Source: Kudoa neothunni (lineage: Eukaryota > Animalia > Cnidaria). Taken from it: a stretch of DNA of 64,000 nt. Location: positions 7,587,166-7,651,165 of the forward strand of contig OZ199839.1 of assembly GCA_964304625.1 (NCBI GenBank). Direction: 5' to 3'. The notes below the pieces were generated by a model, which was not told the origin of the DNA, did not search any database, and worked only from the letters and a program-made list of their open reading frames with translations. The position numbers and the translations under genes are program-made. Positions 1 to 64,000 of this stretch are shown here, one piece after another; within the stretch, counting starts at the first letter, position 1, and the number at the start of each line of letters is the position of its first letter.

Positions 1-1810
1 CTTCGCAGATGATCTTGTCCTTCTAGCCAACAACGACGGAGATATGGATACCCTTTTGAAGAAAACCGAAGATTTCCTATCCAAAACCTCCCTGACCGTC
101 AACCACTCCAAGTGCGCGAGCCTTAAAGTAAGTTACATTCAAGGTAGAAGATTCATCAACACCGTCTCCACAAACTCACCTACGCTTTTTGGAATCCACG
201 TGCCCCCGATGCAAAACTACTACAAATATCTTGGCACCCAATCCAACCTTCAATCCTTCAAGAACCTCCCACCTGCTTTTGACGACTTTATTATGAAATT
301 GACAAAAATCTCAAATTCTCCCCTTCTTCCCTTCCAAAAATTAAATCTCCTCAAGATATACGTATTCCCGAGCATCGACCACGTAATGAAGAATACCCTG
401 CTCCGAATTGAAGACCTTGCCAAGATTGATGCCCTCATCTTACGAAATGTTCGCCAATGGCTCAATCTTCCAAACTCCTCAACGAAGAACATCTTCTACA
501 TCCCCAACTGTGCTGGAGGACTTGGCTTGAAACAGCTTACGAAGGACTATGCCGCCTTACGGCTGGCCGCTGGTCTGAATCTGCTGAATTCCAAGGATGA
601 AACCATCCAACTTGTAGCAAGACAGTCCCTTCAAGAAATCTGTGCCAAACGAAGCAACCACTCCATGGATCCACTCACCTATCTTCATCTGGATGAAGAA
701 CCTTGCGTGTCTCGAGACATTCGAAGTCTTATGTCTTCAATGCGTTTGAACCGCAAATCAATCAAAGTGGACCTCCTCCAACCTTCTGAAGATCTAAACC
801 ACATGGAGATTGACGACGAAAGTCTCAATCCTCCCATTTTCCCTCCAAAAAATCCAACTTTCCAACCCACCCGCATCAAGAAGCTCCGTTGGCACCTACA
901 ATCCAACCATCTCCGTCTACTCAAGGCCCAAGTAGACCAAGGACGCTCCGCTGGCTGTTTTAGTCAACACGCTGAATCCAACTCGTGGACCCGAACCGGT
1001 AATATAAAAATTTCATCATTTAGGTTCGGTCTCATGGGTAGAATTAACGTGCTCCCGACAATGACAGTGCTACACCGTGCCCAATCTACGCTTGATACAC
1101 AATGCCGCCGATGTTCGTGCCAAGTGGAAACACTTGGACACATTCTGAATGGCTGTCCAAACAACAGAAACGAGATCATCCTTCGCCACAACTCAATTTT
1201 AGAATTCATCGCCTCCAAAATCAAGGTTGGAAAAAAGTATGAACTCCTGATCGACCGATTATTCCCCGATGGTGTCCTAATTGGCGACCGACGACCAGAC
1301 ATCCAACTTATCCACCGCCGCTCCAAGACGATAATCGTAGCTGACGTCTCCGTCTGCTATGAATCATCCCTACAACGCATGGACGAGGTAAGAGAGCACA
1401 AAATCCGGAAATACGCCGACGAGTTTGCTCTACTTGAACAAGCTGGCTGGAAGATTCTCCCAACTGCGCTCATCTTTGGATCCCTCGGCTCTCACCACCC
1501 GCTCAATTCCCAGGCTTACACCCTCCTCCACATTCAAAACCAGAAGAGAGTGAAAACCTTGATGAAAAACATCACAACCAATCTGATCGAAAGTTCCCAC
1601 ATGATTTGGAATAATCATGTGAGAACGACTAGATCCTAACAAAATTATCAAATCTTCCTACTTCATCGTGCATCTGCTGATTCCAATATCCATCCATCCA
1701 TCCATCAATATGTCCACCATTCCAATCTACACAAATCAACATTAGTTTAGTTAGTCTAGTCACTAAAAGTAACTTATTTATTAATCACGATAGCATTCGT
1801 TAGTTTTCGG
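1..1810 (+). mobile_element. Retrotransposon copy 1 (subtype A), 3' part only
   Basis: Appears identical to 5596-7405 (offset 5595); all ORF-track translations in this interval recur unchanged. Confidence 0.95.
2..1639 (+). CDS. C-terminal part of RT-RLE polyprotein (5' end outside the window)
   Basis: Starts at the FADD motif; contains the CRRC..HILNGC knuckle, RHN and the RPD..D..K endonuclease motifs; stop TAA at 1637-1639. Confidence 0.95.
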   Translation, partial: FADDLVLLANNDGDMDTLLKKTEDFLSKTSLTVNHSKCASLKVSYIQGRRFINTVSTNSPTLFGIHVPPMQNYYKYLGTQSNLQSFKNLPPAFDDFIMKLTKISNSPLLPFQKLNLLKIYVFPSIDHVMKNTLLRIEDLAKIDALILRNVRQWLNLPNSSTKNIFYIPNCAGGLGLKQLTKDYAALRLAAGLNLLNSKDETIQLVARQSLQEICAKRSNHSMDPLTYLHLDEEPCVSRDIRSLMSSMRLNRKSIKVDLLQPSEDLNHMEIDDESLNPPIFPPKNPTFQPTRIKKLRWHLQSNHLRLLKAQVDQGRSAGCFSQHAESNSWTRTGNIKISSFRFGLMGRINVLPTMTVLHRAQSTLDTQCRRCSCQVETLGHILNGCPNNRNEIILRHNSILEFIASKIKVGKKYELLIDRLFPDGVLIGDRRPDIQLIHRRSKTIIVADVSVCYESSLQRMDEVREHKIRKYADEFALLEQAGWKILPTALIFGSLGSHHPLNSQAYTLLHIQNQKRVKTLMKNITTNLIESSHMIWNNHVRTTRS

Positions 1811-1846
1811 AATCCATCGACCCGAGTTCGAATCTCGGTACGGCCA
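1811..1846 (+). tRNA. tRNA 3' half (positions 37-73), Gln-like; junction 1
   Basis: Parses as AA-TCCAT-CGAC-CCGAG-TTCGAAT-CTCGG-TACGGCC-A: anticodon-stem 3' strand, 4-nt variable loop, perfect T-arm/B box, acceptor 3' strand, discriminator. No 5' half precedes it. Confidence 0.85.
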
Positions 1847-1853
1847 CTCCCTC

Positions 1854-1865
1854 TTTTGTTTTTTT
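1854..1865 (+). terminator. Pol III-type oligo-T terminator behind the tRNA half
   Basis: TTTTGTTTTTTT begins 7 nt after the discriminator; T runs occur at the same place at all five junctions. Confidence 0.6.
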
Positions 1866-1933
1866 GTGGTATTGTCTTTTTTTGGGCTATTTTTTGGCGT
1901 TTTTAGCGGCTGCCTTTTATCAGGAAAGTTAAA

Positions 1934-1967
1934 GTAAGTTCTTTTATTGTTGTTGCTAACTTTTTAG
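1934..1967 (+). other. Putative 34-nt spliceosomal intron in the element 5' UTR
   Basis: GTAAGT..GCTAAC..TTTTTAG ending 20 nt before the ATG; counterparts at 7529-7562, 13163-13196, 18210-18243 and 26453-26492. Confidence 0.65.
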
Positions 1968-1987
1968 GTACATACGACGGTTGGAAG

Positions 1988-4900
1988 ATGGAGAACACAA
2001 CAGTTTTGTCGGAAAACTCCATTGACCATTTGAAAGACACGTGTCCCGAACTGACTCGAGTGATTTTGACCTACTTCCAGGCATGGGAGAAAGCCTCAAT
2101 CAAACGAAGAAGGAAACCTCAACTTTGTATTAAAGCCAACGAAATCGTAAAGATTTCAAAGCTCATTTTCAAGGCTAAAAGCGACATTTCCGTTTTATGT
2201 CGGAACCGACCGAAGTTGCCAACTACAGAAAAAACGCCGAATTTTGAAGATACGGATTTTGTGGATATCTCGATTGAAGCAAATGATGTATCTTATTCAG
2301 ATCGAGTCGCAATCCGAAAACTGCAGACAAATCTGTCCAGAAACAGACGAAGTCTCAATTTTCTGTACGATGAGTTTATGACTCTAGTACAGAAAGCTGT
2401 AGATGACGCCGAGTTTCCAGCAGAGTTGTTGAATGTTGATGGATCTGTTGACATTTCAGCGGACCTCAAATTCTTCCCGGTTTTCCCGAATCAGCCACTT
2501 TTAATTAATGAAGCGCATGTCACAGAAAAGCGTGTGATGAAGGCCACTGCTAATGGTGAAATTATTATTGATGATTCGCCCAATGTTGTTCTAAGTGTTG
2601 AGAATGTTGTTGTTGTTCCTACTTCTCCAGAAGTGGTGAACTCAGCAAATTCTGCGAATAATGAGACGACATTGGAGTTGCCCGCGCAGCCAATTTCGCC
2701 ATTGTCGAGTTCATTGCATAGTTTGGACGTTAATTCAGTTAATTCAGCTAAATCAGTCACTTTAACTAAATCTAATGTTAATTCTAAGTGCATTTCTAAA
2801 ATTAAAAAAGTAAAAAACCCCATTCCGCATCTTTCAACTCCCGAATATGACCATTCTTTGCATAATAATAGGATTTTTAACTTAAATAATCAAACTTGTA
2901 GTGAAGCTCCTATTTTAATCGACGAGAATGTTAATATTTCCCCTTCCTTAAATCAAAATTCACCCCAAAATCCATCAATTCCGGAAGAAAATGTTCAACC
3001 TAGCCTCATCGAACGGTCCAAAACCTTCTTTAGAGCGCCTAGTTTGTCGTTTAATTCCCCTTTGAAATCAGCTAATGTCTCCATTGGTGCGATGATGAAT
3101 AACTTTTTAAATGGCATTGTTGCCACTTTATCAAGTCCCGAATCATCTCCGAAACCCTCTCAACCACAAAATGAAGATGATGAAGACAACGAAGAATACT
3201 TTGACTCGTTCGAAGAGCCAATGCAGATCCCCCATCTGGAAATTGCACTTCCTCTCTTGGATGTGGAAATGATGGATGACGCGGTCGAGCTGCGAAAGCC
3301 TCAAAAACGACGACATCAAGATATCTCCCCCTCGTCTTCTCCATCTCCATCTTCTTCACCTTCCCCCTCAAAGCACCCTGACGATAACACCTCCAACGAC
3401 TCCTCCAGTGAAGACTGTGCCCCTAAAAAGGCCCATCTGGCACCCATTACCAATTCCCAACCTCCGCCTTTGTCCCTAATTGTCTCACCTGATGAAAACT
3501 TTTTATCCTCTCAGGATATTACCAAATTCATCCGAGACGTTAGGAGAAAGACGCGCAGAAGAACCAAGAAACAAATCACCCCTAGACCGATGAGAATAAC
3601 GAGATCTGCAGCAAAACTGCTCAGTTCTCAGTCTCAATCTCAAGAATCTCAACGTCCCCTTCCAACCCCGCCCAATCCACCTGCATTGGCACCCATCACT
3701 ACTGTGGAAGTCATCTCATCACCCTCGAGACCCAGGTCTCCAAATCCTCCAACTCCCAATCCAACCAAGAACGTGGCCTCTACACCGGAAGTTATCACCA
3801 ACTCTCCATCTACTGCAACTACTGCACCTACTGCACCTACTGACGTGGCAAACAAATCATTCTGCTTCGACCCAATCGACGAAAACAACCCACCAATCCT
3901 TGAATTCTCCAACATACCCATCCATAATGATGTTAATAGCAATATTAACAACGACGTCATTATCCTCGACACGGCCACCACTACTGAAGATCATATTGAA
4001 AATCGCATTGAAGAGACTCATGATGATATTGATATTGATGTAGATGTAGAAATGCCCCTCAACTTTGAAAATCAACCCTTGAGAGAAGCAACCACCCAAG
4101 ACGTCATGGAAGTGATGCGAGAACGAATTGGAAACAATTACGGACTCCCAGCTGCATCAGTTACTCCATCCAATCAACGTAACCCTTCTGACCCATCACC
4201 ATCAAACGTCCACACAACTGACGATATAATCGACGATAACGACGACGTTAATGCTGATCCACCCCAAGACGAGCAACCTCCTACCAACTTAAGTAAGTAC
4301 CAATTGAGGAAATTAGAGGAGGAAAAGAAGCTCAAAGCTGCAGCGTCGATGATGAAGCACTTGATCAATCATATAGGGTCCACTGCAACGTGTGACACCC
4401 TATATGCCCAATTTTTAGAGACCGCCATTGAGCATGCTAAAGAGCTCAAACTCCATCGAGTTCCCTTTACACGCCCCAATGACAATGACGCCGAAAATAG
4501 AGAAGCCAGCCCGTATGATGAGCACAATGTGGTGAGGAACAACAATCCGAATGACCCAAGCACTACTTTCGTACGAAGGATACAACGCCCCCTAACAAAG
4601 AGAGCCCACGAGAGGAGACTCCGTGGACTCTACCGCACCAATATGAAGCGTTGTTTCCACGAAGTAGTGAATGACCCGCCAAAATGGTGCACTGCCTCTG
4701 CTACACAAATAACAGAAGCACTCACCCCTAATTTGTCCAATCCTCCACCAATTCCAGAAGAAGCTCCACCTCAAAACGCCTCTCCAATCCAGCAAGATGA
4801 TGATAACGCTCCCATCCAATCCCAACGAGACATCTATGATTTCCAGCGGAACTACTCAGACATCCACATCTCCCCCGAAGACGTTCTTTGTGCGCTTGAA

Positions 4901-7234
4901 AAAGCAAACAAAGACACAGCAGTTGGAACCGATGGTATCCAAATGACATTTTGGAAACGTCTTCCACAAATAGAGTTTGTGCTAGCCCCGCTATTTAACT
5001 GCTTCATCCGTACAAGCACCATCCCTCAAAGTTGGTTGGAATCAAGACTGGTCTTAATTCCCAAATCGAAGGATGCAGACAGCACTGACCCCCTGAATTA
5101 CCGCCCGATTGCGATAACTCAAACAATCTACCGATTGTTCATGAGTTGTCTTAACAGAAAACTCAGACCCCTCATCCAACTGTCTCCATCTCAGAAAGGA
5201 TTTATACAAAGCGATGGCTGTGTCGAACACGCCTTCACCCTACAAGAAATCCTGGATGACTCTCGCCGACGCCAGTCAAAAATCAACGCTGTTTGGATCG
5301 ATATTCAAAAAGCGTTCGATTCGGTACCCCACAACTTTATCCTCCACCATCTACGTCAACAGAAAGTTCCTTCAAACATTGTCCAACTCATTGCCAATCT
5401 CTACGACAACAGTTACAGTCTGGTGACTGACAAAGACGGCAACAACTCCACAATCAACCCCAACGGCCGTGGCGTGAGGCAGGGATGCCCCCTGTCTCCG
5501 CTACTCTTCAATTTAGTGATTGACCCCCTTCTGGAAGATATTGCCAACAGTGGAATCGGCTACCCCCTCAGAGGACACAATATTGGTGCTCAATGCTTCG
5601 CAGATGATCTTGTCCTTCTAGCCAACAACGACGGAGATATGGATACCCTTTTGAAGAAAACCGAAGATTTCCTATCCAAAACCTCCCTGACCGTCAACCA
5701 CTCCAAGTGCGCGAGCCTTAAAGTAAGTTACATTCAAGGTAGAAGATTCATCAACACCGTCTCCACAAACTCACCTACGCTTTTTGGAATCCACGTGCCC
5801 CCGATGCAAAACTACTACAAATATCTTGGCACCCAATCCAACCTTCAATCCTTCAAGAACCTCCCACCTGCTTTTGACGACTTTATTATGAAATTGACAA
5901 AAATCTCAAATTCTCCCCTTCTTCCCTTCCAAAAATTAAATCTCCTCAAGATATACGTATTCCCGAGCATCGACCACGTAATGAAGAATACCCTGCTCCG
6001 AATTGAAGACCTTGCCAAGATTGATGCCCTCATCTTACGAAATGTTCGCCAATGGCTCAATCTTCCAAACTCCTCAACGAAGAACATCTTCTACATCCCC
6101 AACTGTGCTGGAGGACTTGGCTTGAAACAGCTTACGAAGGACTATGCCGCCTTACGGCTGGCCGCTGGTCTGAATCTGCTGAATTCCAAGGATGAAACCA
6201 TCCAACTTGTAGCAAGACAGTCCCTTCAAGAAATCTGTGCCAAACGAAGCAACCACTCCATGGATCCACTCACCTATCTTCATCTGGATGAAGAACCTTG
6301 CGTGTCTCGAGACATTCGAAGTCTTATGTCTTCAATGCGTTTGAACCGCAAATCAATCAAAGTGGACCTCCTCCAACCTTCTGAAGATCTAAACCACATG
6401 GAGATTGACGACGAAAGTCTCAATCCTCCCATTTTCCCTCCAAAAAATCCAACTTTCCAACCCACCCGCATCAAGAAGCTCCGTTGGCACCTACAATCCA
6501 ACCATCTCCGTCTACTCAAGGCCCAAGTAGACCAAGGACGCTCCGCTGGCTGTTTTAGTCAACACGCTGAATCCAACTCGTGGACCCGAACCGGTAATAT
6601 AAAAATTTCATCATTTAGGTTCGGTCTCATGGGTAGAATTAACGTGCTCCCGACAATGACAGTGCTACACCGTGCCCAATCTACGCTTGATACACAATGC
6701 CGCCGATGTTCGTGCCAAGTGGAAACACTTGGACACATTCTGAATGGCTGTCCAAACAACAGAAACGAGATCATCCTTCGCCACAACTCAATTTTAGAAT
6801 TCATCGCCTCCAAAATCAAGGTTGGAAAAAAGTATGAACTCCTGATCGACCGATTATTCCCCGATGGTGTCCTAATTGGCGACCGACGACCAGACATCCA
6901 ACTTATCCACCGCCGCTCCAAGACGATAATCGTAGCTGACGTCTCCGTCTGCTATGAATCATCCCTACAACGCATGGACGAGGTAAGAGAGCACAAAATC
7001 CGGAAATACGCCGACGAGTTTGCTCTACTTGAACAAGCTGGCTGGAAGATTCTCCCAACTGCGCTCATCTTTGGATCCCTCGGCTCTCACCACCCGCTCA
7101 ATTCCCAGGCTTACACCCTCCTCCACATTCAAAACCAGAAGAGAGTGAAAACCTTGATGAAAAACATCACAACCAATCTGATCGAAAGTTCCCACATGAT
7201 TTGGAATAATCATGTGAGAACGACTAGATCCTAA
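1988..7234 (+). CDS. Non-LTR retrotransposon polyprotein: N-terminal domain, low-complexity linker, RT, CCHC, restriction-like endonuclease (1748 aa)
   Basis: Motifs YRPIA, QKGF..DGCVEH, WIDIQKAFDSVPH, RGVRQGCPLSPLLFN, FADD, YKYLG, GGLG, C-x2-C..H-x4-C, RHN, RPD..D..K. Confidence 0.97.
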   Translation: MENTTVLSENSIDHLKDTCPELTRVILTYFQAWEKASIKRRRKPQLCIKANEIVKISKLIFKAKSDISVLCRNRPKLPTTEKTPNFEDTDFVDISIEANDVSYSDRVAIRKLQTNLSRNRRSLNFLYDEFMTLVQKAVDDAEFPAELLNVDGSVDISADLKFFPVFPNQPLLINEAHVTEKRVMKATANGEIIIDDSPNVVLSVENVVVVPTSPEVVNSANSANNETTLELPAQPISPLSSSLHSLDVNSVNSAKSVTLTKSNVNSKCISKIKKVKNPIPHLSTPEYDHSLHNNRIFNLNNQTCSEAPILIDENVNISPSLNQNSPQNPSIPEENVQPSLIERSKTFFRAPSLSFNSPLKSANVSIGAMMNNFLNGIVATLSSPESSPKPSQPQNEDDEDNEEYFDSFEEPMQIPHLEIALPLLDVEMMDDAVELRKPQKRRHQDISPSSSPSPSSSPSPSKHPDDNTSNDSSSEDCAPKKAHLAPITNSQPPPLSLIVSPDENFLSSQDITKFIRDVRRKTRRRTKKQITPRPMRITRSAAKLLSSQSQSQESQRPLPTPPNPPALAPITTVEVISSPSRPRSPNPPTPNPTKNVASTPEVITNSPSTATTAPTAPTDVANKSFCFDPIDENNPPILEFSNIPIHNDVNSNINNDVIILDTATTTEDHIENRIEETHDDIDIDVDVEMPLNFENQPLREATTQDVMEVMRERIGNNYGLPAASVTPSNQRNPSDPSPSNVHTTDDIIDDNDDVNADPPQDEQPPTNLSKYQLRKLEEEKKLKAAASMMKHLINHIGSTATCDTLYAQFLETAIEHAKELKLHRVPFTRPNDNDAENREASPYDEHNVVRNNNPNDPSTTFVRRIQRPLTKRAHERRLRGLYRTNMKRCFHEVVNDPPKWCTASATQITEALTPNLSNPPPIPEEAPPQNASPIQQDDDNAPIQSQRDIYDFQRNYSDIHISPEDVLCALEKANKDTAVGTDGIQMTFWKRLPQIEFVLAPLFNCFIRTSTIPQSWLESRLVLIPKSKDADSTDPLNYRPIAITQTIYRLFMSCLNRKLRPLIQLSPSQKGFIQSDGCVEHAFTLQEILDDSRRRQSKINAVWIDIQKAFDSVPHNFILHHLRQQKVPSNIVQLIANLYDNSYSLVTDKDGNNSTINPNGRGVRQGCPLSPLLFNLVIDPLLEDIANSGIGYPLRGHNIGAQCFADDLVLLANNDGDMDTLLKKTEDFLSKTSLTVNHSKCASLKVSYIQGRRFINTVSTNSPTLFGIHVPPMQNYYKYLGTQSNLQSFKNLPPAFDDFIMKLTKISNSPLLPFQKLNLLKIYVFPSIDHVMKNTLLRIEDLAKIDALILRNVRQWLNLPNSSTKNIFYIPNCAGGLGLKQLTKDYAALRLAAGLNLLNSKDETIQLVARQSLQEICAKRSNHSMDPLTYLHLDEEPCVSRDIRSLMSSMRLNRKSIKVDLLQPSEDLNHMEIDDESLNPPIFPPKNPTFQPTRIKKLRWHLQSNHLRLLKAQVDQGRSAGCFSQHAESNSWTRTGNIKISSFRFGLMGRINVLPTMTVLHRAQSTLDTQCRRCSCQVETLGHILNGCPNNRNEIILRHNSILEFIASKIKVGKKYELLIDRLFPDGVLIGDRRPDIQLIHRRSKTIIVADVSVCYESSLQRMDEVREHKIRKYADEFALLEQAGWKILPTALIFGSLGSHHPLNSQAYTLLHIQNQKRVKTLMKNITTNLIESSHMIWNNHVRTTRS

Positions 7235-7405
7235 CAAAATTATCAAATCTTCCTACTTCATCGTGCATCTGCTGATTCCAATATCCATCCATCCATCCAT
7301 CAATATGTCCACCATTCCAATCTACACAAATCAACATTAGTTTAGTTAGTCTAGTCACTAAAAGTAACTTATTTATTAATCACGATAGCATTCGTTAGTT
7401 TTCGG

Positions 7406-7441
7406 AATCCATCGACCCGAGTTCGAATCTCGGTACGGCCA
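7406..7441 (+). tRNA. tRNA 3' half, Gln-like; junction 2
   Basis: Identical to 1811-1846. Confidence 0.85.
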
Positions 7442-7582
7442 CTCCCTCTTTTGTTTTTTTGTGGTATTGTCTTTTTTTGGGCTATTTTTTGGCGTTTTTA
7501 GCGGCTGCCTTTTATCAGGAAAGTTAAAGTAAGTTCTTTTATTGTTGTTGCTAATTTTTTAGGTACATACGACGGTTGGAAG

Positions 7583-10500
7583 ATGGAGAATTCACCGAAT
7601 GTTAGTGAAAACTCCATTGACCATTTGAAAGACACGTGCCCCGAACTGTCGCGATCTGTTTTAATGTACTTCCAGGCCTGGCAGAAAGCTACAGTTAAAC
7701 GAAGACGTAAACCTCCTCTCTGCATTAAAGCCAACGAAATCGTTAAGATGGCAGAGCGCGTTTCCAAGGTCAAAAAGGACATTTCCGTTTTATGTCGAAT
7801 GCGTCCGAACCCATCAAAAACTCAAAAAAAGCCAAACTCTGAAGATAAGGACTTAATTGATGATTTGTTGAATCCGGAAGATGTGTCTTACTCAACGCAA
7901 GTGGCAATTCGAAAATTACAGACAAATCTTTCAAGAAACCGGCATAGTTTAGATATTCTCTATGATGAGTTTATGTCATTAATTCAGAAAGCAATTGATA
8001 CCCGAGAATTTCCTGCTGAATTGCTAAACGAAGATGGTTCTATTGATGTGTCGGAAGATCTTAAGTTTTTCCCGGTATTGCCAAAACAAACACTTTTACC
8101 TGCAGTAGAGACTATTCCGAAGAAGCTCGTCACAAAGACCATAGTTAATGGTGAGATTGTAATTTCTGAGTCGTCAGATATTACTCTTAATGACACCGGC
8201 AACAAATATAATACAGGAGCCTCCAGAGATAAGATCTCGACAAATATCAACATTTCCGCGACGCCATCAAAAATGCTCGCGCAGCCAATTTCACCATTAC
8301 CTAGCAAATCGCAGCCTCTTGTGCCAATTCCTCCCTTATCGGTTACTTCTGCCACTCCCAAGTCCACCACAACCTCTATTAAGGCAGCTAAAGCAAATAA
8401 ACCCTCTAAAGCACCTACTAATTTAGCTAATTCCAGTATTAAATCAACCTCCACGTCTAATTCTAACTCTAATCGTAAGAATTCCAAGACCTCTTTTAAC
8501 TATGACCATTCTTTGCTTAATAATAAGGCTTTTAACTCTATTATTAATGTCCCTAACCCATCTCCTGTTACTTTAATGCCCCCCATTTCACCGGAAGGTA
8601 AAACTACCCCTCAAGGGAATCAAGAAAATCATGAAAGTCAAGAAACTCAAGATATCCCAAATGAAGAGGCCCCTGTTGAAATATCAGTCTCTGTTGTTCC
8701 TCCAGTCTCTCCAGTTGCCCCGTCTTCTCCTCCCCCTAAATCATCAATTCTGGAAAGATCCAAATCTTTCTTCCTAACCAAACCGCAATCTAACCAGAAT
8801 CCCGACCACAACATTTCCATAGGCCAAATGATGAAAAATTTTCTTCATGGAGTAGCTACCACTATTTCCAGTCCAGAGCCTACACCAATTCCTGAGGACA
8901 ACTTCAATATGACCCTTAAAGTCAACATTGAAGACATCAACTGCAGGACCAACAATGAAGATGCGGAATTTTTTGACTCTTTAGAAGAATTCCCCCTGGT
9001 TTTTGATGATACGACGCCCCTAAGTGACCAAAGTGACCTATTGGATACCAGTGAAACCAACGAGAGCAACTACCTGCGAAATCCCGTAAAAAGGAATCGC
9101 CAGGCTCTGATTAGTGCCCTACCCAACGCCACTGATTCCAATAATAATAGTGAGAGCAACGATGTCATCTGTCTTGATGATTTAAACCAACTTGAGTTCC
9201 CGCTCAAGAAGGAATTACTATCTCCTATTAATTCACCTTCTCCACATTCTTTAAATTCCTTAAATTCCTTAAATTCTTTAAATTCCTCCAATTTAACTCC
9301 CCCCAACCACTCTGTTTCTAACCCCTTGTTGAAACGTATTTCTATCTCTGATATAGCCCCCGCTATATTAACCACTCCTCCACCTCTATCCCCGATTGTT
9401 TCCCCCAATGAGAACTTTCTGTCTTCCCAGGATGTGAATAATTTTATCAGGGACATTAAGAAACAATCCTCCTCCAAACGTCGCTCCAAACCATCATCTG
9501 CTCCTCAGTCCAGATCTCCACAACCTTCTGCTCATCCTTCCATCTCGGAAACAAATGAAAGTATCGACGCCAATTCGAATGACATTATTGTCATTGAGAA
9601 ATCTCCCGAAAAATCATTTGTCTTCGAACCTATTGATGAGAACAACGCCCCAGATCTGGACTTTTCCATACACAACGCCTCAACCGTCGCTCCCGATGCT
9701 GTAGAAGACCCTACAACTGGTGATATTGAAATGTTGTCTCCAGAAAAACAACCGCAACCCAAGTATCGAGAGGTGTCCACTCAAGATGTCATGGTTGTGA
9801 TGCGCCAAGAAATTGGTGGTAACTATGGCATCCGACCTCAAACACCCCCAACCCAATCTCCACCTCCACCTTCAATTCGAGAACATCAGACGGTCCAGCC
9901 AACTCAACTAACCCCTGAAGAGACTGCGCCAGCTGATGATACGGAAGTTCCCCCAAGCGACCAACCACAGCCCAATCTCACCAAATACCAACGCCGGAAA
10001 TTAGAAGAGGAGAAGAAACTTAAAGCAGCTTCGTCCATGATGAAACACCTCATCAATCACATTGGATCGACTGAATCCTGTGACTTCCTCTATGCTAAAT
10101 TCCTGGAGTCAGCCATCGAACATGCAAAAGAACTCCATATGCATAGGGTTCCTTTCACACGTCCCAACGATAACGACGCTGAAAACAGACCCGCCAACCC
10201 GTATGATGAATCTAACGTGGTCCCCAACAACAACCCCGCCGACCCAAGCACCACCTTTGTCAGAAGAATCCAACGTCCGCTCACCAGAAGAGCGAATGAA
10301 AGAAGACTCCGTGGCCTCTACCGCACAAACATGAAACGCTGCTATAACGAAGTTGTGCAAGACCCTCCAAAATGGTGTACCGCATCTGCTAACCGAATTG
10401 CGGATGCGCTCACACTCTCAATGCCTGCCCCGCCACAAATTCCTGACGATGCCACCGATGAAGCCATCCCAATATCCCCAACTGATGAAAACACTCAACG

Positions 10501-12907
10501 TGACATCTATGATTTCCAACGAAACTATTCCGATGTCCACATCTCCCCTGAGGACGTGTTGTTTGCGCTCGAAAAAGCCAATAAAGATACCGCCGTGGGT
10601 ACCGATGGGATCCAAATGTCATTTTGGAAGCGTTTGCCCCAAATTGAATTTGCCCTCGCACCACTCTTCAACTGCATCGTCAACTCGAGCACAATCCCCC
10701 AAAGTTGGCTGGAATCAAGACTCGTCTTAATTCCAAAGTCCAAAGAAGCGGACAGCAATGACCCTTCAGAATATCGTCCCATCTCCATAACCCAAACCAT
10801 CTACCGCCTCTTCATGAGTTGCCTAAACAGGAAGCTCCGCCCCCTTATCCAACTCTCACCTGCACAGAAAGGGTTTCTTCAAAGTGACGGCTGCGTTGAG
10901 CACGCCTTCACTTTGCAAGAGATCCTGGACGACTCACGCAGAAGACAATCCCGAATCAATGCTGTTTGGATTGATATCCAAAAAGCATTCGATTCCGTCC
11001 CCCACAACTACATCCTCCACCAACTGAAGAAGCAGAAGATCCCCTCCAACATCGTGGCTCTAGTAGACAACCTCTACAATGGATGCTTCAACATCGCCAC
11101 CGACAAAGATGGTAACACCGCCAACATCAAACCCAACGGCCGAGGTGTGAGGCAAGGTTGTCCCCTGTCTCCCCTCCTCTTCAACATGGTCATCAACCCC
11201 CTACTGGACGATATTACAGATAGTGGTATTGGCTACCCCCTCCGAGGAAGAAACATTGGTGCCCAATGTTTCGCCGATGATTTAGTTCTGCTCGCCAACA
11301 ACGACGATGATATGGACACACTTCTGAGGAAAACAGAAAGCTTTTTAACCAAAACTTCGCTTTCTGTCAACCACTCGAAGTGTGCCAACTTGAAGGTCAC
11401 CTACTCCTACAGCAGAAGAACCATCAACACCTCTCCCCTCAACACCCCCACGCTCTTCGACGTCCACATCCCCCCGATGGAAGATTACTACAAGTATCTT
11501 GGCGTCCTCTCCAACCTGCAATCTTTTAAAGATTTGCCTCCCGCCTTCACCGAATTCATCTCCAAACTAAATAAAATATCAAATTCGTCTCTCCTACCAT
11601 TTCAGAAACTAAACTTACTGAAGATATATGTTTACCCAACCTTAGACCACACAATGAAAAACCACATCCTCAGAATTGAAGACCTGGCGAAAATTGATGC
11701 CCTCATTCTAAGAAACGTACGTAAGTGGCTCAATCTTCCCAACTCATCGACCAAACACATCTTTTACATTCCCAACGCTGCCGGGGGACTCGGACTGAGG
11801 CAAATAACGAAGGACTATGCCGCCTTACGGCTGGCCGCTGGCCTCAACTTGATTAACTCGTCCGACGAAACCATCCAAAATGTAGCAAGAAAGTCCCTCG
11901 AAGAAATATGCGCAAAGAGGAGCAACAACTCAATGGACCCCCTAAAGTATCTCCACCTGGACGAAGAACCTTGTGTTTCACGCGACATCCGAAGCTTAAT
12001 GTCTTCTATGCGTTTGAACCGCAAGTCGATAAAAGTGGACTTGTGCCAACCATCAGACGACCCCAACCACATGGAAATCGACGACGAAGTGCTCAACCCT
12101 CCAATCTTCAAACCGAAGAATCCCACATATAAACCCACAAGAATCAAACTCCTACGCTGGCATCTACAATCAAGCCATCTTCAACTCCTAAAAGCTCAAC
12201 TTGACCAAGGAAGATCGGCCGGATGCTTCAGCCAACACCATGAATCCAACTCATGGACCCGAACCGGGAACATAAAAATATCAGCTTACAGGTTCGGAAT
12301 CATGGGAAGGATAAATGTGTTGCCCACCATGACAGTTCTTCATCGCGCTCAATCCACCCTCGACACCCAATGCCGCCGCTGTCCGTGTCAAGTGGAAACA
12401 CTTGGTCACATCCTGAACGGCTGCCCCAACAACAAAGACTCCATAATTCTCCGCCACAACAATGTCCTAGAGACGATAGCCTCTAAAATTAAAGTAGGCA
12501 AGAAATACGAAGTAAGGATTGACAAGCTCTTCCCTGATGGTGTACTAATCGGCGACCGAAGACCCGACATTCAACTGATCCACCAACGCTCCAAGACCAT
12601 CATCGTCGCTGATGTGTCAGTCTGCTATGAATCGTCCTTGGAACGCATGAATGAAGTGAGAAACCACAAACTCAACAAGTATAACGATGAGTTTGCTCTC
12701 CTGGAACAAGCTGGATGGAAAGTGCTCCCCACCGCCCTTATCTTTGGTTCACTCGGATCTCACCACCCCCTCAACTCTCAAGCCTACACCCTTCTCCATA
12801 TCCAAAGTCAGAAGAAAGTGAAGACCCTGATGAAAACCATTACCACATCCCTGATTGAAAGTTCCCACATGATTTGGAATAGTCATGTGCGAACGACTAG
12901 ATCCTAA
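7583..12907 (+). CDS. RT-RLE polyprotein (1774 aa)
   Basis: Same RT, CCHC and RLE motifs as copy 2; open throughout. Confidence 0.97.
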   Translation: MENSPNVSENSIDHLKDTCPELSRSVLMYFQAWQKATVKRRRKPPLCIKANEIVKMAERVSKVKKDISVLCRMRPNPSKTQKKPNSEDKDLIDDLLNPEDVSYSTQVAIRKLQTNLSRNRHSLDILYDEFMSLIQKAIDTREFPAELLNEDGSIDVSEDLKFFPVLPKQTLLPAVETIPKKLVTKTIVNGEIVISESSDITLNDTGNKYNTGASRDKISTNINISATPSKMLAQPISPLPSKSQPLVPIPPLSVTSATPKSTTTSIKAAKANKPSKAPTNLANSSIKSTSTSNSNSNRKNSKTSFNYDHSLLNNKAFNSIINVPNPSPVTLMPPISPEGKTTPQGNQENHESQETQDIPNEEAPVEISVSVVPPVSPVAPSSPPPKSSILERSKSFFLTKPQSNQNPDHNISIGQMMKNFLHGVATTISSPEPTPIPEDNFNMTLKVNIEDINCRTNNEDAEFFDSLEEFPLVFDDTTPLSDQSDLLDTSETNESNYLRNPVKRNRQALISALPNATDSNNNSESNDVICLDDLNQLEFPLKKELLSPINSPSPHSLNSLNSLNSLNSSNLTPPNHSVSNPLLKRISISDIAPAILTTPPPLSPIVSPNENFLSSQDVNNFIRDIKKQSSSKRRSKPSSAPQSRSPQPSAHPSISETNESIDANSNDIIVIEKSPEKSFVFEPIDENNAPDLDFSIHNASTVAPDAVEDPTTGDIEMLSPEKQPQPKYREVSTQDVMVVMRQEIGGNYGIRPQTPPTQSPPPPSIREHQTVQPTQLTPEETAPADDTEVPPSDQPQPNLTKYQRRKLEEEKKLKAASSMMKHLINHIGSTESCDFLYAKFLESAIEHAKELHMHRVPFTRPNDNDAENRPANPYDESNVVPNNNPADPSTTFVRRIQRPLTRRANERRLRGLYRTNMKRCYNEVVQDPPKWCTASANRIADALTLSMPAPPQIPDDATDEAIPISPTDENTQRDIYDFQRNYSDVHISPEDVLFALEKANKDTAVGTDGIQMSFWKRLPQIEFALAPLFNCIVNSSTIPQSWLESRLVLIPKSKEADSNDPSEYRPISITQTIYRLFMSCLNRKLRPLIQLSPAQKGFLQSDGCVEHAFTLQEILDDSRRRQSRINAVWIDIQKAFDSVPHNYILHQLKKQKIPSNIVALVDNLYNGCFNIATDKDGNTANIKPNGRGVRQGCPLSPLLFNMVINPLLDDITDSGIGYPLRGRNIGAQCFADDLVLLANNDDDMDTLLRKTESFLTKTSLSVNHSKCANLKVTYSYSRRTINTSPLNTPTLFDVHIPPMEDYYKYLGVLSNLQSFKDLPPAFTEFISKLNKISNSSLLPFQKLNLLKIYVYPTLDHTMKNHILRIEDLAKIDALILRNVRKWLNLPNSSTKHIFYIPNAAGGLGLRQITKDYAALRLAAGLNLINSSDETIQNVARKSLEEICAKRSNNSMDPLKYLHLDEEPCVSRDIRSLMSSMRLNRKSIKVDLCQPSDDPNHMEIDDEVLNPPIFKPKNPTYKPTRIKLLRWHLQSSHLQLLKAQLDQGRSAGCFSQHHESNSWTRTGNIKISAYRFGIMGRINVLPTMTVLHRAQSTLDTQCRRCPCQVETLGHILNGCPNNKDSIILRHNNVLETIASKIKVGKKYEVRIDKLFPDGVLIGDRRPDIQLIHQRSKTIIVADVSVCYESSLERMNEVRNHKLNKYNDEFALLEQAGWKVLPTALIFGSLGSHHPLNSQAYTLLHIQSQKKVKTLMKTITTSLIESSHMIWNSHVRTTRS

Positions 12908-13040
12908 TCTTCTCTCCACTCAACGCTCAATCCTACGTTCAACTGCTGATTCCAACCTCCACCTAACATCCATGAAAATCTCCACTAGTCCTCAATCCAA
13001 TTAGCTTATATAAACACGGTAGCGATTATGTAGTTATTAG

Positions 13041-13076
13041 AATCCATCGACCCGAGTTCGAATCTCGGTACGGCCA
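13041..13076 (+). tRNA. tRNA 3' half, Gln-like; junction 3
   Basis: Identical 36-mer, preceded by a different 3' UTR. Confidence 0.85.
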
Positions 13077-13213
13077 CTCCCTCTTTTGTTTTTTTGTGGT
13101 ATTGTCTTTTTTGGGCTATTTTTTGGCGTTTTCTGTGCTTTCTTTGACGATAGTTGAATAAAGTAACTGTTTTTCTTTGTGTTGCTAACAAATTAGATAC
13201 GTGTGACTGCAAC

Positions 13214-16200
13214 ATGGTAAACGCAGGTGAAAACACCAGAAACCTGGAATGCCATTTGGATGCCGCGTGCGCCGAACTCTCACGAGTCGTTTTGACCTAC
13301 TTCCGTGCCTGGGAGCTCGCCAATAGTAGGTGTAGAAGAAAGCCGGAGCTATGTAAAAAGGCTCGTGAGATTGTGAGGTGTCTACAACGCGTAGAGGCTG
13401 CGAAAAAGGGAATTTCCGATTTACGTCGTACGGAGCCGAATGGTGAAACTTCAACTTTGGTTGAGATTTTACCTTCTGTTACGTGTGGAGTGAGTTGTGA
13501 TGTTCAAACACCTTTATCGCATCAAGAAAAAGTTGAACTGCGAAAACGGCAGTCAAAACTGTCCAGAACTCGTCAGGTTCTCGACGTTTTGTACAATGAC
13601 TTTATGTCACTTGTGCAGAAAGCCGTGGATGCTGGCGAGTTTCCGGAAGCGTTGATGAATAATGACGGATCTGTTGATATATCGGCAGATCTGAAGTTCT
13701 TCCCAGTGCTGGCAGGACAACCCGATCTTATTCCAGAGCCATCGGAAATAGTGCCGCGCATTGACATTGAAAAATGCATCCCACCACACCAAACTCGTAG
13801 TGCAAGTTTGCGGAAGTCTTCTCTACGTGACAAAAGAGTTGAAAAAGACGTGATTGTCATTGACGAGGAGAACGAAGCAAATTTGACACCAAACGAATCT
13901 ACCGGTCGGCCATTGATGAGCGCGCAACTAACGCCATCTTCGCCGAATATGAATGCTAGGGCGGTTTTTGAGGATACGCAACCCCCAATTGATAAGCCCT
14001 ATGATTTGTTTGGTGATGTTTTTAATAATACCCACCATTCTAGTGTCGCCGACATCGAACCTGGCCAACCCGTTGCAGAAAATGCAATTCGTTTAATGCC
14101 AATTGAACAGTCCGAGGTGATTTTGTCTAACGAGAACCCTACAGCTGACAAAATCACCGAAGATGCTTCATCCCCATCAGCAGATGATATCTTGAACAAA
14201 ACCTCGGAGGTTATTGTTGAAAATTTGGAAGAAAGCCCTCAAGAAAACCGAACCAAGTCATTTTTCATCGGACCAAATTCTCCACCAATAAGTAAGATAT
14301 TTTGCATTGGTTCTGATGATAATGATGATGGAAATACTGCTCTTGCTTCTTCCCAACCGACTACAAGCTCTCCATCTGTTTCCCGCCCCCATCTTCGTCC
14401 CAGGAAGCGTAATCGCATAGAAATGTGCGATGAAACTTCCTCGCTTCCACCATTGGCACCCATCACTGACCGTCCAACCAAACGACCGAGATTGGGACCC
14501 AACTTCCTTGCGTCCCTTTCTTCACATCCATCTACTGCTTCAATGCCTTCCCCCGCTTCAATTTTGAGCACTTTGGACGCTCCTACAATAGCTTCGACGC
14601 AGCAAATCGCCGACTTTATTGAGGAGCACACAAACAAGATTCCAACTTTCCTAAGTCAAGACCAGTTGGATCGTTCTTCTGGCGAATTGAGAGAGAAATC
14701 TTTCAATTTCGAACCAGAAAACGCTCCTCCGGACTTGAACTTTTCCACCATCGACCCAGCACAAGTAAGCTTTCATGTGGCAGATGATATAGCTGAAAAT
14801 GATGATAACTCCCCATCCACTGCTCCCACTACTGAAGATAACGGAGACATTGATGCCGTCGCGGAAATTATCACTCAAGGTCCTTCCGATCAGCAAGCGA
14901 GTGATAATATCCCTCCAAACTCTCCAGCACTGGTTTCTGCTCAAGAAGTCCTTGACTTTTTGAGGGAGTATAATGGTCGTCAGGCCCCAGTTACTGAGGT
15001 TGTGCAAGAAAACCCCATCGATGAGATTCTCTCACAACAACCAGCGCCATCGTCTGCCGCTGCTGATGTTGATCCTGCTCAACAGCAACAACGTCCTCTT
15101 TCAAAATATCAAGAAAGAAAGAACAAAGAGGACGCAATGTTAAAAGCAGCGGCCAACATGTTGAAGCTTGTTGTGAATCACAACACCAACAACATGGCAT
15201 GTAACGAGCTGTATGAAAAATTCCTTTCTACAGCAACCGAGCATGCCAAGCTTCTGAATCTGCACTACTGTCCGCTTGAAAAAAGCGCAGTACAAGGAAA
15301 TTCAGAAGCTGTGGAAGCCCCCAACCTCCAGATGATCCAAACCAACCTCCCCAACGTCTACCACGCCAATTCCCTCTTACCAGAAGAGCGAATGAGAAGC
15401 GCCTGAGGGGCTTGTACCGCACTAATATGAAGAAGTGCTATAATGAAGTGGTGCAAGACCCTCCGAAGTGGTGTAAAGCTTCCCCTACGCAAATAGTAGA
15501 AGCACTCACCCTTCCTCCACCGCAAAACATCCCACTCCCTGAATATCTGGAAACAGAAACAAGGAGACCCCATGAAGATCCTCTATCCCAACCTGGTGCC
15601 TACAACGTGGATGAGCCGTACAGCTTCTACCTGAATTACAGTGAACTGTATTTCTCGCCGGAAGATGTACTGTTCTCCTTAGAGAGGGCCAAGAAAGATA
15701 CCGCATGTGGGACAGACGGCATCCAAATGCAATTTTGGAAACGTCTGCCTCAGTTCAACCATATTGTGGCCCCTCTCTTTAATTTGATGTTGCACCAGAG
15801 CACAGTCCCCGCTAGCTGGCTGGAATCGCGCCTCATCCTTCTCCCGAAGTCCGAAGACCCCGATTCCTCCGATCCCCTCCAATATCGACCCATCTCCGTC
15901 ACCCAGACGCTCTACAGAGTGTTCATGAGTTGCCTCAATAGGAAACTCAGACCTCTGATCGACCTGTCGCCGTCCCAAAAGGGCTTCCGAGAGAGTGATG
16001 GCTGCGTTGAGCACGCCTTCTCTTTTCAAGAAGTCCTCGATGACGCTCGCCGAGGGAGAACCAAATTAAATGTCGTTTGGATTGATATCCAAAAGGCGTT
16101 TGATTCGGTTCCCCACAACTTGCTCATCGCACATTTGAAAAAATCCAAATTGCCTCAGAGGATAGTCCAGCTCATCGACAACCTGTACGCTGGATCATAT

Positions 16201-18012
16201 AATGTGATCCAGGACAGGTCAGGTAACTCTGCTAATTTGTTGTCTAACGGAAGAGGCGTGAGACAGGGGTGCCCCCTGTCTCCCCTCCTATTCAATATAG
16301 TTATCGACCCCCTACTGGCTAAGATCAACGAAAGCGGCATTGGGTATCCTATTCTCGGTCAGAGGATAGGTGCTCAATGTTTTGCCGACGACCTGGTCCT
16401 CTTGACAGATGGGGCGGAAGATATGAACCGGCTTCTGAAGATAACGGAAGATTTCCTCATAACCGCCCAACTTCGTGTCAACCACGCCAAATGCGCCTCG
16501 CTCAAAGTAAGCTATATATATAGCAGGCGCATTATCAACGAAGACCCATCCCTTTCGCCGAAACTCTTTGGAACCACCATTCCACCCATTCAAGACTTTT
16601 ACAAATATTTGGGTACCTGCGCCAACCTCCAATCCTTCAAGGATCTACCACCCTGCTTCAAGAAGTTTGAAGAAAACCTCAAGAAGCTATCAGATTCACC
16701 TCTCCTACCATTCCAGAAGATCAACCTGCTGAAGATCTACCTGTTCCCAACCCTAGACTTCGTGATGAAGAATCATATTCTCCGGATCGAAGATTTAAGT
16801 AAGTATGACGCCCTCATCCTACGAAATATCCGAAAATGGCTCAACTTACCCAACTCTTCGACCACCCACCTATTTTACACCCCAAATTGCTCCGGTGGTC
16901 TCGGACTCCGTCAATTGACCAAAGACTATGCTGCCTTAAGGCTGGCCTCTAGTCTTAATGTGCTCAATTCGAAGGACGAGACCATCCAGAAGATAGCCCG
17001 CCTCTCCCTGGTGAAGATAGTGGATCAACGATCGAAATCCCAAATGGATCCACTACGCTACGTCCATGAAGAAACGGAACCTACCGTCGCCCGCGATATC
17101 CTAAGTCTACTGTCGTCCATCAGATTGAACCAGAAATCAATCAACGTCGCCTTGTGCCAGAACTCTGACGATACGGCCCACTTGGACATCGATTCAGATT
17201 CCCTCCTTCCTCCACTCAACCCACCGAAGAACCCCAACTTCACCATCACCCGTGTCAAGCAGCTCCGCTGGCACCTTCAGTTCACCCACATGAAGAAGTG
17301 GACTGATCAACTCGACCAGGGAAGATCAGTCAAGTGCTTCGCAGATACGAAGGAAGCAAACACATGGACCCGAACCGGAAATATAAAAGTAAGTGCCTAC
17401 AGGTTCGGGCTCATGGGAAGAATCAATGTCTTGCCCACCAACACCGTCCTCCATCGCGCCCACTCCACCCTGGACACTCAATGTCGACGTTGCTCCTGCC
17501 AAGTCGAGACCCTAGGTCACGTCTTGAACGGATGTCAACGCGGCAAAGAGTTGATAATCAAGCGCCACGATGCTGTTCTCGACCAACTACTCAACTATAA
17601 GAAGAAATACGGTAAGGCCTACGAGTTACGGGTTAATTCTAGGTTCCCCGCAATTTCTTCATCCCGTCGTCCCGACATTCAAATTCTCCACCAACAATCC
17701 AAAACTCTAGTTGTGGTTGATATTTCCGTATGCTATGAATCGAGCTTGGACCGTATGGACCAAGTGAGATCCCATAAAATACGGAAATATGAACCCGAGT
17801 TTGAGCAGCTTCGAAACCTTGGTTATCACGTCCTACCAGCCGCGTTAATCTATGGCTCCTTGGGAAGCCACCACCATTGAAATGGGGAAGTGTACACACT
17901 TCTCCAACTGTCTTCCGAGCGCAAGCGACGAAGCCTGTTGAAGAATGTTACGTCTACCTTGATCGAGTGTTCCCACAAAATTTGGAACCACCACATCCGA
18001 ACCGAAGCATAA
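13214..18012 (+). pseudogene. RT-RLE ORF with a 1-nt frameshift (~15320) and a premature TGA (17878-17880)
   Basis: ATG at 13214; GAAGCCCCCAA versus GAAGCACCCCAA in copy 5; TGA where copy 6 has CGA; the homologous frame continues to TAA at 18010-18012. Confidence 0.9.
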
Positions 18013-18086
18013 TCCACTATCTATCCTCGAAATTCCACATATGCATTAACTATTAAATAACACACATGCGCATTTCCTTGTTTTAA

Positions 18087-18122
18087 AATCCATCGACCCG
18101 AGTTCGAATCTCGGTACGACCA
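18087..18122 (+). tRNA. tRNA 3' half variant (acceptor strand TACGACC); junction 4
   Basis: One substitution relative to the consensus 36-mer, with a different 24-nt trailer. Confidence 0.8.
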
Positions 18123-21100
18123 CTTCCATTTTACATTTTTGGAACTATTGTCTTTTTTTGGGCTATTTTTTGGCGTTTTTAGCGGCTGCCTTTTATCAGG
18201 AAAGTTAAAGTAAGTTCTTTTATTGTTGTTGCTAATTTTTTAGGTACATACGACGGTTGGAAGATGGAGAATTCACCGAATGTTAGTGAAAACTCCATTG
18301 ACCAATTGAAAGACACGTGTCCCGAACTGTCGCGATCTGTTTTAGTGTACTTCCAGGCCTGGCAGAAAGCTACAGTTAAACGAAGACGTAAACCTCCTCT
18401 CTGTATAAAGGCGAATGAAATCGTAAAGATGGCAGAGCGCTTTAAGAGGTCTAAAGATGAACTTTCCGTTTTATGTCGAGATCGACTGAACCTGCCAAAT
18501 TCCGCGAAATCTCAGAATTCAGAAGATACAGAATTTGTGGATATTTCGATTGAAGCAAACGATGTATCTTATTCAGATCGTGTCGCAATCCGGAAACTGC
18601 AGACAAATCTGTCCAGGAACCGCCGAAGTCTCAACATTTTGTATGATGAGTTTATGACTCTAGTACAGAATGCTGTTGATGATGGTGAGTTTCCGGAAGC
18701 TTTGAACTATAATGACGGTTCTGTTGATATATCAACGGATCTGAAATTATTCTCAGTGCTTGCAGGACAACCCGATCTTATTCCAGCGCCATCGGAAGAT
18801 AGACAGCGCATCGAAGAATGCATCCCACCACGCCAAACTTGAAATACAAGATTGCCAAAGTCTTCTCTAAGTGACAGAAGCGTTGTAAAAGATGTGATTG
18901 TCATTGACGAGGAGAACAAAGCAAACTTGCCACCAAATTAATCGACTAGTCACCATTGATGTGCGCGCAGCCAATGCTGACGCCATCTTCGCCGAATATG
19001 AATGCTAGGGCGGTTTTTGAGGATACGCAACCCCCAATTGATAAGCCCTACGATTTGTTTGGAAGAGTTTTTAATAATATTAATAATCCTAGCGCCGTCG
19101 AATTCGAACAAGCGCCCTCCATTGCAGAAAATGCAATTCGTTCAGTGCTAATTTAACAGTCCGAGGTGATTTTGTCTAATGAGGATCTCGAAGCAGACAA
19201 AATCACCGACAATGCTTCCTCACAATCAGCAGATGATATTCTCAGCAAGACTTTGGAGATCATTGTGGAAAATTTGGAAGAGAGCCCCCAAAAATCCCGC
19301 GCCAAATCGTTTTTCATGGGACCCAACGCAAAGCCAATAAGTAAGATATTCTGCGTTGGTTCCGATGATAATGATGATGGAATTACTGCTCCTACCTCTT
19401 CTCAACCGACTACGAGTTCTCCATCTGTTTCCCGCCCCCATCTTCGTCCCAGGAAGCGTAATCGCATAGAAATGTGCGATGAAACTTCCTCGCTTCCACC
19501 ATTGGCACCCATCACTGACCGTCCAACCAAACGACCGAGATTGGGACCCAACTTCCTTGCGTCCCTTTCTTCACATCCATCTACTGCTTCAACGCCTCCC
19601 CGGTACAATTTTGAGAACTTTAGATGCTCCTACAATAGCTTTGACGCAACAACTCGCCGACTTTATTGAGGAGCAAACAAACAAAATCCCAACTTTCCTA
19701 AGTCAAGATAGATCAGTTAGATCGTTCTTCTGGCGAATTGAGAGAGAAATCTTTCAATTTCGAACCAGAAAACGCTCCTCCTGACTTGAACTTTTCCAAC
19801 ATCGACCCAACACAAGTAAGCTTTCATGTGGCAGATGATACAGCCGAAAATGATGATACTCTCCGTCCACCGCTCCCAACATTGAAGACGACCGAGACAT
19901 TGATGCCATCGCGGAAATTATCACTCAAGGTCAATCCGATCAGCAAGCGAGTGATAATATCCCTCCAAACTCTCCAGCACTGGTTTCTGCTCAAGAAGTC
20001 CTTGACTTTTTGAGGGAGTATAATGGTCGTCAGGCCCCAGTTACTGAGGTTGTGCAAGAAAACCCCATAGATGAGATTCCCTCACAACAACCAGCGTCAT
20101 CGATTGCCGCTGCTGATGTTGATCCTGCTCAACAGCAACAACGTCCTCTTTCAAAATATCAAGAAAGAAAGAACAAAGAGGACGCAATGTTAAAAGCAGC
20201 GGCCAACATGTTGAAGCTTGTTGTGAATCACAACACCAACAACATGGCATGTAACGAGCTGTATGAAAAATTCCTTTCTGCAGCAACCGAACATGCGAAG
20301 CTTCTGAATCTGCACTACGGTCCGCTTGAAAAAAGCGCAGTACAAGGAAATTCAGAAGCTGTGGAAGCACCCCAACCTACTGGCCAACCCAATAAACCTC
20401 CTTTCTCTTACAAGAAGAGCAAATGAGAAGCGCCTGATGGGCTTGTACCGCACTAATATGAAGAAGCGCTATAACGAAGTGGTACAAGACCCTCCGATGT
20501 GGTGTAAAGCTACCCCTACGCAAATTGTAGAAGCTCTCACCCTTCCTCCACCACAAGACATTCCACTTCCAGAATATGTGGAAACGGAAGAAAGAAGACC
20601 CCATGAAGATCCTCTATCCCAACCTGGTGCCTACAACGTGAATGAACCGTACAGCTTCTACTTGAATTACAGTGATCTGTATATCTCGCCGGAAGATGTA
20701 CTCTTCACCTTAGAGAGGGCCGAGAAAGATACCGCATGTGAGACAGACAGCATCCATATGCAATTTTAGAAACGTCTACACCAAATCGAATTTGTTCTGG
20801 CTCCTCTCTTTAATTACATCCTTCGTACGAATACCATCCCAAAAAGTTAACTCGAATCAAGACTGGTGCTAATACCCAATTCCAAAGACGCAGCGACTGA
20901 TAACCCCACTAACTACCGCCCTATCTCAATCACTCAAACAGTCTACCGATTGTTTATGAGTAGCATGAATCGAAAACTCCGTCAGATGATGAAGTTATCT
21001 CCTGCTCAGAAAGGTTTCATTCAAAGTGATGATGTCGAATATGCAGTCACTTTACATGAAATCCCGGACGACTCAAGACGCCACCTTTCCAAAATCAATG

Positions 21101-22997
21101 CTGTCTGGATAGACATCCAAAATCATTTGATTCTGTCCCACACAATCGCATCATCCACCAACTCCGTCGCCACCATGTCCCGACCAATATAGTCAACCTC
21201 ATTTCCATCTGCATGAAGGCTCCTTCAACATCGCAACAGACAAAGAAGGAAACACCTCCAATATCCCACCTCAACGGCCGAGGCGTGAGACAAGGCTGTC
21301 CCCTGTCTCCCCTTCTTGAGGAGATCGTTAACAGTGGTATTGGTTACCCACTCCGTGGGCAGAACATTGGTGTTCAGTACTTTGCTGATGATTTGGTCCT
21401 TCTAGCGAAGACACCTACAGATATGGGTTCCCTCTTAAGAACTGCTGAAGACTCTTTACGAAAACTTCTTTGAGTGTCAACCATTCCAAATGTGCGAGTC
21501 TCAAAGTTAGCTATTTGTATAGCAGAAGAGTCATCAATAATCAATTGTCCAACGCAATCCAACTTTTTGGTACCCACATTCCTCCAATGAAGAACCATTA
21601 CAAATATCTTGGAACTTAATCTAATTTACAATCTTTAAAGATCTCCCACCTGCTCTCGATGATTTTATACAAAAATTGAAGAAAATTTCCAACTCACCAC
21701 TTTTTCCATTCCAAAAGCTCAACATTCTCAAGATATAACACCAATGTTAGACCACGTCATGAAGAATACTATCCTCCGTATTGAAGATCTGGCCAAATTG
21801 ATGCCCTAATTTTACGAAAAGTTCGTCAGTGGCTCAATTTACCCAACTCCTGCACGAAGCATATATTCTATCTACCAAATTCTGCTGGTGGACTCGGTTT
21901 GAGACAACTAACCAAGGATTATGCTGCCTTGAGATTAGCCGCTGGGCTCAATCTGTTGAACTCTACCGATGAACCCATCCAAAAAGTAGCCCGTCTGTCT
22001 CTGGAAGAAATTTGCAACAAGAGGACGAAGAACTCCATGGATCCTCTAACATACCTCCACCTGGATGAAGAACACTGCGTTTCTCGCGACATTAAAAGTC
22101 TTTTTTCTTCGATGCGCTTGAATCGCAAATCTATCAAAGTCGACTTATGCCAACCTTCCGATGATCCTAATCACATAGACATTGATGATGAATCCCTTAA
22201 TTCTCCAATTTTTCCACCCAAGAACCCAACCTTCCGTCCAACTCGTATCAAGAAACTACGATAGCATCTTCAAGCATCTCATCTCAACCTCCTCAAGAAT
22301 CAAGTCGACCAAGGAAGATCTGCTGGCTGCTTCAGTCAACACACCACCTCCAACTCTTGGACCATAACCGGGAACATCAAAGTAAGCTCCTACCGGTTTG
22401 GCCTAATGGAAAGGATAAATGTATTGCCAACGAAGACAGTCCTCCACAAAGCCCAATCCTCGCTTGACACACAGTGTAGACGCTGTTCGTGTCAAGTTGA
22501 AACTTTGGGACACATCTTAAATGGCTGCCCTAACAGCAAAAACCATATCATACTCCGCCACAACGATGTCTTGGAAACCATTGCTTCCAAAATCAAGGTT
22601 GGGAAGAAATATGAGTTAAAGATAGACAAACTCTTCCCTGATAGCATCCTAATTGGTGACCGCCGCCCGGACATACAGCTAATCCATCAAAGGTCAAAAA
22701 GAATCATTGTAGCTGATGTCTCCATTTGCTACGAGTCTTCTCTTGACCGAATGGACCAAGTTCGCAGCCACAAGTTAGAGAAGTATGCCCACGAGTTTGC
22801 CCTCCTAGAGCAATATGGTTGGAAAGTACTCCCAACAGCTCTCATCTACGGATCGTTAGGATCCCACCACCACCTCAACAATCAAGCATATACCCTCCTA
22901 CACATCCAAAATGAACGTAAGATTAAAACTTATGAAAACCATCACCACGTCACTGATTGAGAAGTCTCACATGATTATTCCAAATCATGTGAGAACG
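18087..22997 (+). mobile_element. Retrotransposon copy 5, mosaic, multiply disrupted, 3' UTR deleted
   Basis: ATG at 18264; more than 10 ORF fragments homologous to copies 2-4; ends at ...CATGTGAGAACG fused to copy 6. Confidence 0.93.
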
Positions 22998-25900
22998 CAA
23001 TGGTAATAATTTTGGACTCCCCGCAGCATCATCGACATCTTCGAATCCACTCAATAACTCTGATCCTTCTCCATCCAACTTGCATACCCGATCCAACGAA
23101 GATAACAACGACGATGGAAATGCCGACACAAATGAACAAGATCGTCTCCCCTCCAACCTGACTAAATATCAACGGCGCAAAATGGAAAAAGAGAAACTCA
23201 AGGCGGCTGAAGCGATGATGAAGCACCTAATCAACCATATGGGCTCTTCCGAATCCTGCGAAACCCTGTATTCTAACTTCCTGTCCGCGGCCACAGAACA
23301 CGCAATGGAGCTGAAAATTCACCGTGCTCCCTACACCCGTCCTAACTATAATGATGCGGAAAACAGAGAGGGCAACCCTTATGAAGAGCACAATATCGTC
23401 CGAAACAACAACCCTGCTGATCCGAGCACAACATTTATCAGAAGGATTCAACGCCCCCTAACAAAGAGAGCCCATGAGAGGAGACTCCGTGGACTCTACC
23501 GCACTAACATGAAGCGTTGTTTCCACGAAATAGTGAATGACCCGCCGAGATGGTGCACTGCACCTGCTGACAAAATAGCAGATGTTTTGACCTCAATCTC
23601 ATCTTCCGTTCCTCTACCGACCATCGATGATTCTACTCCTCTACATCCCTTCGCAGCCCAAATTCAATCTGCACTTCCAACTACACCTGAAGATGCGGAT
23701 ATTTACAATTTTCAAAGGAATTATTCCGACCTTCACATAGCCCCCGAAGACGTCCTGTTTGCTCTAGAGAAAGCCAACAAAGACACCGCGGTGGGGACAG
23801 ACGGCATCCAGATGACTTTCTGGAAACGTCTCCCGCAAATTGCATACGTTCTTGGCCCACTCTTCAATTATAATATCCGCTCTAGCATCATTCCTGCAAG
23901 CTGGCTCGAATCAAGATTGGTCTTGATTCCAAAAACTAAAGACGCCGACAGCAATGATCCCCTCAACTACCGTCCGATTGCAATCACTCAAACAGTCTAC
24001 CGACTGTTTATGAGCTGTTTGAATCGCAAACTGCGCTGCGCCCATTGATCAAACTGTCCCCGGCTCAAAAAGGGTTTCTACAAAGCGATGGCTGTGTTGA
24101 ACACGCCTTCACCCTACAGGAGGCCCTTGACGATTTCCGACGCAAACAGTCAAAAATCAACGCTGTCTGGATTGACATCCAGAAAGCGTTTGATTCAGTT
24201 CCACACAACCTCATCATCCATCACCTCAAGAAACAACATATCCCTTCCAACATTACCCAGCTCATCTCCAACCTCTACAACAACAGCTACAACCTAATAA
24301 CTGATAAAGACGGCAACAACTCCAGAATCAATCCTAATGGCCGTGGTGTGAGACAGGGGTACCCCCTGTCTCCACTCTTATTCAATATAGTTATCGACCC
24401 GCTACTGGCTAAGATCAACGAAAGTGACATTGGGTATCCTATCCTCGGTCAAAGAATAGGTGCTCAATGTTTTGCAGACGACCTGGTCCTCTTGACAGAT
24501 GGTGAGGAAGATATGAACCGGCTACTGAAGATACGGAAGATTTCCTTACAACCGCTCAACTTGCGTCAACCACGCCAAATGCGCCTCGCTTAAGGTAAGT
24601 TATTTGTATAGCAGGCGCATTATCAATGAAGATTCATCCCCTTCGCCGAAACTCTATGGAACCGCCACATCACCCATTCAAGACCTACAAGTACTTAGAG
24701 ACCTGCTCCAACCTCCAATCCTTCAAGGATCTACCGCCCTGCTTCAAGAAATTTCAAGAAAATCTCAAGAAACTTTCCAACTCGCCACTGCTACCCTTTC
24801 AGAAGATCAATCTGCTGAAGATCTATATGTTCCCAGCCCTCGACTTCGTGATGAAGAATTAAGTATGACGCCCTCATCCTAAGAAATATCAGAAAATGGC
24901 TCAACTTACCCAACTCTTCGACCACCCCGCCTATTCTACACTCCAAACTGCTCCGGTGGACTCGGCCTTCGCCAGTTGACCAAAGACTATGCTGCCTTAA
25001 GGCTGGCCTCTGGTCTTAATGTGCTCAATTCGAAGGACGAGGCCATCCAGAAGATAGCCCGCCTCTCCTTAGTGAAGAGAGTGGACAACGATCTAAATCC
25101 CAAATGGATCCACTAAGCTACGTCCACGAAGAAACGGAACCCATCATCGCCCGCTATATCCAAAGTCTCCTTTCGTCCATCAGATTAAATCGGAAATCCA
25201 TCAACATATCCCTGTGCCAAAACTCTGACGATAAAGTACACTTGGACATCGATTCAGACTCCTTGCATCCTCCCCTAAATCCATCGAAGAATCCTACCTT
25301 CACCCCTGTTAAGACAAGACACCATTGTTATTAATATCACTATATGTATATCTACAAAGCTGTTTATATATGGAATTTAGGATCCAGAATGTTCTAGAAA
25401 CATCTAAGCCGATGATAGGTTGTTATAGAAGCTTTCAGTGTATTCTATGTTAAACTAGAACCATCTGGAAGCCCTAACAACCCCAACCCGTGTCAAGCAG
25501 CTCCACTGGCACCTTCAATCCATCCACATGAAGGAGTGGACCGATCAACTCGACCAGGGAAGATCAGTCAAATGTTTTGCAGATACGAAGGAAGCGAATG
25601 CATGGACCCGAACTAGAAATATAAAAGTAAGTGCCTAAAGGTTCGGGCTCATGGGAAGAATCAACGTCCTGCCTACCAACACCGTCCCCCACCGTGCCCA
25701 CTCCAACCTGGACACTCAATGCCGACGTTGCGCTCCTGCCAAGTCGAGACCTTAGGTCACGTCTTGAACGGATGTCAACGCGGAAAAGAGTTGATAATCA
25801 AGCGACACGATGCTGTCCTCGACCAAATATTCAACTATAAGAAGAAATAAGGTGAGGCCTACAAATTACGTGTTAATTATAGGTTCCCCTCAATTTCTTC

Positions 25901-26326
25901 ATCTCGTCGACTCGACATCCAAATCCTGCACCAACGATCAAAAACCTAGTCGTGGTTGATATTTTCGTTTGTTATGAATCGAGCTTGGACCGTTTGAACC
26001 AGGTGAGATCCCATAAAATTCGGAAATATGAGCCCGAGTTTGAGCAGCTCCGGAATCTTGGTTACCACGTTCTACCCGCCGCTTTAATCTATGACTCCTT
26101 GGGAAGCCACCTCCACCGAAATGGGGAAGCGTATACACTTCTTCAACTGTCTTCTGAGCGCAAGCGATGAAGCCTTTTGAAGAATGTTACGTCTACCTTG
26201 ACCGAGTGGTCGCACAAAATCTGGAACCACCACATTCGAACTGAAGCATGAAAATCCAATTTCCAACTACACCCCACAACAAAAAATTATTTTTAGATTA
26301 AAAAACAGCTTTACCTGAGTTATTTA
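22998..26326 (+). mobile_element. Retrotransposon copy 6, 5'-deleted, mosaic (A-like then C-like), degenerate
   Basis: Starts at the homologue of copy 2 position ~4126; RT and RLE fragments; ORF-end homologue TGA at 26249-26251. Confidence 0.92.
25307..25479. mobile_element. 173-bp insertion, probable solo LTR
   Basis: TGTTA...TAACA termini; 5-bp TSD ACCCC at 25302-25306 and 25480-25484; absent from the homologous site of copy 4. Confidence 0.8.
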
Positions 26327-26362
26327 AATCCATTAACTCGAGTTCGGGTCTCGGTACGGCCA
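26327..26362 (+). tRNA. Degenerate tRNA 3' half at the last junction
   Basis: AATCCATTAACTCGAGTTCGGGTCTCGGTACGGCCA; 5 substitutions relative to consensus, B box damaged. Confidence 0.75.
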
Positions 26363-27470
26363 CATTGCTTTTTTCTTTTTTGAGCGTATTGTCTATTTAA
26401 TTTATTGGTTTTTTGGCGTTTTTAGCGGCTGGATTTTATTCTGAAAGACCAAGTAAATTATTTTATTGTTGTTGTTGTTGTTATCTTTCTAGGTACACCC
26501 AATCGTTGGAAGATGGAGAATTCGGCAGTTTTGTGTGAAAACTCCATTGATCATTTAAAAGACACGTGCCCCCCTGACGCGAGATGTTTTAATCTATTTC
26601 CAGGCCTGGCAGAAAGCTTCAGTTAAAAGATGTAAACCTTCGCTCTGTATAAAGGAAAACGAAATCGTGAAGATGTCAGAGCGCGTTGAGTGTCAAAGGC
26701 GAACTTTCCATTTATGTCCGAACCGGCCGAAGTTGCTAATTCCTACGAAATCACAGAACTCAGAAGATACGGAGTTTGTGGAAATTCCAGCTGCAGTAGA
26801 AGATGTATCTTATTCAGATAGGGTTGCTATTCGAAAACTGCAGACAAATCTGTCCAGACACCGACGAAGTCTCAACATTTTGTACGACGAGTTCATGACT
26901 CATCTACAGAAAGCTGTAGATGACGCTGAGTTTCCTGTTGAATTAGTGAGCAATGATGGATCTGTCGATATATTGGCAGATCTAAAATTCTTTCCAGTTT
27001 TGCCAAACCAACCAATTCTTAATGATGGTCAATCAAAGAAAAGGCGAGTTATGGAGGCCACCGCAAGTGATGAAATCATACCAAAAGAAGCGCCCAATGT
27101 TGCTCAAAGATTGGAAGATGTTGTTCCTACTTTTAAGGAAGTGGAGAGCGCAACAAAAATTACGAATAATGAGGCGCCATTAAAAACAGACGTGCCCCAA
27201 CCCATTCCACCGTCTGTGCATAATTTCCGTAGTCCAAGGTTATCTTTACCCATTAATAATTAACTATTAACTACTTCTTTACTCAATCTTGCCCAAATTC
27301 TGTTAATTATGATCATTTCTCACATAATACCGATTTTGATTTTAATCAATTCTAACTTAACGTCTCCCATTAAACCAAATTCACATCCAAACTCAACCTC
27401 CGACGTGGAAATAGATAATATTCAGACTCCAGCTCCGATCCCGATCAAAAAAAGATCCAAATTATTCTTC
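26327..27470 (+). mobile_element. Retrotransposon copy 7, 5' fragment only
   Basis: 5' UTR, ATG at 26513 and a frameshifted N-terminal domain (DVSYSDRVAIRKLQTNLSR); no RT follows. Confidence 0.9.
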
Positions 27471-27580
27471 AAAGCGGTCAACCACAACCGAATAATTCTC
27501 TCGCTATGTTGTAATAATATTATACATTGAATGCCATAGAATCTTTCTGGGTTCAGCTCAAACGCAGAATCATCAAAATC
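27470..27580 (+). pseudogene. Merlin/IS1595-like transposase remnant
   Basis: VNH...IH/NAIESFWVQLKRRI (frameshifted) matches the ISXO2/Merlin catalytic Glu motif. Confidence 0.6.
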
Positions 27581-28443
27581 TAGATATGTAATTCAATCAA
27601 ATTTTATTAGCTACCTGCATTAATAATGTTCCTCTCTTTTATGGGAGAAACTTCTTTGTTCACCTGCTATTTAAAGTTTATTACTAAACATTGCTCCCAT
27701 TGAATACTATTAGATTTATTGCGACAAAAAAATTAACAAAAGGATAAGGTGAGTGAGTCTAAATTTCTAACAAATTTAAATATCAAGGCAAAAAATAATT
27801 GTCTAAGGAAAATGATGTTAAAACGCGCAATATTCGCTAATTTATGGTGTGTGGTATCAGAAAATCACCATCTTCTGAATGTTTACTCTATATTTATTCC
27901 CAATTTTTTATAAAAAAAGCTGATGAATACCGAAACCAACGGCAATGCATCCAACCAAAAATAACAGCTTGTAAATTTGAGCAATTCTTCATCTGAATGT
28001 TGAATTGAAAACGTGCGACTCCATCATGTTACAACAGACATTGAATATTCTTTTGTTCTCAAATAAACTTAATTTTAATCAATAAAGATTAATGGTTTTA
28101 ATATTGACGACAAAAATTGAATTTCTCTTATACAACAAAAACTATTTAATATTTAATAACAGAGATTAGAGCTTTACACATGTATAAATATAGTTTCTAT
28201 GAATTCTCTTTATTAATAAATTACCCAATAAAATAAAGATTAAATAAAGAATAAATTCAAACTCTTTTCAATTAGTGTTCTAATTTTTCTATTTTAATTG
28301 CTTTTTAATAATAAATCGCAAAACAAACGTTGAAAAATTGATATCAACAACGGCATCGTCTGAGCATAATGATTCTGAAATTAGATGTTTTGTTATTTCA
28401 GTAAAATTTTAATAATATTGTCTCTGAAGCTACTTAAAATGAT

Positions 28444-30267
28444 GGTAATAGGGTAGGATATGGCAACTAAAAAACACCATTTTGCACTTAGCTTTTTTGC
28501 CGATTCTTTCATAATTATTTATATTAAAATAAAAGAATACCGAGAGGAAGTATTCAGCTAATTATGGTAACAACTAACTTTGGTACAAAATCCCGAATAC
28601 AAACAACACCGTCGGCACACATTAACTTCTACATTTATTATACGCCTTAATGACAATTTATTGAATGAAATATTTAATTTAAATAACAAAATATAAAATA
28701 TTTAAGCGAGTAGTTTATCAAATTTCTCGCGCGCTAGAGAAAATGAGTCCTTTGTGTTTTATTAACGATGGCGATTTTTTATTGATTAATAATCCCATTA
28801 AATTGTTTAATATACTCGTAGAAAAATAATATCTGCTTCCTCTTCATTTTAGATGTAACCACTGTTACAAATTCAATTGTTTTTCCGTCGCCAAAACGAA
28901 TTTGGACGTCGAAAGGCCAATATCTAACATTAAATCACATGATAGGAATGACGTGGATTATTCATTCAGTCATTATTTAAAAAGTAATTATTTTCTACCT
29001 AAATACTAGTCCTAGTATCGCAATTCGAAGATGTAAGACTAGGATATCTCCACGAAGTGGAACTTTCTTTTCAGGTTTGAATTTGGTCCATCCCTCCCCA
29101 AATATAACGGTGAATAAAATATATAAAATTATTTACCATTGGATCATGGATAAAACTATTTTATCTGCCTCCTAAAATATTAATTTGGTAACAAAAACAG
29201 CGGGAGTATGGTTTAAAAAATAAGAAATATTTGCGCTTCTAATTTTCTTCTGCGAAAACCATCTGGTGGCAAGGGGTATGTCATTGAGATTTATGAGATG
29301 CTGCGTCGCAGGAAGCTCAGAAATAATCGAGTCCGATATATAAAGGGAGATTTTTGGAAGACAACCCAAACCAAAGAATTTAATAAAGAATTAATGTTAA
29401 ATTTTATATAATATAATGTTGAACCAACCGGTCAAATAGTAAAACGCCTTAGACTTAAAAACATCATTATTTATAAATTTTCTCCAAAAATTAAGTACAT
29501 TATAGCATATAGCATCAAAAGTTTGACATATAATCGTTTTTTTTATAAATATGAAAAGACTTAACAACAAATTAAAAGACCACATATATCTAAGAAATGA
29601 AGTGAAGAATAAAATATTTAATATTATATTACCAAACTCCTACTTAAGTTGCTTATTTTATTTTGTTAAATTAACTTTCGTTAAGAGTGTTTCTTTAAAA
29701 ATTAATTGTTAAATGATTTTTTTGAAAGATATCGAATGCAAATAAGATCGAAGATTCATTGGATTGTCGCTATAAAAATTTCATCACAGAAGTTTTATGA
29801 TAAAATGATTATAACTTTTTTTACAATTCAAATAAATTAACCAACAAAATACGAAAAATACAAAAAATAATAATTTATTGTAATTTAATTTTAAAAAGTT
29901 CATCGTCGGTATACTAATTATGATAGAGAAGAAAATTTATAATAGGATGTGTACGGTTTAATTAAACGTCTGAGTCGTATAATTATGGAACGACCCATCC
30001 CAAAAAACGTTATTAAGGCGTATAATAAATGTAGAAGTTAATGTGTGCACAACAAAGTATGTTTTCATTGGTTATTGGAAACTTAACGAAGATTTCACGC
30101 GTGCCGACGGTGTTGTATTCGGGATTTGCACCAAAATTAGATGTTACTATAATTAGCTGAATACTTCCTCTCGGTATTCTTTTATTTTAATATAAATAAT
30201 TATGAAAGAATCGGCAAAAAACGATGTGCAAGGAGTGTTTTTAGGTGCCACATCCTACCCTATTACC
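28444..30267. mobile_element. Non-autonomous DNA transposon, probably Merlin
   Basis: ~175-bp TIRs starting GGTAATAGGGTAGGA; perfect 8-bp TSD AAAATGAT at 28436-28443 and 30268-30275. Confidence 0.88.
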
Positions 30268-30447
30268 AAAATGATAATCAGATGAAGAAAGATATCCCCA
30301 ATAATTTGGATGTACTATTCAATTTCAAGTTGGCATGACCCACAACCTCATAAATTAACAGCGGGAAAAATCATAAAATTATTTATTACTGGCGTCTAGA
30401 CAATTCTATTTCTCCTTCTCTAAAATGATTAACGTGGACAAGAAAAG

Positions 30448-31139
30448 GTGGTCGACTTCTTTTATGAAACAGATGTTTGCTTTCTTGATTTCAATAAACG
30501 GGTCAAATTCGACACAGAAGGATCTTTGACCGAAATAGACGAAACTCTTCTCCACGGAAAACAAAATAATCGTGGGTACTTTTTAAAAGAATATATTTCA
30601 AAGATATTTTCAAACAAGGAAACTATTAATCTAACTGATTGTTGGTATGAATCAACACATTATATTTCATTATTAATCATATAATAATTGACGGAATGAA
30701 TGGAAATCAATAAGGGCATTTAAACAAGGAAGCATCCGATAATTATTCAACCATTATATATGAAGATCTCGCCCACATTCGTATATATATATATATTTAA
30801 ATATCATGAAAGAAGAAAAAGATATAATAATCTTATTGATGGACCATGGATATTTGGTTTTGCAATATATCAAGTCGATGACCAACATGAAATGTGGCTA
30901 CAAATGTTCCATACTACGACGTAAACAAAGAAATTATCAAAAATGGAGTCATTGTTAAGTCGCCATTTTTATTAATGAATGGTCGACATACAATAGTTTA
31001 CCATCATTTGATTACGACAAAAATCCGAATTAATCATTCTACAGAATATGTTCAACACAAAATCCATTCAAATACCATAGAAACATGCTGGAGAAGATTG
31101 AAAATCAAATTCTTAAGAATAAAAAGGAGTTGTCTTTGA
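30448..31139 (+). pseudogene. Merlin/IS1595-like DDE transposase remnants
   Basis: Fragments EIDETL..K.NNRG, TINLTDCW, GPWIFG and INHS..HSNTIETCWRRLK. Confidence 0.75.
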
Positions 31140-34100
31140 AAATATTAGAAAAGTGTAATCTAAATAGACAATGCATTATTTTCTATGTATTAATTTACCT
31201 TAAATTCTGTTTCTTTTGTTCGTGTTCATGTATCTTCATTTCTATGGTTGCTATGGACTCACTTTTCGTTCGGCACGTGGACGCTTCTAATTATCGTTCG
31301 TGTTCGTGCCTGTCAAAAAATGGGACCATTCCTTTATAAATGTTGAAGATGTTCAAAAGTCTCTTGATAATGAGGCATTTTTTTCATAGAATGATTACAG
31401 ACTGAGATCTATAGAATGAGGTAACTCTTGGTAGAAATGCAGGACAGTGACCGCACTTGCGCATAACTTACCGAAGTTTAACGAATGCGAAATGAAAATA
31501 AGAACAAGATCTTTTTTAATTTCGTGCCAAAGCGTAAAGAATAAATTTTTATTTTGGCTTTGAAGCAAAAACACTGCGATATATTCTATTCATGAGAACT
31601 TTTTAGCTGTTCATTGTTGGCGTCAAACTCTTTTTAGACATAAACAAAGATTTCTTATATTTGAGTTGTGAACCTGATTATTTCATAAACTAATAGAGTT
31701 TTCATAATTTCTAAAAATTCTTCATATTACGATTTAACTGTTGAAACTCATAAAATTTATAACGTTATTGTAATTAAACGAGAAAGAATTAACTGTGGTA
31801 CTTCTTCTTGGTGGCATAATATTCGGTAATCGCTTAATTCATTTAGATTAAGTGGGACAGGCGTTCTGCATTTTTACCAAACTTTCAGTCAATCGGTGCA
31901 AAACCTGCGATAGGAAAAATCACAATAGGTTTTATTTAACTTTTTCCCCATTATAAGACCAGTTTTCTATAATTTTTTTATTTAATATGGAGAATTAACT
32001 CTTATTTTGGGAATAGTTTGAATATTTGTAGAAAATAAAACTTCCTCTCCGCTATTTAGTTCATATAACAAAATTAATAAAATATTTTTTTTAACAGACA
32101 AAATAACGTTTGTATTGAAAGGAATACGATGTGGCACATGTAACTTGATTATTATGTTTATCTTTTCATTAAAAATGAAAACGAAATGACAATAAATCTC
32201 AGAATAGACGTTTTTAATGATTATTTTATATTTTTAAGTTTCATTATGACAGAGATTATTTGCATGGTGCATTTTAATAGTCAATGGCATGCACATTGAA
32301 AATATTTAATCCCGGGTACTTTTACTCGCTAAATTGTAAGAAAATTGAATTTATTGAATCCTGTTATATTCAATTACTGTTGGCCTATCACATCTCTTTT
32401 AGGGGTCAGAAATAATTTAAAAAAGTCAAAACTAGGGACATCGGAATAATATTTACCACGCAAATAATCATTTATTATTATTAAATAAATTACATAGTTA
32501 AAGCTATCTTGTTATATAATTCAGAATATTTAGATTTCGGGCATGTTATTAGGTCTTCTATTAAAAATTAACTTAAGAAAACCATAAGGTCTTATTTTTT
32601 GGGTAAATCTTAGAATCGGTGAAACACAGTTTTGCATTAAAAGCAATAAGGCTTTTTGTTATAAAGCTAATCAAGAAAAATTATAGCCTTAATGTCATAA
32701 TAAAATTAATCTTCAACAAGAGAGACAACTTTGAATGGAAAACTTTTTTGTGTCACCCTCGCTATTGTCAACTTGAAAGTTTACGACCAGCTAAAATTCA
32801 GCATTATAATTACAATTTTTTGGCAGATATTATTTCTCCCTGCACAATTACGGAGTGTTAGTTATCCATAGAAATAACAAACTTTGAGTTTGACCTGGGG
32901 AAAAACTCGTTTGTACGTAATATCAAAAAATTTGTTTAAACAAATTATTTTAGATTAACATAATAGAATGTATATAATAATGGATCAGATTATTAAAATT
33001 GCATGTATATATAATATTCCAAAAACAACTGATATATGGAGTAAAAATGATAAACATCATTCTTTTATTGATAGATCTGTGAATAACATTGTTTAGACTA
33101 AAAAGTTTTTTAGAACGAAATTATACAATTCCCATAGATGTATTCATCTGTGAGTATAAATAAAATTTGCATTGAGTTTTGTAATAAATTCTCACTGAAT
33201 AAATACAACCTCAGAATCGTTTATGACGCTGCAGCAAATAAGCTATCAGATTAAACGTGTTTAATGTAACCATATGCGCAGGCCATCGACATAACACAAC
33301 GTATCCTGATGTGAAGCGTGAATTGTGAAATATGCGTGGATGAATAAATTGTTTAAAATAATGCTTTCGCCTGTGCAATTGTCTAAGTTTTAGATCCATT
33401 TAGTCATAACAATTAAAAGTCTTAATTAGTTACAATGAATAATTTTTGGGATTTACATAAAATTCATATATTTGAGAAATTAATTTCTGATTGAATTACA
33501 TGGAATAAGGTAAAATTTAATAATAATAAAATGAGAAAAACTGCAAAACGTTATACACCTTCCTAAAAGTTACCAGCCACTACAGTATGAGTATTTTATT
33601 AATAAATTTCGTTGTACTCATTCAAAACAACAAGAATATAAAATATTCTTAAAGTTACATTACATACTATTGCGAACTGCTCAGCTTCGCACGGAATTGG
33701 GAAAATTTCATTATTGGAGAATATGGTCAAAAATAAAGAAAAATAAGATTTGAGTAGCCCAGAGGAGAAATTAAATAAATCTTTTTTTATATATTGTACT
33801 TTCAACGACTGTGATAGGCATAATAAAAATTTAGATCATTTTGGAGAGATTCTAAAAATAGAAAAAACTGTTTAACCCGATGATAAATGGCGATGATTAA
33901 TTTTAATCGTTCAAATTAATATCTTTATCAGACACATTTTTATACATTCTTTCCTCAAAATTGTTGTATAGCCCCTTAATATAACAAAAAATTTAAAATA
34001 ATTAGATAAAGTATATTTCAATTTATACATTAAATCATACTTCTTAAAATTAAGTCTAACGGTTTCTACAACGAAATTTGGGGACCTAGTTTCAGTATGT

Positions 34101-36789
34101 AAGGATTGAAGCCACTTGATTTCAACATACGCTTCCAATTCTTCATTAATTTAGAAAATTTTCCTATTTTTGCTGTATTAAAGGCCATCTATAGAACTTT
34201 TGGAATGTATTTATCAAGCCAAATATATTAAAAATTCCAAAAATAAGGAGTGTGTTTAAGCATACATTCCAATTGGACACATCTACTTTAGACGTACAGA
34301 TAGATAAACAATACAAGATGTATCTTGAAATTTTGAATTTAAAGCTTAAGTTCGAACCACTAAAAACGTTCAACATAACTTATAGAAATTCGGTATGCAT
34401 AGGTGTCGTCATAAGTAAACAAATATAATCCTACTAGCGCAAAAATCCCACTTCGCGAAGGCTTCCTTGCCCAGCTAAATAGGCTAACACCTGGCGCAGA
34501 CTAAAGCCTTTCTGATTTTTAAGTAAATAGCGCTAATGCCAAGTTTTGCCCAATACAGTGTGATGGAAAATTTAAACTTTTAATTTTATTTTTCTATTTT
34601 AATTTATGCATCTTAAAGCATGTCATTATTTTTGCAATGTGATGATTTAGATAAACGAAATTATGCGTACACTTTCCATTAAAATATAAAAAAATGTATG
34701 GGGAGGAATTAATGAGTAATTTTAAATTTATTTTACAAATTATTGACCGGAAATATTATGACCTTAATTTTATGAGAAATGTAAATAGCGATTCAAGTTC
34801 AATTATTTAGGAAACAAAATCATTAGGTAAAATTAATAGGACTTCCAGTTCTTTTCAAAATTTTGCGATAAAAATTAATCCTTCTAGTTACAAAATTTAT
34901 TATTAGTCTACAAACGATAAAAAATTAAGATCAACCTAAGATGCCTCCGAAATATAAATATTAATTGTTATTCCTTTTTAACAATTTTATAATGATGCCA
35001 ATGATGTTTTGAAAAGCTGTGAGCGGTAACTTATGTATTCGTTATTATAACAAGATTTCCCGATTTATAAATAAATCCAACCTTGCTTTTTATCAAGAAT
35101 ACTTACTGTTTCAATAATACCAAAAATTTAATTACCAAAATACGATTTAGTCATAAATGTATAGGTGTTTTTGGTTTGAAAAATTACAGTAATACTTAAA
35201 CATCAACTAGTTTTCTTGAAGGAATGCACCTCTTTAAAAATTAACGTGCTGTTTGATCGCCCTAAACAAATTTCTTCGTATTGAACTATTTTCAAAATAA
35301 CGAAAACTTTGTGAAAATATCGGTTAGATCGAATAGATCAATAATTTCTTATTAACTTATATGGCACGTATTGAAACGGGACTGTATTGTGTGAAAAAGT
35401 AATCGTGAATATAAATTCTTAAATTAGGTATAGAATGCGGTGTCGCGTATTTTTATGCAGCTTTTATATCATAATGAATTAATGCGAGCCTAAAGAAAAA
35501 AGTATATTGATTTGAATATTAATCTTAAGGTCTAGGGGTAAGGAATAATTAGGTTACTAAGAACTTAAACATTATTTAAAAAATTGTCTCATCAAATATA
35601 GAAGCTTATCGAATTAATTATGTCAGCTGCTTTGCAAGCAAGTTTAGTAAAACCAAAAAATGAGTCAATACTTATCGAAAGACGAATATAGTTTCAATCT
35701 CAATCGATATTTTTGATAAAAAGAAATGTTCACAACTCAAGAATTCCAATGGAGCATAATTTTCATTTAATTTACAACAAAAATTTTAATATTTAAAAGC
35801 TCTACATACATTTCATATCGTTTTTAGGATACATATAGACTCAAATTATTCCAACGTGGCAACAACTTATTAACTCAAATTATGTGTTTTATTTAAAATG
35901 ATCATAATCTATTTTTATTAACTATATCCATAACGCTCGAAAAGAGAAAACACACCAAATAACTTGTTTACACTTCAAATTTTAAGGGAAATGAGACGTT
36001 ATTTTTATTTGTCTTAAAAGTACTCCGAACAGGCATATGTAAAATTTTTAGAACATTCTATACCATATTAAGAGAATCTTTTTCTATATAGTGAGTAAAA
36101 GTTCATTTTATTTGGCTATCAATCGGAAGTAAACAAATATTAATATTATGTAGGTGCTTTTTAATCTGCTATCTGAAGACAACCAGAAAATTCCTTATTT
36201 CGGACTGTGTTATTGACTATATTTATACTTCTAAGTAAATGATCGATAATAATAATAATATAGACAAGGACAGCACAATTTCCTACATTATTTTTGAACT
36301 TATGTCTATGTAATAACAAATAAAAGAATGTTTAAATTATCGTTAACTATTATATGACACATAAATATATATTTATAAGGAAAAAATTTTTGCCGCATGT
36401 AAGTTCTTAGGGGAACACACGGACAACTCAGCTTTGTATATGTAGTAGATGAAACAATATAAATTTTGGGCAATACTTCAAAGTAAATAATAAAAATTTA
36501 TCATTTAATTAAAATAGCTAATATTAAAATATCGACGAAAATTTTTCGAAATCACGCATTTATTTTATGAAATAAATAAATTTTTCTAAGTTGATTTTTT
36601 CATTTAATTATATTACCGCCCAAGTTATTAAAAGACTACGAAATTTTATTAGACTTTAATTAAAAAAATTGTCAATATCTGACCTTAAAATATAATCAAT
36701 TAACATTCATGCATTAAATATTTAGCCATCATTTTTTGGAATAATTAAAAAAATAACAGATTTCAAAATAATAAAGCGAAATTTATCAA

Positions 36790-38430
36790 CTCAGAGAGAA
36801 TAAAGTTATTGAAAGCAATCCATCAGTTCTATTGACGTCGGAAATATGTTCTTCTTATGTAACATATTAGAGAGAAATTTATAGTAGAGGTGACAAAAAT
36901 GAGTGTGGATGTCAGAATAAGCAAAATGGAAAAAACAAGGATGATCCATTTGTTATTCTTTGATTGGTGATACTTTATTGAAAGACGATTCATTTTATTT
37001 AATTTTGGTTGAGGAGATATTCTAATGAACAATTAAATTCAAAACTGACTAAAATAAAATTAACATTTTTGGTGATTCTTTGTATTCATTTAAACTGAAA
37101 TCAGTGATACGACCTATTCTCGGGTCATTGAAGACAGATGGTTGATAAAAATTGTAACTTTCCTTTCTAAATAACTTTTAAGTTGCTCCATTATACGGCA
37201 GTAGCAATATACTGGAATGCAGCTTCAACAATTATTGAATTAGAGTTGAGAGGTTTAAAAGTTTTAAAGAAGGTAGATAAAATAATAGTCGTAATGCAAG
37301 TGTAATAGTCGGCATCAGTTATCTAATTTTGAAATTATGTTGAATTATCAAGAAAATATAACTACGTATTGTCCGTGGATTTCATCCTTCATATAACACA
37401 CTTGAAGTGATTTTTCACTCACAATTTTTTCAAGGTCAGATAGTGGCAAATTTACAAAACGAAAAATGTTATTGTACACCTTGATAAAATTTAACAAATA
37501 TGGGGTTTCTCATGACTAACTAATTTATACCTTTATCTCATTGATATCGGAATGCGTGAAAAAATTTTTCATATTTTCAAAAGTACATTTGTCCTGTTTT
37601 ATACATAGTTTATCGTCGTAGAAAACAGACTTGATTCTTTCTACGCAGATTCTCATATCGAAGGATCCAATAAGTTGAATATTGACGCGGTGAATTTCCT
37701 TTAAAGGACAATGCGATCCAAGTTTAATATCACTTAAACTGATTTTAGTTGTTGATGGTAAACAATGATGTTCAATGTTTGTTGTTTGTTGATTTAATTT
37801 ATTCTAAATAATATTTTTACGGTCGTTTTGTATCAGTGATATCATATCAATTGACAAGTTAAGCAATTTACTTCTAGTTTATCACGTATGATATAGTAAA
37901 AAAGGCATTTTGGGCTAAGGAGGTAGAGTTTGTTTGCAAATATGTAGTAGCTTTCTCCCAAAGCATTGTATTCGGATATAAAATAGGGATGGTATTTGTG
38001 AGGTTGGTTGGTTATAAAGCTGATAGCCAAAAAGTCCATTGTGAGGTCAACAATCAGTGATTGATCAACTTCCTAGTTGGTACAGCAAATTGAACACTAT
38101 ATGTGTCACATTCAATAATAGAGACCTTGGTTATCATTTTGAAAATATAATCAAACATATGGAATAATCCACTCTTGTGTGAGTTTATCAATAATTGTTC
38201 ACCTTTCGTTTTTAGTTGGAGTTTCTTTTCGTACCCTGTTAATAATTCTCGATCTTCCTCCAGGCTTTTCAAACTCTGATCTTCACTTTCCCTTTGGAAA
38301 TAGATAAACACATGTGATTAGCATAAATTTACTCGGCATCAAAGAAGGGTTCATATAGCACTTGAAAATGAAGATTCGATGAATCGTCAACGAAATAGTG
38401 ATCAATCATTTGATCGATACAGAATCGTAT
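36790..38430 (-). CDS. Probable multi-exon gene of unknown function with a C-terminal hydrophobic segment; boundaries approximate
   Basis: Exon-like open stretches (e.g. 38054-38311, ~37530-37805) separated by short GT..AG segments; TM-like WIILVFSILLILTSTLIFV. No family recognised. Confidence 0.35.
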
Positions 38431-41400
38431 TTCTGCTAAACATAATAAAAAATATAAATATTTTTATGAGTATTTTAAATATTAAAATTAATTCATATAA
38501 ATCAAAAAGTTACATTGAGATGTTCAAATAATTAAAGGAATAATGTAAACAATTTTCTTATACCTATGATAATTAAAATAAATTATTATTATTATTGCAT
38601 AAATTAAATTTTTTAACTATAATAACAAATAATTTTATTACAGCTGCATGAAAATAATTGTTGTTCGATGTATAATAATGATTCCTTTTCTCCAGATAAC
38701 ACACTACCTTCGTACCTTATAATAGAAGAATGTTCGTTTCTTCTAACTACTATTATTCCATGCTAATATTGTGTGCATCAAAAACAAATATATAAACCAG
38801 ATTACAAATTTTTCTTCTGTAAACTTGCATGCAGCGTTGTTTGTCTTCGTTTGAGAAAATATTGTCAAGCATACAGACGCAAAAGTTAACAACATACTCT
38901 TGTACAGACTTCGGAGATGGTGAGTTCTTATGATCTATGATTAGAGCTGTCTAGTAACAATTAATCGACAAAACAGATTCAGTTGATAAAATTCGTTGTC
39001 TCCTGGAAATTAAGAATATATAAAAAAAATTTATATCCCATGTAAAATTAAACTTCGAATACATTAATTCAAATACAAAATTTTCTTTAAACGTTGATTA
39101 TAATAACTATAATTCTACTGTTAAAACCCTGGTCTTAATGATTAAACTGTTATCACTATAATTTTAATAGCTATTAATTTAATCACTATTATGTTAATTA
39201 CTATGATTTTAATTATTATTACTTTAAAATTCAAATAAATATGATTTATTTTGCAATAAATTATTATTATTATTATGACAAGTTATTGCGTGAACTACAT
39301 TTTAGATAGTAGAAACTGTTATTTATTCCAAATTGATCTATTTTTGTAATATGTTTACCACATTAATAGATTAAAAACAAGTTTAAGGACTTGTGAAGAC
39401 GGTTATTGTTAAGGTTAAATAGCGCTGAGTTCGATATTATATGGATTTCTTTATGAAACATTTGACTTTCTACAGTCAACATCAAATTTTAGGAACACTC
39501 TATATCTAATAGAAATTGTAGATTTTTAGCGTCTTATTAATCTATACTTAATCTTAAGACTCTATTTTGTTTACAACATTAAACCCTGTAACTTAGGAGT
39601 TTTTGTGTTTGATTGCCCGAACGTTGAATTTTAATGATTCAAAAACTAAAATAAAAAATTTAGTAAAATATTTTATTTCATAAAGAATGAAATAAAGTTC
39701 TCGTTGTTTCTTCGTTTTGATCTAGTTTATTATTAACTCATGTAGAGTCCAGGCGTGACATTTACCGATATCAATCATTTAATGATTTGAGTTTTTAACC
39801 TTTTGCCCATTTTTATTTATTAATGTTATTGTTATTAATGGGAAATGTGAATAAATTAATAATAAAATTAAGGAAATAATAAACCTTTTAGGGACTAAAT
39901 AAGAAATTTTCCGCTGTATTTTATTTGATAAATTTATTAAGTGAATAAAGTAAAATTACAACAGACGGCTTTAGAGTATTTTTTCCTGATTATCGTCTAT
40001 CGTCTACGCATATGAACATTACAATTCCTTTTTGTGTTGCTCCTTCTTGATAAATCTATTTTACGTAGCCAAAAACTAAACGCCACTATAATTGTTTAAA
40101 TTTTCTTGGAAGCCGAGAAACTACAAATTTTTAATTTTCCGAAAAAACGATTCATTATATCTTTAAAAAAAATAAAATTATCCTTAATTTTTAATAGTTG
40201 TCACATCTATTAATGAATAAACAGAGAAATAATATTATTAATTATTTGGGAGGACTATATTAGTTTTTGTTAGTTGTTAAAATATTTTTTAAGGTTATGA
40301 GGGGATTTTTTGGTCCGTGATATTTTTCCATTTACCTGAGCTATTTTGTTAAAAGTTTTCAAAACTTTATGTTTGAAATGAGAAATCATTCTGTTTACTA
40401 GAGAAGATTTTATATGAACTAATCCTAACATTCTATATAGCACAATATATTATAAACTCGAACATTATAGCAGAGTTTATCCTTTAGTCTAGATATTTTG
40501 TATAATTTTTATCAAATTTTTTAAGGGAATATACATTTGAATTTATCATTATTTTAGATATAGAGAAGTTTTCTTGATATTACTATGTTTAAAAATTTAA
40601 TAACCAACAATACATAACTTAGCATATGTGCCTCATATATGTGTGACGTTATTGTCCCACATAACCAGATTACAGACGGGCCATAATTTTATGCTGTATA
40701 TTTTACCTTTATTTTTATGTTACTTAATATGGCATCACAGCATGAGAGTTTACATACCTACATTAGATACAAATTATTCAATAGCTTATCAAGGTTGTTT
40801 CGCTTGCTTATAGAATCTCTTTTGCCTTTAATGTTATAAAATCATTTAAAAAACTTAAAGGCATATTTTTTCTCAGAGTTTTAATAATTAAATTAAGAAA
40901 AAAACAGAAACTAGGGACATTTAGTCAAATTTGTGGGGAGCCTAATAATCAAAGCTTATTATATTAGCTCCGAGGTAATTATTATTTTTTCGCAACATAA
41001 CACATTCTTTTATTTATTGGGGATTTATGATTATCACTGAATATTGCGAAATGAATAAAATAATTGAAATTATCCAGCAGATGATAGAAAAGATGAAATT
41101 ATGAAAGGAATGAGCTCGCGCTGGAAAAAAAATATTTTATGATAAACCTTTGGTTTATTCATGAAATAGAAACGAAAATAAGAATTTAATTGTTAAAAAT
41201 ATAACATTTATAAAAAGAATCAAAGTAAATGTAAACGTGTACAGTTATTTTATATTTTATTTATGAAGAATTGTGTTTTATAATGATAGCATTATGCCAT
41301 TTTTAATATTTATCATATCAAAGCAATATATTTATCTTTCAAGTGAACGATGTAGAAAAAATGCAATAACTAATTATTATATTTATTTGTTGTAACTAAC

Positions 41401-41559
41401 TTTTTAAAATATTAAGCATTTAAATAATACATTGAAATATAAAACAGAAGAATTTAAAGAGAAATATATTTATTTTAACAATTAAAGCTTTATTATTTAT
41501 TGGTAATAATATGAGAACTATAGATAAATAATTTATTGTTGTGAATAGTAGATGAGATA

Positions 41560-42303
41560 CAGTAGGCAACCGATAATACGTAATCTCCTCAGGACCATCA
41601 AAAAAAGTGCGTATTAAAAGTTGCAACCGATAATATACACAAAATGCGTGTGAGATTATTTATTTGTTGTGTTTTCTTGATTTTTTGGCATTTTTATTAT
41701 ATGTTTGCCTTAATTAGAATAACAAAAAAACATTGTTAAGATTATTTTGGTGAAAAATAATTCTAATTTTTTGTTTTAATCATATTTATTCATATAATAT
41801 TTATATCCTTTTACATTGGGGTAAAATTTAATGAATTGTCAGTTCTAACAAATTATAAATATTATTTTATATCTTATTCATTTTTTAGCGCAATATTATT
41901 TTTTATATTTTAATCTTAAAATTGTTAGTTATGTGCATCTATATCACTCTTTAATTGGCAACTAACATTGTCTCGAAACAATTTTTATTCTATTTTCATG
42001 AAATGGTCATTTTTTTAGAGATATCTCAAAACGATTTTCTATTAGTTCAAAAATCCAACCGTAAGAATTAAAATTTTACCCTCGTTTCCAATAAAAACAA
42101 TTTGATCTACGTGGTTTAGCCGAAAAAAGTGCGTATTATCGATTAGTCCGTGATATAACAGATTGTAAATTTCCTAGTTAAATTAAAAGATATTTTTAAG
42201 ACTTTTATTATTTTACAATCATAAAAATATTATAAATGTTTCACCCAATATAAACTTTGAATACATCGTATCGATGAAAGTGCGTATTATCGGTTGCCCA
42301 CTG
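41560..42303. mobile_element. Tc1/mariner-pogo type MITE
   Basis: TIRs CAGTAGGCAACCGATAATACG / CGTATTATCGGTTGCCCACTG flanked by TA; internal repeats of AAAGTGCGTATTA. Confidence 0.8.
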
Positions 42304-42340
42304 TAGTCGAGAAAAGTCTAAATTGCATTATAATTTATAG

Positions 42341-44468
42341 CAATGTTTCCCAGCCTTATTTTATCACGTCCCACTTTTTCTCGATAACAAATTCGACGCC
42401 CCACATTTTTCAAAAGTACTGATTTTTCAATTTAAACTGCTTATAATTTTGATTCAAGCTTCATATCAAATTCAAATTTGAGCGTGGTTAATGTATACTT
42501 TTTTTCTTACTAAAATTAAAATATATTCAATCTTATCCAACTTAATTTATTGATAGTCCTTAAAAATTAACATTTTTAGTTCTTAATTCTGTCAAAAATT
42601 TGTTGGTGCAATTAATTGATCGCAATCAACTTTATAATAATAATTGATCTTAGCAGACGAAATTAACTGAAATTAATTGAAATTATGACTTTTTACACAA
42701 AAATTTCTAATAAGATATAAGTAAAATCGAAAGTTTTGTGTTTTGTTGAGGAAATTCACTTAAAGACTCGTTTTGAAAAATGATACTGGATGTTTCAGTA
42801 GAGTGAAATTGTTGGAAGATACAAAAAGGTCAAGTGTTATTCAGCTTAATTTGCTTTTACCAATAAAAAAGTATAATGAATCAATTTTAGCATCAATAGA
42901 AAAATTAGAAATTTCTGAGTTGCATAGTCATTTTAAAAAGTTCTATTCAATATTTTTAGCTCTACAAAAATCGAGTATTATTACAGCACTCGCAAATTAT
43001 TTTTTCGATTAAGTTATGAAAGCGTACCCAATATTGTATGAACTTCTATGTAAGAATACAATATTACACATCTGTGGAGTTCTGAAGACGGATCATTCAA
43101 AATTCGTGAAGATAGTATTGATGAATTAACTTCTGAAGGGAAACATGCTGTGTTCAATCTAAAATTGTCCAAGTAAATTTTAATAGAAGAAACCGACTCT
43201 TATTGAATCCAATTATTATTCCCTTAATATCATAAAAAATCGAAATTCCTCATCATATAAGCAAAAGATTTACTCTATCATCATCTAACCTGGTTGGAAT
43301 ATTATTCGGCTACGCTGGTTATACCTTTGACGACCTTCGCCAAAATTATTCCTCCATAAATCTCGAAGCGCAAATATTTCTAAGATCCAATAAAAGATTA
43401 TGGATCAATAAAATTGTTTAGAAATTTGTTTGAATGAATTTACAATTTATAATTAATTTTTCTCTAGTTTATTGTTTTTTTATTGTATTTTGTTTATGTT
43501 ATATCTTGTATGTCAAAGTTTTTTATTATTTACGTACAAAATAAAAATAAAATGAACGGCAGAAAAACCAGTTGTTTAATTTTATTTCAATTTACATTTG
43601 ATTATGTGGCTTCAATAAATGTCTAAATATGCGTTGCATAACGTGGTTCAAATTTTAGATTCTTTCAATAAAGATAAATTTTATCAATAAAATATTGAAC
43701 TCCTCTCCCTATGAGATTTCAAATATAATTATTCAGACATTATACCCACTAATTAAATTTTCGAATTTAAATTGTATATTAATGCTATAAAATATGAAAG
43801 ATTTCTTGTTATTTTTATTTGAGATCGTAATAACTAATGGAAAATTTTTATGCCAAAGTACATAAATGATCTACAGTGATGTTGGATTATCTATCGCCAA
43901 CAGTTTTCTAATAACTGTAATAATTGATTCTGAAAATTTGCAATTAAAATTAATCGATTGTACACTAAATAATTGATTTTTAGAATAAAAAGTAATTTTT
44001 GACCATCTCTGCTCTTTGTAATCTAGTTTGCATTAAGCATTACTTTCTTGTTTACAAGTCTTAAGACCCAATTGAAAGACTCTGGATAGAGAATTAATTA
44101 ATATTATATTAGGTTTAAACAAAAAAGAGATATATGATTCTAAATGAGACAAGATCGAGATTCGAACAATTCTGATTCTATTCAAATTGAGACAAATTAA
44201 ATGTTATTATTTATTTTTTATAATTGTTAATTTTTGGGGGAATTTTTTATGATATTAGGAGTCACTTAAAAATAAATGAGAATCGAGGTATTGATTTCAA
44301 AGTACGTCATAATGTCCACTTATTTCATGATTATTCATGCCACATAAATGCTCAGGATTTTCCGTGTCCCACCAGAGGCATTCATTAAACGTTCCAAAAT
44401 TTCTATTCCTCAACAAAATTCTTCCACGCTCCATCAGTGGGGCGTCACTCCATCGTTGGGAAACACTG
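42341..44468. mobile_element. Non-autonomous hAT-like element
   Basis: Termini CAATGTTTCCCA / TGGGAAACACTG; 8-bp TSD ATTTATAG / ATTTACAG. Confidence 0.78.
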
Positions 44469-44578
44469 ATTTACAGTAATACAGTCACTTATGGATTTCG
44501 TATAATATTGAAGTAAAACAAAAATTAGAATGGACATTAATTCTATTCATGACACAGAAAACAACATATCATTATATA

Positions 44579-46816
44579 CAGTCGGTGGCCAGTTTTACCC
44601 ATTTTTTTTGCAAGCGCGTTACAGAAATTTATTCAATTGTTTATTAAATAACATAATTAAAATGTGAAAATTTTAGTAAAACCCGTTTAATCTTTTTGTT
44701 AAATGAATTCGTTAACCGGGTTTGAGTAATCCCTTCAGGATCGTGGAAAATATGTGTGAAATTGGTAACGTCCTGCTTTACGCACTTATTAGCGCTCACA
44801 AATATAATATTCTTAGCTATTTAATATAATTGAGTTGTGTATATTTAAGCAACAAATAATTTTTTTCACAAAAAATCCATCCAAATATTTAAAATATAGC
44901 TTCCACCATTACGACCATGATCGATCGATCTTCTTTGTCAAATATGTACGATTTTTTAACTCATGTTAATAAATTCGCAAATGACCAAAATAATTGGTTT
45001 TTGTTCAATCATTTAAACAATTTTATTTCTGCTTTTTAATGTGCCATAGGGGTTGGATATGAAGGATATATCTGGAGCTCAGGAGTCGGGAATAATTTAT
45101 TGTTGTTGGTAAAAATCAATTATTGATCTTGAAATCAATTAATTTTAATTATACTCTGTCACAATCAATGATTGAAATTATTATAATTTTTCTAGGGTTA
45201 TATTTTCATACTAATTGTTAATATTTTCAATCAAAAACAAATCTAACTCAATATTTTAGAGATATTTTAATCAATAAACTATTTAATACATGAAACTTTT
45301 ACATTAAAAATAGTCAAACCTAAACGACTAAAAATAATTGAAACTAGATTATTACATATCAAATCTATCAACATATAATATTAAAAATTGAAATAAAAAT
45401 TTTTATTAACTATAGTTTGTTATAATCATTATTTTCTTAATAAAACTGGAAATATTTTTTCCAGTTTTATAAACAAATAAATATTTTATGAATACTAAAA
45501 TTAAATTAATAAAATAACGCAAAGTGATAGATTGTATAAGAAACCTTATTAATACCAATTATTTTAACGAAAACGCTTATAATAAACGATTAATCATTTT
45601 AATTATAACAATAAGAATAAATATATTCGTAAATTATTTTTACTATGTTTAATCTTAAATAATCTAGGTTATAACTGATTTCGTCTTACACTATTGTCTT
45701 TTATCGAAAAATAAAATATAAAATCTAGATACAAACCATGGAAAAATAATAAATGCTACCATAATACAGTCGTAATATAATAATAAAGATAAGTGTAAAC
45801 AAAAATACATCAAATGTCTGAATTTAAAGAGATTATTTAAATTATTGTTTCAAAAATCTAGAATTGATTAAGAATATTTTGTCGATAGTGACCTTATAAA
45901 TGTGATAAAAGGATGTTTAAGGTTTTTAAAGTTGCATAAATTGATGAACGAATCACAAAAAATCCATATTTAATTAGTTACTTAGAAAGAATAAAAACTT
46001 ATGTTAGAAATTTTTTGTTAAACATTAATTGGAATCGAAGTTTTTCAATATTATATTATATTAAAAAATTACTTTATATATTAGAAGGTTTTCAAGAATA
46101 GTCGTTATTATTACTCAAAATTTGGTCATGTAAATCTGGTATTAGATACTAGGATGCATCTCTGATCCAAATAAAGTATAAAAAACAAAATATATTTATT
46201 CTGTGATTAAGATAAAAATCGTCTATTTATAAAATATCGTTTAGAGAGGTAAGACAAATGGATGTAGATCACATTTAAACAAGCATGAAAATCGACAAAT
46301 TATAAATCACTAAAGGCATGATGCTGCAACATTTATAATACAGATGAATGGAATCAAGGATAAAAACAATTGTAATAAAGGGAAATTTTCATTATAGTGT
46401 ATTAATTAAAGTTATCATAATTTCAATTAATCATTTAACTTCAATCAATTAATTAATTGAACGTAAGTAATTTCTTCCAATCCCCGCTGGTGCTTTAGAT
46501 TAACAAATTTGGCAGCTTTGGGGAAGATATTATGGGTTTATTTTATTATTTCATGTTTTGGTTTGATTTTTTTTCATTTCATTTAATTATTTCGAACATT
46601 AAAAAAAATTCATCTATTTTTTTCAAAAGCATGCCAAAAAAAGTGCGTAAAACCGAGCAGTAACGTGATTAACAATCTGGAAATTCCTAGACCTTATTAT
46701 ATTATTTAGATCCAAATTCTTTGATAAAAACATTAAACAAATTATATAACGATTATACATTTGATTATTCAAATTTAGTTTATTTTTAAAAAATGCGTAA
46801 AACCGGTCACTGGCTA
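44579..46816. mobile_element. Degenerate Tc1/mariner-like element
   Basis: Imperfect TIRs CAGTCGGTGGCCAGTTTTACCCA / TGCGTAAAACCGGTCACTGGCTA with TA flanks. Confidence 0.45.
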
Positions 46817-47130
46817 TATATATTACATCAAAACCTTAACTTTTGAAAATTATTTCACTTACTAATTTATAATATGCACATAATATTTGTCGTACGATTC
46901 TTGATTTAAGTGGATAGCTATGGTGTCTGCGTCTTTGAGCTGTAAAATGAGACGTCTTACACATTATTAAAATTAGCGTAATACAATTTTATAAAAACTT
47001 ATCCAAAGAAACAAACGCAAAAATGAAAACAACAAAATATTTTAAAATAAAATCAGGATTCCTCGAGTTCATACAAAATAAAAAAATAGTCAAATTTTAT
47101 AATAAATGTGATTGATCAGATTATTTAATA

Positions 47131-47799
47131 CAGTGTTTCCCAATGTGGATCCACATCCAACCGGTGGGGCGTGAAAAAATTTTGGTGGTCATAGAAATGC
47201 TTGAACGTTTAATGAACCGCTCTGGTGGGACGCGGATAATCTTGAGATAATTGGACGGTATGTCTTACTTTGAAGTCAATATCGATATTCTCGCTCTCAT
47301 TTATTTTTAAGTGACTCCTAATATCATAAAAAATTCCTAAAGAGATTAATAATTATAAAAAATAATATTTAATTTGTTTTAATTTGAATAGAATCAGAAT
47401 TGTTCGAATCTCAATCCTGTCTCATTTAGAATCATATATCCCTTTTTTGCTTAAACCTAATGTAATGTTGATTAATTTTGTATTTATATTATTTATTTTC
47501 GGTTATTTAGCCCCGTATACACCAATTTGTCTCCTAATAAAGGTTGAATTACCACAAGTTTCACTTGATGCTGTTTTTGACGGAATGTAGAACTAAAGAT
47601 GTTAATTTCTAAGTTCCAATGATAAATTAAGTTAGATCTGATCGAATACATTTTAATGAGAAAAAAAGTATATATTAATTACTTTTAAAATTTAATGTGA
47701 CAAGGAGTTATATTTAAAATTATTTACAGTTTTAGTAGAACAAATCAATATTTTTCAAGAAATAATGAGGCGAGATAGAAAAAAGGTTAGGAAACTCTG
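47131..47799. mobile_element. Shorter inverted relative of the hAT-like element at 42341-44468
   Basis: Starts CAGTGTTTCCCAA; 47131-47470 is reverse-complement homologous to ~44090-44468; ends GGTTAGGAAACTCTG. Confidence 0.7.
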
Positions 47800-48210
47800 A
47801 CTTAAAATGACCACCTTGAAAACGTGAGATTAAAGTTTGAAACGCCTAATAATAGTAACATTGAATCATTAATATGCTAAAAGTCCAAAGATTATTAAGA
47901 ATTTGTAAAATTTTGATTAACGATATTAAATCATTACATATAATTAAGAATAATATTTTAAAATAAAAATCCCAAAAATTCTTTGCGGAATTACCAAATT
48001 AGACTTTTATTTTGTTAATACATCAAAACCTATCGAACAACTTTGAAAAGGAAGAAATTTTGGTTATTGTGGAGCGTGTGGATCCCCATTTTTTACTTTT
48101 TTACGACTTTTTCCGTCGAAAGCGGCTCTAAAAAATCTTATATGCTCTTCTCATCTGGAGCGTATCAAAATTTTTTCCAAAATTATGAAAATTAATTTTA
48201 CTTCTAATCG

Positions 48211-50413
48211 CGTATATGATGGTGAAGTTTACAACATAATCCTCATGTTAAACACTGGTTTCTATACTTCACTATGAAGGAATATGAATGTGATTACAAT
48301 TCGTGCACTCAAACTTTTATTTTATTTTTGCATGGTATTATAATGAAAACAAATGAACAATAGGTCATTATAAACGGTTGTAGTTCAGGCAGACATGTAG
48401 AATATTTAAATTTCCTCCGTCCTCATAACATTTTTTCATGTTTATTTTATCCTAATTAAAGCTTTATAAGTATTTTTAGTATTATAAATTTTTATTGTTA
48501 AAACGCTAAACTGTTAGAGGAAATTGTTGAGCGTTATTTGGTAAATTGTCTCTTAAACTGTGATTATTAATTAAAAATTTTTAATTAACTAAAATTACAG
48601 TTAATAATTGAGATTAATCTTCAGAAATGAAATTTATTTAGACAGATTATTATTAATGGAAAATTAACTGTTATATATATACAAGTTTATATTAATTTTT
48701 ATTGTTTGATCAGTTTTCAACATTGATTTTTTATTCTCTGTTAAATAAATGTAATATATTTTATGTTTTTATGAATAGATTTCTTTTTTCATCTAATTCT
48801 TGATTTTTAATGGAACAAACAAAGATAAACATTGAGTTAAGTGGTTAATTAAATTAACTAAAACCTACAACAATGTTCTAACGTTTCTTTAACTCAAATT
48901 TAAAGATAACTTCGAAATTAAATAAATATTTTATTTTAAGTTTAAAAACAAATATTTTGGTGAATATAGTATTAATCTAATTATTATATTCTAATGATGT
49001 CGAATATTAATACTTTTTTGTAACAAACAAAATTCTCTTAATTTATTGTTATTTGAAGCTTTTTTATAAAATCATATTTTAGAATTCATTCTTAAAATAG
49101 AAATAAATATATTTCCACATGAATACAAAGTATGATTAATTTTTCCACCACGTCAGGATGGTGGTTTCTCTCCTCTTTATTCGCGGTGATGCAATGGCAG
49201 AAACTATTTTTATTAGAAAATTATATTGAGAACGTGATAGAAAACAAGGAATCGGGATGTTGTCTAACAAGTGATCTTTTAAAGTTGAGTAATATCACAA
49301 ATACTTATTTTATTCTTTTTTGTTTAATATTTGTTTTATATAATTTTAATGAATTAATTAACGGTGATATCGCCTTAAAAATAATACCTTTAAATGATAA
49401 ATGGTATACGGTGCTACATTTTTACTGAACGAGGGGTAATTATGAAGTTATTCATAACCATTCTTGAGGGTATAAATCCATCCGTGCGCCGCGATTTACG
49501 GCCATTGGGACAATAAACACATTTCCTACAAAAAGAAAATTAACTGCTTGTTTTATAGCTGGCACAAAAACCATCATCTGATAAGTATATCGTGTGCATT
49601 CGCAGTCGGAATAATGAAAATGACAATCTTAGGAGAAGATGAATATTGTGTTCTTGTGATCATTCATGGGAAACTTTTTAGAAGTTATAAAAATTATTTG
49701 TCATGTTTAATTATTGAAAATTTTTGATCCGAATAATAAATATCAAGAAATTGGGCATTCCTTGAATAATTATATTTTAATAGTCAAATATTATATCAAA
49801 TTTTGAAAAAATAATAAATATAAGATAATATATATAAAATATTATTCTAAATTGAAATATATTATATTTAAATAAAGAAAAATAATTCAGTGTTAACAAC
49901 TGATCAAACAATAAAAAAATTGTACAAACATCGTGTAATTATTTTTATTTTTCATGAATTATTATCCATTGAAGAAAATTTATTTATGAAGATGGTTTTA
50001 ATTTTTAAACATTCTTAAAAACCATTAAATTAGTTGTTTATACATTTTCCGGTTAATACACATTTCTTCGAGTCAAGGTTAGACGACAATTTACCAAATA
50101 ATTCTCAATAATTACCTTAAACGATAGCTCTTTTCGAATGGGAGGATTTATAGTGCTAAAAATAGTTCTTTTGCTTTAAATAAGAAAAAATTTAAATTAG
50201 AAAGTGTTATGAGATTGGAGAAACTTTTAATATTCTATATTTCTGAACAACAGTCATTAATGACTTATTGTTATTTTTTTAAATAATATCATGTGAAACT
50301 AAAATAAATAGTTCGATGCATTACTCGTATTCACATGAATATTCCTTCATAATGATATATAGAAACCAGTTTTTAACATAAGGATTATGTTGTTAACTTT
50401 ACCATCATATATG
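48211..50413. mobile_element. Element with long (~530 bp) diverged inverted repeats
   Basis: ~48211-48740 is reverse-complement similar to ~49885-50413 (e.g. TATGATGGTGAAGTT..ACAACATAATCCT versus AGGATTATGTTG..AACTTTACCATCATA). Confidence 0.6.
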
Positions 50414-51982
50414 TAAGAGGTGGTCAGATCAGGAGCCAACTTTAAGGTTGTCCAAATTTTCGAGAGCCACAAGGCATTAAAATCATTTATGTATCTCTTC
50501 CTTATTTAAAACTTACATTATTGGAGTATTTTTGTTGAATATTAAGATAAAATGTTGTAGAAATATAAATAAAGGTTTATTAATTTTTTTCTTAATCAGT
50601 TAATCGCTGGAAAACTTACATATAATTTTTACAGGTATAATTCATTATAGTTTTTCCAAAAAAGTAAATTAATAGTTAATGATCCAAGACACTTTTTTTC
50701 CAATGAAAAGGGTCGCAAAAGTAATCAAGTATTTTTCATGTTTAACCGTGTATTCATGTCTGACAAAAAATAAACTTAAATATTTACGAATAAAGTAATA
50801 ACACAAGAATTTAGTGCTTTCGACAATAATTTTTTAGAAATTTGTTCTAATCTAACAAGTTTTCCATGTTTCCAAATCATCAATAAGCTGACTGTAATCA
50901 GGTTCGTATGCTGTTAACGCTGTGTGAATTAGTTCTGTCAGGTGTTAGTTTGTGAGGGAGCGATCCGCGATGCTTCGATTTTACAAACTCCATTGCTGAA
51001 CAGATAAACTCACATCAATAAGTTGTTCTAAGGATAGAAGCAAGTTTGAAGCAAATTTCTTTTAACTTTGAATACTTTATCTATGGAACGTAATTCCAAA
51101 ATTCGTTTGGTGAGTTGGAATTATGAACTAATTCAAGGTTTTAAAGTATGTTGTATTCTTTCGATATCTATCACTTAAGTAATGGATAAACATTAGTTAT
51201 TAATGTATTTCCTAATGAAACTAGTTATGATTCTAGTTTTCACCAAATATTAAAACTATATGGTAGTTTGTGACTATACTTTCTAATCAAGAATATTATC
51301 CAATTTGCGATTAAAAAGTTCATTTCATTACTTGACTATATAGGTTAAACGCTGTACTACTCTGAATTAACGTGCTGGTTGAATTAGAAAAAAATTCAAC
51401 TCACAAAATTCTTTCAAGAGCCACGGTTTGACCAGCCCAGAAATAATAGCATCCAATTAAAAATCAACCATAACAAGTCAATGCGAACGATTAATCAACA
51501 TATAGATGATAATTAAAAGTGATAAATTAAAATACCATCAATTTGTCTCTCAGTTAGGTAATTGGGTAAGAAATGGTGAATCCTACCAATTCGAATACTG
51601 CTTGATCGAAAGTGGCCGAAGTTTGCTGTTAGTTTCGAATTCTGCATCTTAGCTAAATCCTAACAAGTCGAATGTACTCTAATTATATTTTTCAAATTTT
51701 TAAATCATATTTAAAACGAAAGTTGATCAAATCATGCAAAGGAATGAAGCAAATAGCTTGTCGATCATTCACGAAGAATCAACCGAATATATTTAACAGA
51801 AAATTAAAAACTATAACTTATTTGTTATGACATATTCATTGAATCATCTATTTTAATATATTTTTTTATTAACTGTACCAATATTAGAATCAAAAACATT
51901 AATAGGTTGACGACACGAATGTTTTCGTCGTAAGTGTTCACCAACTTTCGTTGGCTAGTACGCGTGTGTTTCATCATCGACA

Positions 51983-52607
51983 ATGCCTAAGACCGTTTGC
52001 TCAAAAGTGTACAAAAGTCCTAGACGTCCATACGAGAAGTCTCGTATGGATCAAGAAATGAAACTGATCGGTCAATATGGCTTGAAAAACAAACGCGAAG
52101 TATGGCGAGCCAAATACACTCTTGCCAAGATTAGACAAGCTGCCAGATACCTGTTGACACTGCCACAAACTGACGAGAGAAGATCTTTTGAAGGAAACTC
52201 GTTGTTGAGACGTCTTGTGAGAATGGGACTGATGAGTGACGCGGATATGAAACTTGATATGGTGTTGTATCTGAAATTGAACGATTTGTTCGAAAGGCGT
52301 CTTCAAACTCAAGTTTTCCGTTTGGGCATTGCCAAATCTGTTCACCATGCTCGTGTTCTCATTAGACACAGACACATCAGGTATGTTAATCGTGTTTTTA
52401 TAACTGATATTTTTGACTATGCGTTTGTTTTTCAATAGTGTAAGAAAGCAATTGGTCAATGTGCCTTCATATGTTGTTCGTGAAGAGTCTCGTTCGCACA
52501 TAGGTTTCACATTGAACTCATCGTTGGCTGGTGGAAGACCTGGTCGTGTGGCTCGTAGAAAACAGAAACAAGCTGAAGATGGAGACGAAGAAGGATCGCA
52601 AGAATAA
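51983..52607 (+). CDS. RPS9: 40S ribosomal protein S9 (uS4); exons 51983-52380 and 52439-52607, 188 aa
   Basis: [42 protein letters not shown]; a 58-nt GT..AG intron restores HISVRKQ. Confidence 0.97.
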
Positions 52608-55600
52608 CTCTATGTGTTTCCTTTAGAATTATTGTTATAGTTTTGAGGTTGTTTTCTGTCTTCTCTGTTTTGTTCGTTCAAAAATAGTGTATGATTGTGA
52701 TAATTTATCTGTTGTTGTTGTATTGAATTAACCGTTTCGCGTCCAGTATGCGTTCAAATGCGCATAAAAAACAATCTTTGAATTACATTAACTACCGTTT
52801 CGTATTGCACATTGGATGCATCGTAAGTAATGTCTAATTATCTACTCTATTTAATAATATGAACATATTCCCTTGAAAATTCATGGAGATACTGAACTTT
52901 TTATTAATATATTGAGCATGATCCGGAAAAAATATAAACTAACTTAAGAATATCCGGATGTTTCAAAGATTTAATGAGTTCTATTTTAACAGAACAGTAA
53001 TAAGGATATGCTATATATAATAAACTATCCTCCTTTTATTGGACGAATTGATTAATGAATTGGCAGCCGATTATCGTCGTAGATACAGATAAATAAAAGT
53101 ACCTAGCAAAGTTACTCTACTCTGTTTTATTCAATACTTTCGAAAAATCGAAATTAATTGGCTGCTTTATTGAGAATATTGATTGGTAAGATTTAAAATC
53201 AGCTCAAACCTCTGCAGACTAAATGGTGTTAAATATCTGGATAAATTTGTTAAAATTATGTCAGAGTAAAAACCAATTAGAACATCTTAAAATATTCTCA
53301 CTTCAAATTTTGGATATTTTAAACGTTAAAATTGTTATTTAGTTGTTTGCCAATGAAATATTCATCCATTAGAGCAGGGGTTTTCAACCGGGGATAAATT
53401 TAAAACGGCAATGGGCAAATTAAGTAACATAAAAATAGGGCAGGGGAAATTTTTGCATAATGGGGTTGGTGACGTACTTAAATATTTTTAATGAATTATA
53501 AAGTTCAGGGCTCTTAAACTCAATAAGAAGTAGGCAGAAATGCTTGAAATATTTTTAGGAATATGTATTTAACAACTATTATCAGTCTCCTTCTTGTATG
53601 CCTCGTTTGTCTTTTAGTGATGTGGCCTAATAATATTTATAATAGCCATTTTCGTGATAAATAATATTCAGATGTCAGTAGTTTGGGCAATTTTTAATTA
53701 TTTTTGACACTAAGATAGAATGAAAAGGCCTGAAATTGTTTAATTTAGCAAAACATAAAAAATCAAATCTGTAGATAGCTTGTGAATAAGAGTTGATAGG
53801 ATAGGATTCAAAATTGTCATTGCACAAGCGTATATTTCTTTTAGGACAGGGGTCACCAAAGTTTTTGTCCGACGAAGGTTCATCCCACCTCGTTATTATA
53901 TATATGTAGTTCCAATCATAAGCAATACGTTAAGATGTTTATCTGACAACTGATTCTTGTGGCAAGATTTATTAATTTTCAATTTTCAGGCCTCTAATTG
54001 GATTACGAACGACCCGTTGTCTATTGTATAATTAAAGAAAAATCGCGAAGTTAATTACCTTTATGGGTGTAATTAAGAGTTACAATTTTTTCAACCCTAA
54101 AATTAATAGTTTATCAAATTAATTATCATATTCAAGGTACGTAGATGCTAATATGGTGTTTATTTGTCAAGTTTTAAAGTTGTTATTATTTCTATATTAA
54201 TCGCCGTTTGCGGTTAAGTACATAATTTAGTAAAATACTGTATATGATGTCAGTAAATATGTAGTGAATGGTGATTATTGCTTCATCATTGTAAATTTCT
54301 AATATCAAATCAATTAAACTCCACCTGATTAACAATTAGCGTTAATCAATTTATTTAATTTATAAATTCAAATAATTAAGAATTTTAAACTATCAAAAGC
54401 ACAGGAATCAAATAAACTTTGCAACGTGTATTTTATCGATTCGTACGTTTTACATTCACAATTTTGCTATATTAGTGCGTCTATTTTCTCCCATGTTTCA
54501 ATTAAAATAAAACAAAAATATTAAAGGAATTAAAGGAGAATTTTTAATAAACATTCATCTCTTAAAGTAATGTATTATTGATGGTCTTCAAGCGATATAT
54601 TATAATTCCCCTTGGGAATGCGCATTCGAGTTTCAGAGGAGGGGGAGCACCGTGGGCCGTATTTTGGTGACCTCCGCCATAGATAACTATGAGTGGGGTT
54701 GGATCAATTGTGCAACGTACGACGAAAAAAATTTCCTAACATTTATAATTCACTTTTATGAACAGAATTTTGTCTTTTGATATTTATAAATTACTTTATA
54801 TATATAATGATTAATTATCTTTAAATCATAGCAATCATTGATCGAATAATCAGCGCAAAACATGAATAAGACAATATTGATGGGAGAATTTGTCGGTTGT
54901 ATTAAACGTTAAACTCCTCATTTAAATATACATCTCTATTGTTGAAAATAAATAAAAGTTTATCGGTGTATAAAAATGAATCAATAGAATCCACTAATTT
55001 CAAATTTAACTACATATCAAACATGATTAGAACAAAGTTATTAGAAACAAGAATTAAGTACACGTAGGATTTTATAGAAGTATTCTCAAATCGTATATCA
55101 TGAGTTATAAAACAGCTCGTAAGATATATTAATTTGTGTAACTCCTCGATTTATCTATCTATTCTCATTTAATGTAAAATATATAATATTTCGTTGGATT
55201 ACTATTAAAGTTTGAAAGGAAAACAATTTAGATATGTTCAAAAAGTCATTTTATTAATAATTAATATATCTGCAAGATACTTGAAAACCATTAAATAATA
55301 TGTTATGTCCTTAATGAGGTTGGTTGTGTGGATTTGTAGCACATCCATTGCATTTGTTGACACCTGGAGGATTAGGCGGGTAATCCGTTGGTTATTATAC
55401 GCCCACTTTTTGGTTACTGAAAGGGGTAATAAAAATCGAAAAGGATTAACACATTTTAAAATAGAATAGTAACAATAATCGTAAATCATCGTTCTATTAC
55501 TCTGCATAGAAGCTTGGTATTCAATCTGAATTAGAAATGTAAAATTTCGAGTTATTTTATTTAAAACTAATAAACTATTTTTTAGTCGAATATAATTTCA

Positions 55601-55792
55601 TTGGAAAGTTGAAAATCAAGTAGCAATAAGAAAAGTTATAGGTAGATCAAAACTATAGGGGGGCATGCGCGACTATTAGTTTGGTATTGAGGGAGATTTA
55701 TTGTGTATTGTTTTTTAATTCTATCCCATTCCAATAACACATATCTATATAAATATATCCTCATAATTTCAATCTACACTTTACGATCAAAA

Positions 55793-57206
55793 ATGAACAC
55801 ACCAATGTTTATATCACTGATATTTGTGATCAGTGCTGTACATTTGGATTCGGTTGTTGATGAAAAATCTGAAAATGTAATTACGCTTTTGGTGGGGATT
55901 GATAAAATTAGTTTTTATTTAGGTGATTGTTCAACTGGTGGATCCGAATATTCCTGACTCAACTAAACCATCCCTACAGTCGAAATACGTTTTAATGTCT
56001 TCCGTTGCACAAATAAATGGTTTTTATAACTATATTTTTGTCACCGATCTATATGGACCCCAGATGGTCCTGTTACAGAGTAAAGATCAATGCAAACTTT
56101 CGGTTGATGTTGATGCGTTAAAGGATAATAAGGTGAAAGGTAGCGTGAAATTCCTGAAAAAGGGATCAAGTGATCCCTGTTCCATTTCCAGGGACGACTA
56201 TGTATTAATGAAAATTGGTGGTTTGTTAGAGTTAAATGAGAACAATAAAGACACTGTAAAAAGTTATGATTTTGATCAAGGTTATTCTCGACTTAAAATC
56301 TCCAATCACTCAACCATTTACAACACCAATGTTTTTAATTTTACGTTTTCTAACCAAGATTCCAATATTACAATTGATGTAGGTGTTTTAGTGTTCTATA
56401 TATAGATATTACTCTGTGATTTCTTGTAGGTTGGCTATTATGGAAAGCGTTCCACCATGGCCAAACTACCTAATAATCCAGTAGGTCCATTGGTGGCTTT
56501 GATTGAGATGCAGGTCAAAAATTTGAGTGTTAAAGTCACCTCCAGCCTTGCTCTTCATATGTCGTTTGTTAGCTCTCAGAAAAATAACAAATTTGGTAGC
56601 TTTTTAAATAGATTTTTCAGTGATCTACAATCGCCTGGCATATTCAGAACTTATAATATTTCGTTGTATCCCTCGAATAATACTCAAAATGAGAAAATCA
56701 CCAGCTGGCTTAAGAATTTCGCTCTATTTTGGAAAGCTGTTGCATACACCGACAAACCTCCTCGAAGATCTTCACAAATTATGGCAGATGTAAATTCGAA
56801 ATACAAATGTGATAAAACTAAACCAAATTTCAACTTGGCCGAATCCACCCTAATCGATATGATCGAACTCTCTCCAATACAAACATACGACTGTTTTCGT
56901 GTTGATTTTGTAGCGCTCAATAAAGATTCTTTGTTCAGCTCCACTAAATATATGGATTGGAGTTGTACTTTTGGTTTCACAAACTATTATGAAAATATTA
57001 TGCCTGTTGGCATTGTGTCTGTGGTTGCGGTGGCTTATGCTGCTCCATTGTTTGTCGGTGTCGTGCTGTTCCTACTCAGTAAAACCACCCATCGAATACA
57101 GTCTCCATCCACCTACGCTGTGATAAGTATTGAAAATGATGAAGAAAATGATGATGATGAAATCGACAATGAATCTCTCTACATCGAGGAAAACTCGGCC
57201 TGCTAA
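55793..57206 (+). CDS. GLMP: Type I membrane glycoprotein, GLMP/NCU-G1-like; exons 55793-55876 (or 55891), 55923-56378, 56430-57206
   Basis: Signal peptide; motifs SPGIF, FWKAVAY and KYMDWS..G; TM segment ending A..AP; cytoplasmic YAVI (YxxPhi); phase-0 introns join the three ORFs. Family recognised from memory of motifs, not from a search. Confidence 0.7.
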
Positions 57207-57706
57207 CCAACCGATCATCTAATATTTTTCATCTTTTTTTAGTTTTGATTATATTATTCGTTTTAATTATTATACGAGTTTCTAATTGTGTCATTTTTTC
57301 TATCCTCTTTCTATGAGTTTGAAAGCGATAGGGTTGTTGTTTTTCTTTTCCATTGTTTATACCTTTATACCTGGAGAGTCGCCAAATAAATTTAATCTAA
57401 ACAGGTATGATTTTTCATGTACTCAAAATTTCTCGCCATTTAAAAAGAATTGTCGAATATTCTAAGAATACGTTTTATTAAATTAATAACTGACCTTGAT
57501 GTTGGACTTAAATAATAATGATAATATTTTATTATTGATATAGCGATGTTGTTTAATTTTTGAAACTAATTTGACAAGTTTCTACCTATTTCATCTCTAT
57601 ATTAATCCATCATGTGAATAATAATAATAATAAAGGTGGAGAATTCACAGTCATATTTTAATATTTATCCGATTAAACAATTTCTCTAAGCATAGTATTT
57701 TATTTA

Positions 57707-59337
57707 CTGTATATACTCGTGTATAAGTCGTAGGGTCAAATTTTGACTAGCTTATAGCAGCGATCATGGTTGACCCGAATATGAGTAGCAGTCATAAACC
57801 AACAATTTATTAATGCTTAAACATTTAGCGATTTACAAAGTACATTTTAAATAAAATCGGATTATTTTAAGACAAAAAAGAAAATATTCATTATACAAAA
57901 AAAAATGATTATTTAAAAAAAATTAACAAACTATTAATATTCATTGTCGCCACCACCATCATCATCTTTAGCTGACCAAAACTCATCCTCATCAAAAAGG
58001 CGTGAAATATGCTACGACGATGTCAAGGTATCGTCTTCAGTTCCGTCCATCGTATGAGAAATGCCACATTTTTTAACTATTTCCTAATTATACTCGTGCT
58101 TATGGAGAGCCAAGAATCTCTTACCCATTTAGATACCAATTCTAATACAGGTCTCCTAAAATTTCCTGATGCTGTCTTTTCCGCCAATTCGTCTGACATC
58201 CATTTGATCCATTGATCACGTACTTTACATTTGAATGGAAAATTTAAAGAGACATCTAAAGGTTGTAATATTGAGGTTAAACCCGAAGGAATAACATCAG
58301 TATCTGTGTTAAGTAGTTTTTGAGACGACGCTGTTTGATATCATCAACGAGATGAGCTCGGAACATACCCTAAACCAACAAACTTGGTTTTTTATCCAAA
58401 TTACCACTTGGGCGACGAGACCATCCTTTCTCGTGAACATGAATAACGACTCCAAGAGGGAATTTTTCTTTTGGAAACGTTTTCCGTTTAAAAATTATCA
58501 TTGGAGGCAAGTTAGTTCCATCCGCCACGGTTTTGGTTCCTATATTATCAACTGTCCGGTTGCCAGGAGAATAAAAAAACAAAAGTGTTTCTTTCGTTCA
58601 TGCCGACTAAGCTCATAATTTATCTTTTTCCCTATATCTATAACATATTTATGAAAGTTGATAATCTTGTCTTCTAAATCTGACGGAACTTTTTGATAAA
58701 TTTTTGTCCTTCGTCTAAGAGCTAAACCATGCTTGTTCATAAAACGCGTGCATCATCCAACCGATGCTTTAAAGTTTGTGTCCTTTATGATATCTTTGGA
58801 TTTTAATCGAATCACTCCGCGCGTCACTACGTATCCGCTTTGTCTTATTTCATTTATCCACCACCTGTTTAACTCTTCTTCTTCGCGGATAAATTTTGAC
58901 GTCTTTCCCCTATTGGCTTTTTTTGAAACTGGCATTTCTTCCAACCGCAGAACAGATTTTCTCCAATGGCATATCTTCTTTTTGCTAACTCCATTTTTAT
59001 TGGTCGCAAGTCGATTGTTGTCATATTTGATAGCATATTCCGCAACTTTTAATTTGAATTTGGCGTCATAACAATGTCTTTTTTTAATGGAACTCTTTAT
59101 CCTAACCTAAGTGAAATACATATTAAATATCAACAAAACAATTTCGTCATTTTAATTCACACAATATTTTTTTACATATAATGATAAAAAGCAGAACATA
59201 AACTTATTACGGATGATTTATATACTTTACTAACTACCAATCTAATTTTTACGTCGATGTCTCGTGTACAAGTCGCACGCGATTTTTGATTTAGAGTTTT
59301 TTGAAAAAAAATGCTACTTATACACGAGTATATAAGG
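57707..59337 (-). mobile_element. pogo-family DNA transposon with a decayed transposase
   Basis: TIRs CTGTATATACTCGTGTATAAG / CTTATACACGAGTATATAAGG with TA flanks; minus-strand YDAKFKLKV (Brinker-type DBD), CENP-B-like HTH, ADGTNLPPMIIFK and GLTSILQPLDV; frameshifted. Confidence 0.9.
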
Positions 59338-61469
59338 TAAATGATGCTTGAGAAAATATATAGTGCATAACAAAATAAATTATCAAAAATACAATAATTA
59401 TTTCTCCCCTCCCCCCAAAGATTGAGGGTTCTGACAGATGAAACGATAGGTGTGCAAAATGACTGGAAATTTTGCTTATTTAAAAATAGAAATTAATTTT
59501 CATATCAAATAGGTTTTAATGGTTACATAGCTATGTTAGCGGAAGATAAGTGTTCATTGTAGATAAGAGATCAACTTCCCCTTAAATAATATTTTTAAAA
59601 AATTTTTAATTTCAAATAAATATTTTACATCGCAAAATTAAGTTATTTTTTCTATTTATAAATTTAGTATTTTTCTAATATGTTCTTTTTCGAGGCACTC
59701 CCAAATCAATTATTTATACATATAAAACCAAAGCTTGTATTATATCGAGTTAATAGAAATTAATATTTTTTCAATTGAATTAACAATAAAAAATGTCGAT
59801 TTCATGATATTTTTTGATGAAACAAATGCTTGTTGCGCAATTGCAGATTATTCTCAATTTTATAGAATTAGAATTAAATTATATTAATTTTTCATAGTGT
59901 TTGAATTAAATACATCGTTTATAATTAATTTTGAATTTTTAACGTTAAAATCTAAATGTAATAATAAAGTGTAAGTTGTATTTGGAGTCGAAGAAATTAA
60001 AGAAAAGAAAATTTCAAAAATAATTAATTGTTTATTTTAGAAAAAATAATGTTTTTAATTCAAATATTTCAAAAAAACGTATTTCATTTCATAATTAACA
60101 CTTAATAATTAATTTTTTCGTAAATAAATCAGCAATTCTTGATAAAGCAGCACTTTAATAATATCATTAAAATTTTCCCGTTTATAAGCTCACAATGTTA
60201 TTAATAAATATAATGAATTGATATTGGTATTGGTATTGGTATCGTTATCGTTATTAAAGGACAAACTTGAAGAATTATTAAAAAAAGCGTTAGGAGACCA
60301 ATTAAATTTTTTTTAATTTATATTTGCCTAAGATTTGAAATATATGAATAAAAATCATAACTATAATCAATAATTATCCTAGATGTCTTTATTTTCTAAT
60401 GAATAAATATACAGTTTCTTCTAAACGCCGATTGTTATCGACTTGATAGCATATTTTATGTATTTAAAGTTGCGCTATTTCACCTTATAAATTAGTTATT
60501 TAATGCATCGTTATTTTTTACATTGCATAAAAACTCGAAAATTTGCTAAATTTTTATGCAATAAAAATCATCTATCATACCACATAAAAATCATATATGG
60601 AACCTTCACGCTGATTATGTGTTGTTTACATGATGTTGAATCAGCCAATTTTCTCGTCGTTATTATACTCCAAATTTTATTGACACAATTTTAAATCACT
60701 TATAATGTGGGACCATTATATTTTAAAGTTAAAAACCAAATTTTTCGCCAATTATAAGTTAAAATAACTTAAATTGCTTTCTTGAAAACATTAGTATACT
60801 CAGCTCAAATATAATTTTAATAAATGCATTCAACTGAGCTAACTTTCTTATTATTTTAAATCAAACAGTTATGAATATTGAGACAATAAGACCATCCAAG
60901 AGATGACCTCCTAGCTTTGTTGGCGCGCATCCTTGATAGAATAGATAAATATGTCATTATATTTAAAATAGGAATGCTTTAATGTCTTATTTTTAATAAA
61001 AATGTAATTCAGAAGTAGAGATAACGTAATTCCACTCAACGACAAATCATCAAGTAAAGATCCCTCTTTATAAAGTCATTTATTTCATTAATAAACTAAT
61101 GAAAATCAAATACGTTAATTTAAATATTACAGCTTCTTAATTTTTCATTCAGTATAACCAAAAAATACTTCAACTTCTTATATATTTTTTTCCTCGCAAA
61201 TAGAAAATATTATAGACCTCAAATTTAAATAATTTATTTGCGTCGTTGGTTGTCGGTATAAATCGTACCTCATACAAATAACTCGTTGCATCGTCTTACT
61301 AACTGTTCGCAATAGATTTTTAAACAAATATAATAATCCAGCTTGTTGTTAATAACAAATAAGTCTGTTCGAATCATTAATCGATAAATACTCTCATCCA
61401 GATTCTTAATACCCTGATCTCATTGCCGCACCCAGTGACATTAAACAGGATTAATTCATATCCATCTTA

Positions 61470-62235
61470 ATGTCAATGCTGAACAACAATGACAGTTTGC
61501 TATCATTTGAACAGTTGGAACAGCTCGCATCGAATAAACTGAAATCCGGTAGCATAGTTGACGGCATGGAATTGGTTGAGGATAAACACTTGATATTGAG
61601 AATTCCACCGTTCCTAATCAACAACTACAATGAGTGTGTGAGGCAATTCTATCGAAGAGTTCTCAACAGATACAACTCTAAATATGGTGGAATCATTTTA
61701 GCAGTAGACCCAAACTTTAAAGTGTACGAAACATTCGGTCACAGCTTTCAAGATAATCACTGTATGTATATGAGAGCTTGGGTGAGGATGATGGTGTTTT
61801 GTCCTCACATTAACTCAGTGTACACTGTGAAAGTGTCTAGAGTGATTTATGTTCAAGGTGAGAATGTATTGAATATTCTACTTAGGTTTTGCCAAGAGAC
61901 ATTGTTGCTACATTATTTGGATTTATAGTGGTGACGATACCTGTAGATTGCAACAGTGTGACGATACAGAATATTTCGGTTGGCGATGAATTAAATGTTT
62001 CAATTAGTCATGTTTCAGTGGAGTTGGAAAATTTAAAATTAGAAGCTAACATAGTGGGAAGTCATTCGCATGCAGCCGTCAAGTACAACAATTTCCACAT
62101 TTCTATTATTTAAAAATTTTTTCAACTAGGACCGAAAATATGGAGAATCATCGATGTGGCAACGAATATAATCTTCTGGTCGATAATGAATACCGAAATC
62201 TGAATTCCGGAAGAAAACGAAAACAGTCAGACTAA
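61470..62235 (+). CDS. POLR1F: RNA polymerase I subunit RPA43-like (Rpb7 family); exons 61470-61841, 61886-62082, 62130-62235
   Basis: LRIPP..LNRYNSKYGGIILA, VFCP, LFGF..TIP and VGDEL (SHS2 + OB pattern); 44- and 47-nt GT..AG introns keep the frame to TAA at 62233-62235. Confidence 0.65.
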
Positions 62236-62908
62236 CTATTATAAACTTTTAGTGGTTTTTGTTTTTCTGTGTTAGTAAAGTCTTATTAAATGTTTGTTTT
62301 TCCACTCTCGTCTCTACAACCTACGATAGATGATGTGATGCGCATTAAACTTTTTACTTCGTGTATTTATAGATTTAAAATTACTAATCTTATAGCGCAG
62401 TTATAGGATTAAAGTTATTTTTATTTTATCGATTGTTTAAAAATAACATAATTATGTCCGACGAATGCAATATATATTAACTAACTTTAATTATTTCGTT
62501 CATTTTAGAGAACGCGGTTTATTTTTAAATTCGCAAACTTGTGAGTGTATGTTGTTTCCTTATGAATAGCTATTCCGTTAAATCCTTATTTTTCTTAAAT
62601 ATTAAAATATTGATGATTATTTTAAAAATAATCCTCTTTTAAATAAAATATTTTTACATTGTTAGAATATATAGAAACAAAATAGATTTTATCATTTTAA
62701 TTTGAGTAAATAGACTTTTATATAAACTCTAAAATTGAATTTTCCCGCGTAAATTTAATATGACCATGATCTTTTTTGAAAAAAATCCAATAAACAGAGA
62801 TTATTTAATTTTTATATTTTTATAGTATTGTTTTTCGCATAAATAGGAGTAAAGTATCTAAAAGATTTTTAATGGTGTACACATTTAAAAAAAGAGCTGA
62901 TTCCAATA

Positions 62909-63315
62909 AAGTACAACCTCGGACATCGATCATAATCCGTTTTAGAAATGTGTTAGAACCCCGAGGAAATTTTTCCTGTGCAAAATAATGTAACTAACTT
63001 TAATCCGTTACTGCGCATCAAATAAATGATAACTTTGATTCTAATTTATGAAAAAACATGCGTACCTCTTGTTTATAAAATGAAAATATAAAATATAATA
63101 ATAATAATAATAATAATAAAATATAGAATAAATAGTATTTGATTGAGCGACTGTTCTCCTAGAATTTCTTCTCTTCTCTGTTCTTTCTCTAACTGGATTT
63201 GTTCTGAACACCCTTTGTATATGTGTTCGAACTCAAAAGTGTTTCTGATTCCAAATTTTTGGTCAAACTCCGATTTGTACGAGCTCTGAAACGTTCAAAC
63301 CCCTGGGTTGCATTG
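62909..63315. mobile_element. Tigger/pogo-like MITE, degenerate
   Basis: TA-AAGTACAACCTC ... GGGTTGCATTG-TA imperfect termini. Confidence 0.4.
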
Positions 63316-64000
63316 TATTATTTTTTTGAACTATATTTAATTATTTATTTTGAAAATTATAATTTATTTTATATTTAAAGCTAGAATTTTTTGAGTTTTG
63401 TTTTTTTTGGTTTACAAGGTCAAACCCTTGAGCAACTTATTAGGTTGTAACGTTGGGGTAGGTTAGGCTTTCTCCATTTACGCTTTAGGCACCGCAGCGT
63501 CATATTGAGGCGACTTACGTTTATACGGTAGTGTGGGATTTTAACCCATTAAACATCCTCGTTTTGGAGCAATCACCACCCCAACCATACCCTGGACTAA
63601 CCCAGAATTAGTTTTGGAAAATCGTCTGAATGCGGGCATCGACTCTATGGAATCCCCTATTGAGTTTTATTTCGTTCCTGCATCCCGGCATTTATGGGCG
63701 CCCGAGGTCTACCCTTACCCCAGGCTCTCCTCCCGGTTGCAAGAAAGACCACAATAAATCGTAGATCGTTGCGATTATTACAACCTTCCTACTTAATTTC
63801 GGATTAGGAGTACAGGAACGCACGGCACGGACTAGGCTTCGATCTTACAACCTTATGGTATGCGATCTCCACCTAACACCACTATGCCAAATTGTCTAGG
63901 CTTTTTTTGAGCTTTGGAGCTAAACGAATTACTGCTGAATATAATTATCCATAAATTTAGGTTAATTCAGAATTAGCTATAAATCTTCCTTTTGAAATAT

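Follow-up and report, generated by a model that had tools for sequence, protein, structure and literature searches.

R2-like retrotransposons residing in tRNA genes with a complete tRNA gene at the array head

A tandem array behind tRNA-Gln(UUG)

We analyzed a 64,000-nucleotide stretch (the window) of the AT-rich, 40 Mb genome of Kudoa neothunni (assembly GCA_964304625.1, contig OZ199839.1, here C2, positions 7,587,166 to 7,651,165, forward strand), an assembly with three large contigs. The first 27,470 nucleotides are occupied by a head-to-tail array of retrotransposon units, labeled A and C–G (Table 1), and an RPS9 gene as well as an NCU-G1-like gene are also present in the window. Most units are separated by a 36-nucleotide sequence, for which no matches are expected by chance, and this sequence is joined at the same A by differing 3′ UTR ends, as the first-pass annotation had described. 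T-runs and a leader follow each copy. The array ends near position 27470, where the G+C content falls from about 45% to about 27%, and as a 200-N assembly gap lies just before the first base of the window, the number of units is a lower bound.

Table 1 Features of the array within the window (window coordinates).
Position	Strand	Feature	Properties
1..1810	+	3′ portion of a type-A unit starting beyond the assembly gap	ORF fragment (44-1639) and 3′ UTR ending ..TTCGG; 100% identical to unit 1 positions 3786-5595
1811..1846	+	tRNA-Gln(UUG) 3′ part, positions 37-73	Exact 36-mer; identical to the 3′ part of the head tRNA
1847..1987	+	Trailer with two T-runs (Pol III terminator-like), then leader	Conserved GTAAGTT...CTAAC...TTTTTAG signal in the leader at 1934-1967
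1988..7234	+	Uninterrupted type-A ORF, 1748 aa	RT at nt 5060-5740, CCHC at 6698-6754, RLE PD..D..K at 6884-7009; Pfam RVT_1 E 9e-34
7235..7405	+	Type-A 3′ UTR	Ends ..TTTTCGG
7406..7441	+	tRNA-Gln 3′ part	Exact 36-mer
7442..13040	+	Type-C unit	Leader almost identical to type A; uninterrupted ORF 7583-12907 (1774 aa); 3′ UTR ends ..ATTAG; dN/dS against A 0.04 in the RT-RLE region
13041..13076	+	tRNA-Gln 3′ part	Exact 36-mer
13077..18086	+	Type-D unit	ORF split over two frames (13154-15406 and 15412-17880); 3′ UTR ends ..TTTTAA
18087..18122	+	tRNA-Gln 3′ part variant (TACGACC)	1 mismatch; followed by a B-like trailer
18123..22986	+	Type-E unit, degenerate	Several stop codons; 3′ end missing
22987..26326	+	5′-truncated degenerate unit F	3′ UTR ends ..ATTTA
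26327..26362	+	Degenerate tRNA-Gln 3′ part	5 mismatches
26363..27470	+	Remnant G, leader plus N-terminal ORF part of an old unit	AT-rich host DNA follows

ARAGORN did not detect any tRNA in the window, so that no tRNA 5′ half is visible there. A genome-wide search yielded 8 occurrences of the 36-nucleotide sequence, all within this single array, which starts 18.8 kb upstream of the window and is headed by a complete tRNA-Gln(TTG) gene (C2:7568381-7568454). The 36-mer corresponds exactly to the part of this gene following the anticodon, confirming the initial parse as tRNA positions 37–73 and placing the junction between G36 and A37. In contrast to the initial prediction of a 5′ acceptor strand starting with GGCCGTA, the head gene carries GGTTGTA, which therefore pairs with the element-side TACGGCC through two G.U pairs. 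The 5′ half of the head tRNA is unique in the genome.

An RLE retrotransposon clade associated with many tRNA genes

The encoded proteins comprise an R2-like reverse transcriptase (RT) followed by a CCHC motif and a PD..D..K restriction-like endonuclease (RLE). Pfam searches detected RVT_1 in six lineages with E values of 1e-33 to 1e-37, but neither an AP-endonuclease (Exo_endo_phos) nor RNase H, integrase, zinc-finger or Myb domains. The type-A protein matched the R2 structures 9nl3/9dou with E of about 1e-76, where residues 1499–1731 align to the R2 endonuclease part. The Cx2C..H..C, R(R/K)PD, acidic and K..KY motifs are conserved in 11 lineage sequences, although the Phe copy has a K at the second acidic position. 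The conserved amino-terminal 170 residues are predicted to be helical; the predicted fold (mean pLDDT 63.5) showed three long helices and Foldseek against the PDB gave nothing below E 1, although a divergent DNA-binding motif could still have been missed. Likewise, we did not obtain any Rfam hit in the array, providing no indication of an HDV-like ribozyme as in R2. The units do not contain LTRs or terminal repeats other than the tRNA part.

Related lineages (43–52% protein identity) showed the same layout behind eight other tRNA genes, namely Lys-UUU, Trp, Ser-AGA, Thr-UGU, Asn, Phe, Cys and Gln-CUG. In all 9 loci for which both junctions were read, a complete tRNA gene on the same strand heads the array and the element 3′ UTR joins the 3′ part of this tRNA at position 37–40. 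Family sequence lies directly downstream of 5 more identified tRNAs and of two that remain unidentified (C1:4258474 and C1:5766073, C1 denoting another contig of the assembly), amounting to at least 14 different identified tRNA genes. Every locus with readable context lies behind a tRNA gene and we found no family copy abutting unrelated sequence; three to four degenerate RT loci (C1:3000792, C2:7764702/7772992 and C2:1815662) were not included. Remarkably, six of six tested target tRNAs have a single complete copy, the array head, whereas the Gly-GCC control recovered both of its copies. A related contig from another sample exhibited the same layout with a different tRNA-Gln 3′ part.

In a quick RT tree, built without Repbase references, the tRNA-associated lineages form a separate clade (SH-aLRT 100) outside the bona fide R2 group, with the Triops, aphid and spider R2 sequences lying elsewhere. 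The nearest relatives found by sequence are Utopia-like elements, where the proteins P0003, P0004 and P0008 are about 30% identical over RT-RLE and form other branches. Their contigs carry U2 genes around the elements in the same arrangement, with an intact small-RNA gene at the head and its 3′ part (from about nt 39) after each element, followed by identical downstream flanks. Intact U2 genes upstream of Phytophthora Utopia copies and a low-copy target have been reported previously (Kojima and Jurka 2015, PMC4640811), where this layout was interpreted as deletion of the 5′ fragment and not as restoration of the gene. Unlike Utopia, the clade described here occupies tRNA genes, with at least 14 different targets in one genome.

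Array dynamics and the origin of the tRNA 3′ part

The arrays are mostly polar, with intact, near-identical units near the head and decayed or deleted remnants at the tail, although this polarity is not strict, as unit A4 has 2 differences in 1652 nt while the deeper unit A5 has none. Several lineages keep long uninterrupted ORFs under strong purifying selection. Lineages A, B and C show dS above 2 and dN/dS of about 0.04 in the RT-RLE region, indicating that they diverged while functional rather than by decay in place. We therefore consider it unlikely that a single ancient insertion per tRNA gene was followed only by unequal crossing-over and gene conversion. Identical tandem units and mosaic 5′ ends do show that recombination acts in the arrays, identical units could arise by unequal crossing-over rather than by new insertions, and an assembly gap lies inside the array; however, two phylogenetically distant lineages share the Lys-UUU array, and the occupation of at least 14 identified tRNA genes by lineages of one clade requires repeated targeted insertion.

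We infer that the endonuclease nicks the bottom strand on the 3′ side of the anticodon loop (36/37 for Gln) and that this nick primes reverse transcription (TPRT), fixing the 3′ junction. We further infer, as the weakest step with the RNA 5′ end being unknown, that the integrated unit begins with the tRNA 3′ part plus a T-run terminator carried by the element. The host 5′ half and the element-borne 3′ half would then again make a complete, terminated tRNA gene, which stays functional and is the only full target, so that later insertions land at the head and push older copies distally. This interpretation, which agrees with the proposal of the first-pass annotation and passed the three tests set there, is in our view somewhat more likely than not.

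In the Gln array the tRNA-part variant goes with the downstream trailer in 8 of 8 units, where GGCC is combined with the A-like trailer in 6 units and AACC or GACC with the B-like trailer in 2 units. Unit B, carrying AACC, lies between A units that are 100% identical over 5595 bp. In the Lys and Asn arrays the trailer differs by lineage from the first bases after the tRNA end and is linked to the body downstream. In Ser, Thr and Cys only 53–60 nt separate the tRNA end from the start codon, leaving little room for a promoter downstream of the tRNA part. Nevertheless, the informative tRNA-part variants come from one array only, and the 5′ ends of the units are mosaics: unit C has an A-identical 183-nt start despite saturated ORF divergence, unit D is A-identical for about 95 nt, and unit E is B-like and then C-like. 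This points to copying from a resident unit or gene conversion and weakens the linkage argument. In addition, no mechanism for the precise 5′ join is shown, and the excess of G.U pairs in acceptor stems of occupied tRNAs, as a possible signal of chimeric tRNAs, was not significant (15/105 against 8/84).

An alternative that is not excluded, though we regard it as the less probable one, is a staggered cut, with the bottom strand cleaved at 36/37–39/40 and the top strand at the 3′ end of the tRNA gene. The tRNA 3′ part would then be duplicated as a 34–46 bp target-site duplication and the element RNA would start with the T-rich trailer, devoid of tRNA sequence. This model gives the same architecture and is in line with the 20-bp duplications of reptile Utopia families (PMC4640811), the identical tRNA parts within the Lys, Trp, Cys and Phe arrays, and the A-identical starts of units C and D, which look like copying from a resident head. 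On the other hand, unit B carries TACAACC although both neighboring, otherwise 100% identical units carry TACGGCC, the variants co-occur with the B-like trailer in two separate units, and a second precise cut exactly at the gene end would be needed in every lineage, whatever the length of the variable arm. A longer duplication is excluded, as terminal orphan parts at the Phe, Asn and Gln-CUG loci carry a different trailer.

Insertion just downstream of an untouched tRNA gene (cut at 73/74), by an element carrying the tRNA 3′ part at its own 3′ end, for example from read-through, for pairing with the target to prime reverse transcription, appears improbable. It would yield the same architecture without ever disrupting the gene, and read-through target sequence may help priming in other site-specific elements. 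However, the tRNA-part variant would then be linked to the upstream unit, whereas units A1 and A2, 100% identical over 5595 bp, are followed by different variants, GGCC and AACC. Orphan parts would also be targets, predicting no polarity, in contrast to the mostly polar arrays.

Relation to other site-specific elements

tRNA gene-specific RLE families have been reported before, so that the first-pass suggestion of a possibly undescribed behavior needs tempering. The NeSL-related NeSL-1_TV (tRNA-Pro), LIN15_SM (tRNA-Arg) and LIN25_SM (tRNA-Glu), from a parabasalid and a planarian, are RLE non-LTR elements whose 3′ ends abut tRNA gene sequence (PMC4640811, section 10 and supplementary file 5). 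The planarian tRNA-Arg junctions appear to lie 5′ of the anticodon stem, so the downstream fragment still contains the anticodon, although our reading of this machine-read supplementary text is uncertain. Target restoration, arrays headed by intact genes or a radiation over many tRNAs are not described for these families. Full-text literature searches, not extending to Repbase or to the RLE elements listed by Fell et al. 2025 (Nature), yielded no description of the present family or of target restoration by a retrotransposon.

With R2 the elements share a single ORF and a site-specific 3′ junction, which in R2 is set by TPRT. However, R2 inserts in the 28S rRNA gene and disrupts its multicopy target, whereas here a complete single-copy gene remains. 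In purely functional terms the arrangement resembles phage and integrative-element att sites in tRNA genes, where the incoming element carries a copy of the tRNA 3′ part and the gene stays whole. Those elements use a tyrosine or serine recombinase acting on DNA, whereas here an RT plus an RLE are inferred to work by TPRT in a eukaryote, and integration is not reversible by excision.

Site-specific retrotransposons are thought to survive by hiding in multicopy genes, where a disrupted copy costs little. As the targets tested here are single-copy, essential tRNA genes, the element can persist only if each insertion leaves a working gene, a different survival strategy closer to homing elements and phage att sites. 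If the 3′ half is element-borne, part of the host translation machinery is continually rewritten by a parasite, and host 5′ halves and element 3′ halves would have to co-evolve. The same layout in U2-specific Utopia arrays suggests a general property of this group that has been read differently until now. A clade that has re-targeted itself to many distinct short sequences while keeping precise, non-disruptive insertion is also of interest for understanding, and possibly borrowing, RLE target recognition.

More speculatively, and in our view unlikely though not excluded, the sole genes for several essential tRNAs (Trp, Phe, Asn, Cys, Gln-UUG, Lys-UUU) would be chimeras whose 3′ halves and terminators are written by retrotransposons, with target choice resting at least partly on pairing between the tRNA segment carried in the element RNA and the target DNA. 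A lineage could then switch to a new tRNA by capturing a new 3′ part, rendering this a naturally re-targetable site-specific retrotransposon that homes into single-copy essential genes. The absence of a known DNA-binding domain in the Pfam searches and the number of targets within one clade leave room for this possibility. Furthermore, the amino-terminal regions follow the RT tree rather than the target, and while two distant lineages share tRNA-Lys(UUU), nearer relatives use Lys, Ser and Thr.

Organization of the tRNA-Gln array

To verify the first-pass annotation, which had described four different 3' UTR ends joining the same tRNA 3' part at the same nucleotide, we searched the window for the 36-base tRNA 3' part and identified the copies listed in the table below, whereas no matches are expected by chance. 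The bases preceding these copies are the ends of different 3' UTRs, as described, and each copy is followed by T-runs and a leader. ARAGORN did not detect a tRNA in the window. The first 27.5 kb exhibited a G+C content of about 45%, compared to about 27% for the rest of the window. Together, these data confirm the initial observation.

We next extended the analysis to the 40.26 Mb assembly (G000), comprising four contigs, where the window corresponds to positions 7587166-7651165 of contig C2. In the whole genome the 36-mer occurs 8 times at up to 2 mismatches, and all 8 copies lie in one array. The first of these is the 3' part of a complete tRNA-Gln(TTG) gene, which is preceded by AT-rich host DNA. 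The junction lies between G36 and A37, although it could equally be 35/36, as the preceding UTR also ends in G. The 37-base 5' half is unique in the genome at up to 3 mismatches, and BLAST with the whole tRNA yielded only this gene, the partial copies of the array and a tRNA-Gln(CTG) gene. The 5' acceptor strand, GGTTGTA, pairs with the common 3' strand TACGGCC through two G.U pairs, whereas one unit carries the perfect complement TACAACC and another carries TACGACC.

Mapping of the array showed that units A1 and A2 are 100% identical over 5595 bp, followed by unit B, which has an uninterrupted ORF of about 57% protein identity to A, and by unit A4, which is interrupted by a 200-N assembly gap. 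As this gap lies within a type-A unit just before window base 1, the number of type-A units is a lower bound and the order across the gap is not certain. The window then comprises the tail of an A unit, A5 (identical to A1), C (uninterrupted ORF), D (ORF split over two frames), E (many stops), F (5'-truncated) and G (a remnant with leader and N-terminal ORF part). Intact copies lie near the head and decayed copies at the tail, although the order is not strictly monotonic, as A4 has 2 differences in 1652 nt, while the deeper A5 has none. Within the host part of the window we identified two gene exons, encoding ribosomal protein S9 (S4/S9 N-terminal domain) and an NCU-G1-like lysosomal protein, where the NCU-G1-like piece found no homologue in the large protein search.

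Locations of the features described in the text. Window, window positions; C1 and C2, contigs of the assembly G000; L numbers, sequence stretches.
Feature	Location	Remark
tRNA-Gln(TTG) gene at the array head	C2:7568381-7568454	complete
Array of the 8 copies of the 36-mer	C2:7568418 to 7605287	
36-base tRNA 3' part	window 1811	exact
36-base tRNA 3' part	window 7406	exact
36-base tRNA 3' part	window 13041	exact
36-base tRNA 3' part	window 18087	one mismatch
36-base tRNA 3' part	window 26327	five mismatches
Assembly gap	C2:7586966-7587165 (L021:6966-7165)	200 N
ORF of 1748 aa	window 1988-7234	RVT_1 domain
Conserved leader signal	window 1934-1967 (also 7529-7562 and 18210-18243)	Gln-group leaders
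Start of host DNA	window near 27470	
Host gene exons, ribosomal protein S9 and NCU-G1-like	window 51983-52438 and 56457-57206	
Lys-TTT array	C2:1003001-1043000 (L022-L025)	two lineages
Unidentified tRNAs	C1:4258474 and C1:5766073	each just upstream of an RT copy
Examples of 3' UTR ends with candidate hairpin	L024:1799-1868(-), L028:8329-8398, L030:4052-4121(-), L033:4355-4424	last 30 nt of the 3' UTRs
Unit-boundary deletion variant	L040:3540-3590	sample ERZ795007, NODE_36
Utopia-like elements in U2 snRNA arrays	L062:300-8770, L061:8120-8440, L063:2650-2960	metagenome-assembly contigs of the nearest outgroup proteins

Encoded proteins and distribution over tRNA genes

The 1748-aa ORF matches solved R2 proteins at E about 1e-76 in two stretches, the second of which covers the CCHC motif and the PD..D..K endonuclease. 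These motifs are conserved in 11 lineage sequences. Pfam detected no AP-endonuclease, integrase, zinc-finger or Myb domain in six full-length ORFs. All lineages share an N-terminal domain of about 170 aa, which is predicted to form three long helices and yielded no fold match, and which is separated from the RT by a long variable region. Besides the coding region, the Gln-group leaders contain an invariant GTAAGTT, followed by TTGCTAAC and TTTTTAG|G just before the start codon, resembling a 34-nt mini-intron or a trans-splice acceptor with a branch site. This signal is conserved in all units and in the contig from sample ERZ795007, whereas the other lineages share CTGAATCTAACGATG at the start codon. 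At the opposite end, by visual inspection, the 3' UTRs of several lineages end with a 4-bp hairpin whose stem changes while keeping its pairing (GATC/GATC, GGCC/GGCC, AGCT/AGCT, ATCT/AGAT), with a TAC(G/A) or TCGT loop, followed by TTGTAT(A/T)ATTA directly before the tRNA part, a candidate RT recognition element.

A protein search of the genome yielded related copies at about ten other loci, with 43-52% identity. At nine loci ARAGORN identified a complete tRNA on the element strand immediately upstream of the first element, namely Gln-TTG, Lys-TTT, Trp-CCA, Ser-AGA, Thr-TGT, Asn-GTT, Phe-GAA, Cys-GCA and Gln-CTG. In each case the 3' UTR of the element is followed by the 3' part of that same tRNA, starting at position 37-40. 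We then took the 38 best tRNA hits in the genome and examined 20 more of them. Val-AAC, Val-CAC and Ile-AAT have family sequence downstream by tblastn, and Lys-CTT and Thr-AGT have RT hits just downstream, as do the two unidentified tRNAs on C1, whereas Arg-CCT showed a long open frame and raised G+C downstream, which is only suggestive. In contrast, Val-TAC, Gly-GCC (two copies), Ser-GCT, Ala-TGC, His, Pro-TGG, Arg-TCG, Ser-CGA and Tyr showed no sign of an element within 2.5 kb. Leaving aside three to four degenerate loci, no family copy with readable context lies away from a tRNA gene.

To assess the copy number of the targets, we searched the genome by BLAST with the complete tRNAs and found exactly one full-length copy, the array head, for each of Lys-TTT, Trp-CCA, Phe-GAA, Asn-GTT and Cys-GCA, as well as for Gln-TTG, whereas the Gly-GCC control recovered its two known copies. 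Although this search could miss a copy that has diverged by more than about 20%, the only genes for tRNA-Trp, Phe, Asn and Cys in this assembly sit at the heads of retrotransposon arrays. The genome seems to hold a minimal tRNA gene set, which is unusual for an animal genome, as the 38 best hits are almost all different isoacceptors, although only 63 of about 2556 rough candidates were scored. An element that destroyed such a target would be lethal, so the intact head gene is a necessity.

Origin of the tRNA 3' part

Three models result in the same layout: the unit carries the tRNA 3' part at its 5' end, with the nick at 36/37; staggered nicks duplicate the tRNA part; or the element inserts after the tRNA and carries the part at its own 3' end. 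A duplication longer than the tRNA part is excluded, as the terminal orphan parts at the Phe, Asn and Gln-CTG loci are followed by different trailers. In the Lys array two trailer types differ from the first bases after the tRNA, each linked with the body downstream in three of three units, and the two Asn units show the same kind of lineage-specific trailer. In the Gln array the tRNA-part variant goes with the downstream trailer type in 8 of 8 units. Unit B, with TACAACC and its own trailer and leader, lies between A units that are identical over 5.6 kb, and its two differences therefore cannot be decay in place. They also cannot belong to the upstream A2 unit, arguing against a part carried at the 3' end of the element, and they are not what a copy of the then-resident head would give, arguing against duplication by staggered nicks. 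Furthermore, in Ser, Thr and Cys only 53-60 nt separate the tRNA end from the start codon, indicating that transcripts probably start upstream of, and include, the tRNA part.

The 5' ends of the units are, however, mosaics. Unit C shares 183 nt with A at two differences, although the A and C ORFs have dS above 2, unit D is A-identical for about 95 nt, and unit E is B-like and then C-like. Some exchange process, which we could not resolve, acts on the first 60-190 nt. While it is also unknown how the 5' join becomes precise, selection would in any case remove imprecise events at a single-copy essential gene. Taken together, the interpretation of the first-pass annotation, a nick just 3' of the anticodon with the new copy supplying the 3' half and terminator, is supported in the tests it had set and is the best current reading, where we consider the element-borne 3' half only somewhat more likely than not.

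Evolution and relation to known elements

The dN/dS between A, B and C is about 0.04 in the RT-RLE region, with saturated dS, indicating that the co-resident lineages are old and were kept functional. In a tree of 40 RT-RLE sequences, all tRNA-linked elements plus two proteins from sample ERZ795007 form one clade, with an SH-aLRT of 100 and a long stem, which lies apart from bona fide R2. The Lys-TTT array holds two distant lineages, one near Trp and Phe and the other near Ser and Thr, which alternate in the array and whose 3' junctions differ by one base (tRNA position 39 against 40), the junction following the upstream element type. N-terminal similarity follows the RT tree, not the target. 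Among 5.8 billion proteins only the two ERZ795007 proteins are close (82% and 66% identity), whereas the next best hit is 31%. One ERZ795007 contig shows the same layout with a different tRNA-Gln 3' part and the same junction. In the ERZ795007 contig NODE_36 (L040) the stop codon of an element is joined directly to the distal part of the leader of the next unit, a deletion variant of the unit boundary lacking the 3' UTR, tRNA part and trailer.

NeSL-related RLE families specific for tRNA-Pro, tRNA-Arg and tRNA-Glu genes were reported previously by Kojima and Jurka 2015 (PMC4640811), who also noted that Phytophthora Utopia copies have intact U2 genes upstream rather than 5' fragments, read this as deletion on integration, and stressed the puzzle of a low-copy target. 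In the literature examined, we did not find a description of a clade spread over many tRNA genes in one genome, of insertion on the 3' side of the anticodon loop, of single-copy essential targets, or of the reading that the element restores its target. The nearest outgroup proteins in our search (P0003, P0004 and P0008) sit in U2 arrays. One of these arrays, on contig L062, shows an intact U2 gene at the head and, after each element, a U2 3' part with an identical downstream flank, and the architecture is thus shared with Utopia.
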